Made by a program: the position numbers and the translations under genes. Positions 1-64,000 of a DNA stretch of 64,000 nt are shown here, in pieces (the first letter of the stretch is position 1; each line of letters opens with the position of its first letter). Location: the IMG/VR virus record IMGVR_UViG_3300021962_000047, positions 1 to 64,000 of that record, one strand, 5' to 3'. The notes below the pieces were generated by a model, which was not told where the DNA came from, did not search any database, and worked only from the letters and a program-made list of their open reading frames with translations. This DNA comes from a virus.

Positions 1-1279
1 TACCATACGTTTCAACATCGTTTTTATTATAATATGTATATGTTAAAATTCCAATTTGTGTTGATAGTGCGCAAACTGACAATTCATATGTACCCGCAGT
101 ATCATATTCTTCAAACGTAAGGCTATTGTCACATGCAGTGTAAATTAGATATACTTTACCATCTTGTAATGGGTCTGTATTACCAGTAGCATCATCTAAA
201 TCATCTTGTGTAACTTCAACATTCAAATACTTACATTCACATAATGTTGCAGTTGGAGTAGATACGGGTAAAGTACTTGTTAACGTAGGTGTTGGTGTAG
301 GTGTAGATGTCGATGTTACCGTAGGAGTTGGTGTTGGTGTTGGACATGGAGTTTCACCACATTCTGAAATACATTCCGAGCAACTACCCCACGGACCACA
401 ACCCGCAGTATCACCTACCGCCCATATATAAACATTTGAGGTTGACGATGCACTTAAAATTTCCTGACAACCCATAGGACCTTCAGGTCCACCACTACCA
501 GTAACAAACGAATAAAAACTACCCGTACTTAAAAATAAATCAGTCGATGAAAGAATTTTGGTTTCAGTGTATGGGGTACAACATTCCTTTACATAGTAAA
601 TGTAAGTAGATGGTGTATTAGTTAAAGTTTGTGTTGGAGTAGGTGTCGGTGTTGGGCATGGATTTGAAGATGAACACGATAAACAGTTATCACCAGTAAC
701 ACTGTACGCAGTACCACCAACAGGTCCACCATATGCACTTAAAATTTCATAGCACTCACCACCAATTAATATTGTTTGACCTATAGAATAGTTTCCTAAA
801 ATTAAAACTTGAGTTGTACTACCATTACAACAACTCATAACATTAACCGCGGTCTGTGGGGTTGTTGCCGTAGATGTTACTGTTTGAGTTACCGTTGGTG
901 TTTTAGTTGGAGTTACCGTTGGTGTAGCAGTAAGAGTTGCACTTGGAGTAGGTGTCGGTGTTGGCAAACTTGCAATAGAAGCCGAACAATTGTTTTGTAT
1001 CGGTGATGACGATATACAGTCAGCACAATCCGTATAACCAAAATCACTAAGTAAACCGCCAGTATATGTGTGAGTATAGTTACATACACAAGTCGCAGGG
1101 TGACAACATGCTGACGTTACCTCCCAACAAACACCATTATTATCTGTAAGTATAGTACCCATGGTAGGTAAACTTCCACACCCACTAGGCCATATTAACG
1201 CATTTGTAGGGTCAGCCCCAACAACAATTGAGGTGTTAGAACAACATCTTAAACATATATTATTAGTGACAGTCGCCAT
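1..1279 (-). CDS. Cys-rich, Thr/Pro-linker modular virion (fibre-like) protein, runs off the window start
   Basis: Not in the ORF track. Hand translation from the ATG at 1279 (MATVTNNICLRCCSNTS...) stays open to position 1. It has three CC...C...CxxC...C modules separated by PTPTPT linkers, and TATTTAT lies upstream. Confidence 0.85.
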   Translation of the reverse strand, partial: MATVTNNICLRCCSNTSIVVGADPTNALIWPSGCGSLPTMGTILTDNNGVCWEVTSACCHPATCVCNYTHTYTGGLLSDFGYTDCADCISSSPIQNNCSASIASLPTPTPTPSATLTATPTVTPTKTPTVTQTVTSTATTPQTAVNVMSCCNGSTTQVLILGNYSIGQTILIGGECYEILSAYGGPVGGTAYSVTGDNCLSCSSSNPCPTPTPTPTQTLTNTPSTYIYYVKECCTPYTETKILSSTDLFLSTGSFYSFVTGSGGPEGPMGCQEILSASSTSNVYIWAVGDTAGCGPWGSCSECISECGETPCPTPTPTPTVTSTSTPTPTPTLTSTLPVSTPTATLCECKYLNVEVTQDDLDDATGNTDPLQDGKVYLIYTACDNSLTFEEYDTAGTYELSVCALSTQIGILTYTYYNKNDVETYG

Positions 1280-1305
1280 TCAATTAATTCATTATATAAA
1301 TAACA

Positions 1306-4242
1306 TTACCCACAATGTATCGTTACGTTTATTCCAACATTAAGTTGTAATGTTGAACCTTCAAATCCTCCATTGCAAGCTAAACTTGATACTTTTAACA
1401 TATTCCCATTTATAGTGTAATCTAAACCACTATCAAATAAATAAGACAACTTATCATTTAAAGCATTTTTCCATTGATTATTTGTCGGGTAATCTGATGC
1501 ACCGTACCCTGTATAGAATTGTTCTTGTATTAGAACACTACCATCTAATCTTAAATCAACATACCAATCAGATGTTACAGAATATAAATCACATTGACTT
1601 GTGGTATATCCACTAGATTCTACACAAGAAACTATTTGATTATATAAAATTTGGCTAAACCCTATTGTAGGATTAATTGAGCATTCAACATATTGGTCAA
1701 CACAATCGTATCCAAATAATTGTCCAGTGACTGAACATGGTACACAAGGAATTGGAACTATTTCACAACCTCTCTGTCTTCTCCAAACAACTTTTTGTCT
1801 GTGGAATGCAGAGTTCTCCATCTTCATACCCCCCATCCATATGGTAGATGCCGGTATCATTTGTTCAACAAATCGAATCCAATAATCACCAATACCTAAA
1901 GTGAAATCAATCATCTTTTGATATGTGTATTGATTAGATGGAACATTGATTGCCTGTTGAGATTGTAGATAATCCCAATAAACTTTTTGTAATGTTGGGT
2001 AACCACCAGTTTTTCCATCGGTAATGGTTTGACGGTTTCTAACATTAATCATATTATGATAGAAAGTTTGAGCAAATTCAAAGAATGTTTTTTGTTTTGG
2101 ATTTGGTTGAATTACGGTATTATCAATCCCACCCTGTCCTGTTGTCAAACCTGTTGAAGGTATCGGATAATTTAATCTATTAGACATTACCCAAACATCG
2201 TAAGTTAATCCTTGACCTACGTTTAAAAATAAATCAATATTCTTAGCGTTTAATACTAATTTCTCATCTTCAACCCTATAATAAGCATTGTAAGCTCCAG
2301 TACTCCTTCTTAATCCTGTCGTTTCTACACTCCAAGATTTTAAATTGTCATATACTCTTGTTAAATCAAACCCAACAGTCATATATGGGAATTTTCTAAA
2401 TACATCAAAATATTTTTGACCGTAAGAGTATGGTTCTAAAACTGTTTGGAAGTTAGGGTTTGAACCTGTAAATACCGATGCTGTGATATCAACCTCTTGA
2501 GGTGCCCTATGTTTAGGTGTTTGTTCAAACCAACCTGAACCCTTTTCAAAGAACATATCAACAGTATTAATAGGTGCCTTTGGGTATCCATATTCATCTA
2601 CAGGGTAGTTTAACCTATTAAGATTTATATTATAAATGTTGGCAGTTGTTGTTGTTCCAGTGTATTGAGTACCTTGTATCTTATAGACATTATTTGGGTC
2701 GAGTACCGGAACTATATCACTATATGTACCACCAGTTAATTGAGAGAATTGGTCATCAAATACACTCATATTAATTGGTCCATCCGCAAGATAAATTGTT
2801 TCATTAAATTCAACTAATGCTTGTGGTGCACCAACCATTCTCAATACCGCTTCAATAGATTTTCTTGTACCTTTTGACCTAAATAAGAAACCAGCATTTA
2901 GAATTATTTTTTTATAAAAATCATAATTCAATTCACTCGGTGTCATATCACGAGTATAACCAGGGTAAATTGAATCATTCTTCGTTCCAAATACCGACTC
3001 TAAAAAGTTATCATTAGTAATTGGAGATATATTAGGATTATATCCTAATGTTAATGCTAAATTTTGTAATAATTGTGACGGAATATCATTTCCAGGATTG
3101 TAATTTACCGATGTCATATAAGCCAAAGCATCGATGAATTTTTTAGTTTCATCGTAACTTCTACCATAAACTTGAATTACTTTTTCAACTCTTTGGTCAT
3201 CGGTATCAAAATCTTTAAATGCCCCTGTGATTAAAAATCTACTAATAAGATTTGTTTTCCAATTATCAATTGACTCCGCAATTTGACTTAGGTTATTTAA
3301 ATACGTATCAAAATTAATTGTACGGATATCTAAATTCCATCTACCATCTAAACTCCAAGTAACCGATTCATTGGCAATATAAAATTGACCATTTTCACTT
3401 TCTCTTGGGTATTTGAAAACCGCAGTATATTTTGGTCTAATTAATCTGTTTAATAAAAAATCTTCAACTTCATCAAAAGGTTCATCAAAAGCAACTTCAA
3501 CATAAAAATTATTAGGTCTAATAAGTAATGATTCAGTAGAGGTTGCTCCATTAAATGGATTACCTTTTACAACAATTTGTAAATTACCTGAAGATGATGA
3601 ATTTGTCGGTGTAATATCAACTATTTTATATTCAGTTTCACCTGTTGAAACGAATAAGGCATATTTTAGATATTCATTTGTAAAGTTTCTTAAAGGACTG
3701 TGATTGTATGGTCTTACAGATAAATTTCTATCAGCATTAACCGTATAATCAATATCAAACGGGTTTTTTATACGAGCGACATCAATATCAAAAGTAGTTT
3801 CATCTTCAATTGGGTCGTATGAGATATTTGTAGCAGTATTCCCTGTTGTAAAATCATAATACGTTTTATCTACTTCTAATGCCGCAGGAAAAAAATTAAT
3901 AATTTTTGTTATCGATACTTGAAATCTTTTTTGTAATGAACCATATAATGAAAAGTTTGTTACAACCGAAATGTCATAGTTTGGATAAACTCGATATTGT
4001 TTTGCTAAAATTGCCCTCGCCTGAGCAACATTATCTAAATCTAAAGTTTCTAAAGTAATTGGGTCAGAAAAAACTCCAACATCAAAAGTTCTATTAACTT
4101 TTTCAACTATAGATGTTGTGAATTCAAAATTACCTTGCGTTAGACCCCCACCCGTTACTAATTGCAAGCCGACTAAGTCAGGTGAGAACGTTTGGTCTCC
4201 TGACGGTGGTGCTGGTGGATATCTAAATTTATTACTTGCCAT
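1306..4242 (-). CDS. Baseplate wedge protein (T4 gp7 / P2 gpI-like)
   Basis: 978 aa. LLQNLALTLG...KKIILNAGFLFRSKGTRKSIEAVL matches the gpI/gp7 'KGT' signature. It lies downstream of gp25/gp6-like genes. Confidence 0.65.
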   Translation of the reverse strand: MASNKFRYPPAPPSGDQTFSPDLVGLQLVTGGGLTQGNFEFTTSIVEKVNRTFDVGVFSDPITLETLDLDNVAQARAILAKQYRVYPNYDISVVTNFSLYGSLQKRFQVSITKIINFFPAALEVDKTYYDFTTGNTATNISYDPIEDETTFDIDVARIKNPFDIDYTVNADRNLSVRPYNHSPLRNFTNEYLKYALFVSTGETEYKIVDITPTNSSSSGNLQIVVKGNPFNGATSTESLLIRPNNFYVEVAFDEPFDEVEDFLLNRLIRPKYTAVFKYPRESENGQFYIANESVTWSLDGRWNLDIRTINFDTYLNNLSQIAESIDNWKTNLISRFLITGAFKDFDTDDQRVEKVIQVYGRSYDETKKFIDALAYMTSVNYNPGNDIPSQLLQNLALTLGYNPNISPITNDNFLESVFGTKNDSIYPGYTRDMTPSELNYDFYKKIILNAGFLFRSKGTRKSIEAVLRMVGAPQALVEFNETIYLADGPINMSVFDDQFSQLTGGTYSDIVPVLDPNNVYKIQGTQYTGTTTTANIYNINLNRLNYPVDEYGYPKAPINTVDMFFEKGSGWFEQTPKHRAPQEVDITASVFTGSNPNFQTVLEPYSYGQKYFDVFRKFPYMTVGFDLTRVYDNLKSWSVETTGLRRSTGAYNAYYRVEDEKLVLNAKNIDLFLNVGQGLTYDVWVMSNRLNYPIPSTGLTTGQGGIDNTVIQPNPKQKTFFEFAQTFYHNMINVRNRQTITDGKTGGYPTLQKVYWDYLQSQQAINVPSNQYTYQKMIDFTLGIGDYWIRFVEQMIPASTIWMGGMKMENSAFHRQKVVWRRQRGCEIVPIPCVPCSVTGQLFGYDCVDQYVECSINPTIGFSQILYNQIVSCVESSGYTTSQCDLYSVTSDWYVDLRLDGSVLIQEQFYTGYGASDYPTNNQWKNALNDKLSYLFDSGLDYTINGNMLKVSSLACNGGFEGSTLQLNVGINVTIHCG

Positions 4243-5147
4243 TACGATACTACACTATTGAAATTTTTACTGAAATCGATATTGTCACCTCTATCTTGAC
4301 GAACTTCATACAACAAGTTGTTAAACTCATCACGAACCTCGAACAAGTTGTATTGTCTGTAGATGTTATTATCACTATCATATAATGTGTAGATACCATC
4401 TTCAATACTCTTAGTTTGGTTACCGTAAAGAGCGATTGCCAATGTGTCAATATCATGTTCAGCCATTTCAATATCCATCGTAATTGGATTAAAGTATGTG
4501 TTGGTGATTATGATATTTTGGTTAGGTTGTCCGATAAATGGTGTTGCAGATGGTCTATTAGAAGGAGCACTTGATGGTGAAAGTGTACAGAACAATAAAT
4601 TACTTCCATTTTCTACATACCTATATCTAATACTTTTTTGTGATGAGTTTACCAAATTTGTAACAACAGGCTCACAATAAAAAGAAGAAGTAATAATTCT
4701 AAAGAAATTAGGAATTTTTGTACCATCATTATTTAAGTATTCAACTCTAAACCCAACTAACCCTTGGTTAACAAATTTATTTCTATAAATCGGGTCAACA
4801 TTATTTAGGTCGACAATGATACCTTTAACATTTGGAAGAGCAGATAAAACACCACAATCTGTAATTGTAGTTCTAATTTCAGCAGGACGAATATAAAGTG
4901 TATATATTCCAAGTTGATTGAATTCACTTGCAGGTAATTTTAGATTATATAATCCACCTAAAATTTCATTTATACTTCCTCCTGTATTGTTGTTATTAAA
5001 ATAAGGTGTTAATATGGATGCCGCATCCAATTTTTTTAACACAAAATTTTCAGTCACATCTCTACTCGGAGTGTAAACTAATAAAATTTCTACGTCCTCT
5101 GGGGACATATCGGCTGGTCTTGTAATACCGTAACTTCCTAATGCCAT
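4242..5147 (-). CDS. Hypothetical virion/baseplate protein
   Basis: 301 aa ORF, TAATG-coupled to the next gene, in the baseplate cluster. Confidence 0.6.
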   Translation of the reverse strand: MALGSYGITRPADMSPEDVEILLVYTPSRDVTENFVLKKLDAASILTPYFNNNNTGGSINEILGGLYNLKLPASEFNQLGIYTLYIRPAEIRTTITDCGVLSALPNVKGIIVDLNNVDPIYRNKFVNQGLVGFRVEYLNNDGTKIPNFFRIITSSFYCEPVVTNLVNSSQKSIRYRYVENGSNLLFCTLSPSSAPSNRPSATPFIGQPNQNIIITNTYFNPITMDIEMAEHDIDTLAIALYGNQTKSIEDGIYTLYDSDNNIYRQYNLFEVRDEFNNLLYEVRQDRGDNIDFSKNFNSVVS

Positions 5148-5151
5148 TGTC

Positions 5152-6234
5152 TTATGTTTTGTTTATTTTAAAGAAACCATACCCATAACGGACAAGGTCT
5201 CCAATGTTATCAACTTCTCCCAATCTTTGTAATGCTTCATATGCTGAAAGTTTTCCTCTATCAATAAATATTTGTGATTGTATTTCTGGCGAGGAAACAA
5301 AATCTAATAATACTTCTTGTTTTGTAATTCCACTCGTAACCAGTTCATTTTCGGTTAATCCTGATGATAAAACAAAGAAAACTGTAGTTCCATCCACATA
5401 ATCATAGTAGTCAATATTATTGATTGTGTATGCAGTATATTCAGGTGTCATCTCATTAATTAAACCAAAAACCTGAGCATTTTTAATTATGGGAACATTT
5501 ACCGCATATTTTATAGAACCATATTGTTGTAAATCTTTAATTTGAGATGTTGTATATCCACTAACTGTAAATGGTACTGATGTCCATGTACTTGACGCTT
5601 GACTACTCGCAACATTTTCAGAATCACCCGTAAAAATATAATCATAACTTAAAGGAGTTCCCGCCCAACTTCCACCTTGAGGTGTAAAAGTTATTTCACC
5701 AAATGGGTTTGGAATAGCAGCATCAGTATATGGAACTGTAATTGTTTTAGATACTTGTGTAGTACCCCATGGATTTGTTTGAGTTAGTGTGATTGTAAAA
5801 TCAGACGCAAAAGTATATGTGTGACTTAAATATGATGGTGACGTTTCGTTAATAATTTGAACTGGTGACCCGTCCCCCCAATTTAAAAGATAATTACTTA
5901 ACTGTAAGAAACTTTTAAATTCAGTATCCGAGGTATTATACACATAAATGGTATAATTGTTTGAGGTATCGGCTGAATATAAGAAATTATTAACAACTTC
6001 TTTTTGTAAAATAAAACCATCAAATGGCGTGTAATAACCCAAATCATTAAATGAATCCTTAAACAACACGGGTATAGTTAAACCCGTCAATATACTATCC
6101 CCATTTGTACCCCCACTTAATATTTGGGTCATACCGGTGTAAACACCGAATGTGTTACCATCATATGTTTCAGAAACAATATCATTTTCTAATACACCTG
6201 GAGATATCTTAATATAATACTTTTCAGATTCCAT
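5152..6234 (-). CDS. Virion protein with PKD-like Ig domain
   Basis: 360 aa. LNWGDGSP...HTYT...FTITLT is the PKD WGDG signature. Confidence 0.6.
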   Translation of the reverse strand: MESEKYYIKISPGVLENDIVSETYDGNTFGVYTGMTQILSGGTNGDSILTGLTIPVLFKDSFNDLGYYTPFDGFILQKEVVNNFLYSADTSNNYTIYVYNTSDTEFKSFLQLSNYLLNWGDGSPVQIINETSPSYLSHTYTFASDFTITLTQTNPWGTTQVSKTITVPYTDAAIPNPFGEITFTPQGGSWAGTPLSYDYIFTGDSENVASSQASSTWTSVPFTVSGYTTSQIKDLQQYGSIKYAVNVPIIKNAQVFGLINEMTPEYTAYTINNIDYYDYVDGTTVFFVLSSGLTENELVTSGITKQEVLLDFVSSPEIQSQIFIDRGKLSAYEALQRLGEVDNIGDLVRYGYGFFKINKT

Positions 6235-7040
6235 TATGGGTTAATATATTCATACCATTTTATGGGGTTTGTTGATGTACCAACTCGAACATTAAATAGA
6301 TTTGTAACATCATATTCAAAATTGGCGTAATCAACATTCACCTTATAATAGAAATACTTTGACTTATCAAAATTAAATTCGTTGGGTAACGAAGCTTGTG
6401 GTTCTGTCATCATTCTAATAAAATCACCAGTTTTTGCATTATAAAATTTAGCCGACATATAAAATGTGGTTTCAGTTATATAGGTCGGATTCTTTAACCA
6501 ATACACAAAAAAACCTTCTTTATCACCAACATAATCTAACACGAAGTCAGGTGTTTTAATTTCAACATTTTGTACGGTTAATCCGGTACCAATATTAGAT
6601 GTTACCGTATTACCTTGTTGTGTGGGAATAATAATAGTAGCTCTGATTTCTTGAGTTTCAGTGATATTACTATTATAGAAATCTATTTTAAAGAAACTAT
6701 TTTTAAACGAGTTAGCGAAATAATATATCTCTTTATTCGTAAATGTTTCGGCGGTGTAAGACATAACCCAATCAGATACTGTAGAAGCTGTAACTTGATT
6801 AACCGCAGGTAAAAAGAAAAACTGATAATTAATATCCGTTTGACCTTGTCCGTACATCTTATGAGCATAACGAGTAACTTCAAAATCTTCAGTAGGATTT
6901 ACTATTAAATCTAAAACTTCATTTTCATACACATCAATAGCATCTCCCCTTCCTAACGTATCCCACGTCATTTCAACAGGAATGTTTATCTGTTGTGTTT
7001 GATTAAATTTAGCAAATCTGTAATTATTCACAATCGTCAA
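6234..7040 (-). CDS. Hypothetical virion protein (start may be the GTG at 7031)
   Basis: 268 aa ORF, TAATG-coupled, in the structural cluster. Confidence 0.6.
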   Translation of the reverse strand: MTIVNNYRFAKFNQTQQINIPVEMTWDTLGRGDAIDVYENEVLDLIVNPTEDFEVTRYAHKMYGQGQTDINYQFFFLPAVNQVTASTVSDWVMSYTAETFTNKEIYYFANSFKNSFFKIDFYNSNITETQEIRATIIIPTQQGNTVTSNIGTGLTVQNVEIKTPDFVLDYVGDKEGFFVYWLKNPTYITETTFYMSAKFYNAKTGDFIRMMTEPQASLPNEFNFDKSKYFYYKVNVDYANFEYDVTNLFNVRVGTSTNPIKWYEYINP

Positions 7041-8751
7041 TTATTGGGTCTACTATTATACCTATATTTGGTTGATTTACATTTCTAACAGGTGGGACCT
7101 GCATAAACTGTATCTCTTTAAATGGATAATGGGAATTGTTGGTGAATGGGTGGTCGATACCATAACCTTCATCATCTATATACCCATATGGATATAAATC
7201 TCTCCATCTCCATTGCTGTTCTGTTTGTGAGTAAAATGCATAGTTTGGTATGTTATCAATTTCATCTTTAACTCCAAATTCAACATATGATGAAAAATCT
7301 CTCACTTTAACAGGATGGTGTGGTCTGTATAAATAACCCGATTCAAAGTTTACTGGTGAATTATTGATAAAAAGAATTGGATTATATGAATATTTGTGAT
7401 ACATCGGACACAATAGTGATTCTCTCATATCATATTCATTCCATTCACAAAAATCCCCTTCAATAATATTATCAACATTTAAATTATTATTGTAATAAAA
7501 AGTATTTGAGTTGTATGAATACGACGATGTTGTAAGACCCAAATCTTTATTATTTAAATTTGAACTATCCCACCATTGGTCTACTGAGTTTGTTAGAAAA
7601 TTAAATTCCCAACCAACACTCAAACCAGGGTAATTATTCGCAAATGGTTTGTTAAACCAACCCATATATCCTTTTTGAATTATTGTCACAAATAATTCTC
7701 TAACTGGCATTTTATTATTATCAATTAAATTTGTAATATCAATATCTTTTTCAAAAGAAAATCCCGTCGTCTGACTTCCATTTTTTATTGATGTCCTTTG
7801 TATATTGTTTGGGGTTAAAGCCGAATATTCTAATTTTACTTCATTCTTAAATGGTATATTTTCAAAACCTAATTTAGTTAAAGTATAATCATCAACCGAT
7901 GTTAAAATTTTATGTTTTCTAATGTAATACTTTGATGTAGTTTCACCTGTATTATTAATATCAGTTATTCTTTTTAAAGTTCCCGTGGTTCCATCAGCAA
8001 AACCTGAAGCATATCCAATATTATATATTGAAAATACTTTTAAATCTGAACCAAAATTTTCATCCCCAAATGAATACACAGGAAAATAATCTTTTCCATT
8101 TACTGAAAAAGATAATTTTACATAATCACCTTCAGATAAATTATGATGACATCCACAATAAAAAGTTATTAAAGTTTTACCATTAACTTCCCTATTTTTA
8201 ATTACAAACGGAATACCATCTGATGCGATAAAGTTTACCACACCATTTAATTCTTCATTTTCGTATCTCATGACCTGAGTAGTATCAGAAGAATAAGCGT
8301 AACTTAGATACATAGTCCAATTGTATGTAGACGCACTCTTATTTACAAATGGGATGTGTCCAGGTATACCAGTGGTTCTATAAAATGAAAATTCATCATA
8401 TTGGACATACCCTCTCCAAGCACTTATTTGTGGAGGAGATTGTTGAGCATTTATCGTCTTCGCTTCAATAGCATTTAGATAGTATAAATTATTACCAAAA
8501 GGAACATAATTTGTGTAACCTGAAATACTGTTATTGAATAAATTCGATACCTTACCACTTACCCTGAAAATATTACTTTTTTGTCTTTCTTCGTAAAAAC
8601 GTTCTTCAAGATTTAATAATACCGTTCTATCACCTTCAACTAAATCTCTTTGGTCTCCATTTAGTCCAAGTTGTAAATAAACATCAGTATCCGCAGCACC
8701 CTTATATTGGTCTGACTTCCTAACAATTCTTATATCTGTTGGTTCGCTCAT
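7024..8751 (-). CDS. Hypothetical virion/baseplate protein
   Basis: 575 aa ORF with an ATGA overlap to the upstream gene, aromatic/Asn-rich composition. Confidence 0.6.
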   Translation of the reverse strand: MSEPTDIRIVRKSDQYKGAADTDVYLQLGLNGDQRDLVEGDRTVLLNLEERFYEERQKSNIFRVSGKVSNLFNNSISGYTNYVPFGNNLYYLNAIEAKTINAQQSPPQISAWRGYVQYDEFSFYRTTGIPGHIPFVNKSASTYNWTMYLSYAYSSDTTQVMRYENEELNGVVNFIASDGIPFVIKNREVNGKTLITFYCGCHHNLSEGDYVKLSFSVNGKDYFPVYSFGDENFGSDLKVFSIYNIGYASGFADGTTGTLKRITDINNTGETTSKYYIRKHKILTSVDDYTLTKLGFENIPFKNEVKLEYSALTPNNIQRTSIKNGSQTTGFSFEKDIDITNLIDNNKMPVRELFVTIIQKGYMGWFNKPFANNYPGLSVGWEFNFLTNSVDQWWDSSNLNNKDLGLTTSSYSYNSNTFYYNNNLNVDNIIEGDFCEWNEYDMRESLLCPMYHKYSYNPILFINNSPVNFESGYLYRPHHPVKVRDFSSYVEFGVKDEIDNIPNYAFYSQTEQQWRWRDLYPYGYIDDEGYGIDHPFTNNSHYPFKEIQFMQVPPVRNVNQPNIGIIVDPIIDDCE

Positions 8752-11700
8752 ATCAAGTCCTCATTAAATATATATTTTGTTATGTATTTGTTCATTGCTG
8801 ACTTTCCTATTCTTAAACCAAAATAGAAATGATATGGTGAACCCTCCATAATGTAGGAAGGCATCGTCGGTATTGTGGTTTTAACATTAATAGTAGGGTT
8901 AATACCACCAGTTGATGATGAGTTATATATAAATCCAGGTTTTTGTGTAGTCGGTGTCGATACTTCCGATGGGAAAGTTGGTTGTCCTGAACTTGGTTGA
9001 CCACCAATTAATCTATCAACCCCTTGATAATAAATTGTATTAATTGTCGAGTCGACCGCAGTTTTAGTATTCCAATCATTTAATTGATTACCAAAAATTA
9101 TATTACCATTAGATTGTATCTTCCAAGGGTGATAAGGGACTTGTTGGTCCTCAAACCCATAATAGTTCGTTAAATAGACAATAGTATTATCTGCAAATGT
9201 TGTACGACCAGGTGTTATTAAATCTCGGTTTTCAGTATTACCAGTAAAGAAAATACCTAATACTGGTCCGTCAGAACTTGTTAAATATTTAATGTTTGAA
9301 TCAGTATAATTGTCACCCAAATAAGGTGTAACACCAAATTCAGAATTAATACTCAATAGTTGTGCAATATCACCATCTAATCTACTATTTTCTCTTGAGA
9401 ATAATTTAGAAACTGAACCGTCACCTAAACCAATTAATTGTTCTAAGAAATTAGCATCAGTTAATCTACTAATAACAAATAATTGTAAGATATCTGAAGT
9501 ATCGTTGTAACTTGTAGTTCTAACTTTATCTATGATAAACCCTTCAAAATCAGGATTAAAACAAATTTCTTTGGTGAATTGGTCACGAGGTCCTAAATCC
9601 ATCATAGTTGTAGGATAACCTAACAATCTATTGTTTAATGCTGCACTTACAGGGTATGGGTCACCATTATTCTTTAATGGTGAATTTTTACCGGTAAATT
9701 CAGTACCGTTAAATGGTGAACTTCTATAAAAAAATGAATTATTAGTTTCCTTAAAAACTAAATTATCAATACAATATCTATAAGTTACATCAGTATTAAA
9801 TGTTGCCGCGGAAAATGGTGCAAGATATAATGTGTCTTTTTGGAATGAGAACATATATAAACTACCATTAATCCAGTTATTAACAAAAGTTAATGAAACA
9901 ACATTTCTACAAAGAGCAAACATCATTCTAAAACGACTCTTCCATTCTGCAAATAACTGAACGTCTTTTACGATACCACTAAACCCTGGTTTTTGTACTA
10001 AATAATAACATCCACCATAAATCTTTTTTAGGTCATCTTGTTTGTCAACATAGTAACAATCGTTCGTAGAAATTGCCACACCAAAGTTTTCACCATTACC
10101 TGTATAACATCCTAACGGAACCATAGTTTCACAAGCAAATGTCTGTAAAATTGTTGCTGCCATGTTTCCAGCATCTTCAGCAAAATCATCAGGTGCATCA
10201 TTAAAATTATCAGTACCTGTTGTGTACGTAGGTGTGGGTTGACTACTACTTCCTAAATCCGAAACTTTATATATTGCAAAATCTTTATTTTGATGTAATA
10301 CAAATCTTCTATCATGAACATCAGATGATGGTAATCTTTCTGACCTCATAATCATTCTGGATGTATCAGTCATTGGTAATGTATCACTCGGATATTGAGT
10401 AAAATATGTTGGTGAATAATAAAAATAATCATTTCTATTTGGATTACCACTTCCCCCATTACATAACATCATTGTACCACCTTCAACTACCTCATTATCC
10501 CAATAACCATTAATAAATCCATCTTTACTGTTACCCATATTAACCATCTTATTGGCTGAATTTCTAGTTGCAACAGCGTTATTTACCAAATTAAAGTCAC
10601 TAGAACTTCCCGCGGAACCAGAGCCCACTTTATAGTTATCAGAATCTAAACAAGAATAATCTAAGTGATTTTTAGTGGTATAACTAGTATAATTTGAACC
10701 AACAGTGAAGGTATAACTACCAAAGAACAAATACCCATTATTTGACGAACCATTATTTGTTAATTGATTATGTCTAGGTAACTTCCAATTAGTTGAAGAT
10801 GTGTATCTTTGAATTGGGATATTCATTTTGTAGTTACCCCTAACTTTTGGCCCATTTCCAAATGTTGTACCATATAAAGTCGATAAATCAAAAATTGTAT
10901 CCTGTCTGTCAGTATACATATCAACACCTCTAACTAAGAAAACAACAACATGATTTCTAAATTCAGAATTTAATTTTAAATTAGGATAATTGTTTAAGAA
11001 CTTATCGTCACCACCACCATCAGGATAAATATCAGGATTTGAACCTCCACCCTTTTTGATTCTTTGATACCCCATCAAGAATCTGTTAATGAATTTATTA
11101 TTTGCGGTAACATATCCTGACTCATTAGATGTCGGTGGAGCCCCAAAAGGAGATGCCATATCAATATATGAACCAACGGTAGTTGCCGTAATAACTTGGA
11201 AATATTCAATGTCCGAAGGGAAAACGTATTTATTTTTATTTGTACCCGTAGACCCTGTTATACTATAAATTGTACTACTATTTAACCCTAAGTTACTTGG
11301 GTTCATGTAGTTAACTGTAACATTATAAGAAGAACTTGTTATTGAGGTACCTGTTGTTCCGCCACTAATATTTGGGTCTATAGAACTATTAATATTTTGA
11401 AATGTAATAATACTACCAGCCGTCAATGTCTGTTCACTGTTTGGGTCACAAACAATTGCCATAACATTATCATAGTGAAATTTACCTGTGTTACTATTTG
11501 GGTTAACTTCAACTTTAATTTTATTATATCCACCATTAAGATGGTATTTAGATTTAACATTAAATAAATTTAATCTTTCACCTAACGTTAAATCCCACGA
11601 CCAAGTTTTATAACTTGTATATGGATTACCATCTGGGTCAATATCATCCATAAATGGTGATTTAGTCCAAACATCATTATTTGTACCGTTATCAAAACCT

Positions 11701-13748
11701 GACATCGTACTTTGGAATCCGTACAAATACTTTGACATCCAATCCGTTTTTATTTCATAATTTCCTGAAATTTTTTCTTGAGCAATTATTTGCTCAAAGA
11801 ACATATATTCATTTGAATTAATTAACAATGAATTATTTGCAATAAAGTTAGTGTCTTCAGCATCATCACCTACAACCTCTCTACTTTCACAACTACACGC
11901 GTTACAGTCAGGGTACGACATATTTGGTAACGGTAATGAACTCAATGGACATTTAGCTGCAATATTAACCAACTGCCATCTTGGACAATTAATTTTTAAT
12001 AAACCAAATGAAAGGAATTTAACAACATTACATAATAGAATTACTACACTTAAGATTACTGTACCAATAATGTTTATAATAACTCTTAAAATTGGCCATA
12101 ATAAACAAACAATATTCGCCAACAGAATCAACATGATTATTGTTGGTGTCATTAGTGTTATTAATATGTTGAATAAGAAGTAAATAATGTCAAAATTTCT
12201 AACTCCGTCGTTTGTTGGGAATTTGTTTGTATCACCCTCACAACTTCTATCGATAATTTCTTTAATTCCTAAGAATCTAGCCCTACCCGTTCCCCTTCTA
12301 TATTCATCAATAAATTGTGATGTAGTATAAACTTTATTATACTTCATTTTATAGAAGGTATCATTACAGTTTATAGCTGCAGCCTTGTTGGCATAATCAG
12401 CCCAATCTAAAGAAAACGCATATGATTTTTGAAATAATTGCCATTGGGTATTAGCGGTATAATTTGGGTCATAATTAGGACTCTTATCGTCAGCAAGAGT
12501 CGCTGGGTCAATACCAGGATTTGCCGTAGTTCCAGTCCAACCATATTCTTTAATATTTGGTACTAAAAAGTTTCCCCTTAATATTTCACCAGGAACAGGG
12601 AAAAACCCACCTAAAGGATTTACTCCACCACCATTCTCTTCTGACTGATATTTTACTTTAAATCTATATTTTGCTGTTGTAGGTATACCTATTCTAGAAT
12701 CATTGGTAATAACTTGTTCTCCAAATTCATTTGTAACAACATAGTCCATATTCATCGGAACTTCAGTTACGAATGTACCGTCTTCATCAATTACCTTACC
12801 CCCTTGCTCTAATTTATATTGTTCTAATATTGGGTCACCATTAACATCGACATTAATTGTTTGACGAATGGCTAAAATTTCACCAGGTCCTGTCACCATA
12901 CCACAAAGGTCACCCTGCTCAGTTTTTGGCTTACAATTCTTTTTTAACATTTGAGAATCGTTTGAACTCATGATTGAACCCATGAAAATGGAGGTGGGAG
13001 TTATCTCAACCCCCAAATCTCTTAAATCAAAATCCACTCGAGTAATTCCAACATCACATACATCTCCTTCACCCCAAAATGATGATACATCAACATTTTT
13101 TGTTTGGTGAATAATTTGTGGTAAACTATCAATATTTTCAGAAGCTCTGAATTGGTTTCCATCAAATTGTTCTGCAGTACCTAAGCCCATTCGTATTAAA
13201 TCTACAGGTCTAAGTGAAAAACACCCTATATTTGATAAATCTAAATCCAATACTGCGGTCTGTACCCCTAACGGAACACCCACAATCATAAAGTCACCTG
13301 ACTCGTTTGTTTTAACCGTGAACTTATAATATTTGTCGTATATTTCTAATACTTCATTTCTGGTTAATACATCTTGTCTTGTTGGGAAGGTTCCTGTCGG
13401 AGTATGTCCTCCATATTCTTTTTCATATGGTAATAGATTATATCTGTATCCATCTTCATTTTTATCTTCAGGACTTTTATATGGATATAATGTTGATATG
13501 ATTGGATTTTCTAAATCAATATCCTCTACGGGTACAAAAATTGAAACTCTTGCATTTGGTACACCAAAACCACCATTAGCAACAACTCTACCAACAACAA
13601 CACCATAGTCCGCACAAAATTTTGTATATACGTCTTCCTGTCGTAATTTTAACGATAAAACTTCAAGAAAATCAAAATCTTGGTCTATCTTAACACGTAT
13701 ATTTTGGTCAACACCTAATTTGGTTCTTATTCTATAGGATTTTGGCAT
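8748..13748 (-). CDS. Large virion protein with an N-terminal carboxypeptidase-regulatory-like domain and an internal hydrophobic segment
   Basis: 1666 aa. GVVVGRVVANGGFGVPNARVSIF...KTNESGDFMIVGVPLG, plus a ~65-aa hydrophobic stretch (IIYFLFNILITLM...FLSFGLL). Confidence 0.6.
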   Translation of the reverse strand: MPKSYRIRTKLGVDQNIRVKIDQDFDFLEVLSLKLRQEDVYTKFCADYGVVVGRVVANGGFGVPNARVSIFVPVEDIDLENPIISTLYPYKSPEDKNEDGYRYNLLPYEKEYGGHTPTGTFPTRQDVLTRNEVLEIYDKYYKFTVKTNESGDFMIVGVPLGVQTAVLDLDLSNIGCFSLRPVDLIRMGLGTAEQFDGNQFRASENIDSLPQIIHQTKNVDVSSFWGEGDVCDVGITRVDFDLRDLGVEITPTSIFMGSIMSSNDSQMLKKNCKPKTEQGDLCGMVTGPGEILAIRQTINVDVNGDPILEQYKLEQGGKVIDEDGTFVTEVPMNMDYVVTNEFGEQVITNDSRIGIPTTAKYRFKVKYQSEENGGGVNPLGGFFPVPGEILRGNFLVPNIKEYGWTGTTANPGIDPATLADDKSPNYDPNYTANTQWQLFQKSYAFSLDWADYANKAAAINCNDTFYKMKYNKVYTTSQFIDEYRRGTGRARFLGIKEIIDRSCEGDTNKFPTNDGVRNFDIIYFLFNILITLMTPTIIMLILLANIVCLLWPILRVIINIIGTVILSVVILLCNVVKFLSFGLLKINCPRWQLVNIAAKCPLSSLPLPNMSYPDCNACSCESREVVGDDAEDTNFIANNSLLINSNEYMFFEQIIAQEKISGNYEIKTDWMSKYLYGFQSTMSGFDNGTNNDVWTKSPFMDDIDPDGNPYTSYKTWSWDLTLGERLNLFNVKSKYHLNGGYNKIKVEVNPNSNTGKFHYDNVMAIVCDPNSEQTLTAGSIITFQNINSSIDPNISGGTTGTSITSSSYNVTVNYMNPSNLGLNSSTIYSITGSTGTNKNKYVFPSDIEYFQVITATTVGSYIDMASPFGAPPTSNESGYVTANNKFINRFLMGYQRIKKGGGSNPDIYPDGGGDDKFLNNYPNLKLNSEFRNHVVVFLVRGVDMYTDRQDTIFDLSTLYGTTFGNGPKVRGNYKMNIPIQRYTSSTNWKLPRHNQLTNNGSSNNGYLFFGSYTFTVGSNYTSYTTKNHLDYSCLDSDNYKVGSGSAGSSSDFNLVNNAVATRNSANKMVNMGNSKDGFINGYWDNEVVEGGTMMLCNGGSGNPNRNDYFYYSPTYFTQYPSDTLPMTDTSRMIMRSERLPSSDVHDRRFVLHQNKDFAIYKVSDLGSSSQPTPTYTTGTDNFNDAPDDFAEDAGNMAATILQTFACETMVPLGCYTGNGENFGVAISTNDCYYVDKQDDLKKIYGGCYYLVQKPGFSGIVKDVQLFAEWKSRFRMMFALCRNVVSLTFVNNWINGSLYMFSFQKDTLYLAPFSAATFNTDVTYRYCIDNLVFKETNNSFFYRSSPFNGTEFTGKNSPLKNNGDPYPVSAALNNRLLGYPTTMMDLGPRDQFTKEICFNPDFEGFIIDKVRTTSYNDTSDILQLFVISRLTDANFLEQLIGLGDGSVSKLFSRENSRLDGDIAQLLSINSEFGVTPYLGDNYTDSNIKYLTSSDGPVLGIFFTGNTENRDLITPGRTTFADNTIVYLTNYYGFEDQQVPYHPWKIQSNGNIIFGNQLNDWNTKTAVDSTINTIYYQGVDRLIGGQPSSGQPTFPSEVSTPTTQKPGFIYNSSSTGGINPTINVKTTIPTMPSYIMEGSPYHFYFGLRIGKSAMNKYITKYIFNEDLI

Positions 13749-13819
13749 AGTTCTATTTTTAGATAAATACTTATTTACCTAATTTCAAAAGTAGTTTAAC
13801 TAATGTCTATGTAAATAAG

Positions 13820-15658
13820 TTAAGAGAAATCTATATTTTTAAGATTTTTCACTCTAACTTTAATATCCTTATTAGGGAATCTTATTTGATAAATTTGCGA
13901 AGGTTCAGCAAAAATAGTATCGTCAACTAATTGAATCTGTTTTGTAGCCGCATTTGAATAACGCTGAGATGTTTGAGATGACGAATATTGACCACCAACT
14001 TTATTAAACACCGCAATATCTGTAACTGACATAACACCTGAAACATTTTGTACATCACTTCTAATTTCAGACACAGAAACATTTTGACCCATCTCTCTAA
14101 ACAGTGGGTTCATTTTCTGTGAAACAACATCAATAACACGTGTGATAACCTCACCTTGGTTTTGAGTAGAATCTATAACAACAGATATTTCATATTCTAA
14201 ATCAATAACTTGAGCAACATTCACCGCTATATAGTCATTAATCATCCTATAATTTGATAAATAATTTGCAATGTTTTGTTTTAAAGTATTTGATACTTGT
14301 TGTGTCAATCTACCACTACTATCATATGATAATATGTTAATATTAATTTTATTATCACTTTCCGTGATTGCAACTTTGGCTGGTGCTCCAAACTTACCAG
14401 GCATTTTCTTAATTAAAGCGTTATAATCATTAACCGTCACCGCTCTGTTTTGAGATGCGAAGTTAAAGGATACCATATTTCTAACTTCATCTGTAGATGG
14501 TGGATTTGCACCACCAATAGCCGCGGTTACGTTATTAACTCTCAATGAATTTATAACCATACTATTGATGTTAGCCGATGGTCCATTTACAAAGAAATTA
14601 ATAGTACCGACTTGGTTAATAGCATTTACACCGATATTAGAAATTGTTCCACCTCCAACTCTGTATTGAACGAAGATTGTTGTATTGGCTTTAACAGTTT
14701 TACCTAAACCAATATTATTTTGATAATCCTGAATTCTTAATGGTATTCCCGTTCTAGCAAATTGTGCTAATTGTTCGTCAGCCGTTACCGTGGCATTACC
14801 GAACTGTAATTTCATAAACCCTTCAGGAGTATATTCAGTAATAAATCTTAAATCAGTTTCGATGTATCTTCCAACTTTAATTCCAGGCATATCTGAAGGT
14901 TTTGTTGGGTCTTCAACAAACACCGTATTTTCAGCCAACGCATCTACTTCAAACCAACGATTTGGTGAACTTATAAATTCAGAGTATGTTGGGGTAGCCT
15001 GAAATGATGTCCCATCTTTTTGTATTACAGATGTAACACTTAATACATTTTTTTCAGGTAAGAAAAATTCAAAGAATGGTTTAACGTCTGCCGGTGTAAC
15101 AACTTTTTTGAATACTTTTGTAATACCATTAACAACAACTTCTCTTTTTGTAATCGTGTAATTTATTAAAATATTATTTGAATCGAAATTAGGTATCTTA
15201 GTTCTGTTAGGATATCCCTCATTATTATATTGACTTGAAAAATCTATGTCGTATACAGTTTCAAACGTTTGACCAGCACCTACAACTTGTGAGCCAGCTC
15301 TTAAAATACCTAAATAACGAGTATCTTCTTGGTCTCCAAATGCGGGTACCGTAATTGATAAATCAACTAAAGCAACAGATGGTCTAGCACCTGGTACTTT
15401 TAAACCATAAGTTCTAGCAATGTTATAAACTGAAGAACGTTGTTGAGCATATTGAAGAACAGTTTCTTGAATACTTCTATCCATATGATAATGTAAATTA
15501 TCACCAATAGCCGCGTTCAAATCTAAAAATACAGAATAAACCGAAGCGTCATTAAAATTATCAATTAACTCGGGATAATACTCTCTAGTATAGTTAATTA
15601 GGTCCTGACGTAACGATTCAAAATCTCTGTCTGTATATGATATTCTTCTTTGTGCCAT
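13820..15658 (-). CDS. Baseplate wedge subunit (T4 gp6 / baseplate J-like)
   Basis: 612 aa. DRDFESLRQDLINY...DNFNDAS, AQQRSSVYNIARTYG, YRVGGG, GGA...FASQNRAVTVNDY. Confidence 0.85.
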   Translation of the reverse strand: MAQRRISYTDRDFESLRQDLINYTREYYPELIDNFNDASVYSVFLDLNAAIGDNLHYHMDRSIQETVLQYAQQRSSVYNIARTYGLKVPGARPSVALVDLSITVPAFGDQEDTRYLGILRAGSQVVGAGQTFETVYDIDFSSQYNNEGYPNRTKIPNFDSNNILINYTITKREVVVNGITKVFKKVVTPADVKPFFEFFLPEKNVLSVTSVIQKDGTSFQATPTYSEFISSPNRWFEVDALAENTVFVEDPTKPSDMPGIKVGRYIETDLRFITEYTPEGFMKLQFGNATVTADEQLAQFARTGIPLRIQDYQNNIGLGKTVKANTTIFVQYRVGGGTISNIGVNAINQVGTINFFVNGPSANINSMVINSLRVNNVTAAIGGANPPSTDEVRNMVSFNFASQNRAVTVNDYNALIKKMPGKFGAPAKVAITESDNKININILSYDSSGRLTQQVSNTLKQNIANYLSNYRMINDYIAVNVAQVIDLEYEISVVIDSTQNQGEVITRVIDVVSQKMNPLFREMGQNVSVSEIRSDVQNVSGVMSVTDIAVFNKVGGQYSSSQTSQRYSNAATKQIQLVDDTIFAEPSQIYQIRFPNKDIKVRVKNLKNIDFS

Positions 15659-15663
15659 TTACA

Positions 15664-16128
15664 TTAAATATTAATTATTATAAAATCACGGCTTTCAAAC
15701 GTAGAGTCAGTTATTGTGTAATCAATTCTAACTTTTGCGGTATATTCTTCCGTTCCCCTTCCAGGTATTCTATAAATACCTCCAACACCCAAGTTTGACA
15801 TATTTAATTCACCCTGAACTTCTAAATCATCCAAATATGGCATTATACTTATTTCATTAATAATAATGTTAGGTAAGTATTTGTCTACCGCTTCTCTAAT
15901 ATCAGCCTTGATTGCATCAAATGATGGTCCGTCCATAGGCTCAAAAATAAATTCGTATATTCTAGTACCAAAATCCGGTAAATAATAACGAGAACCTTTT
16001 CTTGTTAAGATAAGATGTAATAAATCAGTCCTTATCTCCTCATCAGCACCTTGAGAAAGTGATAAGTATTTTCCATCCCTACTTTTTTGAAACGGGAAAT
16101 TTATTCCATATGTATAACCATCTGCCAT
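15664..16128 (-). CDS. Baseplate gp25-like sheath initiator
   Basis: LILTRKGSRYYLPDFGTRIYEFIFEP is the gp25/GPW motif, and the gene is adjacent to the gp6-like gene. Confidence 0.9.
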   Translation of the reverse strand: MADGYTYGINFPFQKSRDGKYLSLSQGADEEIRTDLLHLILTRKGSRYYLPDFGTRIYEFIFEPMDGPSFDAIKADIREAVDKYLPNIIINEISIMPYLDDLEVQGELNMSNLGVGGIYRIPGRGTEEYTAKVRIDYTITDSTFESRDFIIINI

Positions 16129-16159
16129 TGTCTATAAATATTGTAAGTAAGTAATTTAT

Positions 16160-16187
16160 AAAAAAAAGAGGACCGAAGTCCTCTTTT
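16160..16187 (-). terminator. Rho-independent terminator with cUUCGg loop after nrdA
   Basis: Minus strand reads AAAAGAGGAC-TTCG-GTCCTCTTTT followed by TTTT. Confidence 0.85.
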
Positions 16188-16214
16188 ATATTTATTTATT
16201 GTTATAAATAACAA

Positions 16215-17942
16215 TTAACCTTCACACGCAACACACTGCAAGTCGTTTAAGTTTAACTTTTTTCTTGCAAATGCCTGAGCTGAGTTCATTGAATGCTGAT
16301 AATAAAGTGTTTTCACACCTAATTGCCATGCATCAATAAGAAGTTTGTTAACATCCTTAGTCGGCATATCAGGTGAAATCATTAAGTTAAGTGATTGTGA
16401 TTGGTCAATATAATCTTGACGTACCGCAGCTTGGTTAATGATAGATGCCTGATTTACCTCAGCAAAAGTTCTAAAAACTTCTTTTTGTTCGTCAGTTAAA
16501 AATTCTAAATGCTGTACTGAACCATCATGTTTTTTAATACTATCCCATGTGGCTTTAGTATCTTTTTTAAGTTCCTTTAACAATTCCTTCAATACTGGAT
16601 TCTTAATTGTAACTTTTAATTTAGCAACATCTTTAACGTAACAGTTAGACCAAATTGGTTCAATTGATTGTGATACCTGTCCTAAAATAAATGCCGATGA
16701 TGTGGTAGGTGCAATTGCATTTAATGTAACATTTCTTCTACCATATCCAATCAAAGTTTCAGGTTCTCCAAAAATCTGAGCCAACTCTTCTGATGCTTTA
16801 TATGATTTTTCTTTAATCAATTTAAACACTTCAACATTTAATCTTGCAGTTTCTCTTGTATCAAAAGCTAAGTTTTTAGATTGTAACAATGAATGCCATC
16901 CTAATACACCAAGACCTAAAGCTCTTTGTCTTTTAGCAAAATTATATGCTTTTTCCAAATAAAAGAATGCTCTTTGTCCTTCGATTGTACCTGTGTGTCT
17001 TAGTGCGTCAATTTTATCAATAAATTCGGTTACAACCGCATCCAAGAAATAAACCATTACTTCAACAGCATCTGTGTCTTTCCACTCATCATAATGTAAT
17101 AAATTCATAGATGAAAGAACACAAACAAATGACTCTTCTTCAGAGTTATGAAGTGCAATTTCAGAACAAAGATTTGAATTATAAATCTTCATGTCCTTAT
17201 CACGATAAACTTCAGGTGCTTTATTATTCATAGTGTCGGTAAACATGATATATGGATATCCAATTTCACCTCGTCTTTGAATTACTTTAGCCCAAATCGC
17301 TCTTTTTTGTTTATCACCTTCAATCATTTCTTTCATGAATTCATCAGTAACTGTAACCGCGTGTGTTAAATCTTGAATCGGGAATCCCTCAGTACCAATC
17401 TCTAAGAATTCCATAATATCTGGGTGCTCAACAGGTAAGTACGGAGAAAATCTACCTCTACGAGTTGAACCTTGTGAAATATTATCAACTACACTCTGAA
17501 ACAAATTCATAAAGTGTACAGAACCAGGAGCGTGTCCATTATCTGTAATCTCAGCACCTCTTCCTCTGATATTTCCAAAGAAACCTGAAGTACCTCCACC
17601 CATTTTACTCATTTCACCAACTTCAGCTTGAGTGTAAAGGATTGATTCAATATTGTCTCCAATATTGGACCCAAAACAACTTACAGGTAATCCTCTTTTC
17701 TTACCAAAGTTAGCCCATACAGGTGAAGATAGTGAATACCATCCTTTACCCATATAATCAAAAAACTTGTCGGCAAAACCGTCAAAAGTTTTATTATTTG
17801 TTGTATTGTTTAAAATTTGTTCTGCGTGGTTAGCAATTGTTCGTATTCTCTCTAAAGGTTCTTCACCTTCACTTAAATAACCTCTACGAAGAAATGTAAT
17901 TGATTCTTCGTTAATCCAATCGAATGGTTCTCTATTGTTCAT
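16215..17942 (-). CDS. nrdA: Class I ribonucleotide reductase alpha subunit, no ATP cone
   Basis: PVSCF, NSNLCSEI, FVCVLSS, AIAPTTSS, KTLYY and a C-terminal CVAC. Confidence 0.95.
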   Translation of the reverse strand: MNNREPFDWINEESITFLRRGYLSEGEEPLERIRTIANHAEQILNNTTNNKTFDGFADKFFDYMGKGWYSLSSPVWANFGKKRGLPVSCFGSNIGDNIESILYTQAEVGEMSKMGGGTSGFFGNIRGRGAEITDNGHAPGSVHFMNLFQSVVDNISQGSTRRGRFSPYLPVEHPDIMEFLEIGTEGFPIQDLTHAVTVTDEFMKEMIEGDKQKRAIWAKVIQRRGEIGYPYIMFTDTMNNKAPEVYRDKDMKIYNSNLCSEIALHNSEEESFVCVLSSMNLLHYDEWKDTDAVEVMVYFLDAVVTEFIDKIDALRHTGTIEGQRAFFYLEKAYNFAKRQRALGLGVLGWHSLLQSKNLAFDTRETARLNVEVFKLIKEKSYKASEELAQIFGEPETLIGYGRRNVTLNAIAPTTSSAFILGQVSQSIEPIWSNCYVKDVAKLKVTIKNPVLKELLKELKKDTKATWDSIKKHDGSVQHLEFLTDEQKEVFRTFAEVNQASIINQAAVRQDYIDQSQSLNLMISPDMPTKDVNKLLIDAWQLGVKTLYYQHSMNSAQAFARKKLNLNDLQCVACEG

Positions 17943-17966
17943 AAATATTTTTTATATAAAATTAAA

Positions 17967-19247
17967 TTAAAATAAATCGTTTAAAGTAATTGATTTTGAT
18001 TTTTTGCTATAGTTGATACTTCTTTTGTTAAAGAAATCTGTATGTTTTGTGGTTAAAATTTCATCATCAAACCATTCAGTAGTTTCTAACATTTTCTTAT
18101 CAACGTGGAATATATCTTCAATACCAATTGAATTCAAAGATACGTTAAAACGGTGTTTAATAAACTCCAAAGTTTGTGCTTTAGTTAGAAAATCTAAATC
18201 TCCTTTTTCAAAAATCCAATCAACAATGTCAGATTCTGAACTAAATGCATCTATAGTAGCATCAATTAAATCTTGTATTAATTCTTGTGTCCACCACTCA
18301 GGATTTTCTCTTTTTATTAGATTAACCAAATCAAATCCAAACTCAGCATGAATGTTTTCTTCTTTTGAAGTTGCTTCAACTGCATTACTCATACCCTTTA
18401 ATACATTCTTATGTTTATTAAAAGACATAATAACTAAGAATTGTGAAAACAATGATACGTTTTCAACAAACATCGAGAATAGAATTACAGATTCAAAATA
18501 ATCACGGTTATCAACCGCTTTAGAATTTGTAATTGCCTTTTCCAAATATTTGATTCTTTTACGAATTGCAGGTACCTCTAAAAGATTTTCAAACTCGCTA
18601 TTCAATCCTAAAACTTGTATCAAGTTTGAGTATGCATCTGCGTGTCTTACTTCCGATTCAGCAAAAGTTGCACCAACATTTCCGATTTCAGGTTTTGGTA
18701 ATCTTTTGTAAATGTCACCCCAAAAAGTTTTAACTGCAATTTCAATTTGAGAAATCGCCAACATAGCTCGTTGTACTGCAGTTTTTTCTTTTTCATTAAG
18801 GTGAACCATAAAATCTTGAATATCTGAAGTAAAATTAAATTCAGTGTGAACCCAATATGAATGACGAATTGCATCAACATATTCAACCAGTTCAGGATAC
18901 TCATATGGTTTTAAATTTACTCTCTTAGTAAAGATATTTGGTCTGTGTTTAGAACGATAAATGATATATTCTTTTGCAACATCATTTAAACCATTATCCA
19001 TAAGTTTATTCTCAACCATATCATGTATTTCATCAACGTGAGGTACACGGGTTTTATCACCTCTAAAAAGACTTTTCATTGTAAGTCTAGCAATCTTTTC
19101 AGCCATTTCTGAGTCGTGTTTATCAATACCACTCATAGCCTTTAGAATTGCGTTTTGGATTTTTTCAAGTTCAAAAAGAACTTTATCACCATTTCTTTTG
19201 ATTACAAACTTAATGTCTTTAATCTCCAAGTTTTCCATATTATTCAT
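17967..19247 (-). CDS. nrdB: Ribonucleotide reductase beta subunit with N-terminal ATP cone (class Id-like); start likely 19247 or 19238
   Basis: VIKRNG...EKIQNAILKA...VENKLM...VAKEYIIYR forms the ATP cone. Ferritin-like ligands: SQIEIAVK, ESEVRHADAY, VENVSLF, KEENIH. Confidence 0.92.
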   Translation of the reverse strand: MNNMENLEIKDIKFVIKRNGDKVLFELEKIQNAILKAMSGIDKHDSEMAEKIARLTMKSLFRGDKTRVPHVDEIHDMVENKLMDNGLNDVAKEYIIYRSKHRPNIFTKRVNLKPYEYPELVEYVDAIRHSYWVHTEFNFTSDIQDFMVHLNEKEKTAVQRAMLAISQIEIAVKTFWGDIYKRLPKPEIGNVGATFAESEVRHADAYSNLIQVLGLNSEFENLLEVPAIRKRIKYLEKAITNSKAVDNRDYFESVILFSMFVENVSLFSQFLVIMSFNKHKNVLKGMSNAVEATSKEENIHAEFGFDLVNLIKRENPEWWTQELIQDLIDATIDAFSSESDIVDWIFEKGDLDFLTKAQTLEFIKHRFNVSLNSIGIEDIFHVDKKMLETTEWFDDEILTTKHTDFFNKRSINYSKKSKSITLNDLF

Positions 19248-19251
19248 AATT

Positions 19252-20628
19252 TTAATTGTTTTGTTTTTGTTGTCTTCTTTCAAAAAGCATTTTAACACGC
19301 TCTCTGTTTTTTTCTTCTTTCTGTTCCTCTAACCCAAGGAATGTTATACTTTGTTCTGTATCGATAACCAAAAATTCATTATCGAATTTACAGTTTTCGA
19401 ATACAATACCATCTTTACCTATACGTGATTTAGTTATCGCGATTGTAGCTAAATTCATTTCTTTCTGTTGAAGCGACTTTGCCACAGATATAATTACGTG
19501 ACCAACTTGAGCTTTCTTAATAGAACCACCCATTTGGTCTGTAGTAACAACATCTGAAGATATAGATGAACGGTTACCTTGAGTGGCAGTCCATCCAACC
19601 AAATTTAATTCGTGACACATTGCCTCAAAAGCCCTCATAACTGAACCTTCACTCTTCCATTCATCACCCAAGTTTTTATCAGGTACAACACAATCAATAT
19701 AGTCCAATACTATCATATCTACTTTGTTCCCTTCAGCAATCATTTTACGAATCTGATTTTTAATTTGATTCATAGTCAAAGTATCTGAAGGTAACTTTTT
19801 CAATATTAGTTTGTTCTTTGTATTTGTCTTAATTTCTTTCACTTTATTCATGACGACATCCCTATGATTTGATAAATCATCAGGAGCAATTCCAGTCCAC
19901 ATAGTGAAGTGTTTTCTTTGAATAATCTTAGGGTTATCTTCAAAAAATACTTGTAAGACATTATACCCTAAATTAAAACCATTGTTCGCAATTTTCGATA
20001 AAACGGTTGTTTTACCAACACCTGTTGGAGCTAAGATTACACCAAGTTCACCTTTAGCCAAACCACCTTTCAATAGGTTGTCAATACCCGTGATTCCCAT
20101 AGGAATTGGGTGACGGAAATCGTCTTTTAATACATCATCCAAGTTAGCAAAAACATCTGATGTACCAGCATCAACTTCACCTACTTGAAGAGCTTGTCTT
20201 ACCATCCCTTCGAGGTGGTCATAACTTTCAAAATCACCCTTATCAATAATCTTCTGAGCTTTAGTCATAACCTTTTGTAGTTCTTGTTGTTTACAGAACT
20301 TCAAAGCTTTAGATTGAACAAACTCAGAACCTTCAATGGGTGATTCTTTTACCTCATTAACCATGTCCAAAACCATCTTCTGAGCCATTGGAGAGGTAAT
20401 TTCCGACTTTGTGAGTTGTTCCAAAGTATCGAAAGTTGGTGAACTTTCATAAGTTGAATAATACTGTTTTATTAACTGCATTATTAACTTAAAGTATTGA
20501 TTATCAAAGTATTTTGGGTCAAGAACGTCAACAATGGAAGTGGCGAAATCTTTATCAATAATAATATTATTTAGTAGCTGAATTTGAAATGAATTTCCTA
20601 AGTATCCAAAGTTTTTATCGTTCGACAT
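19252..20628 (-). CDS. Replicative DnaB/gp41-like helicase
   Basis: GGLAKGELGVILAPTGVGKT (Walker A), VLDYID, ATQGNR, KSR. Confidence 0.92.
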   Translation of the reverse strand: MSNDKNFGYLGNSFQIQLLNNIIIDKDFATSIVDVLDPKYFDNQYFKLIMQLIKQYYSTYESSPTFDTLEQLTKSEITSPMAQKMVLDMVNEVKESPIEGSEFVQSKALKFCKQQELQKVMTKAQKIIDKGDFESYDHLEGMVRQALQVGEVDAGTSDVFANLDDVLKDDFRHPIPMGITGIDNLLKGGLAKGELGVILAPTGVGKTTVLSKIANNGFNLGYNVLQVFFEDNPKIIQRKHFTMWTGIAPDDLSNHRDVVMNKVKEIKTNTKNKLILKKLPSDTLTMNQIKNQIRKMIAEGNKVDMIVLDYIDCVVPDKNLGDEWKSEGSVMRAFEAMCHELNLVGWTATQGNRSSISSDVVTTDQMGGSIKKAQVGHVIISVAKSLQQKEMNLATIAITKSRIGKDGIVFENCKFDNEFLVIDTEQSITFLGLEEQKEEKNRERVKMLFERRQQKQNN

Positions 20629-20676
20629 ATACTGTATTTTGTTTTAAATTTAACGGGTCCGGTTTAATAAATATGC

Positions 20677-21132
20677 TTAAATCAGACTATAGTTCATATA
20701 GTTGTGTGTTAAATTTTCAGATGAAAAAATGTCAGTCAACGCTCGAAGTATAGTTTTTAACTCTGGGCGTATGTCTACCGTATATCTTACCTTTGGAGGG
20801 TATACTTTAGCATCTAAAATTCTATGACAAATTGTCTCGTCACCCATCTTAATATAGACGTTAAAGAACTCATTTTCATCTGTATTTGATGTTTCTAAAA
20901 TCTCGGGTTCAACCATAATTTGGTCCATATTATCCATCATATACACCATTGTTTTTGCAACCAAAACTTGGTTGATAAGTTTAGTTACTTCATTCAAAAG
21001 TAAAGGTACCTCTAAGCTTCTACGAGCCTTTGAGTTATACCCTTTTACGTTGAAATAACGTTGTACTACAATGTTGTCATTCAAGGTTAACAAGAACTCC
21101 ATTTTAACTGCATCATTTGTTTGCTCTTTCAT
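20677..21132 (-). CDS. Hypothetical protein
   Basis: 151 aa ORF tiling within the replication cluster. Confidence 0.7.
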   Translation of the reverse strand: MKEQTNDAVKMEFLLTLNDNIVVQRYFNVKGYNSKARRSLEVPLLLNEVTKLINQVLVAKTMVYMMDNMDQIMVEPEILETSNTDENEFFNVYIKMGDETICHRILDAKVYPPKVRYTVDIRPELKTILRALTDIFSSENLTHNYMNYSLI

Positions 21133-21151
21133 AAAAATTTTTAATTAATTG

Positions 21152-22159
21152 TTACTTTTTGTTTGTAAATCGTTTTTTTTCTTTCCTCGTTAGTTTCATA
21201 AATGGAGTGAGGAATTCCACCCATGCGTTGTCGTGTTTTGGTAAGAATTTAAATAGACCATCGTCCATCATCATTCTCATTAAGTTTTTATATCCTCTAC
21301 CATCGGGGTCCAATTCTTCTTTATAATATTGTTCAACTTCTTCTTTCCCTTCATCAGTAATTAAAGGTTCCGACAAATCTACGAGTTTTTTATTAATTTC
21401 AAAAAACTCATTTCCAAATACCCCTCTCTTTGTTACTCCCGTTAAAAGATTTTTTAGAGCTTTGTTTTCTTTGTCTTCCTTTAATAACTCTTCAGCTTTT
21501 GTCAAAATATGGTCAATAGAAACCTCATTTTCAAGTACCTCAGGAAAAAGTTTCACAAAAGTTTTTTCACCCAAGAGTCGAATACCATCAATGTTATCAG
21601 ATTTGTCTCCTGATAACACCTTATAGGTAACGACATTCTTATGTGGTATAGATATATCCCCTATTTTGATTTTAGAACCCATTTTAAGGTATTCTTTCAC
21701 CATAGGGGAGTAGATGGTCACATTCTCAGAGATAAGCTGTGTAAGGTCTTTATCTGAAGAGAAAATGGTTTTGAATTCGCCTTCAGAAATCTGACAGTAG
21801 TATGATATAACATCATCACTTTCACAGCCATCAAGCGTAATTTGACGGATGAACATTTCTTCCAAATATTCACGGACACGTCTTTTCTGCCAATTGAATG
21901 AATCTTTTTTAATTTCATTCAATCCGTCTCTACGGTTCATTTTATATTCGGGAAATATCATCCGTCTTTGGATTGCATTGTTGTTACCATCCCAAACAAC
22001 AATGACTTTGTCGAAATTGTGTTCTTGTAAAAATCTTTTTAAAGCATTAACAAAGTGGTAAATCGCACCAATATGGTTACCGTTATGGTAATACTCCTTA
22101 ACTCCGTGAAAGCCAATCTTGAACAGATTGTCCCCGTCAACCAATAATGTTTTTACCAC
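21152..22159 (-). CDS. 5'-3' exonuclease / T4 RNase H-like flap endonuclease
   Basis: LLVDGDNL, VWDG, EYKMNR, ESDDVI, SSDKDLTQL, GDKSDNIDGIRLLGEKT. Confidence 0.92.
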   Translation of the reverse strand: MVKTLLVDGDNLFKIGFHGVKEYYHNGNHIGAIYHFVNALKRFLQEHNFDKVIVVWDGNNNAIQRRMIFPEYKMNRRDGLNEIKKDSFNWQKRRVREYLEEMFIRQITLDGCESDDVISYYCQISEGEFKTIFSSDKDLTQLISENVTIYSPMVKEYLKMGSKIKIGDISIPHKNVVTYKVLSGDKSDNIDGIRLLGEKTFVKLFPEVLENEVSIDHILTKAEELLKEDKENKALKNLLTGVTKRGVFGNEFFEINKKLVDLSEPLITDEGKEEVEQYYKEELDPDGRGYKNLMRMMMDDGLFKFLPKHDNAWVEFLTPFMKLTRKEKKRFTNKK

Positions 22160-22177
22160 TTTGAAATACCTAAAAGG

Positions 22178-23182
22178 TTACACATTCTCTGTTTCGTCTT
22201 CTAATTGGAAGTCACCTTCTGCTCCGATGATTTCTTTCCAATATTCTGAGTGTTCTTTTTTGTACGCTTCGATTGAAGATTTCTCTTCTGCCGAATCTTT
22301 ACCTGCCAAGAAACCGTGGGGGGTTACAATGATTCTTCCGTCTTCATATCCCAAACCATTGATGTGGTTTTTCAATACGGAAACTTTAGAACGGATTGCA
22401 AACTTAACGGTACGCTTGTCTTTGGTTGCGGTAATCTTAGTTGTACCCGCACCTTTTTGGTTACCAAACAAGAATACCAAAGATGAGTTCAACCAAATAG
22501 CTTCACCACCTTTTGCTTTGATTTTTGGTTGACCAAATGGATTATCTGGAAGTTCAACCCATGGTTGGTTAACAATAACTAAAGTGTTCTCAAATTTCGA
22601 ATCTGATTTACGTGAACCTGAGATACGTTGGTTAATACCCATACCAATCTTGTCGGCAAGAACCGCCGCATTGTGTTGTTTACCACCTTTACCTTCAAAA
22701 GTCATTTTACAGGGAACTGAACCTACTGAATCCCAAAGGAATAATAAATCATATTCCAACTCACCTTTTTCTTGAGCATCCAACAAATCGTTGATGTACT
22801 CTGTGATTTGTTCAATATAATCAAAATTGTTATTAAAAATAAAGAATCCGTCCCAATCCAATTCACCTGTTTCAGGGTCCACTACTTCTTCACACTCAAA
22901 ACCCATAAGGTGTGCGTGTTCAAATGACCATTTCTGTTCGGTGATAATAAACACAGGAAGAATACCCTTTTTTTGTGCATCAACAGCAGCTTTAACCAAA
23001 GCCGTGGTCTTACCTGTATCTGAGTGACCTAAGAACATATTCAAATGTCCAATAGCAGGACCAGGGATACCTACCGCATCCAAAAAGTCCTTACCTAAAT
23101 CCAAGTAACGTTGTGGTTTGTACTTAGCTGACGTAGAGAACTTCTTCTTAATGTCCTTGAAATCTTTTTTCTTAATTGCCAT
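22178..23182 (-). CDS. RecA/UvsX-like recombinase
   Basis: GHSDTGKTT, FLWDSV, VIVNQ, KGGEAI, KNHI. Confidence 0.88.
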   Translation of the reverse strand: MAIKKKDFKDIKKKFSTSAKYKPQRYLDLGKDFLDAVGIPGPAIGHLNMFLGHSDTGKTTALVKAAVDAQKKGILPVFIITEQKWSFEHAHLMGFECEEVVDPETGELDWDGFFIFNNNFDYIEQITEYINDLLDAQEKGELEYDLLFLWDSVGSVPCKMTFEGKGGKQHNAAVLADKIGMGINQRISGSRKSDSKFENTLVIVNQPWVELPDNPFGQPKIKAKGGEAIWLNSSLVFLFGNQKGAGTTKITATKDKRTVKFAIRSKVSVLKNHINGLGYEDGRIIVTPHGFLAGKDSAEEKSSIEAYKKEHSEYWKEIIGAEGDFQLEDETENV

Positions 23183-23393
23183 AATTTTGAGAATAAAACT
23201 TTTTTAAATTTTCTAATTTATCATTGGCAGCTGCAAGTTTTTCAACAAACTTATCCATTTCTTCTAAATGTTGTGGGTGTTCTCCAATACCAACTGGATT
23301 CTCCATATACACCATCAATATTGCGGTCGCTTCTGCAATTTCGCTCTCGTACTTTTTAGTAAGAGAATCGTACATATATTTTCTGATTTTCAT
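23172..23393 (-). CDS. Small phage protein with PVGIGEHP motif
   Basis: 73 aa, predicted helical hairpin with NPVGIGEHPQ, between SSB and RecA. Confidence 0.7.
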   Translation of the reverse strand: MKIRKYMYDSLTKKYESEIAEATAILMVYMENPVGIGEHPQHLEEMDKFVEKLAAANDKLENLKKFYSQNYGN

Positions 23394-23404
23394 ATTTAAT
23401 ATAA

Positions 23405-23440
23405 ATTAAGAAAGGCGAGGGATAACTAAATCCCCCGCCT
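23405..23440 (-). terminator. Stem-loop/terminator after the SSB gene
   Basis: Minus strand reads AGGCGGGGGAT-TTAGTT-ATCCCTCGCCT followed by TTCTTAATTT. Confidence 0.7.
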
Positions 23441-23448
23441 CATTTTTT

Positions 23449-24300
23449 TTAGAATGGAAGGTCTTCGTCGATATCCATTTCAGCCTGTGGGTCAGAAGCT
23501 GTTGAGCTCATTTTAGAACCACCACCGATTGTCATCTCATCACTATCACCATAAACATACTTTTTCAAATCTGAATCCCAACGTGGAGTTTCTCCACGAG
23601 CAATCGCTTCCAAGTATTCTTCAGGTTTTTTAGTGTAAACATCATTCCATGTAAGTTCGTCGTCCAACCACTCTTTCTTGATTGCGCTGTCAGTATGAAG
23701 AGGACTTGGGTCGTCATACATAATGGTTTGAACTACAGTATATTCTTTACCACCAGGAGTTTTTGATTTGGTCAATTCAATAATCAAATCACGACCTTCC
23801 TCTGCGTTTGTAACATCACCCTTAGCTTTCCAAATTGGAATAATCTTATCCAAGATACCTTCTTGCTTGTAGTTGTCTTTAAAACGCCAAAACTTTACTC
23901 CGTCTTCTTCAGCGTCACGGTCAACCACCTTTACAATGTAGAATTTACGTGAACGGTACTGACGAGCCAATTCTTTGTCTGACTCTTTACCTGTTGACAT
24001 AAGTTCTTCATAAACTTCATTTAATGGTGAACGTTCTCCATCGTTCTTACCTGGGTCGTATAATTTAACCCACTTACCATCCACTTGGATTTCATGGTAC
24101 CATACCTCTTTAAATGGTGATGAACCATCTGATGTTGGGAGAATACGTACTCTCTTTTGACCAGATTTTTCACCTTTCAATAAGATAGTAGTAAAATACT
24201 TTTTCATTCTCTCTTCTTGAGAGACCTGTGACCCGCCATTGTTTGAACGTGTCGTGTTTTTTTCGTACTGTGCTAGTACTGCGTCTAATGAATTTTGCAT
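23449..24300 (-). CDS. gp32-like single-stranded DNA-binding protein
   Basis: RVRILP...PF..VWYH, FYIVKVVDRD...GVKFWRF, GRDLII, and an acidic tail ending DIDEDLPF; next to RecA. Confidence 0.8.
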   Translation of the reverse strand: MQNSLDAVLAQYEKNTTRSNNGGSQVSQEERMKKYFTTILLKGEKSGQKRVRILPTSDGSSPFKEVWYHEIQVDGKWVKLYDPGKNDGERSPLNEVYEELMSTGKESDKELARQYRSRKFYIVKVVDRDAEEDGVKFWRFKDNYKQEGILDKIIPIWKAKGDVTNAEEGRDLIIELTKSKTPGGKEYTVVQTIMYDDPSPLHTDSAIKKEWLDDELTWNDVYTKKPEEYLEAIARGETPRWDSDLKKYVYGDSDEMTIGGGSKMSSTASDPQAEMDIDEDLPF

Positions 24301-24349
24301 CGTTTTTTAATTGTTTTTAAAGTTAATAGAATCTCATATACTCTACATA

Positions 24350-24380
24350 CAATTATACTAAACTACAATTCAAAGTCAAA
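24350..24380 (-). promoter_or_regulatory. Candidate early/middle promoter of the replication operon
   Basis: TTGACT-N16-TATAAT, also readable as TTTG-N19-TATAATTG, upstream of SSB and just after a terminator. Confidence 0.6.
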
Positions 24381-24388
24381 TATCCGGT

Positions 24389-24459
24389 AAAAAAAAAAGA
24401 CCCGAGAGCAGTTCTTACGGTATGCAACTCGGGTACGTTTTTGCCTAAGGTAGCAGGCA
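24389..24459 (-). terminator. Two-hairpin structured element ending in U10 (terminator, possibly a structured RNA)
   Basis: TGCCT-GCTACCTT-AGGCA, then ACCCGAG-TT-GCA-(12 nt)-TGC-T-CTCGGGT, then C and T10. Confidence 0.65.
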
Positions 24460-24469
24460 TCTTAAAACA

Positions 24470-25105
24470 TTAATATTGATTGTCGTCTTTATAAATGTTA
24501 AATGTCTTTTTTATATCAGCTGGTGAAAAATTCTCAACTTCATCATCAGTTAAAACATATTCGTTTTTACCTGAAGCTTCCATATCACCTTGCTTATCTT
24601 CAAAAAAATCAGTAAGTTTTTGATTATATGGATAAGAATCCAAACTTCTTAATTGTAATTTCTCCTCAGGACTCTTTTGACGATACTTTTCAATTTTGTT
24701 TTCAATATTGTTAATCTTATCAAAAATAGAATCCATAGCACCTAACTTTTCTTCTAAGTCATTTAACTTGTCCATCATAGAAGTCATATATTCTTCTTGC
24801 TTTGACTGGATATCTTTTTGAGATGTAACTAAATCAGTAATGTCTAATTCTTCTACATCACCATCTGTTGATGTTTCACCTTCAACATTACCTTCATTAT
24901 CAATTTTTTCAACATCTGGGTCAGTCGCCGTATCAATTGGTTCAGGAATTTCATCAACAGGAGCATCACCTTCAGGTGCTGCTGCCGCGTCTATTTCAGT
25001 ATCAGCAGGTGCTTCAGCTGTTGGGTCATCGAATTGTTCAACAATATAATTGTTAATCTTTTTATATCTTTCGACCTCTTCACTAATTTTTTTAGCTATT
25101 GACAT
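24470..25105 (-). CDS. Acidic coiled-coil protein (possible head-core/internal protein)
   Basis: 211 aa with a D/E/A/P-rich N-half and a heptad region (KLNDLEEKL...KINNIENKIEK). Confidence 0.6.
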   Translation of the reverse strand: MSIAKKISEEVERYKKINNYIVEQFDDPTAEAPADTEIDAAAAPEGDAPVDEIPEPIDTATDPDVEKIDNEGNVEGETSTDGDVEELDITDLVTSQKDIQSKQEEYMTSMMDKLNDLEEKLGAMDSIFDKINNIENKIEKYRQKSPEEKLQLRSLDSYPYNQKLTDFFEDKQGDMEASGKNEYVLTDDEVENFSPADIKKTFNIYKDDNQY

Positions 25106-25117
25106 TTTTTTATATTT

Positions 25118-25342
25118 TTAACCGTTTAATAATGTTTTTACACCATGTGGTGTTTCAACCCTTAAAGTTCTATTTAACTTCATGGTATTATCCACTCTTT
25201 CGATAAGACCATCTTTCATTCTAACTGTATAACAGTCACCAGTGTCTAAATCACAAACTTCTTTATAACCATTTCCAGCATCTCTTTCTGAGATTCTAGT
25301 GTCTTTGGCTAAATAACTATCTAATAAATTTTTGATATCCAT
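25118..25342 (-). CDS. Small hypothetical protein (start reassigned to MDIKNLL)
   Basis: The ATG at 25342 follows a TATTTAT motif and an A-rich leader; the protein contains CDLDTGDC. Confidence 0.65.
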   Translation of the reverse strand: MDIKNLLDSYLAKDTRISERDAGNGYKEVCDLDTGDCYTVRMKDGLIERVDNTMKLNRTLRVETPHGVKTLLNG

Positions 25343-25387
25343 AACGATATTTTTAATATAAATATAACAAACTTTATGTTTTTTCAA

Positions 25388-28300
25388 TTATAACCCATTT
25401 GAAACGGAATAATTTAATGCCGATTGGAACGATGCCACTGTTCTTTGCCAGTAATTTTTATTATTAACCACACCCCCGCTTTTATTTGCATCACTAATGG
25501 CTTTGTCAATTTTTTGTTCGACATCATTACCACCATATAAACCGACACCTAAATTCCAACACGATTTCCATAATCTAGCATAAGATTCGGCTTCACCATA
25601 ATAACTTTGATATTGATTTTGTCTTTGTACAAAACCAGCTGTATTGAATCTACTTAATACAAACTTTATTGAATTGTCAAAATTATCGAATACCGCGAGT
25701 GGTCTTGAACCACCCTCTATTACTTTAACACAAGATTGTCCCGATACAAACCCAATCATATTATTACTCCATGTTCCATCGGTATGTATTCCAAATAAAT
25801 CATTACCAACACACGTAAAGTTGGTACCTTGACCTTGTTCCGTCCAAGCCATTCCAAAAACCAATCTTCGTATCTTTAAAGGTATATCCGTTCTTGTTTT
25901 TAGGTATTCAATAACATCTTTCTTTCCGATTGTGGTGATACTACTATTGTCAATCCACGGTAGGTTAGGGTATTTTGTTTTATTTAAACAATCCGCCAAT
26001 ACGGCTCTTGTTGGTTTATTAACCCCACCCTGAGGCAATGCCGGAGGATTAGTATTTGTAGTTACAGTTGTAGATGCTTCGGATTCAAGATTTGCGTTAG
26101 CACTTGTTTGTCCACTTGTTGTTGTAACAATATTATTAACCTTTTTCTGATACCTTCTCAATAAATCTAAATTAACACTCATTGTAAGTTTATCCAAATT
26201 TGGGAATGAGAATTTTGAAATCCTTACCCCCGAAAAGTCTGTTTGGAAGTCATTTGGTGTAATAGTATGTGTTACATTTAAAATCCAATAAGGTCCTGTA
26301 AACATTGGAACATATCTTAAGTTAAAGTACATTGTAGGTTGTATCATAACATTACCCATCGATTGTACCTCACAAGTATAACTTCTAGTTTTGTATATGT
26401 TAAATAATGATGTGGACTGCTGATACGTCTTTTGACCTTTTGTTTGGTTTGCCATATCCGTCAACACTTTGAAGGTTTCAGAAGTGTTTTTATATTGTGA
26501 TTGGTTTAATGAAATAGATTTAAATATATTTTGGTTTCTAATACCAAAATCCACATTAAACGCAACAACTTTGTTAGACGTTCCCCAGTCTTGTTTATTA
26601 TTTTGATTCTCAACCAATGGGTTTTCAGATGATTTTCTCAAATCAAAACTATCATTGGCAAAACGATAATCTATATTTTCTTTTTGTTCTGTATGTTCTG
26701 ACAATCTATTGGTGTACATACAAACAAACTTTGGTTTGTTTTTTTGATAATCAACCTCAAGGTATGTTCCGAACGAGCTATTTGGAATATCGATGTCTTG
26801 TGGTACACCATTTTTAGTTATCTCTTGAACACCATAAAAGTTAACATATGCCGGCAAAGCCATGAATATGAAATTATTATGAGCCAAGATTTCACCAATT
26901 AATGAATATAAAGATGCTGTCTCTCGTTCGTTTGATAACCAACTTGATAAATGATTTACATCTACAATAATACTATCACCGATATCTCGGTTAGCTCTAT
27001 CTAAAAATAAAAAGTCCTCAAATAAAACTCGGTTTTTAAAATCACCACCCGCAATCCATTTGTCATTCAAAACTTTGAACACTTCCCAAAGTTCCGTCTT
27101 TGCAATATCACCGTCCATCGCACTTCTTTTCGATTCCTTGATTTGGGTAATATTTGGAATGTTCTTATTCAAATATCTAAACACATTGTTAAGAATGTTT
27201 GATTGATATTTGTTTTGATTACTCAAGTATTGATTAAGGTTTGTCGTGAAGGTCGCACTAGTTAATGACGGGTTTTGTAATTTTTGTGTGGCAAAAATCT
27301 TAATTACCTGTGAAAGCTGTTCAACATTTGTTTTAGTGAATTCAATATTCATGGTAATAAAGAAATCAGTAATATATGAACCACTATCCTTATAACTTAA
27401 ATCACTATTAGTAAATTCACCAACATTTAATTTTAATGCTTTCCAAGCATCGGGATAAGCCGCTTGGCTTTGTAGTAATGTCGTTCCACCACCTGAAGAA
27501 GGTAACGAATTAGTTACATATTTTCCAAAATTAATTGGGTCAACAGGTTTGAATGTATCGTTAGTTGATAATGAATTGAATACTCTTCTATCAAAATTAC
27601 CAGGATTACCCCTCTTTAAAATTACCTGATAACCTAAGAATTGTTCCATACCATAAACAAAATTAGTCATCTGATTATCAGAAATTTCATAAGCTATACC
27701 ATTTTCATTATTACTCTTTGGCATATCAGAAATAAATAAAGGTCGTAACACCGATATAATATTCCTATTATATATGTCTTGTAAATCGGTTAAATCAAAA
27801 TAAGATAAGTTCGTATTTTCACCCGCCAATAATTCAATTGTATTATCAGGAGATTTTGTGAAATTCAAAAACTCGTTCTCAAAAATGTCCAATAACTGTT
27901 TAGGGAAAACAGAAAGTAACTCTTCAATGTTAGAATAGTCAGAATTATAAGTGATTGTAAATGGGTCTTGATATTCATTTTCAGTGTCAATCACTTTTAG
28001 ATATTCATTATACGACGGCTTTTTAACTAACGAGTTATTATAGAAACCAAAGTTTGAACCTCCCCACAATGAACGAGCCGACCCATCGTAAAGTGTTTGG
28101 TCAGACAATACTTGTGTCGGGGTCTTTTGGAAAATATTCGTTATACCATTTGTATTTTCAAATCTATATTGTGAGAATGATAACCCACCAGTTGAGGGGA
28201 TTACAAAGATTCTTGGTTGATTAATATTATTGTCATATAAACCAGTTGTATCCTCAATATATTGATACCAGTTTTTAATGGACAGGTTTTGTGTTGTTGG

Positions 28301-31300
28301 AGTTGCAAATTGATTTGACGGTACCATAACCGTGGAGTCATTTGTAAAACCAATTCTTAATCCATTATTATATGCACTATCCCAACCCGACGGAGTATAA
28401 TCAGTTATAATATCGGTGTCGGTAAACATATAATAAATTGAGTTTATTAACTTTGGATATAGTCCAATGTTAATTGACATATTTTGTGATACCCCTGCCA
28501 ATGTATTTTGCATCTCATACAAATAATTAGACCCGTCATATTTCTTTATATTATATGAAGTTATCGGTTGTTGATTGGTGGGGTCGTAAGCATCATTTTG
28601 GTCAAAACTCTTCCATACCGTATCTAAATGGTCAACACCATTTTCGATATAATTTTTGTAACGATGCCATATTGAACCGTATTTTAAAATCCAAGCGTAT
28701 GGTAATTTGTGAATGGCGGAAGTTTTATTAAAGATTGCTGATAAATAACTCTTCAACGATTGTTGACTGAGTCCGTTATCATCAGTTACAAATAATGATT
28801 TTTCTTTTAATGTTGATAGTGGTAGTGAATTTAAGAACAAATACGCTAAGTTCTTATATGGATAAGGGTTACCATTTTTGTAGTTATCAACACCTTCAAT
28901 AATTGAATTGATGAAGTATGGAGTGTTAAGTAATGATGTTGTTTGAGTTTCACTTACATTACCCTGATAGTTTGGACCATAGTTAATTACAGATTCAGTA
29001 ATAAAATAATTTAAATTAGTCACCAACCTATTATCATAATAAGCTTTCATCATCAGATTAGTACTAACATTCTTAGTCTGACTTGGAGCGGTGGGTAAGT
29101 TGTTAATCCAAGAAATATTAGTTAAAGGAACATCTTTAGTTACTGAGGTTAAATCACTTGGGTTAAATGAACAAATGGTTTTTTTATTATCAAAATAATA
29201 TAATGATTTAGTTGTATCATTAGAATCTCTAACATTACCTACGGAATTACCATAAGCCATATTATTTTTTAACCAATTTAAATCAGTAAATGGATATACG
29301 TCAGTATAATCTAAAGTATTTGATTGAGTGCTTTTTAGATATTCTACAAGTTTATTTTGACTTTCTTGTGAGTCCTGTACAGTAATACTTTCAACATTAA
29401 TTGTATCTAAAGAATATATGTAAGAATCATTATCAATGTCTGCATTTATATAGTCAGTATTAAAAATATCTCTAATATAGTTATTCCAATTTTGACCCGT
29501 TCCCTCATTTGAAATACTCTTTAAGAATGGTTCAAAAGTTTGGAAACTTAATCCATATCTTTTGAGTATCATCATTAGCTCAGGGTCCGAACTAATCGCT
29601 TCTTTAATTGTGTATGATTCAAAATCACCTAAAACACTATAAAGGTCATATCTTGATTGTTCGTCTCTAAATAATTTAGAGTAATAGGTATTCAAATATG
29701 TTCTTTCCCAAATTTCGTAAAAAAATGGCACCTCAGATTTATCACCATACGGTTGTACAGTATACGGGAATTCAATAGCATTAGAAGGTATAAAGTTAGC
29801 TTCCTTCTTTTGATTAGGCATAGTTGATGGTGTAGGAAGCGCTTGTTTTAACAATTGACCTGTTACATATTCTTCTAAAAATTCAATTTCTGGCCATTTG
29901 TCATAGAGATATCCCTTAGTTCTATTTATTGAACTACTCAATCCAGGGTATTTTACTACTTGATATACGTTATCTTTCTCATCTTTTTCTTGTTCAATGT
30001 ATTGAGGCCAAGGATAAACAAAATTAATTTCAGTAAGTTCCTCACTTCCAATTACCTGTCCATTAACTACAAATTTATTATCAACATTTGTTGATTGTTC
30101 TGGATTTAAAATTGCGGAAGCACGAACTGGGTCAGATTTTAACTTCCAAGCTTCAGTATGAACATCATCCATTAACCTATAGAATGCATCCGCACTAGCC
30201 ATAATTACCGCTAAAATATTTCTTATGGTCGGTTTAAATCCTAATCCATTCTCTGATGATTCTATTTTTTCCATCAAAGCGTCCGATAATTGATTTTCAA
30301 TTTTTTCCTCTAAAACACCAAATCTTTCCTCTAAATCTGATATTTTTTCAAGAAATGAATTAACTGAAAATTTAGCATTATTATATTTTGTTCCAAACCC
30401 AAAATATATTATTTGTTCATCAGTGACAATTTCTTGAGTTTGAAAATCATATTTAAAACCTTTTGCCTTTATATCTGTTATTAAGGTTAAAGTATAAGCA
30501 GATAATTCGACTTCATTAGGTGCTTTATTGTTAGTTAAAATATATGATTGCTCTAAATTAATTTTTTCTTGTAAATCTTCACTTGTAATGTAAAAAGGAA
30601 AATCATTATAATTCATCGTGAATGTTAATGACGATGAATATGTCTTTCCATTAATTGTGTACTTACCATTATCACCAAAAGTTGCGTTATTTGATAATTT
30701 ATTATTATAAAATTTAACTATACTATCAGTCAATTCAACTATAGCATCTTTTTTGGCTTGTAAATTTAAATCTTTTTTAAATGTATAATATATCTCACCT
30801 GTAGTGTTATCTACCAACACATTTTTACCGTCCATATATTTTTGATACCATGATTGAGTATTTTGACTATATACTCTATCTCGATAATCATTGATTACTT
30901 TTCTATACTCATCAATATCGTTTAAAACACTTACATCTTCTTTAGCAAAACTATTTGTAATATACTCTTCTAATTTGTCTAACTTCATCTTCATTTGAGC
31001 AATTGTCAGACGAGGGAAGTTTGGACCTATTAATCCTTTAGATTCGTAGTAATTATAAACTTCTCGTATCTTTTTCATTCCACGAGTTGTTATAATTTGA
31101 GACATAGGTTGGGTTTGATTTACACCAGTATTTGCCAACGCTATCAATTCAAATGGGTCTGTAAGATTATTTGCAGAATCTATTAATAATTGTTCTTGGT
31201 CTCCGTTTGCTAACCCATCTGTAGAATTTGGTATACTTAACGTTGAGTTGTACATGTGCGGTAACGCATAAAGTGAACCTAATGGCAAATCCGATAGAAT

Positions 31301-32005
31301 AGCAGCAGTTCTTCCTATCATTTCTAAAGTAATTTTATAATTACCATCACCCGGGTCAAATCTGGCGTTAAATGATTTCAACATTAATTCATATCTAATT
31401 GCTTTACCGTAATACCCTTTAACTGTTAGATAAAATATTGGGTATGGTAATTGCATAAATGCAGAGTATGGTGATTTTTCACCAAGTTCAAATAATGTTC
31501 TACCTTGAACGTCGACCATATCGACAGTTACCACAGGGATAAATGAGGCGTTGTTTGTAATTTTTATATTTGTAATACCTAAAAGTTGAGTGTCTTCGAT
31601 ATTACCAACACTTCTAGAGTTATTTTGACTAACTTGTGTTTGATTTATACCTTGACCCTCAAGAGCACCTCTACCTGTTATTTGGTCAGACCAACTAGTG
31701 TCTAAATATTTTTTTCCTTGTGGTGATAAGAAATTTATTTTACCTAATGGTGAACCACCAAAATTTGCAATCGGACTAAGTAAGTTTGAATTTTCATCAA
31801 AATTTTCACCTAAAGCTAGTTTGGTTCTTGGAATAATTCTCGCTTCCAAATTAGCGTACATGACAAGATTTTCATGGTCAACAAGCCTTTCTTGCATCCT
31901 ACCATCTTTGTCAAAGATTTTGTTTGGGTCTACTAATACTACGTTGTTATAGTCAGCATCCCAAGCAACATTACCATCTGTATATTTTTTTACATTATCT
32001 GCCAT
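25388..32005 (-). CDS. Giant baseplate hub-like protein with a C-terminal lysozyme-fold (GH73-like) domain
   Basis: 2205 aa. Hub-like N-terminus (LGITNIKI...VDMVDVQG...FYLTVKGYYG) and gp27/gpD-like motif (YTCEVQSMGNVMIQPTMYFNL...GPYWILNVTHTI). C-terminus WTEQGQG...NDLFGI...AVFDNFDNSI. Confidence 0.65.
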   Translation of the reverse strand: MADNVKKYTDGNVAWDADYNNVVLVDPNKIFDKDGRMQERLVDHENLVMYANLEARIIPRTKLALGENFDENSNLLSPIANFGGSPLGKINFLSPQGKKYLDTSWSDQITGRGALEGQGINQTQVSQNNSRSVGNIEDTQLLGITNIKITNNASFIPVVTVDMVDVQGRTLFELGEKSPYSAFMQLPYPIFYLTVKGYYGKAIRYELMLKSFNARFDPGDGNYKITLEMIGRTAAILSDLPLGSLYALPHMYNSTLSIPNSTDGLANGDQEQLLIDSANNLTDPFELIALANTGVNQTQPMSQIITTRGMKKIREVYNYYESKGLIGPNFPRLTIAQMKMKLDKLEEYITNSFAKEDVSVLNDIDEYRKVINDYRDRVYSQNTQSWYQKYMDGKNVLVDNTTGEIYYTFKKDLNLQAKKDAIVELTDSIVKFYNNKLSNNATFGDNGKYTINGKTYSSSLTFTMNYNDFPFYITSEDLQEKINLEQSYILTNNKAPNEVELSAYTLTLITDIKAKGFKYDFQTQEIVTDEQIIYFGFGTKYNNAKFSVNSFLEKISDLEERFGVLEEKIENQLSDALMEKIESSENGLGFKPTIRNILAVIMASADAFYRLMDDVHTEAWKLKSDPVRASAILNPEQSTNVDNKFVVNGQVIGSEELTEINFVYPWPQYIEQEKDEKDNVYQVVKYPGLSSSINRTKGYLYDKWPEIEFLEEYVTGQLLKQALPTPSTMPNQKKEANFIPSNAIEFPYTVQPYGDKSEVPFFYEIWERTYLNTYYSKLFRDEQSRYDLYSVLGDFESYTIKEAISSDPELMMILKRYGLSFQTFEPFLKSISNEGTGQNWNNYIRDIFNTDYINADIDNDSYIYSLDTINVESITVQDSQESQNKLVEYLKSTQSNTLDYTDVYPFTDLNWLKNNMAYGNSVGNVRDSNDTTKSLYYFDNKKTICSFNPSDLTSVTKDVPLTNISWINNLPTAPSQTKNVSTNLMMKAYYDNRLVTNLNYFITESVINYGPNYQGNVSETQTTSLLNTPYFINSIIEGVDNYKNGNPYPYKNLAYLFLNSLPLSTLKEKSLFVTDDNGLSQQSLKSYLSAIFNKTSAIHKLPYAWILKYGSIWHRYKNYIENGVDHLDTVWKSFDQNDAYDPTNQQPITSYNIKKYDGSNYLYEMQNTLAGVSQNMSINIGLYPKLINSIYYMFTDTDIITDYTPSGWDSAYNNGLRIGFTNDSTVMVPSNQFATPTTQNLSIKNWYQYIEDTTGLYDNNINQPRIFVIPSTGGLSFSQYRFENTNGITNIFQKTPTQVLSDQTLYDGSARSLWGGSNFGFYNNSLVKKPSYNEYLKVIDTENEYQDPFTITYNSDYSNIEELLSVFPKQLLDIFENEFLNFTKSPDNTIELLAGENTNLSYFDLTDLQDIYNRNIISVLRPLFISDMPKSNNENGIAYEISDNQMTNFVYGMEQFLGYQVILKRGNPGNFDRRVFNSLSTNDTFKPVDPINFGKYVTNSLPSSGGGTTLLQSQAAYPDAWKALKLNVGEFTNSDLSYKDSGSYITDFFITMNIEFTKTNVEQLSQVIKIFATQKLQNPSLTSATFTTNLNQYLSNQNKYQSNILNNVFRYLNKNIPNITQIKESKRSAMDGDIAKTELWEVFKVLNDKWIAGGDFKNRVLFEDFLFLDRANRDIGDSIIVDVNHLSSWLSNERETASLYSLIGEILAHNNFIFMALPAYVNFYGVQEITKNGVPQDIDIPNSSFGTYLEVDYQKNKPKFVCMYTNRLSEHTEQKENIDYRFANDSFDLRKSSENPLVENQNNKQDWGTSNKVVAFNVDFGIRNQNIFKSISLNQSQYKNTSETFKVLTDMANQTKGQKTYQQSTSLFNIYKTRSYTCEVQSMGNVMIQPTMYFNLRYVPMFTGPYWILNVTHTITPNDFQTDFSGVRISKFSFPNLDKLTMSVNLDLLRRYQKKVNNIVTTTSGQTSANANLESEASTTVTTNTNPPALPQGGVNKPTRAVLADCLNKTKYPNLPWIDNSSITTIGKKDVIEYLKTRTDIPLKIRRLVFGMAWTEQGQGTNFTCVGNDLFGIHTDGTWSNNMIGFVSGQSCVKVIEGGSRPLAVFDNFDNSIKFVLSRFNTAGFVQRQNQYQSYYGEAESYARLWKSCWNLGVGLYGGNDVEQKIDKAISDANKSGGVVNNKNYWQRTVASFQSALNYSVSNGL

Positions 32006-32312
32006 AATAATAGAAATGGTTGTCTATCGCCGTTTTATAATCTTGTAGTGATGCAATTAAAGGAAATGGAACGATTAATACTGAACCATCAGGAATATCG
32101 GTTTCCATTCCACCAAATTGTGGGTTTGCCATTTGAATTAACCATCCAAAATATGGCGTGTTGTAAAATTCATAGGAAACTTTATCTAATCTACTTCTTC
32201 CTTGGCGATAGATATATTTTCTATCAGTTGTCTTTGAAGGCAAAGTAACATACGGAACAACGGTCTGTTGACCGTTTAAAAGAAAATTCTGATATCTATT
32301 GTAGTATTGCAT
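31995..32312 (-). CDS. LysM-like baseplate protein (T4 gp53 / P2 gpX-like)
   Basis: RLDKVSYEFYNTPYFGWLIQMANP...IPDGSVLIVP. Confidence 0.85.
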   Translation of the reverse strand: MQYYNRYQNFLLNGQQTVVPYVTLPSKTTDRKYIYRQGRSRLDKVSYEFYNTPYFGWLIQMANPQFGGMETDIPDGSVLIVPFPLIASLQDYKTAIDNHFYYYGR

Positions 32313-35300
32313 TAGTCTAACTTAACTTTATTGTTCCAAGAATTTTTATTTCCACCATTTACACCACTGTATAACAAATTAAAATTATCCAAGTCGGCAG
32401 AATTTGGCGTTTTTATGTCGGAGAAAGTGAAATCTCTCTGCTTTCCTTTAACATAAGGCTTATATTCGTTAAATACAGACTTGAAGTATTCATCCCTGAA
32501 TTTATTAAACTGTTTTAAAGATTCATCATACTCTTTTGTATATTCTTTAACTAATAGGTCTTGTGATGCATACACAGTGTTTGCCCACACCGGTATTTTA
32601 ACTAATTCTTTTAAAACCTCCTCACTAATATCTGCACTATTATCAAGCGTTTCTCTACCAAAAATAATCGCCCATCTCTTTTCCGCAGCCGATGATATAG
32701 CCAAGTTATAAAATACAATATCATTGTTATTACTTGACCAACCATCAGTCATTAACTTATATGTTTCTAATTTAGAATATAAAGTATTAAGATTATCCGC
32801 AACAACTTTGTAGTCATTTACCAATTCTACCTGTGTATCGGCAGCACCACCAGAAGTATCAGATACTTCGGTTGTTGCCGTTAATGAATAAAGAATTGGT
32901 TGACCTGAAGGTTTCTTAAATCCATCAATACCACTTTGAACTAAATTGATTTTATCTACAACTCTAATGAAATTTTGTTCAACTCCAACCAAATCATTTA
33001 AGTTTGATAACATAGATGATGAGAAGTTAACTTTTCTACGATTAATTAAATCTTTAACTTGTTTTTTAAATGTTCTTAAATCAGCATTTTTAACATCGTT
33101 CTTTTTGTCTCCTGTTACAAAAGGAGCAACTAAAGGAGAATTACCATTATCAACATCCGATAACGCGTCATTAAATACTTGGTCTATTTTTGATTGCAAT
33201 GATTCTGTTTTACCAAAAATACTTGTTTCAACATTATCAGAACTCGATGTTGCGTATTGTCCAAACTCACCCGTAATATACTTTCTATCTTTAGTAAACA
33301 TTCTTAAACCACCTGTTAAGTACGCTTGGTTAACACTATCCAACGATGATACGGTAGCATCGGCATATGCCTTAGATACACCAATTAAGTCATCCATAAT
33401 CTGCATAAATGATGTTGTACCAGTTACAGTTGTACCATTATCAGATAACACTTTATTTTGAATGGTTCCAATAGTATTACCCGCCTCGTTTTGAATATCC
33501 ATTCCTAATTCTTGATTAGTTAATGGAACCTCAGCAATTAAATCTTCAATTACAAATCTATCAATCTGAGATGTATCTTCAGTTGCCGTAGCTCTTTCAT
33601 CATACATTTCAGTATTAGCATAATAGTTGAACGATAATGCGTTTTGTAATTGAGCCACAGGTTCTTTTAATCCATGACCACCAATAAAGTAGAATGATAA
33701 ACTAACATCAGCTAACATCGGTTGAACACCAATACCTTCAGGGTTTAAATCCAATTGTAATGGTTCATATCTAATTGACATTTGGTTAATGGCAATTTTT
33801 GTATGCCAGAAATCTCCCACCCTTAACACACAAATCGGAGGAGCTCCAAATGATGTGTTTAACGCATCATTCTGTAGAGGTTTACCATCAGGACCAATAA
33901 CAGGTATAGTATTACCTGGTCTTAAACATTGTTGTAAGAAAGTTAATCTTGAGTTTAACCCTTCAGGTGTAATTGAGTGGAAAGCCGGATTAAAGAATTG
34001 AATTTTTTCTTTCATACTCTCATAAAGGAATGGAGTATCTTCTTTAATCATTTCAAAATAATCACATTCACTTAATAACTTTCTTAACATTCTTTTAGCT
34101 AATCCCTGCTTTAAACTAATTTCTTGATTTGAAATTGTTTTTTGTGGTGTAGGACTCGCGTCGGCACTACCTGTTGTTGGTTGTGGTATAACTTCATCGG
34201 CAATTTTTGTGTCAGCTTCAATCTTAGGTCCAACACTAACATTTAAAATCTGTGCTCTACGACAACCCATAGCAGCTACCGAATAAATTTTGTCTTGCCC
34301 CGTCAATTCCTGAGTACAATCAATAGGAGTTCCAGATGAATTAGTTGCATCACTCTGTCCCCCTTCACCAACACCATCTGTAGTAACATTTACCAAACCT
34401 TTTTCTAATAAAGGTTCCATACCATTCCAATCTTGTATTGTCTGTAAAACTGAATCAACTCGTCTCCATGATAAGTCAACGTTATATGTTGGTGAATTAG
34501 GAGATGATGCTGAACCAACAATATTAAAACTAACGGTATATCCTTGACCCGCAATTTCAACAATCTTATTTAAAAAATCCTCAAACTTATTGTAATTTGG
34601 TGTAATTACATCCTCAAAGAATGTTTGAGTTGGTTGTTTTTGATTGGCGTTAGCTTGGTCTTGATAAAAAGATTTTTCACCAATATATGCCATATATGTT
34701 GAAGTGTAGTCAATAGACGATGTTTTTCCATAACTTTTAGGGTCAGGAGTGTCATTATCAAAATAAAGATTTAACCCATTAAATTCCGTCAAACTTGGGA
34801 TTAATTCACCTTCAGATGAATTTTGTGGTTGTTCTTTTGGAATTTCTTCCATTCCCCTCTTAAATTGGTCAACGTTAGTTGTCTGTTCAACAACACTGAA
34901 GATTTCATTAAATGAAAGGGTACCATATTTTTTGGCTAATTCATATATATCGTATGTTTTACATCCCGCAAAGAAACTATCAACAATCTTAGTAATTTCA
35001 GATTCAGGACTAACATTGGCTAATTCTTTATCTATGATTGTATTAAGAATAGAGGGGTGGTCCACTATAATCTTAAATGATAAACTACCCTGTCTTTGGG
35101 TATTATTGTATGTGTAAATCGGCTCAGGTCTTCCTAAGAAATCGTTTTGATTCCATCTAACAGAAACACTCTCATCTACTCTTAAGTCATACGGGGGGAA
35201 CCACATTATTCTACCACCTAAAGGTCCTTTTTCACATGCAGGTAAATCCTGTTGCATGTCAGTTGTTCTCCACGCTAAATTCTCTAAAGACAACATATAT

Positions 35301-37045
35301 TTCTTAACTTGTCCGTCAATAACGTTTGTAGATTCATTACCCGTCATTGGGGCAATGTTTAAGTTGAATGTATTATCTAAAACAGAATATGTGGACTTTC
35401 TAATGTTACCTTCCGTTTTTTGTAAATCAGAATAAGTAAAGAAAGGGGTATCTTTGGTGAATACTCTACAATATTCCATTCCGACCTCACCACCATTTTG
35501 ATTTACATAACGTTTAACTCTTGAACCTTTTGTAATTTCTCTTGTTCCATCAAAGAATACTTTTGATGTTTGGTTGATTGCATTACCAACGTGTTGTAGC
35601 CTCGCATTACCATTTAATCCATCTGCGGCTTCAACTAACTTTTGTGTGTCATATAAAATAGAACCAGGTGTTAAACCATAATTTGTTGATTCAGTTTTAT
35701 TAAATTGAGATGATATCTGCGGCCAGTTCGAATCTGTTTCATATAACTCTCCACCTTTTCCGGCCTTTTTACCCGCAGCACTTCTCGACTTTGGTGATAT
35801 CCATGTAAATCCACCTTGAAGTCCTCCGTCATCACTAGGTTCCGCAGTGTTTAAACCAAAGTTAAATTTTTGATTTCCTTCATATAATGTTGCTAGTTCA
35901 CCATAACCTCTGACTGCGGTTTGTACTCTTTGTCCTTTAGCATTTGTTGGTAACTCATTATTTGGGAAAATAATATCATTCGGGTCTTGAGTTCGTTTAC
36001 CAACATAATACTGACCATTTGGTGCACCTAAATTTAAATCACCTATAAAATTAGCTTTGTAATCAGGTCTATAATCATTGTACTCTAATGATGAGAATAG
36101 GGCTGAAACTTGTCCTTGTCCTGAGTTTGCTAAGAAAATATCAGAACCATTTTTTCTTTCAGGTAATAAATCAGGTTTACCAAACAATGCTCCAATAACA
36201 TTTATTGTTTGGTTAATAAAACTTCTCTTACCTACAGGGTCAAAATAATCACCAGGTATCCAAGAATAAGGAAAATAAACACCTGTTAATCTTCCCGCCA
36301 TATCCAACCCTTTGGCTGGTAAACTACCGGGTACTGAAATATGCCAATCGGCAGTTATTAAAGGTTTTTTACCCGCTAAGATGGCAGCAGCTTCAAAAGG
36401 GTCATTTAATGCTCCAACAAGATTTACTCTACCTAATGTCTGTTGATAGGTTTCTTGTGCAATTCTGTATTGTAATTCCGCTCTTAATGATGTAGCGGCA
36501 ATTTTTATCATGTCAGAATCTTGTGAAAGATTTCCGTTTGAGCCCTGTGGATTGTCTTGTAATAAAATACTTGCAACCGGATATGTTGAACCAATAAATT
36601 TAAAATAGGTATCTCTATTTTGAATTATCTTTTGTACTTCATCTACATTATAAACAATATCATATCCACCTTGTGGACCATATAGATTATTTATAAATGC
36701 TCTTTTTTGTGATGGTTCACTTCTTAATTCTAACCCTGTTTCTATACCAGTATATGGTCCCTCATTAGAATTTGTTTGAAATGTTGTAACATCAATTGGG
36801 TCTCCGAAACCATTTTGACCATCAGCAGGTCCGTACTTATTTTTAGTATATAATATTTTTTCTTGTTGGTCACCAACTTGAACAACATCAGGACTATCTA
36901 AAACCGAAAAATCTTTTAAGTTAAACTCATCGGTTCCTGGTGCAGTAACAGAATTAAAACCATTAGATTTATATGGTTCTAAATTCTTTACTAATAACTT
37001 TTTTCTAAAGTTTTCTGTTGAATCAAATGATAGTGGACTCGGCAT
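32312..37045 (-). CDS. Tail tube initiator-like protein with an inserted OmpA-like domain
   Basis: Tube-fold halves (FPPYDLRVDESVSVRW...LGRPEPIYTYNNTQRQGSLSF and APPICVLRVGD...MLADVSLSF) flank LYFDND...IVGSAS...YNVDLSWRRVDSV...GVGE...CRRAQI. Confidence 0.65.
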   Translation of the reverse strand: MPSPLSFDSTENFRKKLLVKNLEPYKSNGFNSVTAPGTDEFNLKDFSVLDSPDVVQVGDQQEKILYTKNKYGPADGQNGFGDPIDVTTFQTNSNEGPYTGIETGLELRSEPSQKRAFINNLYGPQGGYDIVYNVDEVQKIIQNRDTYFKFIGSTYPVASILLQDNPQGSNGNLSQDSDMIKIAATSLRAELQYRIAQETYQQTLGRVNLVGALNDPFEAAAILAGKKPLITADWHISVPGSLPAKGLDMAGRLTGVYFPYSWIPGDYFDPVGKRSFINQTINVIGALFGKPDLLPERKNGSDIFLANSGQGQVSALFSSLEYNDYRPDYKANFIGDLNLGAPNGQYYVGKRTQDPNDIIFPNNELPTNAKGQRVQTAVRGYGELATLYEGNQKFNFGLNTAEPSDDGGLQGGFTWISPKSRSAAGKKAGKGGELYETDSNWPQISSQFNKTESTNYGLTPGSILYDTQKLVEAADGLNGNARLQHVGNAINQTSKVFFDGTREITKGSRVKRYVNQNGGEVGMEYCRVFTKDTPFFTYSDLQKTEGNIRKSTYSVLDNTFNLNIAPMTGNESTNVIDGQVKKYMLSLENLAWRTTDMQQDLPACEKGPLGGRIMWFPPYDLRVDESVSVRWNQNDFLGRPEPIYTYNNTQRQGSLSFKIIVDHPSILNTIIDKELANVSPESEITKIVDSFFAGCKTYDIYELAKKYGTLSFNEIFSVVEQTTNVDQFKRGMEEIPKEQPQNSSEGELIPSLTEFNGLNLYFDNDTPDPKSYGKTSSIDYTSTYMAYIGEKSFYQDQANANQKQPTQTFFEDVITPNYNKFEDFLNKIVEIAGQGYTVSFNIVGSASSPNSPTYNVDLSWRRVDSVLQTIQDWNGMEPLLEKGLVNVTTDGVGEGGQSDATNSSGTPIDCTQELTGQDKIYSVAAMGCRRAQILNVSVGPKIEADTKIADEVIPQPTTGSADASPTPQKTISNQEISLKQGLAKRMLRKLLSECDYFEMIKEDTPFLYESMKEKIQFFNPAFHSITPEGLNSRLTFLQQCLRPGNTIPVIGPDGKPLQNDALNTSFGAPPICVLRVGDFWHTKIAINQMSIRYEPLQLDLNPEGIGVQPMLADVSLSFYFIGGHGLKEPVAQLQNALSFNYYANTEMYDERATATEDTSQIDRFVIEDLIAEVPLTNQELGMDIQNEAGNTIGTIQNKVLSDNGTTVTGTTSFMQIMDDLIGVSKAYADATVSSLDSVNQAYLTGGLRMFTKDRKYITGEFGQYATSSSDNVETSIFGKTESLQSKIDQVFNDALSDVDNGNSPLVAPFVTGDKKNDVKNADLRTFKKQVKDLINRRKVNFSSSMLSNLNDLVGVEQNFIRVVDKINLVQSGIDGFKKPSGQPILYSLTATTEVSDTSGGAADTQVELVNDYKVVADNLNTLYSKLETYKLMTDGWSSNNNDIVFYNLAISSAAEKRWAIIFGRETLDNSADISEEVLKELVKIPVWANTVYASQDLLVKEYTKEYDESLKQFNKFRDEYFKSVFNEYKPYVKGKQRDFTFSDIKTPNSADLDNFNLLYSGVNGGNKNSWNNKVKLD

Positions 37046-37089
37046 CTATTTTTTATTTATCTATAAATAGATGATTGGATATTTTTTTA

Positions 37090-38802
37090 TTAGTTACCTA
37101 ACAAGTCAGGCTCTAAAATCTGTTTAATTCTCTCACTTAATATTCGAATATCATCATTTGACATTCTACTAACATCTAACACTTGAGTTAATCCATCCAA
37201 TCTAATAGTTCCTGTGTGTACAACATTTAAATTACTTAAATTTATTGTCTGTGTTGTATTAGTAGGTTGTTGTGGTGTAACTGTAGTTGAATTGTTATTA
37301 CCTCCACCACTAGTGTTTGGTAACACTCTTCTTGCGTTTTGTACTGTCGTAGTGACTGTTGTTGTAAAATCAGTACCAAAGAAATCTAATAGTTCCCTAA
37401 ATCCTTGACTTACTTGTGTTTTTACTGAATTTAAAAATGGTGTTAATCCTTGGTCCCAAGTTATGTTATCTGTTACTGATTGTATTCCCGTTACAATTTT
37501 ATCTCTAACTAAATTATAATTTTCTTCAGTTAATAACTTACTTAGATTTGCTGAAACATTGTTTGCAACTGTTTTTGCCTGTGCGGATATATCACTATAA
37601 GTTTCACCGCCAGCAACCCCTGCAGCCAATTTAGCCGCGGGTGTTCTAAGTGTTTTTAAGATATCCTCCAAAGTTGAAAGTTGGTCCACGGCAATTTCTT
37701 GAGAACTTTTTCCTTGTTTTTCTTGTTCCTTAATTAACTCAGAATACGCACTTTCAACTTGTTCTGTTGTTAATTTAGACAATTCAATGGCTTTGTCTTG
37801 ACCTGGTAATTTAATTTCTAAATTACCTTGTTTATTTAATGTAGAAAGATTTGCAACTAATTGTTTCTGTTCATCAGTCATATTAGTAAATCTTAATTCA
37901 TCCATTGCCTTTTGTTCCTGAGCCGCCTTTACCGCAGTATTAGCCAAATCTTCGTAACTCATACCAAGAGCATCTGCTGAAGCTCTTAATCGTCTCATTT
38001 CAGTTGCCGATATTTGAAACTTACCAGTTTCTTTGTTAAACATTACCGATGACTTAGCAGCATCTATAATAGTATTTTGTAGACCCTCCATATCATTTTG
38101 GGCCATATTCATTAATTGGAACGGGTCTCCTAAAGCTCCAATAGCACCACCTAAATTTTGAAACTCAGCCGCCAATTCAATCGCCTTTTCAGGGTTTAAT
38201 AAATCCGCAGCCAATTTATTAACCGAAGTCATATCAATACGTAACGCCTGAGCTCTAGCAACCATACGAGTGAATCCTTCAACTCCATCCTTGAAGTTAT
38301 AAGCGTTGACTAACTTTAAGTTTTTACCAACTGTTTGTAGGAACGTACCAACATTTAATCCAAGACCTCTTGCTTTACTTGACATCTGTTCAATACCTTC
38401 AATAGTACCATCAATACCAATTCCTATAGTATCAAAAGATTCCGCAAGTGTTCCCATTTCCTCCGCAGTTATACCTGCAGATTTTTGTATAGCTACAAAA
38501 CTAGTTAACTGTTCATCAGTTAACATTGTATTTGATTGTAAACTTTTGTTAATTGATGAAAACACATTCGCTATGTCATCTAATGTACCTCCAAATTCTA
38601 TAGATTTTGCAGCGGCTTGAGCGAACTCAACCCTCATGTCTTTAGCATAAACTGCACCCTGTCCTAATACACTTCTATTAATTCGAGCAACTTGGTCTTC
38701 AAAATCAAATATACTGTCTTGTAATTTAGCAAACGAATCTTTTAACGCTCCCGTTAAATCACTTAAACTTGGACCACCACCGCTGTTATCTTGTAAAAAC
38801 AT
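37090..38802 (-). CDS. Tape measure protein
   Basis: 570 aa, Ala/Gln/Leu-rich and helical. It sits between the chaperone genes and the tube initiator, similar in size to T4 gp29. Confidence 0.7.
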   Translation of the reverse strand: MFLQDNSGGGPSLSDLTGALKDSFAKLQDSIFDFEDQVARINRSVLGQGAVYAKDMRVEFAQAAAKSIEFGGTLDDIANVFSSINKSLQSNTMLTDEQLTSFVAIQKSAGITAEEMGTLAESFDTIGIGIDGTIEGIEQMSSKARGLGLNVGTFLQTVGKNLKLVNAYNFKDGVEGFTRMVARAQALRIDMTSVNKLAADLLNPEKAIELAAEFQNLGGAIGALGDPFQLMNMAQNDMEGLQNTIIDAAKSSVMFNKETGKFQISATEMRRLRASADALGMSYEDLANTAVKAAQEQKAMDELRFTNMTDEQKQLVANLSTLNKQGNLEIKLPGQDKAIELSKLTTEQVESAYSELIKEQEKQGKSSQEIAVDQLSTLEDILKTLRTPAAKLAAGVAGGETYSDISAQAKTVANNVSANLSKLLTEENYNLVRDKIVTGIQSVTDNITWDQGLTPFLNSVKTQVSQGFRELLDFFGTDFTTTVTTTVQNARRVLPNTSGGGNNNSTTVTPQQPTNTTQTINLSNLNVVHTGTIRLDGLTQVLDVSRMSNDDIRILSERIKQILEPDLLGN

Positions 38803-38825
38803 AAAGTTATTTTACAATAAATACC

Positions 38826-39014
38826 TTATCTTTTATTTCTTGCTTGTTCAGCCATTTCATTTTGTTTTTGAAACTCTTCAGATAACTTATTAATGAAGAA
38901 CTTTCTTTCAAAGGTTGGCATCCTTAAAAGGTCTGAATATGAAAAATGTAAATGTTTTGCTAAGTAGTATATCTCATCATATACTACCTTTCTATAATCA
39001 GAAGAAAGGACGAA
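38826..39014 (-). CDS. gp51-like tail/hub assembly chaperone extension; no canonical start for its N-half, probably reached by frameshift
   Basis: Hand translation gives FVLSSDYRKVVYDEIYYLAKHLHFSYSDLLRMPTFERKFFINKLSEEFQKQNEMAEQARNKR*. MPxxER resembles gp51-family proteins. Confidence 0.65.
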   Translation of the reverse strand, partial: FVLSSDYRKVVYDEIYYLAKHLHFSYSDLLRMPTFERKFFINKLSEEFQKQNEMAEQARNKR

Positions 39015-39747
39015 AAAACTCTGCCCCGAAAGTGATGCGAGCGCTCACTTTTTCTCCTGACGGGGCTGTAAAGACTCGTTCCAAGTCTAGTCGTGGTTCA
39101 CAATCTCTTAATGTATTTCTAATATACTTTGAGTCGGCAATAGGTAATTGTTGTATCCATTGAGCAATTTGTCCCTTATCTTCATTACCGTCAACTGAAA
39201 TTAAATGCATCTCCAATCTTTTAGTGATTACAGGTGCTGTCATACCTTTTGGGTATGCATTTTCAAACTCTCTTAACATTTTTTGGTCACCAACATTCAA
39301 CAATTTACATTTAACTACAGAACCCGATGTAGGTAATGTAAATTCAAAATATCCCTCAGAATTTGGTTCCATTTTGGGTTCCTTAATGTTTAATTCATCT
39401 AATGTCGTAGTTACCGTAAACTCCTTTAAAGTTTTTGGGTCAGATAAAATTAAATTATATTCACTACCGAACGATGTGTTTCTTAAGAAAATTAATATTG
39501 CTTCAACATCACAATCCAATAATTGGTCGACGTGAAAGTCAGGCTCATAAATTTTAGTTCTTAAAAGTGTTTGGATGATATCATTGTTTTGATTTTGACT
39601 CAAAAGGATATTTTCATCCGCAGCGGTTAGATACCCCACTTTTAATGAAGATTTTTTATTTTTATAAAATTTACCTCTAGAAGGTAGTGTTACCACATCG
39701 TGTGGTAAGTTAAAGTCCATTTGACCGTATTGTGATATATTATCCAT
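38998..39747 (-). CDS. T4 gp26-like baseplate hub / tail assembly chaperone
   Basis: LPSRGKFY...LTAADENIL...DVEAILIFLRNTSFG...FGAEFFRP, located between tube and tape measure. Confidence 0.8.
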   Translation of the reverse strand: MDNISQYGQMDFNLPHDVVTLPSRGKFYKNKKSSLKVGYLTAADENILLSQNQNNDIIQTLLRTKIYEPDFHVDQLLDCDVEAILIFLRNTSFGSEYNLILSDPKTLKEFTVTTTLDELNIKEPKMEPNSEGYFEFTLPTSGSVVKCKLLNVGDQKMLREFENAYPKGMTAPVITKRLEMHLISVDGNEDKGQIAQWIQQLPIADSKYIRNTLRDCEPRLDLERVFTAPSGEKVSARITFGAEFFRPFF

Positions 39748-39752
39748 AACTC

Positions 39753-39785
39753 AAAAAAAAAAACCATAGGGTGGTCCCTATGGTT
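39753..39785 (-). terminator. Rho-independent terminator after the tail tube gene
   Basis: Perfect 10-bp stem AACCATAGGG-ACCA-CCCTATGGTT with a T11 run that includes the stem end. Confidence 0.85.
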
Positions 39786-39821
39786 AAATATAACAAAACT
39801 AAAAATATCGTAAAGATTATT

Positions 39822-40310
39822 TTAGTAAACCAAAATACATCTGTCAGGACGTAATGTAGCTGTGATTGTAGCCACACCGTCGTCCGAGTATCCTAACGAG
39901 TCAAAGTTCACGTCAGTTAAGAATGTACCCTGAAGAATCCATTTTTCAACCGCAACACCTGTTGGGTCTAACATCTCCAAGTTAATATTCTTTTTGTAAC
40001 CTGCTGCGTATCCCATACGACCAGTTACCGATTCAGCATGTAAACGAACCCACTCCATAAGAGCTTGAGCCGCTGAAGGACCAATTGGGTCACGGAAAGT
40101 TACGTTAATAGTATTCCAAGTAAAACGACCTGCAACATAAGTGGAGGTGTTTAAGAATGGAATTTCTGTTGGGTTAATAGAGATTTGTGGACGAGAAGTT
40201 GATTCTACGTACCAAGAGTTGATTCCCAAAGATGAGTCAAACGTTAAGATAAATCTATTCTTACGTTTTGGTTCATAAGGAATCGGCATTTTCATTAATA
40301 AATCAGCCAT
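39822..40310 (-). CDS. Tail tube protein (gp19-like)
   Basis: YEPKRKNRF, YVAGRFTWNTINVTFRD, ALMEW, YKKNINLEMLDPTG..VEKWILQG. Confidence 0.9.
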   Translation of the reverse strand: MADLLMKMPIPYEPKRKNRFILTFDSSLGINSWYVESTSRPQISINPTEIPFLNTSTYVAGRFTWNTINVTFRDPIGPSAAQALMEWVRLHAESVTGRMGYAAGYKKNINLEMLDPTGVAVEKWILQGTFLTDVNFDSLGYSDDGVATITATLRPDRCILVY

Positions 40311-40436
40311 TGTATTTTAGTTTTTTAGTTTCGTTTATTTTTTATATAAATAGTGTCCTTGTCGAAAATTTTTCTATTTACTTATTTTTTTAAAATCTGA
40401 TTATACATCCAGAACTAGAACTTAAATATAACTTAA

Positions 40437-41285
40437 TTATATCTCTAGTTTTTCTCCTCCTTTAGTTAAATAAGTTCTTACTGGTTTATCTGGATATTCC
40501 TGGTCTAGGAAACTTTTAATTTTCTCGATGTTTCTTGGGTCGTCGTCAGAAAATCCAATTTGTGGGACAAAATTATTTTTGACATCATTCTTGAAGAACG
40601 CTGTCTTTCCCAATCTCTGACTCATTTCCTTAACATAAGAAATAAATTCCCTTAACGCCTTTATCTTTCCTACCTCAGGGTTGGCAGCACTACCCTCACC
40701 ATAAGTTACAGGGTAAAACTTACACATATCTAAATATTCCATAATCATATCCTGAGGTTCAACACCCCCATCTTCAGACATATTTCTAAAACGAATAAGA
40801 TTATCGATACACTCTTTTTGTGAGATACCATTGTGGTTGGTGACAATATAATTGTAACACGCTTCTTTTAACGTGTCAGGATGGTGTCCTCTTGCTGTAA
40901 TGATAGAGAAGATAGAACCTCCGTTGATACACTCTACAAAATCATTCCACGATGGACCTGTCTTTGCAATCATTGAGTCAACGATGAACTGAGCGTCACC
41001 CTTTGTACCAAAATTTCTATATGGTTCAGGTGCGTATCCAATAACCGTCTTTCCTTTGTACTCGAATGGTTTAACACCGATTTCACCTCTATATTCGGCA
41101 AAATCTTCAGTAGACATACCAATCTCTTCGTCTTTATCTGTTAGTAGTATAATTTGTGTTGGCATAATACAAATGTTATCATCCCAATCAAAAGCATAGT
41201 ATTTTAAATCAGGATTTCCTTCTTCATCAAATCCTTCACGAAGCATTTTTTCTTCGTAAAACTCTTTAATAATTCTTTTAATCAT
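40437..41285 (-). CDS. HAD-superfamily phosphatase-like protein
   Basis: Motif I YAFDWDDNI, motif II IITARG, motif III Lys (GKIKAL), motif IV GFSDDD. Confidence 0.7.
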   Translation of the reverse strand: MIKRIIKEFYEEKMLREGFDEEGNPDLKYYAFDWDDNICIMPTQIILLTDKDEEIGMSTEDFAEYRGEIGVKPFEYKGKTVIGYAPEPYRNFGTKGDAQFIVDSMIAKTGPSWNDFVECINGGSIFSIITARGHHPDTLKEACYNYIVTNHNGISQKECIDNLIRFRNMSEDGGVEPQDMIMEYLDMCKFYPVTYGEGSAANPEVGKIKALREFISYVKEMSQRLGKTAFFKNDVKNNFVPQIGFSDDDPRNIEKIKSFLDQEYPDKPVRTYLTKGGEKLEI

Positions 41286-41428
41286 TATTTTTTCTTTGAG
41301 ACGTTTTTAATTAATCTCTCTAATTGAGCTTCAGTTAAAATCACATTCTGTGGTTTTTTAGAAAATGTTTTAACATTATTGTTCTCTACTTCTAATGATT
41401 CTCTGAGTGTCGATTTTTTGAATTCCAT
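41285..41428 (-). CDS. 47-aa protein
   Basis: Not in the track. MEFKKSTLRESLEVENNNVKTFSKKPQNVILTEAQLERLIKNVSKKK*, with an A-rich leader and TAATG coupling to the HAD gene. Confidence 0.7.
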   Translation of the reverse strand: MEFKKSTLRESLEVENNNVKTFSKKPQNVILTEAQLERLIKNVSKKK

Positions 41429-41450
41429 TTGTTTTTGTTTTTAAAGGGCT

Positions 41451-41474
41451 AAAAGGGGGGAATTAACCCCCCTT
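41451..41474 (-). terminator. Stem-loop/terminator after the tail sheath gene
   Basis: AAGGGGGG-TTAATT-CCCCCCTT followed by TT. Confidence 0.7.
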
Positions 41475-41493
41475 AATATTAAATATCAGTTAA

Positions 41494-44400
41494 TTAGATA
41501 TCTTCAAACGATGCTCCTGTTGGTGTAATCAAGAACTCGATGTCGATATATTCTAACGCTCTTGTTGGTTTCAAGTAAATTTTACCAACTAATTGGTTAG
41601 CGTCCATATCTTCAGGTGAAGAACTTACTGTTACACGGAAGTCAATCAAACCTCTATCTCTTCTGATAGAATCTAAGATTGGGTTAACCGAGTCTAAGAA
41701 ATCTTGTCTTACCTGTTCGTCGTTTTGTTCGAACAACAATCTGATAGCCACAGCTGAAATCAACTTACGAGCTTGTAATAACAATCTTCTTACGTTAATT
41801 CTGTCAAGAGCTGACTGTCTAATTTGAAGAGTTTTGTTACCCCAAATTACTGTACCAACATCAGAGAATGTTGCGATTGGGTTCAATCTTCCTTCATATA
41901 GAGTATCTCTATCTTCTTGTGTTAACTTCTTACGAGCTTTAACTGCATTTACGATACCTCTTGTGTAACCCGCAGTTGCGAACCATGGGAATGCGATGTT
42001 ATCTGTCAATGCGATGTTTCTTACAACTTCAGATGTTGGTGGAATGTAGATTTGTGTGTTGTTAACACTATCTCTTACCAAAATCCATGGGTAATAAGTA
42101 GCTGTATAGTTTGAATCGATACCTGTTTCTTCTAAGTTGTCAACTGCCTCTTGTGGGTAGATAAAATCACCTTGGAAGTTAGCGGTATTTGCTACATACA
42201 TGTTGTAGTCAGGTGTTGTACAGAAGTAGATTGAATCTGCTCTTTCTGTTTCAATCATATTGATTGCTGACTCAACTAAGTTAGAGTTGTTTACATAGTC
42301 AATACCAGGTGTTACAAATACGTTGATGTTAACAGCTTCAGGGTTAGAATATGTATCTTGACCTAACAAGTATGCGTAGTAGTCAGAGTTTGCCCAGTTT
42401 ACTGAGTCATCACCGACTGTGATTTGTTTGAACTGACCCCATCCTGTTGCAGTTGGGTAAGAAATTGAAGGAGCTGCTCCTTTCAAATATCCTGAACCAC
42501 CTAATCTGAATGTGTCTTGGTTACTTCTCCACTCTCTGTAGATATCCCAACCGTCAAAACCACCAGAAGCTAAGATAGTGAACTTTCTTGCGTATGTTCT
42601 GTAGTATGGGTTAGACTGGTCTGTTGGGTCTGTTTGGAATGAAGCGTCACCACAATCAAATGCCTGTGTTCCGTCTGTAATGTAACCACCTGTAATTAAT
42701 ACAACTGTTGCTCCTGAGTCCATGTGGAAACCTTTAGAAAGGTAAGCCCAAGGTTCAGACGTTGTTGCAGTTGCTAAATTAGTTGGGTTTTGTTTTCCTT
42801 TATATGCAAAGTAATCAAAATCGATACCAACTGTATTAGAGAAACCTAAGTAAGTTCTTCTTACTTGGTCACCAGCTGCTAAAGAAGCGTTTGGTCCACC
42901 CGCCGCGTTACCGAATGGTGGGTTGTAAATTACTTGACCAGGAATGTAGTATTCTGTTTTGTAGATTGGGAAAGGTGATTTAGCACCTGAGTATTCTCTG
43001 TAAACGTAACCTTCAAATCCACAAGGTAATGCATCTACAGGAGCTTGTTCTTCCATCTCCACCATAATGAATCTTGAATTCAATGCAAATTCACCATTTG
43101 CTGTACCCACTTTCTTAGCAACATATCCATTTTCAGTTGGGTCCATAGTACAGTTAGTGAATTTTTCAAGAACTACTGGGTTAGAGTCAGTATCGTAGAA
43201 ATCTCTCACAATAATATCAAAGGTATTATTACCAAATGACATATTAGCCAACGAAATCTTAACCAATTGGTTAGCTGCGTTACCATCAGATATTAAGATA
43301 AACTTAAATAATCTATATACGGTATTACCACGTAATTCAGAAACTACATATGGTGTTGATGGTGTTTGATATTGTTCTAAGTACCAACCAATAGATGTGT
43401 TAGTACCAGCATCATTTCTAGCTGAAGGTAAAGAAATTAAATCACAATTTAAACCTCTAATATAACCTTTTCTATATGCCCAAGTTAATAATGAATATAA
43501 ACCTTCTTCTAAGAAAATAGGTACATCAGTTCTTGGTTTACTAAAGTTAGATACTCCAAATACTTTAGGTAAGAAATTAGTATCACTTACTGTGAATGAA
43601 GTTTGGAATGAGAATGTAGCACCCGCAGATGTTACACCTGAAATTGCAAATGGTGCAAATGGGTTTTTCTGTACATTTGCATAAGTACCTGAACAATCCA
43701 TAATTACATCAGTTAATCCCGTAACTGAATAAACTGGACCTCCATCTGTATTTGAATTGAGACCACGAGAACGGAAAGTCGCTACGACAACATCATTATA
43801 TTCCGTATAAGCGGTACCAACCCAGTTTAATACTGTACCTGAAATTGTTCCTGTAAATTCACCTGGTGTTCCCTCGATAAAGTCACTACCCATAACAGCG
43901 TTGAATGAAATACCTTGGTAGTTATCTCCCGCAGTAGGTTCAAACGCACCGTAGTACCAAACATCCATTGTGTCTGCAGTGTAGTTAGCTGTTGATTCAG
44001 TTAACCCACTAACTTGTAAATTATTAGTTACATCCGTAAAACCAGCACCTATGTAAGCGTTATATGTAGCATCTTCCAACACACCCCAAATACCCTGTGT
44101 TGTTGCAGACAATGTATTGGTTTGGATAATTGAATAAATCATCTCCTCAATTTGGTCCTGCATTGTTGTTGTACTACCATTATATAATGTAATAGTATCG
44201 TTAATGTAGGTAGTTAACGGTGATGGGAATGCACTTGTAAATACAATCGATGATGAATTACCTGCAGTACCTGTAAAGGTTACAGACCAAGTTGCGTCGG
44301 TTGTTGGTGCTAATGTTGATGGATTAAGGTTAGCTTGTGTTGTAATAGACCAAGATGGTCCCGCATCGTAACCTGACAATCCTAATACTCTTGTAACAAA

Positions 44401-44673
44401 CAATTGGTTAGATTGTTGTAAATAAGATTTTGCGATGTAAGCCGCTTCGTATTTTGGGATTTGTGTGTTTACGAATTTTTGCGGACTTGTACCCCCAAAG
44501 TATGAAACAAACTCATCATAATTACTGATGAAGATAGGTTCAAATGCAGGTCCTGTGAAAGTTTCACCTACAATACCTAATGTTGTTACACCGACACTTT
44601 GAGCTACAAAACTTAAATCTCTTTCTGAGGTGTAGACACCTGGAGAAACGAAAACTTTGTTTGATGTTGCCAT
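41494..44673 (-). CDS. Contractile tail sheath protein (gp18-like)
   Basis: FVSPGVYTSERD, GGFDGWD, YYPWI, PWFATAGYTRG, NPIATF...WGNKTL, RINVRRLL, LLFEQND. Confidence 0.95.
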   Translation of the reverse strand: MATSNKVFVSPGVYTSERDLSFVAQSVGVTTLGIVGETFTGPAFEPIFISNYDEFVSYFGGTSPQKFVNTQIPKYEAAYIAKSYLQQSNQLFVTRVLGLSGYDAGPSWSITTQANLNPSTLAPTTDATWSVTFTGTAGNSSSIVFTSAFPSPLTTYINDTITLYNGSTTTMQDQIEEMIYSIIQTNTLSATTQGIWGVLEDATYNAYIGAGFTDVTNNLQVSGLTESTANYTADTMDVWYYGAFEPTAGDNYQGISFNAVMGSDFIEGTPGEFTGTISGTVLNWVGTAYTEYNDVVVATFRSRGLNSNTDGGPVYSVTGLTDVIMDCSGTYANVQKNPFAPFAISGVTSAGATFSFQTSFTVSDTNFLPKVFGVSNFSKPRTDVPIFLEEGLYSLLTWAYRKGYIRGLNCDLISLPSARNDAGTNTSIGWYLEQYQTPSTPYVVSELRGNTVYRLFKFILISDGNAANQLVKISLANMSFGNNTFDIIVRDFYDTDSNPVVLEKFTNCTMDPTENGYVAKKVGTANGEFALNSRFIMVEMEEQAPVDALPCGFEGYVYREYSGAKSPFPIYKTEYYIPGQVIYNPPFGNAAGGPNASLAAGDQVRRTYLGFSNTVGIDFDYFAYKGKQNPTNLATATTSEPWAYLSKGFHMDSGATVVLITGGYITDGTQAFDCGDASFQTDPTDQSNPYYRTYARKFTILASGGFDGWDIYREWRSNQDTFRLGGSGYLKGAAPSISYPTATGWGQFKQITVGDDSVNWANSDYYAYLLGQDTYSNPEAVNINVFVTPGIDYVNNSNLVESAINMIETERADSIYFCTTPDYNMYVANTANFQGDFIYPQEAVDNLEETGIDSNYTATYYPWILVRDSVNNTQIYIPPTSEVVRNIALTDNIAFPWFATAGYTRGIVNAVKARKKLTQEDRDTLYEGRLNPIATFSDVGTVIWGNKTLQIRQSALDRINVRRLLLQARKLISAVAIRLLFEQNDEQVRQDFLDSVNPILDSIRRDRGLIDFRVTVSSSPEDMDANQLVGKIYLKPTRALEYIDIEFLITPTGASFEDI

Positions 44674-44796
44674 TTTTTTATTTGTTAGTAAATTTATTTT
44701 TATAGATAAATATTCATAAAAATTACAAAATACCTATACTCCAGATATATATTTGTTAATGAGTATGTATTTTTTCTGCCTTTTTTCTACCTACCT

Positions 44797-44946
44797 ATGA
44801 AAGAAATTAAAAACTTAAAAATATCAGTTGAAACACATAGTATCCTTAAATCATACTGTGATAGACGAGGATTGAAGATGTATAAGTTTCTTGAGAAATT
44901 AATTGAAGATACTTGTACCGAAAAAAAAGATATATACGGGGAATAA
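44797..44946 (+). CDS. Small ribbon-helix-helix-like DNA-binding protein
   Basis: Not in the track. MKEIKNLKISVETHSILKSYCDRRGLKMYKFLEKLIEDTCTEKKDIYGE* has the strand / helix / G / helix pattern. Confidence 0.7.
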   Translation: MKEIKNLKISVETHSILKSYCDRRGLKMYKFLEKLIEDTCTEKKDIYGE

Positions 44947-45984
44947 TTAGATTAGGGTTGCCGTTGTAAAAATTGTAGCATCCTTTAAATTGTCAATCTT
45001 TACCACATCTATTTTTAGAATATCATTTGTCGATATTTGTATTAGTCCGACATCATCCCCAATATAATTGTCATTTATATATACAGAATAACTGTCAACG
45101 TTTTCACTATCACCAACATTAATATCTGCGGTGTAATTAAATAATTCACTAATTGTTGTTACCGAATTTAAAAATTGTATATTCAATTCAAATTGATTAC
45201 TCGGTGGCCACATTTCAGCTTTTCTAGCCTTTGTTTTAGTATCAACCTCAAACATTGTAAGTGTTCTTGAAATTGCAGGTGTTACTTCAAATTCTTCTTC
45301 ATCAATCAAAAATCCCATCATTAAGAATTCATAGTTTTGAATGTAGTATTTTCTTTTATCAACATCTAAAACCGATTCATCAGATATATTATTTAATATA
45401 ATTGGAACATAGTGTCCTTTAACAAAAGTATATGCCTGTCGAGATGTGAATTTTTGTAAAACAATTTTGTTAAACTGATTTAACTCTCTCATTCTATTAC
45501 AAACAATCTTTACGTTATATGTGATATCAACAGGAACTGGTTGTGGAATTTTATAAATGTCCATTCCTTTTCTTTGTCCATCCCATGTTGGAACTTTGGC
45601 ATAATAAAATTGCTTTCTATTTGGTATGGTATATTGTAATGATGGTGTTGTACCATATTTAACTTCAGGTTGTCTAACCGTAGTGATAAACGGAGGAACT
45701 GGATTACCGTTTAAATCTTCAAACTTCCAAGTTTGTGTAAATTGAGCCCAGTTCTGTGTGGTAATAATTAAATCAATTGGTGGTACGGTTTTACCGTCAA
45801 CAATTAATGTGATATCATCTTTAACAAAGTCCAACATACCTCTATCCAAATCTGCATGTAAAACAGATTTAGGAAGATAAGTTCCGTCTTCATTGATGTA
45901 CTCAAGAAGCTGTTCTCTCCTCTCCCACCCAGTTTTAGGTGGAACCAATTGTAATGTCTTTTTAACTTTTTTAGGAAATGCCAT
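44947..45984 (-). CDS. Tail terminator / tail completion protein (gp15-like)
   Basis: 345 aa. PPFITTVR...IPQPVPVDITYNVKI...ELNQFN; next to neck and sheath genes. Confidence 0.6.
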   Translation of the reverse strand: MAFPKKVKKTLQLVPPKTGWERREQLLEYINEDGTYLPKSVLHADLDRGMLDFVKDDITLIVDGKTVPPIDLIITTQNWAQFTQTWKFEDLNGNPVPPFITTVRQPEVKYGTTPSLQYTIPNRKQFYYAKVPTWDGQRKGMDIYKIPQPVPVDITYNVKIVCNRMRELNQFNKIVLQKFTSRQAYTFVKGHYVPIILNNISDESVLDVDKRKYYIQNYEFLMMGFLIDEEEFEVTPAISRTLTMFEVDTKTKARKAEMWPPSNQFELNIQFLNSVTTISELFNYTADINVGDSENVDSYSVYINDNYIGDDVGLIQISTNDILKIDVVKIDNLKDATIFTTATLI

Positions 45985-46496
45985 TATAATCCTCTGAATT
46001 CATCTGTTGTTACAGGAGTTGCGGTATATGAATAATAGAAACTCTTATAACCACCATAAGTGTGTTTATTGTCATAGTCAGGTGTTGCAGCATCTATAAC
46101 AGAATAGTAACGTATTTCATCCTCGGTAATTTGGTAACCGATGTAGTCACCCAGTTTAATTTCAATTTTTAATTCTTCTAATTCTTTGTGGTAAACCGCA
46201 AATTCTATATTACCTGGTTCGTTTTGTAGAATACGAGAATTACCAATTGATTGTCTTGTTGGTTCTAAAATTCTAACAAAAGCATTAAACTCAACGGGAG
46301 CTTTAAATTGAACCCCGTCAGAGGTAACTTCACCATAGACATCATCTTTGATTGTTCTTTGTTGGTCAACAGAATATAATACCATAGTAAAGTTCATGTC
46401 TCCATTGAGCCATTCTCTTCCCATCTCAATATCGAGATTATAATCCTCCTCGGCGAAGAACTTATTTAAACGTGTAATTGGTACTCTACGTGTCAT
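45984..46496 (-). CDS. Head closure / neck protein (gp14-like)
   Basis: 170 aa. DDVYGE...F..PVE...LEELKIEIKLGDYI...YYSV. Confidence 0.65.
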   Translation of the reverse strand: MTRRVPITRLNKFFAEEDYNLDIEMGREWLNGDMNFTMVLYSVDQQRTIKDDVYGEVTSDGVQFKAPVEFNAFVRILEPTRQSIGNSRILQNEPGNIEFAVYHKELEELKIEIKLGDYIGYQITEDEIRYYSVIDAATPDYDNKHTYGGYKSFYYSYTATPVTTDEFRGL

Positions 46497-46498
46497 CC

Positions 46499-46527
46499 TT
46501 GATAAATATTACAAAAATGATTATCTT
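46499..46527 (+). promoter_or_regulatory. Candidate sigma70-like promoter for the SNF2 gene
   Basis: TTGATA-N17-TATCTT ending 17 nt before the ATG at 46545. Confidence 0.4.
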
Positions 46528-46544
46528 TTACTATATTTTATTGG

Positions 46545-48302
46545 ATGGAACAAAATAATCTTGTAAATAATATCCCTGAGATTCGTGCTCAACGTATATT
46601 GGATGTATACGATGGGTACAATAACTATATTCTGTCCATTAAGAAAAAGTCCGAAACACAAAAACATTTTAAGATGACTCGGGCTCAAGCCGACTACATT
46701 TTAGATTTTCATAAGGATGTTCCAAAGATTGCAAGAAAGTGGGTTCCATTAGATGGATACTTCTCAAAAAGAATGATGGAAGACAAATTATTAACCAAAC
46801 AACCCGAACAAATTTATGTTGAGAAGATTTTGGTTGAAAAAGATAAGTCGTACCACATTTATGGGAAATTGTTTGAAAATGAACAACTACACGACTTTTG
46901 GTTACCAAAAGCAGCCATCGTCCCAAATAGAACAAGAAAGGTTGAAATTGATTATGAAAAGTATTCTCATAGACCTCCGTTATCACACCAAAAAGAAGCA
47001 ATTGAAAAATTAGTGGGAAGTGATAAGTTTATCCTTGCCGATGATATGGGTCTTGGAAAGACAACATCAACCGTAATTGCGGCATTAGAAGCCGGTGCTA
47101 AAAAAGTTTTAATCGTATGTCCAGCATCATTAAAGTTAAACTGGCAAAGAGAAATACAAAACTATACAGACCGACCAACATTTGTTGTGGAAGGTAAGAA
47201 ATGGGAACCCGCAGATTTCACAATCATCAACTACGACATCCTTAAGAATTTCCATGAACCAAAAGAGCCAAAGACATCTGATGTTTTAAATGCAGGATTT
47301 GATTTAGTGGTGGTGGATGAAGCTCACTACATTCAAAACAAACAAGCTCAAAGAACAAAGATTGTTAATGACATTTGCAAAAAGATTGGAAAGGTTTGGT
47401 TATTAACAGGAACCCCAATGACATCACGTCCGATGAACTACTTTAATCTATTGGATTTGGTGGACTCACCAGTCGCATACAATTGGATGGCATATGTAAT
47501 GAGATATTGTGAAGGATATCAATTCAGAGTAGGAAATAGAAAAGTGTGGAATGTGACTGGAGCATCCAACTTAGAAGAATTAAGGGACAGAACAAAACCT
47601 CAAGTATTAAGAAGATTAAAAGAAGAGATTTTAGATTTACCTGAAAAAATTATTACACCTGTTTACCTTCACCTTAAATCAAAAGATTATGAAGGTTTAA
47701 TGGGTGAATATTATAATTGGTATGACAATTCAACCGAGTCGTCATCACTAACCGTTCAATTCTCAAAACTGATGAAAGTTAGAATGGTAATGGCTCAAGA
47801 GAAGGTTAAACACACAATTGAACTTGCAGAAAACATTGTAGAACAAGGAAAGAAAGTTATCATTTTCACCAACTTTACCGACACTCTAAACCAAATCAAA
47901 GACCATTTTGGAAAGTCGGCAGTGGCTTTAGATGGTAGTATGAGCAAAGTAGCAAGACAAAATTCCGTGGACCAATTCCAAGAAAATGACAATATTAAAG
48001 TTTTTGTGGGAAACCTTAAAGCCGCAGGTGTTGGTATCACCTTAACCGCAGCCGAAGCCGCCATAATGAACGACCTGTCTTTCGTTCCATCAGACCACGC
48101 ACAAGCAGAAGACAGAGCATATAGATACGGACAAAAATCAAACGTATCTATTTTTTACCCCCTATTCGATAACACAATCGAGGGGATTATCTATGATATA
48201 TTGACTAAAAAGAAACATATTTTCGAAACCGTTATGGGTGACAACGAAGATAAAGGAACCGTGATGGAAGAAATTTTAAACTCAATATCTCGCTTAAGGT
48301 AA
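46545..48302 (+). CDS. SNF2-family (HARP/SMARCAL1-like) helicase
   Basis: LADDMGLGKT, VCPASL, DEAH, LTGTP, GVGITL, QAEDRAYRYGQ. Confidence 0.92.
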   Translation: MEQNNLVNNIPEIRAQRILDVYDGYNNYILSIKKKSETQKHFKMTRAQADYILDFHKDVPKIARKWVPLDGYFSKRMMEDKLLTKQPEQIYVEKILVEKDKSYHIYGKLFENEQLHDFWLPKAAIVPNRTRKVEIDYEKYSHRPPLSHQKEAIEKLVGSDKFILADDMGLGKTTSTVIAALEAGAKKVLIVCPASLKLNWQREIQNYTDRPTFVVEGKKWEPADFTIINYDILKNFHEPKEPKTSDVLNAGFDLVVVDEAHYIQNKQAQRTKIVNDICKKIGKVWLLTGTPMTSRPMNYFNLLDLVDSPVAYNWMAYVMRYCEGYQFRVGNRKVWNVTGASNLEELRDRTKPQVLRRLKEEILDLPEKIITPVYLHLKSKDYEGLMGEYYNWYDNSTESSSLTVQFSKLMKVRMVMAQEKVKHTIELAENIVEQGKKVIIFTNFTDTLNQIKDHFGKSAVALDGSMSKVARQNSVDQFQENDNIKVFVGNLKAAGVGITLTAAEAAIMNDLSFVPSDHAQAEDRAYRYGQKSNVSIFYPLFDNTIEGIIYDILTKKKHIFETVMGDNEDKGTVMEEILNSISRLR

Positions 48303-48344
48303 TGACATTTGTCATAACCTGATTATTTATTATAAAAACATACG

Positions 48345-49895
48345 ATGAAATTCAACAAGCATAAAAAGCGAATAGAAGAATTGGAATTACAATTAAGTGG
48401 ACAAACAAAAACAGATAAATTACCACTACCAATTCAAGAACAAAAAACCGAAACTATGAAGAAAGTAAAAATCGAAAGATTACCTTACTCTTACTCCGCC
48501 TTGTCAAGATTTATTGACCCCGAAACAATGAACGTACACTACAACAAACATTACAAAGGGTATGTAGAAAAGTTAAACAGGGAGTTAGAAAAATTAAAAG
48601 AACAGGATTTAGAATTAGAACAAATCATAAAAGGTATCTCAAGATACAACACAACCGTTAAGAATAATGCGGGGGGAGCTTACAACCACCAATTATTTTG
48701 GAAGATGTTGTCACCAAAACAACAAAGACCATCAGGACCCGTTTACGATAAGATTGTAAAAAAATATGGGGACTATGAAAAGTTCAAACAAGAATTTTCA
48801 AGAAAGGCAAAAAACAAATTTGGAGCAGGATGGGTATGGTTGGTTCTTACAAAAAATAATGACTTAAAAATTATTACCACCGACAATCAGGATAACCCGT
48901 TAATGAATACCATTAATTTTGGGGGATATCCTTTGTTAGGATTGGACCTTTGGGAACACGCTTACTACCTCAAATATAAAAACAGAAGAGACGATTATAT
49001 CAAAAACTTCTTTAGTGTTATCAACTGGAGTTACGTGAACTACCTATTTGATAACAAAACCAAAAAGAAAATTAACGAATCTCGTGATGTGAAAAGTATC
49101 ATTGAGGAGGGAGCATCGAGAGGTTGTAGTCCCGCTCAGGTAAACACTTATAGAGAAATCTTTAACAAAAATTCTGAAATCAAAAAAATCTTCATGTTTG
49201 CAATTATGGATATTTTAAAAGAAGTTTTCGCTGATTTTTGGTATGATAAAGGAAAATATGCTGAAGGTGAGATGTCAGGTGTTTATGACTATGAAAAGAA
49301 AGGTCGTTCTGTGATTAACAAATTAAACACAAACTACACGGCATTTTGTACTTTGGTTAATGATATAAACGAGGTATTAAAGAAAATGGGTGTTGACCCA
49401 ATTAATATGATTAACCAATCTCCTGAACAACAAGTTAGAGAAGTAAGAAGGTTAGTCAGATATATGACGGAATTCCGTTATAGAATTTTCAATCCAGAAT
49501 CGGCAACATTTAAAAAGATTATGTCAGGATTGGATACTTCAAATCGTTTTGGTGATGAAAGAGAAATCAAAGCGGTTGTAAATATGAAAAACATATTTGG
49601 AACAAAAGAAGTATTCAAAGTGGGTGACCTTGGGAATGTTGAGGATATGTTAGGTGGGGTTGATGCTACCATTACTAAAGATGGTGAAACCAAAACAGCA
49701 CAAATCAAACCGTTTTCAACATATGAAGAAGGTGAAGATGGTAAAATTACCGTCTTTAACACAGGAAACGTAAAACCATATAAAACTGATTATTTGGTGT
49801 TCCACAACGACAGAAAAGGTACTATTGTGTTTAAAAACGATAATACTGAAATTGTTGGTGGTAATTATGTTTTCCCAAAAGAAGATATGTTGTAA
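48345..49895 (+). CDS. Fe/Mn superoxide dismutase (Mn-type signature) fused to a C-terminal PD-(D/E)xK-like domain
   Basis: LPYSYSAL, HYNKH, GGAYNHQLFW, FGAGWVWL, NQDNP, DLWEHAYY. The C-terminal ~270 aa contain GDERE...GVD...AQIK. Confidence 0.85.
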   Translation: MKFNKHKKRIEELELQLSGQTKTDKLPLPIQEQKTETMKKVKIERLPYSYSALSRFIDPETMNVHYNKHYKGYVEKLNRELEKLKEQDLELEQIIKGISRYNTTVKNNAGGAYNHQLFWKMLSPKQQRPSGPVYDKIVKKYGDYEKFKQEFSRKAKNKFGAGWVWLVLTKNNDLKIITTDNQDNPLMNTINFGGYPLLGLDLWEHAYYLKYKNRRDDYIKNFFSVINWSYVNYLFDNKTKKKINESRDVKSIIEEGASRGCSPAQVNTYREIFNKNSEIKKIFMFAIMDILKEVFADFWYDKGKYAEGEMSGVYDYEKKGRSVINKLNTNYTAFCTLVNDINEVLKKMGVDPINMINQSPEQQVREVRRLVRYMTEFRYRIFNPESATFKKIMSGLDTSNRFGDEREIKAVVNMKNIFGTKEVFKVGDLGNVEDMLGGVDATITKDGETKTAQIKPFSTYEEGEDGKITVFNTGNVKPYKTDYLVFHNDRKGTIVFKNDNTEIVGGNYVFPKEDML

Positions 49896-49938
49896 TAACA
49901 AACCGGGGTTGAATAATATTTATTAGTAAAAGACCCTT

Positions 49939-51051
49939 ATGGCTATTATCATTGGAACCGAAAGAGAAAAACTTTATACGAGAATTCGTCACCTTTTAGG
50001 AGCACCTCTTCGTGGTGTTGAGATTGAAGACGAAATGATGGATTCACTATTAGAATTGTCTGTTGAAGATTATTCTCAATATGTTGATGACTGGTTGATT
50101 GAATCTCAATGGACATCTTTATATGGTATGGACATTGATACCCAATCTTTAACCAGAGCATTCACTACTCGTTCATTAGATTGGGAAACCCAATACACTT
50201 ATGCATATTCTAAGATTGTAGGTTTACAAGCCGGTGGTCCTTGGGTTCTTAAAAAAGATTATTTTGATTTGGTTCCTAACCAACAGATATATGAAATTCC
50301 TGCTTGTCGTGAGATTAATGAACTTTTATGGTTCACCAGAGCTGAGTTAGATGCTGCGTTCTTTGACCCATTTATGGGTGGTTTTGGAGGATTCGGTGGT
50401 GTAGGTTTAGGTGGTGGTGCCGGTTTCTCACAAATGGGAACAACTGGTAGTTACTTCATTACACCAGCATTTGATATCCTTTTAAGAATGCAAGACATCA
50501 ATATCAAAAGAAGAATTATCGCTGGTGAACTAACATACCGTATTACAGCATTACCTGAGGGTAAAAAGGCGGTACATCTTTATAACGTACCTGGAGGTAA
50601 ATTTGATTTTGGTAATATCGAAAACAATAGTTATCGTGTTTGGTATTGGTATTATGATACCTGTGATAGAGATGATTGTTTACAAGCCAATCCTGATGTG
50701 GTTAGATTACCATCTGATGTACCAATTTCAGGTTTAAGATGGGATGAGTTAAACTCACCCGCAAAAACTTGGGTTCGTCGTTGGTTTACCGCATATGTTA
50801 AAGAAACTTTAGGTAGAGTTAGAGGAAAATATCAAGGAAACTTGAAAACTCCCGATAGTGAACTACAATTAGAATATGATTCCTTGTTAACGGAAGCTAA
50901 AGATGAAAAATCTAAATTACTTGAAGAATTGATGGCGAGGTTAGAAAGGCTTCGTCCTGATAAGATGATGGAAAGAGAGGCTAACGTTGCGGAACAATTA
51001 AACAAGTCATTGCAATATAGAGCAATGCCTCGTCAAATTTATGTAATTTAA
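49939..51051 (+). CDS. Neck / head-tail adaptor protein (gp13-like)
   Basis: RHLLGAPLRGVEI...WVRRWFTAYVKETLGRVRGKY...LLTEAKDEK. Confidence 0.85.
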   Translation: MAIIIGTEREKLYTRIRHLLGAPLRGVEIEDEMMDSLLELSVEDYSQYVDDWLIESQWTSLYGMDIDTQSLTRAFTTRSLDWETQYTYAYSKIVGLQAGGPWVLKKDYFDLVPNQQIYEIPACREINELLWFTRAELDAAFFDPFMGGFGGFGGVGLGGGAGFSQMGTTGSYFITPAFDILLRMQDINIKRRIIAGELTYRITALPEGKKAVHLYNVPGGKFDFGNIENNSYRVWYWYYDTCDRDDCLQANPDVVRLPSDVPISGLRWDELNSPAKTWVRRWFTAYVKETLGRVRGKYQGNLKTPDSELQLEYDSLLTEAKDEKSKLLEELMARLERLRPDKMMEREANVAEQLNKSLQYRAMPRQIYVI

Positions 51052-51052
51052 C

Positions 51053-51385
51053 ATGCCAGTATTCAAGTCACAACCTGTAGACAAATATATTAACGGAACT
51101 TCAAGATTAGTTTCAGAATTTTGCGTTGTTACTGACCCTCACTACACAACCGATGGTGAAATTGCAATCGTAGTTAAAGATGTAGAAGAGTGTATTTTAA
51201 CATTAAATCATGAAACAACAAAACACATTACCATTAAATCTTTAACAAATACTTTAGTTATTTCATCTGACAATATAGATAGTGAATACACTGAAATATA
51301 TTTAGGAAAAGGTGCTTGTGTCGAATTACGTTATATCATCGGTGGATGGTATATTATGTCATCAGACGGATTAAAAACTTCTTAA
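51053..51385 (+). CDS. Hypothetical beta-rich protein
   Basis: 110 aa, starts 1 nt after the neck gene and converges on the polymerase gene. Confidence 0.6.
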   Translation: MPVFKSQPVDKYINGTSRLVSEFCVVTDPHYTTDGEIAIVVKDVEECILTLNHETTKHITIKSLTNTLVISSDNIDSEYTEIYLGKGACVELRYIIGGWYIMSSDGLKTS

Positions 51386-54174
51386 TCCTCATCATCTTCT
51401 TCAAACACAAACACATCTTTTACTGATTGGGCTAAACCACTCATAATCATTTGGTTTTTTTCCACATATTCACGGTCAACTAATTCAATTGTACCGTCTA
51501 AATACATATAGAATGGGTCAATACCAACACTTGACCAGAATTCAACTTCACCTTCAGAAAGAGTTAAAACTTCATCTAACGTATCTTGGTCACCTATTCT
51601 ACGAGGGAATCCACGTACTAATTGACATTGTGTTTTAGTAAAGAACGGTCTATCCTTTGGGTCCTCAATTAAAATTTCATCACGGATTTCAGGTGAAAAT
51701 ACAACCAACAAAGGTTCAATTCTTTTATTAAATGCAGCCATATATCGAGGAACATTGTATTCACCCAACAAATCAGGGTTATTTTCAATATCCTTTTCAT
51801 TAACCATATAACAGTTAATGATTACTTCAGTACCTTTTTTCTGTACGTCACCGTGTGATTTACGAGTACCGTTATTCACATAATAAACTGTATCGCCTAA
51901 ACCTGCGGGAATGTTATTTTGAAGAAGAAGTTCCATATGTGCTTGACGAGACATTAAAGAACCCGACTTTGTCTTTTTGGTGATATGTTGTTTGTAGTCC
52001 GAAATACTCTGTTTAACTCGAGCTTTGTTTGCAACCTTAGCAATTGGTATCTTTTGATTAAACACCTTATCAACATATTCATAATAGTATTCCAAGAACT
52101 CGTGACCCTTACCATCTAACAACATACGGAGACCTGAGTCCAAGAACTCGGCAACATAAGTTTGTAACTTTTTAGATTTAATACTGTTACCTGTTAGTTT
52201 TACTTTACCCTTATCGGTTAACAAAGCGTAATTCTTACGAGCTACGTTAATGGTAGCCGGCCATTGTCCGTCAGTATCCAATCCCATCTCATTTCTCATA
52301 AACAGGTCGTTATACTCGGCAACATCCGCTTCAGTACCCTCGTACTCCTTACCCTCAATAACCAATCCGTTAAGACCCTTACCGACATACTTGTAAGAAT
52401 ATCTACTTTCAGGTACCGCAAAGTTCACACCGTCCGTATCCATTACCAATGGTTGATATCCACGTTTCATAAACCACATAATCATCTGACGAAGATATTG
52501 TCGACCCGTACAGGTAATCTGTTCACCCATATCCATATCCCCCCACGGAAATACCTGTGGTGCGGATAACGAACCGAAGAATGCGTTAATGAAGATTTTG
52601 ATAGGTAATTGCTTACGAGCGTATTGTGATGACAACTTAGGGTCGGTTTTATAGTGTTTTTCCGCCAATTTCTTATAGTTAATACGAGTATCACGGAAAT
52701 ACTTCAGCATACTCTTCATCGCACCCGTTACGTCACATTTAGGGAATACGTCGTGTACCAACTGAATAGATGGGTATAGTGACGAGTAGTCAAGTTTCAA
52801 TACGTTTGTAGAGTAACCTACCGCCAACAAACGGGAAAGACCACCAGTAAAGTTTCGTTTTGGACCTTTCTGTGGAATAGCAAGGTTGTTCTTATAAGAC
52901 CAAGAGCTCATAATCATTTTCCACAATGTTGCAGTTCCCATTGTAGAAAGACGCTCGTATGTCGTAGGTACTAACTTCGCAAGAAGGAAGTTTGCTTGGT
53001 TGTATTCTTCATCAACAACCATAGTTTCGTAAATATCGTCATAAAGGTATCGTTCAATCAAATATGAACCGTTAACAATCTCATAGTGACCAGGAAATCT
53101 TTCCATTAGGTTTTCAGTACCTGGCGCACCAACCTCTTTGTATCCACCTGTCTTTGGGTTGAAGTAATAATCCTTATTATCAAAATAGATGGTACCAATC
53201 TTACCACCGTCAACATAAACTCGGTTTTCTTTTTCTGCACCAATAAACTTGGTAATATATTTAAGTCCCCAACTCTTAATGTCAGAGTTAATTGCTTGAG
53301 CTCTACGAACTGCGTGTGCAATATCCAATACGTTATAACCCCACATCAGAATCTGAGTGTATGGTTCCATTTCGTTTGCAAGTTTCAACATACCCTCTTT
53401 TTGACGAATGGGTTGTAGGGGGTTTAAGGTTTTTGCAACTTTTCTAATATCTAACCCTAATATCTTTGCTCGTTCAATAATAAACGGAAAGTCGAAGAAC
53501 GCTGAGTTATAACCACCAATAAGTGTTGGTTTTAATCTATTAATGGTATCGAAGAAGTCGACAATCATTTGTTTCTCTTCTTCACCATTAGCGGCAGACA
53601 ACACCTGTTCAAACCCTTTATTGTCTTTCATTCCGATAAGGAAGATGGAATCCGTTTTTGGGTTAAGTCCTGTGGTCTCGATGTCATATACAAATCGGTG
53701 GACCTCATCGTATTCTTCAAATCCCTTAAATAGTCGTTTTCCTCTCTGTACGAGGTATTGCTCGACAGGGGGGAGTACCATGATGTCATCGGTATTATCT
53801 CTTGACCAGGGGTCTAATCCACCGTTTCTGAAAAAGTTAATAAGGTTTTGATATGTCTTGGTTGTTTTAACCAAAAACTTTAAACCATTTTCCAATCTCT
53901 CATCACCCATTGTCTCAAGACGCTCGATGATGATACCATTTTCTGACATGGCAATCTTTTGGGCGTGTTTGTCGCCCTTATAAAAATTCTTTCCGTGAAG
54001 GTCTCCGACCCACGCGAAAGGAACAAAACTGTCAGTTTTAATTTGTTTACCCTGAATTGGGTCTTGAATAATTTTGTAGATTTTTGAGCTGAGGTAGTCG
54101 TATTCTAACGCTACAATGTATTTCTCGGGGTCTGTCCCGAGCAAAAACTCTTCGATTTCTTGTTGTGATACCAT
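51382..54174 (-). CDS. Family B DNA polymerase with 3'-5' exonuclease
   Basis: ExoI YDIETTG, ExoII YNSAFFD, region A DYSSLYPS, region B KIFINAFFG, region C MDTDG, RKNYA. Confidence 0.95.
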   Translation of the reverse strand: MVSQQEIEEFLLGTDPEKYIVALEYDYLSSKIYKIIQDPIQGKQIKTDSFVPFAWVGDLHGKNFYKGDKHAQKIAMSENGIIIERLETMGDERLENGLKFLVKTTKTYQNLINFFRNGGLDPWSRDNTDDIMVLPPVEQYLVQRGKRLFKGFEEYDEVHRFVYDIETTGLNPKTDSIFLIGMKDNKGFEQVLSAANGEEEKQMIVDFFDTINRLKPTLIGGYNSAFFDFPFIIERAKILGLDIRKVAKTLNPLQPIRQKEGMLKLANEMEPYTQILMWGYNVLDIAHAVRRAQAINSDIKSWGLKYITKFIGAEKENRVYVDGGKIGTIYFDNKDYYFNPKTGGYKEVGAPGTENLMERFPGHYEIVNGSYLIERYLYDDIYETMVVDEEYNQANFLLAKLVPTTYERLSTMGTATLWKMIMSSWSYKNNLAIPQKGPKRNFTGGLSRLLAVGYSTNVLKLDYSSLYPSIQLVHDVFPKCDVTGAMKSMLKYFRDTRINYKKLAEKHYKTDPKLSSQYARKQLPIKIFINAFFGSLSAPQVFPWGDMDMGEQITCTGRQYLRQMIMWFMKRGYQPLVMDTDGVNFAVPESRYSYKYVGKGLNGLVIEGKEYEGTEADVAEYNDLFMRNEMGLDTDGQWPATINVARKNYALLTDKGKVKLTGNSIKSKKLQTYVAEFLDSGLRMLLDGKGHEFLEYYYEYVDKVFNQKIPIAKVANKARVKQSISDYKQHITKKTKSGSLMSRQAHMELLLQNNIPAGLGDTVYYVNNGTRKSHGDVQKKGTEVIINCYMVNEKDIENNPDLLGEYNVPRYMAAFNKRIEPLLVVFSPEIRDEILIEDPKDRPFFTKTQCQLVRGFPRRIGDQDTLDEVLTLSEGEVEFWSSVGIDPFYMYLDGTIELVDREYVEKNQMIMSGLAQSVKDVFVFEEDDED

Positions 54175-54235
54175 AATACTTTTTTTTGAGACATTATTCT
54201 CTCACCAATGGTGAGATTACTCTTGTACTATGATA

Positions 54236-54264
54236 AGTATAATAAACTATTTGTTATTCGTCAA
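54236..54264 (-). promoter_or_regulatory. Candidate sigma70-like promoter for the polymerase gene
   Basis: TTGACG-N17-TATACT about 60 nt upstream of the ATG. Confidence 0.6.
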
Positions 54265-54614
54265 ATGATATTGATGTATAGTGTTTCCCTGATTGGGGCA
54301 ATTAGTTCACCCATTGAATTGATAACCGAAAACTCTCCGATATATCTACCTTTTTTCTTTGTATCTCTACCCGTCCACTTATAATATATGTAATATTCAA
54401 CGGGAGAATCAATGTTTGTGTCTGTTTTTGACACAATATATGCATTATTCATAAGAATTTTTGGAATACCAGTCGCTTCGTCTTTCATGGAAAAACGAAT
54501 GGTAGCATTGTCTAAGTCCTCATCAAATAACCTCCATGCATTGGTTCTACCATCACGGACCACTTGCATTTTAAGGATTGGAAGCTCACTATTTTGTTTA
54601 ATAAAGAATTCCAT
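54261..54614 (-). CDS. BppU N-terminal-like adaptor protein
   Basis: MEFFIKQNSELPIL...ATIRFSM...YKWTGRDT..GRYIGEF; paralogous to the N-terminus of 58503..61733. Confidence 0.6.
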   Translation of the reverse strand: MEFFIKQNSELPILKMQVVRDGRTNAWRLFDEDLDNATIRFSMKDEATGIPKILMNNAYIVSKTDTNIDSPVEYYIYYKWTGRDTKKKGRYIGEFSVINSMGELIAPIRETLYINII

Positions 54615-54654
54615 AAATTCTGTTTCCTAATAAATAGTTTCTTAATCTAATTTA

Positions 54655-57600
54655 TTAAGAACAGTTAGAGTAGAACGTAATATTGTTAGGTGAACAACTT
54701 GTCAAAGTATATTGACTATAGTTAGTTGCTGGAGGGTCTCCAGGGTTAGATGGTGATTGTGCATAAATGTAGTTACCTTGGACATCTGCTGCGATTTCAC
54801 TATAGAAAATCGTTAATGAACACGGTGCAGGTGGGTCAACCGCACCGATTTCAACACGAACCACATCACCAACACATGCGGATATTGTAGTTGTAGTATT
54901 CGAACCACAAGGAACACCAGTTCCAAACGAATAAACCTGAACTCCATTAACTTTAATAACTCCAAGAGTTTTAATACAACAAGTAGAACCAACAATACAG
55001 CCTTGTTTAATATGTTGAACATTTATTGTACAACATTGAGTTGTTTGAGTTGGTGTAACAGTTCTGGTTGGTGTTGGAGTCCTTGTTGGAGTTCTCGTAA
55101 CTGTTTGAGTTGCAGTTTTAGTTGGCGTAGGAGTTGCAGTTCTCGTAGGTGTTGCAGTTCTCGTAGGTGTTGGAGTCGGTGTTGGTGTTGTAATAACACT
55201 CGTACATGGGTAAGATTCGGTACATGTAGCACAATCATCATAAGTAATACCACCAAATCCACCTGTAAATACAGACCAAGTTATTGGTACATCAAGTATT
55301 TTATTTAATGTGTAACAATTATTTGAAATTCCTCCTTGTTCTGAAACATACACAATTAGACCATTATTATTACTCACATACTCACAAATACTAGTATCTT
55401 GACTACCAAAGTAATATATTTCAAATTCACCTTCGGAACAACAATTGTCCGATAAACTAAAGTAACAATACTCAGGACTTGTTGGAGTCGGAGTTAATGT
55501 TGGTGTTTGAGTTGGTGTAGGTGTTGGTGTCGGACACGGAGCTACATCATTACAAGCTGAACAATCGACATATAATGTAGTCACTTTATACTCTGCGGGT
55601 TCTGGCGTTCCCACTAAGTCATAAATTGTGTAACAAATTCCGTCAATTATAACAACATACCCTTGTAATTCACTTCCATATGCCGTTGGAACATCAACAA
55701 ATTTCACAATTTCAGTTCTTCCATCACAACATTCAATCATTGTTAATTCCCATGTAGTGTATGCAACCGTTTCGGTTGGGGTATTAGTAGGTGTATTTGT
55801 TGCGGTTAATGTAGGTGTAGCTGTTGCGGTCAACGTAGGTGTTGATGTCAACGTAGGTGTGTTTGTCGATGTTAATGTTGGAGTTGAAGTCCTTGTTGGT
55901 GTATTTGTAGCTGTTAATGTTGGAGTATTTGTCGCGGTCAACGTAGGTGTTGCCGTTGCGGTTAGTGTTGGAGTCGAAGTCCTTGTTGGAGTATTTGTGG
56001 CAGTTAACGTAGGAGTTGAAGTCCTTGTTGGTGTATTTGTTGCAGTCAACGTAGGAGTTGAAGTCCTTGTTGGGGTATTTGTTGCGGTTAATGTTGGAGT
56101 ATTTGTCGCGGTTAAAGTTGGAGTATTTGTTGCGGTTAAAGTAGGAGTTGAAGTTCTTGTCGGAGTATTTGTTGCGGTTAAAGTAGGTGTTGAAGTTCTT
56201 GTCGGAGTATTTGTCGCGGTTAAAGTAGGTGTTGATGTTAATGTTGGAGTATTTGTTGCAGTCAACGTAGGTGTTGATGTTAATGTTTGGGTTGGTGTAG
56301 GAGTAACTGTTCTTGTTGCCGTTAACGTAGGAGTGTTTGTCGCTGTTAGTGTAGGTGTTGATGTTAATGTTTGAGTCGGTGTAGGAGTAACTGTTCTCGT
56401 TGCAGTTAATGTAGGTGTACTGGTTGATGTAAGTGTTTGTGTTGATGTAACTGTTTGAGTTTGTGTTGGAGTAACCGTTCTCGTTGCGGTTAATGTTGGA
56501 GTACTAGTTGAAGTCAACGTAGGTGTTGAAGTCAATGTAGGTGTGCTGGTAGATGTTTGTGTTGGAGTACTTGTTAAAGTCGGTGTGTTAGTTGCAGTTA
56601 ATGTTGGAGTAGATGTTAGTGTCTGAGTATTAGTAGGTGTAACCGTTCTGGTTGATGTTAATGTCGGTGTGTTAGTTGGTGTTTGAGTTGGCTGTGCAGT
56701 CAATGTAGGTGTCGCAGTTGAAGTCAATGTAGGTGTTGAAGTCAACGTAGGTGTACTTGTTGAAGTTAAAGTTGGAGTATTAGTTGCGGTTAATGTGGGA
56801 GTATTTGTTGATGTTAAAGTAGGTGTAGATGTTAATGTTTGAGTTAAAGTTGGCGTTTGTGTTGGAGTAGATGTAACTGTTTGTGTCGGTGTCGGAGTTG
56901 GACATGTAAATGTAGTACCCGCAACTGCATCACCATCTACATCAGTTACAATATTGATTTGTGTTGGGTCACTTATTCTTTGAATATATAGGCTTGGACC
57001 TCCGTATAATGAAATTAATTCACTATAAATGTAAGGTGTTAGATTACCATCTGAATATAATGTTTCACCTTCAATTACAGGGTGGTCATTATCATAAATT
57101 ACAATAGTTGATGGTGTACCATAACATAAATCATTTAAACTATTTGATATATAATAGTTTTCAGCATTTTGAATTTGAGTTGGTGTTGGTGTAGATGTTT
57201 GAGTGCTCGTAGGGGTTGGAGTATTTGTAGAACTCAATGTCGGAGTAGAAGTTAATGATTGAGTCGGTGTTGGTGTAACTGTTCTTGTTGAGGTTAATGT
57301 AGGAGTATTAGTTGCGGTTAAAGTAGGTGTACTAGTTAAAGTAGGTGTTGAGGTCGAAGTTAAAGTAGGTGTGTTAGTTGATGTTAATGTTGGCGTATTA
57401 GTTGAAGTTAATGTTGGCGTTTGACTCTGAGTTTGTGTATTAGTTGGAGTAACAGTTCTTGTTGATGTCAAAGTAGGTGTTGACGTACTTGTCAATGTTG
57501 GAGTACTGGTCGTTGTTGGCGTTGAAGTGCTCGTCTGAGTTGGAGTATTAGTAAGTGTTTGAGTTGGAGTTGCAGTTAATGTTTTAGTGGCTGTTACTGT

Positions 57601-58440
57601 TTGAGTATTTGTTGGTGTTAAAGTTAAAGTACTTGTTAAAGTAGGTGTTGAAGTACTTGTTAGTGTTGGCGTTTGAGTTAAAGTAGGAGTTGAAGTACTT
57701 GTTAATGTTGGAGTACTTGTTAATGTAGGTGTTGAAGTACTTGTTAGAGTTGGCGTTTGAGTTAAAGTAGGTGTTGACGTACTTGTCAATGTCGGAGTAC
57801 TTGTTAGAGTTGGTGTTGACGTACTTGTCAATGTTGGAGTACTCGTTAAGGTTTGAGTATTCGTTGGGGTTAAAGTGGGTGTTTGAGTTAAAGTAGGTGT
57901 TGAAGTACTTGTTAAAGTAGGAGTTGAAGTTAATGTAGGTGTAGATGTACTAGTTAAAGTTGGTGTGCTTGTTAATGTCGGTGTTGAAGTGCTTGTTAAT
58001 GTTGGTGTAGATGTACTTGTTTGAGTCGGAGTATTAGTCGGAGTATTAGTAGATGTTAATGTCGGTGTCGAAGTGCTTGTTAAAGTTGGTGTTGCGGTAC
58101 TCGTTTGTGTTGGAGTGTTTGACAAAGTCGGAGTACTCGTCAATGTAGGAGTTGACGTACTAGTTTGAGTAGGAGTATTTGTGAGTGTTTGAGTTAATGT
58201 TGGGGTGCTAGTTAATGTTGCAGTTAAAGTTGGTGTTGGTGGAATAATATGAATATATGTTTTATCATAATAAGGAACATAAATTTCATAAGTACCTGTA
58301 AAATGAGGCGCAATATAATTAAAAGGCATTGTAAGCGTACCTAAATCAGATGGGTCACCACCTTCATCAGACAAATACGTAACCTGAACTGTAAAACCAC
58401 TTAGGTTTTCACTTAAAAATCTAATACCTTCTCCCGCCAT
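54655..58440 (-). CDS. Mucin-like Thr/Pro-rich modular virion fibre with Cys-rich modules
   Basis: 1261 aa. Two long [14 protein letters not shown] tracts, one internal globular domain, two 6-Cys modules and a Cys-rich C-terminal domain. Confidence 0.8.
55770..58240 (-). repeat. Degenerate coding tandem repeats (18/24-bp units; [22 protein letters not shown]), interrupted at 56902-57171
   Basis: Visible in both DNA and protein, with varied third codon positions. Confidence 0.9.
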
Positions 58441-58502
58441 TTTTTATTTTATAATAAATATTACCTAATCTTATAATCCCATTTTATTTTTTAGTAATTT
58501 CT

Positions 58503-61500
58503 TTATATACAATAGAACCATTTATTATTTAAGTAGTTGTGTGTTACAGATAATTCTGAAGGTGTCAATACTCTATTCCACAATAATACCTCATATATAA
58601 ATCCACCGTAGTAATATCTGAATGATGATGTCCCTGTTCTATCAACACCAATATATAGTGTATCTATGGATGCATTTGTTGATGTACCAACATTTGATAA
58701 GAATGTTAATGATTCCTGAACTCCGTCAATATAGAATTTAAGCTTGTCAGCATTTGTAGATTGTGTACCATCAAATACCATAGTCCACATATGTGGGTTT
58801 AAATCGGCGATTTGGGATGTCTGAGCTAAACCATTTGCAGCTCCTACAACAAATGTACCACCACTTAATCTTAAGTTAGAATTGTTAGTGGATACGTTAC
58901 CGATACCAGATGTGATAAATTGTTGTGTGGTACCAGTATTTACCAATTTACCTAAAACAATTGCAGTAAACCCTGTGATAGCCGCAATAGATGTTAATGG
59001 GTTAACACTCAAGCCATCAGATGTCCCATCAAATTTAACAGCACTTAATCCACACTGTACATTGGTCCACCACGCAGGTCTGGTTGTGGCACCTCCGATT
59101 GGGTTGGCATTATGTGCACTTGCAGATGAGTCATACCATTGAGTAAAGGTATCACCACTCACAGGTGTTGGGTTAAAGTTAGTATCTAAACTTGCGTCAT
59201 AATAAATTTGTAGAGTTGGGTCTGACGGTACAACCGCCTGTGTTGCGGTTAATGTTAAAGTTGGTGTTGGTGTAAGTGTTTGAGTAATAGTAACCGTTTG
59301 TGTTAAAGTAGGTGTTGGAGTTGGAGTTAATCCGCCAAGTGTTTGTGTTGGTGGCAATGGTGTAGAAGTTATATCATTAGTCGGAGCCGGCGTAAATGTT
59401 AATGTTTGAGTTGGTGTTAAAGTTGGAGTTGAAGTACTTGTTAATGTCGGAGAACTTGTTAAAGTTGGGGTTGAAGTACTTGTTAATGTCGGAGAACTTG
59501 TTAAAGTTGGGGTTGAAGTACTTGTTAATGTTGGTGTAGGTGTCGGTGTAGTCACAATAAATGGACTAAAATCTACAATAACCGGACACTCACATTCTGA
59601 GGTATCCACACTAATCACACCAAATGATTGAACACATTCACCAGGTTGTAATACACCACTTAAATTAAATGTATGTACGTGGTCATTAAATGACATAGTT
59701 TCTGAACCATAGAACACAGTTCCCATATCACCACGAGCAACACCTGAAATAACATAATCACATAGAGCATTGGCATTACTTGTAAATCCACTATCGTTAT
59801 ATAACTTTATTGAGAAGTTAGAACATCCTCCTAATTCAACCTGAAGATATTGTGTAGTTACCGGACAACTTGGAGTATTAGTTAACGTTGGTGTATTTGT
59901 TAAGGTTGGTGTACTGGTTGAAGTTAAAGTAGGTGTTGAAGTTAAAGTAGGTGTTGACGTACTAGTTAAAGTCGGAGTAGAAGTTAAAGTAGGTGTTGAT
60001 GTGCTCGTTAGTGTTGGTGTCTGAGTTAAAGTAGGTGTTGAAGTACTTGTTAATGTAGGAGTGTTAGTTAATGTAGGTGTATTGGTTGATGTTAAAGTAG
60101 GTGTTGACGTACTAGTTAAAGTAGGTGTAGACGTACTTGTTAGTGTCGGCGTTTGAGTTAATGTCGGAGTATTTGTAGGTGTTGGTGTAGGAGTTGGACA
60201 AATTTGGTCCACACCACAAACCGATTCACCATCAACATTATTAACTATATTAATTGTTGAACCACCAACCTTCTTAATGTAGAACGGAGTTCCACCAGCA
60301 ATACTCTCTAAATCAACATACGGATATGGTGTTAATAAACTATCTTGATATAATGTTTCACCCTCAATAACGGGATGGTCATTATCATAAATTAAAATAG
60401 TTGGATTTTCTCCATAACATAACGAATCTAAACTATCTGAAATATAATAGAAATCAGCATTTTGTACTTCAGTCGGTGTAGGTGTTGATGTTAATGTTGG
60501 CGTGTTCGTTGCAGTCAACGTCGGAGTTTGGGTCAACGTAGGAGTTGAAGTACTTGTTAAGGTTGGTGTACTTGTAAGTGTTGGAGTATTAGTTGACGTT
60601 AATGTCGGAGTTTGAGTCAACGTTGGTGTCGAAGTACTTGTTAATGTCGGAGTTTGAGTCAGAGTCGGAGTTGAAGTACTTGTTAAAGTTGGGGTACTTG
60701 TTAATGTCGGTGTATTAGTTGAAGTTAAAGTCGGAGTACTTGTCAACGTAGGAGTTGATGTACTTGTCAATGTTGGAGTTTGTGTTAAAGTAGGTGTAGA
60801 AGTACTTGTCAACGTAGGAGTACTTGTCAGTGTTGGTGTGTTAGTTGAAGTTAATGTAGGAGTACTGGTTAGGGTTGGGGTATTAGTTGCGGTTAAAGTA
60901 GGGCTACTTGTTAGGGTAGGCGTGGGTGTACTTGTTAAGGTAGGACTCGGTGTAGGTGTTTGAGTTGGTATATTAAAGATATACCTGAAAGTATAAACAT
61001 AATTGTAAATTGTACTACCTGAATTAACGATACTAACATTACTAATACCACTGGTGTAATTCAATAAAGAATAATTTGTGGTTGCACTTAATTGAGTCCC
61101 ACCTGATAATGAACCCGCACCGAGTTCGATTGTAGGTTCAAACACCAATGACGAACCATTTTGTAATCCAAGAGTATTGTTAAAATTAATAACAACTGTA
61201 TTATCTACAGTTCCATCCATGGTTGCCGAATATGATGCAAATACAGAACCCGCGGTGTATGTTCCAACAATATCAATAGTTCTAGTATTGATTAATGTTG
61301 GAGTTGGTGTTGGCGTTCTTCTTGGAGTTTCTGTTGGTCTAACAAAAGGAGTTACACCTTTATTTGGTCTACAACACGTATCACTATCTGCGAACGATTC
61401 AATTATATTAACATATAATACATTCCTAACAGGAACAATATATTCACCTCTTTCATTAACAATTTTAAATTCACCAATGTATCTACCAACTTTAGATGAT

Positions 61501-61733
61501 GTTTTTTTGTTGAATTGATAATAAACAGAATAACCTGAACCATCTTCATTGATAGTTACACCCGCAGGAACATTAGCTAATCTATAAATTCCTGTATCAA
61601 CATCTTTAAGTGAGAATGTAACTGTAGACGCTGACAAATATTGGTCGAGCTGATGATACCCATTTCTCGATTCATTTATTACCTCAACCATCAATTTAGG
61701 TAATGTACTATTCTGTCTTATAAAAAACTCCAT
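58503..61733 (-). CDS. Modular fibre: BppU-like N-terminus, Thr/Pro stalks, C-terminal LamG/ConA-like domain
   Basis: 1076 aa. C-terminus LQIYYDAS...WYDSS...VKFDG...FYIDG...IYEVLLWNRVLT...YLNNKW. Confidence 0.8.
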   Translation of the reverse strand: MEFFIRQNSTLPKLMVEVINESRNGYHQLDQYLSASTVTFSLKDVDTGIYRLANVPAGVTINEDGSGYSVYYQFNKKTSSKVGRYIGEFKIVNERGEYIVPVRNVLYVNIIESFADSDTCCRPNKGVTPFVRPTETPRRTPTPTPTLINTRTIDIVGTYTAGSVFASYSATMDGTVDNTVVINFNNTLGLQNGSSLVFEPTIELGAGSLSGGTQLSATTNYSLLNYTSGISNVSIVNSGSTIYNYVYTFRYIFNIPTQTPTPSPTLTSTPTPTLTSSPTLTATNTPTLTSTPTLTSTNTPTLTSTPTLTSTSTPTLTQTPTLTSTSTPTLTSTPTLTSTNTPTLTSTPTLTSTSTPTLTQTPTLTSTSTPTLTQTPTLTSTNTPTLTSTPTLTSTSTPTLTQTPTLTATNTPTLTSTPTPTEVQNADFYYISDSLDSLCYGENPTILIYDNDHPVIEGETLYQDSLLTPYPYVDLESIAGGTPFYIKKVGGSTINIVNNVDGESVCGVDQICPTPTPTPTNTPTLTQTPTLTSTSTPTLTSTSTPTLTSTNTPTLTNTPTLTSTSTPTLTQTPTLTSTSTPTLTSTPTLTSTSTPTLTSTPTLTSTSTPTLTNTPTLTNTPSCPVTTQYLQVELGGCSNFSIKLYNDSGFTSNANALCDYVISGVARGDMGTVFYGSETMSFNDHVHTFNLSGVLQPGECVQSFGVISVDTSECECPVIVDFSPFIVTTPTPTPTLTSTSTPTLTSSPTLTSTSTPTLTSSPTLTSTSTPTLTPTQTLTFTPAPTNDITSTPLPPTQTLGGLTPTPTPTLTQTVTITQTLTPTPTLTLTATQAVVPSDPTLQIYYDASLDTNFNPTPVSGDTFTQWYDSSASAHNANPIGGATTRPAWWTNVQCGLSAVKFDGTSDGLSVNPLTSIAAITGFTAIVLGKLVNTGTTQQFITSGIGNVSTNNSNLRLSGGTFVVGAANGLAQTSQIADLNPHMWTMVFDGTQSTNADKLKFYIDGVQESLTFLSNVGTSTNASIDTLYIGVDRTGTSSFRYYYGGFIYEVLLWNRVLTPSELSVTHNYLNNKWFYCI
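59245..60965 (-). repeat. Three degenerate Thr/Pro coding repeat tracts separated by globular domains
   Basis: [14 protein letters not shown] and TQTPTLTS units in the translation. Confidence 0.85.
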
Positions 61734-61746
61734 CTACTTACTATAA

Positions 61747-64000
61747 TTATAAACAAGGGTTATCATTTATACAATCAGCACAATCTGTATATACTGGTGA
61801 ATCAATATAAAGTACATTACTACCAGGTGATATAGGACCAATTGGTCCAAAAAGTACCGTTATATAATAACACTTACCTTCATATTGGATTATATCACCA
61901 ACATTCAATATTGACGTACTATTAATTGAATCTAGTAATGAGTCACCATCATCACAACAACTTAATGCCGTCATATCTCCATACCCATAAACACATTCAT
62001 TTTCCGATGTACATTCAACACACGTTTCATAAACGTTAATTACAGTTAAACCTAATGGAGGTCCAATTGCTGGTGTTGGAAGAGTAATAATCTCAAAACA
62101 TTGGACAAACCCATCATGTTCTATAGTAACAATATCACCAAGATTTAAAGTTGTAAGGGAACTAATAATCTCAATAGGTTCTTCCCATCCATCTATACAA
62201 CACGATTTTAATGTTCCAACCTCATAATTGTAATATACCGGTTGTGAAAGTGTTGGTGTAGGTACTGGTGGTGTATATGTTGGTGTTGGCACCGGAGGTG
62301 TCTGTGTCGGAACTAACGGTGTTGACGTAACATCATTTGTCGGTTGAGGTGTAAATGACAATGTAGGTGTCATCGTAGCCGTCAACGTAGGTGTCATTGT
62401 CAACGTCGGTGTTTGAGTTTGAGTTGGATATAAGATTACATTAACATCAACCTCACAATTTTCATCCGTTACATTAAAGTTGAAATCACAATTTGCATCA
62501 ATAATATTAAATCCAAAATCACATTCGATATCATTAATTGCATAATCAAATCTACAAGTGACTGTATCAACATTGAAGTCGAAATAACATTGTGACAATA
62601 TCTCCAAACAGTTTGGACACCAATAATCGAATAAATTAAATCGGTCCTTCAATACCCTGAAGTTGTGTTGGATTTGAGATGAATCCAATGGTTCAACATA
62701 CATTCTGAATTGAGATATACCCCCCATAAAGGTTCCACCAAAATTTTGTTCCATCAAAATATCGGTTGTCAATCCAGATAATGAGGTACCTGACAAAGTA
62801 TTGTTCGGCATCAATTCAGGGTCCTGAATATATGGACCATAACGGTCTTCACAATTTTGGAAGATTAAACTCTCACGAAGACCTTGAGTACCACCACCCC
62901 ATGAAATGTTAAACGGAACTCCGATTTGTTTTTCACGTTGGGTGTTTAACTCACGAGGAATAATTTCTTCAAAATCTTCGATAACCATAAACAGGTAACC
63001 GTTAACATATAAACGAAGAACACCTCTTCTATCTTCAACTTGTCTTAACCATTTTCTGTTAAGTTCAATAACTTCTTCAGGTAATTCTTTTTTACCACCC
63101 TCGTGTGTTTGAGGGGGTTGAATAAGGTTTACCGTGGCACCATAGGTTTCAGAAGAATATACGTATTCGCGTATGTCTCCCAATCCCCCTTTATTTAATA
63201 GGTCACATCCGTCGTACCACCTATATCGGTCAAAGACAGCTGTTAACATTACCCATCTTTCTTTTGTTCTTTCGGCTTCAGAAACAGGATAACCACAAAC
63301 ATCATAGATACCACGAGATGAACATATCTCATTAATTGTATATCCCGAACAATATGTCAACCCAGTTGTTTCACATGTTCCCGTTGTGACGCAATCACCC
63401 GTTAACTTAATGTATTTAACACATAATCGTGGGTTTTTAGGGTCACCACTCAAACGAATAGACATTGCATTTGAGAATACATCCATCGCTGGGTCAACAG
63501 GTGGTTCAGGAACCTCTGTATTGTATGAACAAAACGGACCAATATTGTGTTGAACAGTTGTTGCGGTTTGAGGGTAAACCAACAAACAATGAGATAATGT
63601 ATTTGCGGTGTCGGCACATCCGCATGTTTTAATACAATCAGTTAAACCTGATGTAACTCTTTGGTATTCCCATTGTGTTCCACCCGACGTATCAAAATCA
63701 AAATCACATTTGAAATTCTCAGGAGTTTGAGTTAAACCAGAGGCTGGATGATAAAATTTATTTTCAGCACGAGTACCAAAGAAAAAGAATGTTCCCGCAT
63801 TTTCAGGGTAAACTGTGTTTAGATATGTCTGGTGTTGTTCACGGATATGGTATTCATCTACCTGACGTGGTTTGATAACCGTCTCCATTGTCCACCCCTT
63901 ATTAACCCTTTCAGGGAAAACTTCATAATCGTAACCATGTAATTTGTAGAAACCCTGAAAAAATCCACCATATAATTCTTGGTAATAACCAACTTGGCTA
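61747..64000 (-). CDS. Modular virion protein (5' end beyond the window): LamG-like domain, 11-aa Cys repeats, Thr/Pro linker, two 6-Cys modules
   Basis: The frame stays open past 63888 to the window edge (SQVGYYQELYGGFFQGFY...GWTMETVIKP). LamG-like WVMLTAVF...LRLYVNG...FMGGISQFRMY. Confidence 0.8.
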   Translation of the reverse strand, partial: SQVGYYQELYGGFFQGFYKLHGYDYEVFPERVNKGWTMETVIKPRQVDEYHIREQHQTYLNTVYPENAGTFFFFGTRAENKFYHPASGLTQTPENFKCDFDFDTSGGTQWEYQRVTSGLTDCIKTCGCADTANTLSHCLLVYPQTATTVQHNIGPFCSYNTEVPEPPVDPAMDVFSNAMSIRLSGDPKNPRLCVKYIKLTGDCVTTGTCETTGLTYCSGYTINEICSSRGIYDVCGYPVSEAERTKERWVMLTAVFDRYRWYDGCDLLNKGGLGDIREYVYSSETYGATVNLIQPPQTHEGGKKELPEEVIELNRKWLRQVEDRRGVLRLYVNGYLFMVIEDFEEIIPRELNTQREKQIGVPFNISWGGGTQGLRESLIFQNCEDRYGPYIQDPELMPNNTLSGTSLSGLTTDILMEQNFGGTFMGGISQFRMYVEPLDSSQIQHNFRVLKDRFNLFDYWCPNCLEILSQCYFDFNVDTVTCRFDYAINDIECDFGFNIIDANCDFNFNVTDENCEVDVNVILYPTQTQTPTLTMTPTLTATMTPTLSFTPQPTNDVTSTPLVPTQTPPVPTPTYTPPVPTPTLSQPVYYNYEVGTLKSCCIDGWEEPIEIISSLTTLNLGDIVTIEHDGFVQCFEIITLPTPAIGPPLGLTVINVYETCVECTSENECVYGYGDMTALSCCDDGDSLLDSINSTSILNVGDIIQYEGKCYYITVLFGPIGPISPGSNVLYIDSPVYTDCADCINDNPCL

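Follow-up and report, generated by a model that had tools for sequence, protein, structure and literature searches.

The four-residue pattern [S/T]-[G/A]-x-T is a genuine, selected signature across an abundant and widespread lineage of T4-like marine jumbo phages: it is enriched in this residue order, it is conserved, and it is limited to proteins of the distal tail and of an inserted region of the tail sheath. The confinement of the enrichment to these parts, irrespective of fold, is supported. The window is the whole stretch of 64,000 nucleotides analysed here (positions 1 to 64,000 of IMG/VR record IMGVR_UViG_3300021962_000047), and the contig to which it belongs is 34% complete, with no close annotated relative in the phage collection searched. 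Compared with the expectation from amino-acid composition, nine tail, baseplate and fibre proteins of the contig hold 55 copies instead of 11.3, an excess of about fivefold, while the remaining contig proteins hold 17 against 19.4 expected. In regard to the cause, the most likely reading, to which we assign a probability of about 0.4, is a recurring structural turn idiom for which no covalent modification is needed. Carriers and comparators in the window are listed in Table 1.

Table 1. Features of the window bearing the motif or serving as comparators; copies are followed by the number expected from composition.
Feature	Coordinates	Strand	Copies (expected)	P	Remarks
978-aa protein	1306..4242	-	6 (1.35)	0.004	gp12 (short-fibre) position
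360-aa baseplate-region protein	5152..6234	-	8 (1.0)		gp10 position by gene order
268-aa baseplate-region protein	6234..7040	-	3 (0.39)	0.0045	
575-aa baseplate-region protein	7024..8751	-	4 (0.44)	0.001	
1666-aa baseplate-region protein	8748..13748	-	7 (2.5)	0.015	gp7 position
gp6-like baseplate wedge protein	13820..15658	-	0 (0.72)		phrog_219, E 4e-17; motif-free comparator
Tail tube	39822..40310	-	0 (0.31)		phrog_4542, E 1e-30; motif-free comparator
Sheath codons 100-360, variable insert	43594..44376	-	6		within gene 41494-44673; 6 of the 8 sheath copies
1261-aa mucin-like protein	54655..58440	-	1		35% Thr; TPTLTS-type tracts at residues 67-420, 511-892 and others
1076-aa fibre-like protein, four Thr/Pro tracts	58503..61733	-	9 (1.9)		copies and expectation outside the tracts
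Fibre-like protein cut by window end	61747..64000	-	10 (1.33) in the 928-aa ORF	1.5e-6	ORF continues to contig position 64533; 8 (1.15) in the part 61747..63888, from the ATG at 63888

After removal of low-complexity proteins, the whole contig contained 72 copies against 30-35 in shuffled sequences. The excess survived correction for S/T/G/A and for local composition, as shuffling globally or in blocks of 40, 20 and 10 residues gave z values of 6.5-7.5 (about 7 with 10-residue blocks), and reversed and permuted residue orders stayed at z of about 0; local composition was thus ruled out as the cause. Codons for S, T and G vary between copies, and the signature therefore acts at the protein level, which excludes a DNA-level motif. 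Nor did BLASTP detect matches between the carriers that would point to paralogy. Among about 375,000 three-position patterns the motif ranked first on the contig (log10 p -9.8), yet this value alone is not decisive, because the best post-hoc patterns of control phages were equally significant (log10 p -9.4 to -13.9). The hand counts of the preliminary description were all reproduced exactly, including the absence of the motif from the tail tube, the tape-measure candidate and the gp6-like protein. One point needs correction: the replication and nucleotide enzymes contain 3 copies, with 3.4 expected as the sum of per-protein values, and their low count thus follows composition and does not reflect avoidance. 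The Bacteroidota pattern D-[S/T]-[A/I/L/M/T/V] occurred 25 times against 24.8 expected in motif-rich proteins and 75 times against 68.3 in the others.

The decisive support for the motif comes from proteins outside the original observation, namely those of the 138-kb relative G004 without a BLASTP match to the contig under study. There, 71 copies were present against 21.2 expected, the motif ranked first of 352,947 patterns (log10 p -16.8), and paralogy within the set was almost undetectable; a fibre cluster with no similarity to the contig held 61 copies against 15 (z 12.4). Within the same analysis position 4 takes Thr and not Ser ([ST][GA].S, 9 against 11.5), and position 1 needs a hydroxyl, as [DN][GA].T was not enriched. 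Non-repetitive proteins are among the richest carriers, with 14 copies against 1.55 in 750 aa and 14 against 1.66 in 735 aa. In phages outside the lineage the motif reached 1.1-1.3 times the expectation in T4 and Mel-JY01, 0.96 in XacN1 and 0.83 in RAS14, two jumbo phages showing no excess, and 1.4 in S-SM1, where [ST]G.T rose to 1.8 owing to GGSGYT-type units. A sister pattern, [ST]GS, was found in baseplate-region proteins of the unrelated myovirus Mel-JY01 (9 against 0.6 and 11 against 1.4), with a per-protein significance similar to that of the motif on the contig.

Conservation of the motif is seen in the 360-aa baseplate-region protein. Its copies lie at residues 33, 40, 50, 87, 225, 267, 291 and 301, and none of 2000 shuffles reached their number. 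The family has 2116 homologues, and the 120 listed carry 7.6 +/- 1.5 copies against 0.9 expected, with S/T and G/A interchanging at fixed alignment columns. Ser or Thr of the motif was retained as S/T in a fraction of 0.91 of homologues, compared to 0.59 for S/T outside the motif (p 6e-5). Hydrophobic residues are conserved at x, and several sites have a Gly that never varies. The PKD label given to this protein earlier was not confirmed (PF00801 at 19.4 bits, cut-off 23.5), and the weak PKD-like segment at residues 114-167 includes none of the eight copies, a few homologues having precomputed PKD matches. The AlphaFold model was poor (pLDDT 52), and the family profile found no relative among solved structures.

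In the tail sheath (41494-44673), 8 copies were counted against 3.05 expected, six of them at residues 189-348. The gene product combines the domains and the fold of a tail sheath: PF17482 scored 30 bits, above its cut-off, and PF04984 28 bits, below its cut-off of 31.4, both sheath domains (Phage_sheath_1 and Phage_sheath_1C) are present in homologues, and structure comparison matched the fold to solved sheaths with Z of 5.5-6.8, placing a PAS-like insert at residues 126-283. More than 5000 sheath homologues exist, and in 119 of them the insert region held 6.5 copies per sequence against 1.8 expected, distributed over 18 recurrent columns with turnover, while the sheath outside the insert reached only 1.17 times the expectation. 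Site positions in the insert shift while the count stays near 8. The AlphaFold model, good only at residues 105-420 (pLDDT 85-93), places the six insert sites at a helix end, in loops, at a helix N-cap and at strand ends, without a common secondary-structure element. The ratio of copy-number variance to that of independent sites was 0.63, and as a control pattern also gave 0.63, this under-dispersion is uninformative about selection on copy number.

Among the remaining carriers, homologues in G001, a relative 99% complete, and in G004 mostly keep the excess. The 978-aa protein has a G001 homologue with 7 copies against 1.41 expected, the 575-aa protein homologues with 6 against 0.5 in G001 and 5 against 0.56 in G004, the 1666-aa protein a G004 homologue with 10 against 2.87, and the 928-aa ORF a G001 homologue with 8 against 0.86; the homologues of the 268-aa protein, with 1 copy in G001 and none in G004, do not. 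The count in the 1076-aa fibre-like protein was reached in 0 of 2000 shuffles, and in the 928-aa ORF Pfam detected no LamG domain, so that the LamG-like label given earlier was not confirmed. The gp6-like protein lacks the motif in G004 as well. The major capsid protein is not enriched (2 copies against 0.8), nor are two very large putative tail-region proteins of 2205 and 1577 aa (each about 2 against about 2.3).

According to the leading reading, we infer a turn-forming role of the motif. A hydrophobic residue would close a beta-strand or helix, the hydroxyl of Ser/Thr at position 1 would cap the backbone, Gly/Ala would permit a tight turn, and the beta-branched Thr at position 4 would open the next element; the preference for Thr over Ser at this position fits such a beta-branched requirement. 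The unit may recur in beta-rich modules (SprB-like, leucine-rich-repeat-like, BspA/DUF285-like, beta-helix-like and collagen-like, and in the PAS-like insert), and module shuffling could have spread it within the lineage. The motif marks the parts of the tail that face outward, namely the baseplate periphery, the fibres and the inserted sheath region. The structural reading is favoured because the context is structured, x is hydrophobic in the 360-aa family and copies share a place in repeat units. A hydrophobic residue precedes the motif, at position -1, in 56% of copies against 35% in the background, and charged residues are depleted there; position +2 after Thr is polar, and +4 to +6 are hydrophobic. 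Many copies occupy an equivalent place in recognisable repeat units.

The SprB repeat (PF13573) of giant Bacteroidota surface proteins has the signature [S/T]-G-G-T-x-P-Y-x-Y-x-W, and presents the same tetrapeptide at a strand-turn of a beta-sandwich repeat. Such units are found in fibre proteins of the relatives, three each in G001 and G004 (in one G001 protein the match to Pfam SprB fell short of the cut-off, with 25.8 bits against 28), whereas none was found on the contig. Among the best 149 homologues from a representative library, giant proteins with many repeats and organisms not given, the [ST]GGT consensus is present in 39% of 3175 SprB-like units, and part of the overall signal belongs to known repeat signatures of this kind. 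The structural reading is further favoured by raised baselines in SprB-repeat proteins (1.59 times) and in the mostly cellular BspA/DUF285 proteins (1.46 times), by the 1.8-fold value of S-SM1 and the [ST]GS pattern of Mel-JY01, and because no transferase family tracks the motif. On the other hand, a general idiom would be expected in the tails of T4, Mel-JY01, XacN1 and RAS14 too, where 0.83-1.3 times was seen, and the lineage reaches 4-5 times the expectation against a cellular baseline of about 1.5. Sheath sites that lack a shared secondary structure and move at a steady count also speak against it. In one relative, SGWT and SAVT stand in BspA/DUF285 repeats, and these tetrads are present in 0.6% and 7.7% of 2598 DUF285 units from mostly cellular homologues; the motif was therefore introduced into a fold in which it is normally absent.

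In a somewhat less likely reading, the motif would be a tag, serving as acceptor or for recognition, of a cytoplasmic enzyme that the phage encodes. This enzyme, most likely an O-glycosyltransferase with Thr as its target, would decorate the exposed distal tail and the surface of the sheath before or during assembly. The short linear motif in excess over composition on candidate acceptors, as expected of a sequon, is present in the nine proteins and in the independent fibre proteins of G004. The tag is suggested by its fold-independent and lineage-specific occurrence and first rank in independent proteins, by the requirement for both the hydroxyl at position 1 and Thr at position 4, by the swaps at fixed columns in the 360-aa family, by the turnover and mixed contexts of sites in the outward sheath insert, and by the motif introduced into BspA/DUF285 repeats. 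In addition, mucin-like tracts occur in adjoining fibre proteins; judged by their composition, these Thr/Pro tracts would be the more conventional candidate O-glycosylation acceptors.

Enzymes of a modifying type are indeed encoded outside the window, as had been anticipated. At 69.9-78.4 kb of the contig lie genes for a two-domain GT2, a sulfotransferase, a nucleotide-sugar dehydrogenase, a GDP-mannose 3,5-epimerase homologue (E 7e-95, a dehydratase-like enzyme), a weak GT-B and another GT2, the Pfam matches including GT2, Glyco_tranf_2_5, sulfotransferase, dehydrogenase and epimerase. A glycosaminoglycan-type S-G-x-G scheme through UDP-xylose was dropped, as the enzyme matches GDP-mannose 3,5-epimerase and not UDP-xylose synthase. 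Transferase islands adjoin fibre genes in the contig, G001 and G004, a relative's island occupying the equivalent site with other transferases, and variable islands might diversify a glycan on the sheath, baseplate periphery and fibres while the protein tag stays fixed. Against the tag stands the constancy of the motif despite these differences, with GT2-type genes in the contig and G001 and GT10/GT25/GT60-type genes in G004; no transferase family co-varied with the motif among the contig, G001, G004, XacN1 and RAS14. S-SM1 gave no PF00535 (GT2) match in a scan covering that family alone. Of 15 lineage contigs, 9, among them G001, encode PF11397, which is equated with GT60 (PMC6418280), and this favours the tag. 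No match was found on the contig under study, which is 34% complete, and XacN1 and RAS14 encode a GT60 homologue without motif excess, which does not support GT60 as the motif-linked enzyme. The two-domain transferase matches chondroitin synthase 2z86 (E 2e-24) and looks like a polysaccharide polymerase by homology, and the XacN1 GT60 gene sits among replication genes; DNA and polysaccharide targets are therefore live alternatives. Furthermore, the TATTTATA word found ahead of structural genes is missing from the transferase genes (the T4 late promoter TATAAATA was rejected as a gene marker, the reverse word TATTTATA marking genes instead), capsid, tube and the two very large proteins are not enriched, cytoplasmic proteins are not depleted (the 17 copies against 19.4 above), conserved hydrophobic neighbours suggest partial burial, and the copy-number under-dispersion is not motif-specific. 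The glycosylation sequon initially proposed is partly supported, by the ordered excess and by the enzymes encoded outside the window.

Several known systems offer precedents for the tag. SgtA adds O-GlcNAc to Thr in collagen-like GPT triplets of Clostridioides difficile BclA3 (PMC7157674). GPT repeats read T-G-P-T, which is the motif, and relatives of the contig have collagen-like fibres with G-S-T-G-P-T units; further proposed parallels are a soluble transferase encoded beside its substrate gene and a surface fibre as the modified protein. In the window, however, collagen-like proteins are absent and the copies sit in globular domains, and no SgtA homologue was identified. Mycobacteriophage virions are reported to be O-glycosylated by phage-encoded glycosyltransferases (Freeman et al. 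2023, as cited in PMC12619734), the glycans residing at the C-termini of capsid and tail-tube subunits. The resemblance lies in the phage's own glycosyltransferase genes, present here, and in structural proteins made in the cytoplasm as proposed acceptors, whereas capsid and tube as carriers are not supported by the present counts, the candidates here being baseplate, fibre and sheath-insert proteins. GT60 enzymes are polypeptide alpha-GlcNAc transferases, which in protists initiate O-glycosylation of the mucin type (PMC8724618, PMC9472816); the lineage resembles these systems in its PF11397 genes and mucin-like Thr/Pro tracts, yet GT60 enzymes are known to act on Thr-rich tracts or on the hydroxyproline of Skp1 and not on [ST][GA]xT, the gene was not found on the contig under study, and XacN1 and RAS14 have it without the motif excess. 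Likewise, enzymes encoded by chloroviruses glycosylate the viral capsid proteins at non-canonical sites (PMC7019647), which, if the tag reading holds, would be comparable as virus-encoded cytoplasmic machinery acting on virion proteins outside host sequon rules; chloroviruses differ in their N-linked glycans, capsid acceptors, eukaryotic virus and motif.

Alternatively, no single cause may exist, and unrelated repeat signatures (SprB-like [ST]GGT, collagen-like G-S-T-G-P-T, leucine-rich-repeat S-G and DUF285 S-x-V-T), distant paralogy that went undetected in rapidly evolving fibre modules, and a motif chosen post hoc could together generate the pattern. We consider this unlikely. The significance of post-hoc patterns in control phages agrees with it, as do the G001 proteins without a homologue on the contig, which show no enrichment when taken together (55 against 45.4), and the many G001 and G004 copies that fall within repeat units. 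It does not account for the first rank of the pre-specified motif in independent G004 proteins, where paralogy is almost nil, for the richness of non-repetitive proteins, the 360-aa family included, or for window copies outside SprB-like units. A non-covalent function in the distal tail, as hydroxyl-rich loops binding host or environmental polysaccharides or as a tag for a fibre-assembly chaperone, seems improbable: it would suit the limitation of the motif to receptor-proximal parts and the motif-rich protein at contig 83314-84825, whose nearest viral clusters in feature space have 14% of members with CBM96, but no known glycan-binding or chaperone motif of such form was found.

If the motif is purely structural, as the turn idiom implies, it nevertheless helps to recognise exposed tail modules, and it advises caution, as fibre proteins can contain short Ser/Thr-Gly patterns that mimic sequons. 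If the tag is modified, it would represent the first acceptor motif defined for the glycosylation of tailed-phage virions, and the lineage concerned has thousands of relatives in metagenomes, as the homologues of the 360-aa and sheath proteins indicate. Glycans covering the receptor-binding apparatus would then affect host recognition, adhesion to marine polysaccharide or mucus, and protease resistance, and such glycosylation systems would be predictable from sequence.

The contig (105,971 bp, IMG/VR, CheckV completeness 34%), whose first 64 kb make up the window, derives from a distant T4-like myovirus that has no close annotated relative. By gene order, six of its ORFs would fill the gp7 to gp12 positions (see table), a placement drawn only from synteny with T4-like phages. 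The part of the contig at 85-106 kb (pieces L002 and L003), near the head genes, holds a ribosomal protein S21 homologue and a class II tRNA-synthetase-like domain, as well as an M23 peptidase that also has a peptidoglycan-binding domain, and a protein with a KTSC domain.

All hand counts of the [S/T]-[G/A]-x-T motif in the preliminary description were reproduced, and the observation is confirmed and stronger than a reader of the sequence alone could know. Pooled, nine proteins hold 55 copies against 11.3 expected, and the remaining proteins 17 against 19.4. The ORF at 61747 is cut by the window end, its start on the contig being at 64533 and not at the ATG at 63888. Replication enzymes, described as motif-poor, do contain few copies, but this is not avoidance, since the summed count (3 vs 3.4) equals the composition expectation. 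The heptapeptide SGYTTSQ is common to 1306-4242 (residue 877) and 5152-6234 (residue 225), proteins otherwise without BLASTP similarity.

Locations of features, with motif copies observed vs expected where counted (a, large excess over per-protein composition)
Feature	Location	Motif copies or detail
ORF, candidate gp7-gp12 position	8748-13748	7 vs 2.5, moderate excess
ORF, candidate gp7-gp12 position	7024-8751	4 vs 0.44 (a)
ORF, candidate gp7-gp12 position	6234-7040	3 vs 0.39 (a)
360-aa protein, candidate gp7-gp12 position	5152-6234	8 vs 1.0 (a)
ORF, candidate gp7-gp12 position	4242-5147	
ORF, candidate gp7-gp12 position	1306-4242	6 vs 1.35 (a)
ORF, Thr/Pro tracts masked	58503-61733	9 vs 1.9
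ORF, part in window	61747-63888	8 vs 1.15 (a)
Same ORF in full, 928 aa	61747-64533	10 vs 1.33
ORF past window	81762-83291	3 vs 0.39
ORF past window	83314-84825	6 vs 0.8
Sheath	annotated on contig	8 vs 3.05, moderate excess
PAS-like insert of sheath model (residues 126-283)	window 43825-44298	Z 4-5 to PAS domains
gp25-like and gp6-like wedge proteins	annotated on contig	
Tail tube, hub protein	annotated on contig	
Ribonucleotide reductase, helicase, exonuclease, UvsX-like recombinase	annotated on contig	
gp23-type capsid, portal, prohead protease, terminase	contig, outside window	
Glycan cassette	contig 69905-78391 (L001:7905-16391)	
Two-domain GT2 transferase	glycan cassette	best solved relative chondroitin synthase 2z86 (E 2e-24 over two stretches); heparosan synthase next
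GDP-mannose 3,5-epimerase homologue	glycan cassette	E 7e-95
Sulfotransferase	glycan cassette	
Nucleotide-sugar dehydrogenase	glycan cassette	
PhoH	inside glycan cassette	
Weak GT-B	glycan cassette	
Second GT2	glycan cassette	
Transferase island of G004	L143:3848-12496 (G004 123.8-132.5 kb)	
TATTTATA sites, among others	window 1287-1302, 16133-16140, 37062-37069, 40345-40352, 64547-64574	
Leucine-rich-repeat-like unit	G001/G004	N-x-L-S-G-x-T
BspA/DUF285 unit	G001/G004	I-S-G-W-T-x-S-A-V-T-x-M
SprB-like unit	G001/G004	[ST]-G-G-T-x-P-Y-x-Y-x-W
Beta-helix-like unit	G001/G004	F-S-G-x-T-I-G-N
Collagen-like unit	G001/G004	G-S-T-G-P-T-G

Codons of the motif differ between copies, and the pattern therefore lies at the protein level. 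The excess passes the shuffle test against composition that had been proposed, and is kept under shuffling inside 10-residue blocks (72 vs 34.6, z 7.1). On the contig, z stays close to 0 for the reversed motif and for four other orderings of its residue classes, two-position parts of the motif show little enrichment ([GA].T 1.2x, [ST][GA] 1.08x, [ST]..T 1.15x), and BLASTP found no paralogues among the motif carriers. In the control phages T4 and Mel-JY01 the motif stands at 1.1-1.3x, with no protein under p 1e-3, and in S-SM1 at 1.4x ([ST]G.T 1.8x). Although the motif ranks first of about 375,000 three-position patterns in the contig (log10 p -9.8), this in-sample value is not decisive, because the best post-hoc patterns of the controls are equally extreme (T4 -9.4, S-SM1 -10.6, Mel-JY01 -13.9 for [ST][GA]S). 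Mel-JY01 (PP395634), an unrelated myovirus, has a sister tetrad-like pattern, [ST]-G-S, concentrated in hypothetical proteins 3' of the tail lysozyme (11 vs 1.4 in 167764-171774; 9 vs 0.6 in 177502-179658).

The reality of the signature is settled by out-of-sample tests in relatives. The 360-aa protein has 2116 homologues, and the 120 listed carry 7.6 +/- 1.5 copies vs 0.9, with S/T and G/A swapping at fixed columns and with three more recurrent sites not in the query; motif hydroxyls are conserved in 0.91 of homologues vs 0.59 for other S/T. Across 119 homologues of the sheath, copies average 6.5 vs 1.8 in the variable region 100-360, where they fall in 18 recurrent columns with high turnover, and the conserved rest is at 1.17x. 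Likewise, in G001, a 99%-complete relative from the same marine jumbo phage lineage, homologues of the motif-rich proteins are rich too, as is a 735-aa protein without homologue on the contig (14 vs 1.66); G001 proteins without contig homologue, taken together, show no enrichment (55 vs 45.4). In G004, a more distant relative of 138 kb, proteins without BLASTP match to the contig hold 71 copies vs 21.2, and the motif ranks first of 352,947 patterns. In the G004 fibre cluster the count is 61 vs 15.0 in block shuffles (z 12.4), where reversed and permuted orders are flat and the variants [ST][GA].S (9 vs 11.5) and [DN][GA].T (8 vs 8.5) are not enriched. The signature is real, ordered, Thr-specific at position 4 and lineage-characteristic.

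The 360-aa protein gave a poor structure model (pLDDT 52). The sheath model is confident for residues 105-420 only (pLDDT 85-93), a part with fold matches to solved sheaths (9ezm, Z 6.8, rmsd 3.0, 103 aligned; 8jaj, Z 5.5) and in which a PAS-like alpha/beta insert is nested within the outer sheath region. Inserted sheath domains of T4 and phiKZ face outward. All six modelled motif sites lie at element boundaries, the element types differing: a helix end (189), loops (222, 318), a helix N-cap (232) and strand ends (287, 345). Around the motif, 56% of copies have a hydrophobic residue at position -1 (background 35%), charged residues are under-represented ahead of it, and on its other side come polar residues and then a hydrophobic stretch.

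That the motif is a modification tag, as the proposed virion glycosylation would have it, has partial support yet is doubtful: the composition test was passed and the predicted glycan enzymes are present on the contig, about 6 kb past the window, but several comparative checks oppose a simple enzyme link. The cassette adjoins genes for a dUTPase-like protein and an exonuclease. Its enzyme set suggests a sulfated glycan with L-galactose or L-gulose. PF00535 (GT2) occurs in seven of 14 long relatives, the sole complete one among them, and not in G004, whose syntenic site directly past the fibre genes carries HtrL_YibB, Glyco_transf_7C, GT10 (fucosyltransferase-like), GT25 and PF11397/GT60 genes; the island is apparently a cassette of variable content, resembling an O-antigen locus. 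PF11397 was found in nine of 15 lineage contigs (G001:C1:102475-103350 and eight others), not on the studied contig fragment, nor in T4, S-SM1, Mel-JY01 or 14 control prokaryote genomes. Otherwise typical of protists, genes of this GT60 family are conserved in the phage lineage. Homologues with 44-46% identity exist in four cultured jumbo phages, the Xanthomonas phages XacN1 (ORF334) and Xoo-sp13 and the Stenotrophomonas phages RAS14 and CM1; the motif is not in excess in XacN1 (0.96x) or RAS14 (0.83x), and the XacN1 gene is surrounded by DNA polymerase, RNase H and carbamoyltransferase genes. PF11397 is assigned to CAZy family GT60 (PMC6418280), which includes polypeptide alpha-GlcNAc transferases starting mucin-type O-glycosylation in protists (PMC8724618, PMC9472816), and DNA and host polysaccharide are also among the substrates of phage transferases (PMC12619734). 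Structural genes (fibres, gp25-like, hub, tube and head genes, 83314-84825) have TATTTATA (gene orientation), a candidate late promoter or leader element, 4-34 nt 5' of their start codons, with one-mismatch versions 5' of the sheath, tape-measure candidate and mucin-like fibre genes; the word was not found upstream of the transferase genes. Among the lineage transferases compared, no enzyme could be linked to [ST][GA]xT. Some virion glycosylation is plausible, because variable transferase islands adjoin the fibre genes and fibres have mucin-like tracts; such Thr/Pro tracts are more conventional acceptors than the motif.

In G001 and G004, many copies hold one fixed place within repeat units, whose identities are backed by Pfam and homologue annotation, clearly for collagen plus Peptidase_S74 and PF03382, and sub-threshold for SprB (25.8 bits). 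Comparison with homologous units cuts both ways. Of 3175 SprB-like units (giant multi-repeat homologues from a representative library without organism names), 39% have [ST]GGT as their consensus, and this share of the signal is a known structural signature; the contig has no SprB-like units. For DUF285, the comparison covered 2598 units from 119 homologues, among which are many named BspA-family surface proteins of bacteria. Trp is followed there by Asp or Asn in 92% of units and by Thr in 1.3%, [ST][GA]WT occurs in 0.6% and the second tetrad is matched in 7.7%. The phage DUF285 protein has SGWT and SAVT in three of four anchored units, which, since these are paralogous, may mean only one or two events. 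Whole-protein enrichment in DUF285 (1.46x) and SprB-like (1.59x) homologues is well under the phage's 4-5x. The G004 fibre protein with BspA/DUF285 repeats (L139:16152-19757), with W-T in place of the usual W-D/N, has its closest homologues in Flavobacteriia surface proteins (Arenibacter, Polaribacter, Maribacter, Tenacibaculum), which hints at a Bacteroidota host.

An excess of heterogeneous causes is unlikely, and another shared non-covalent function is more improbable still. We tentatively prefer, at a probability of about 40%, to read the motif as a turn-forming structural idiom that may have been amplified in the beta-rich tail modules of this lineage.
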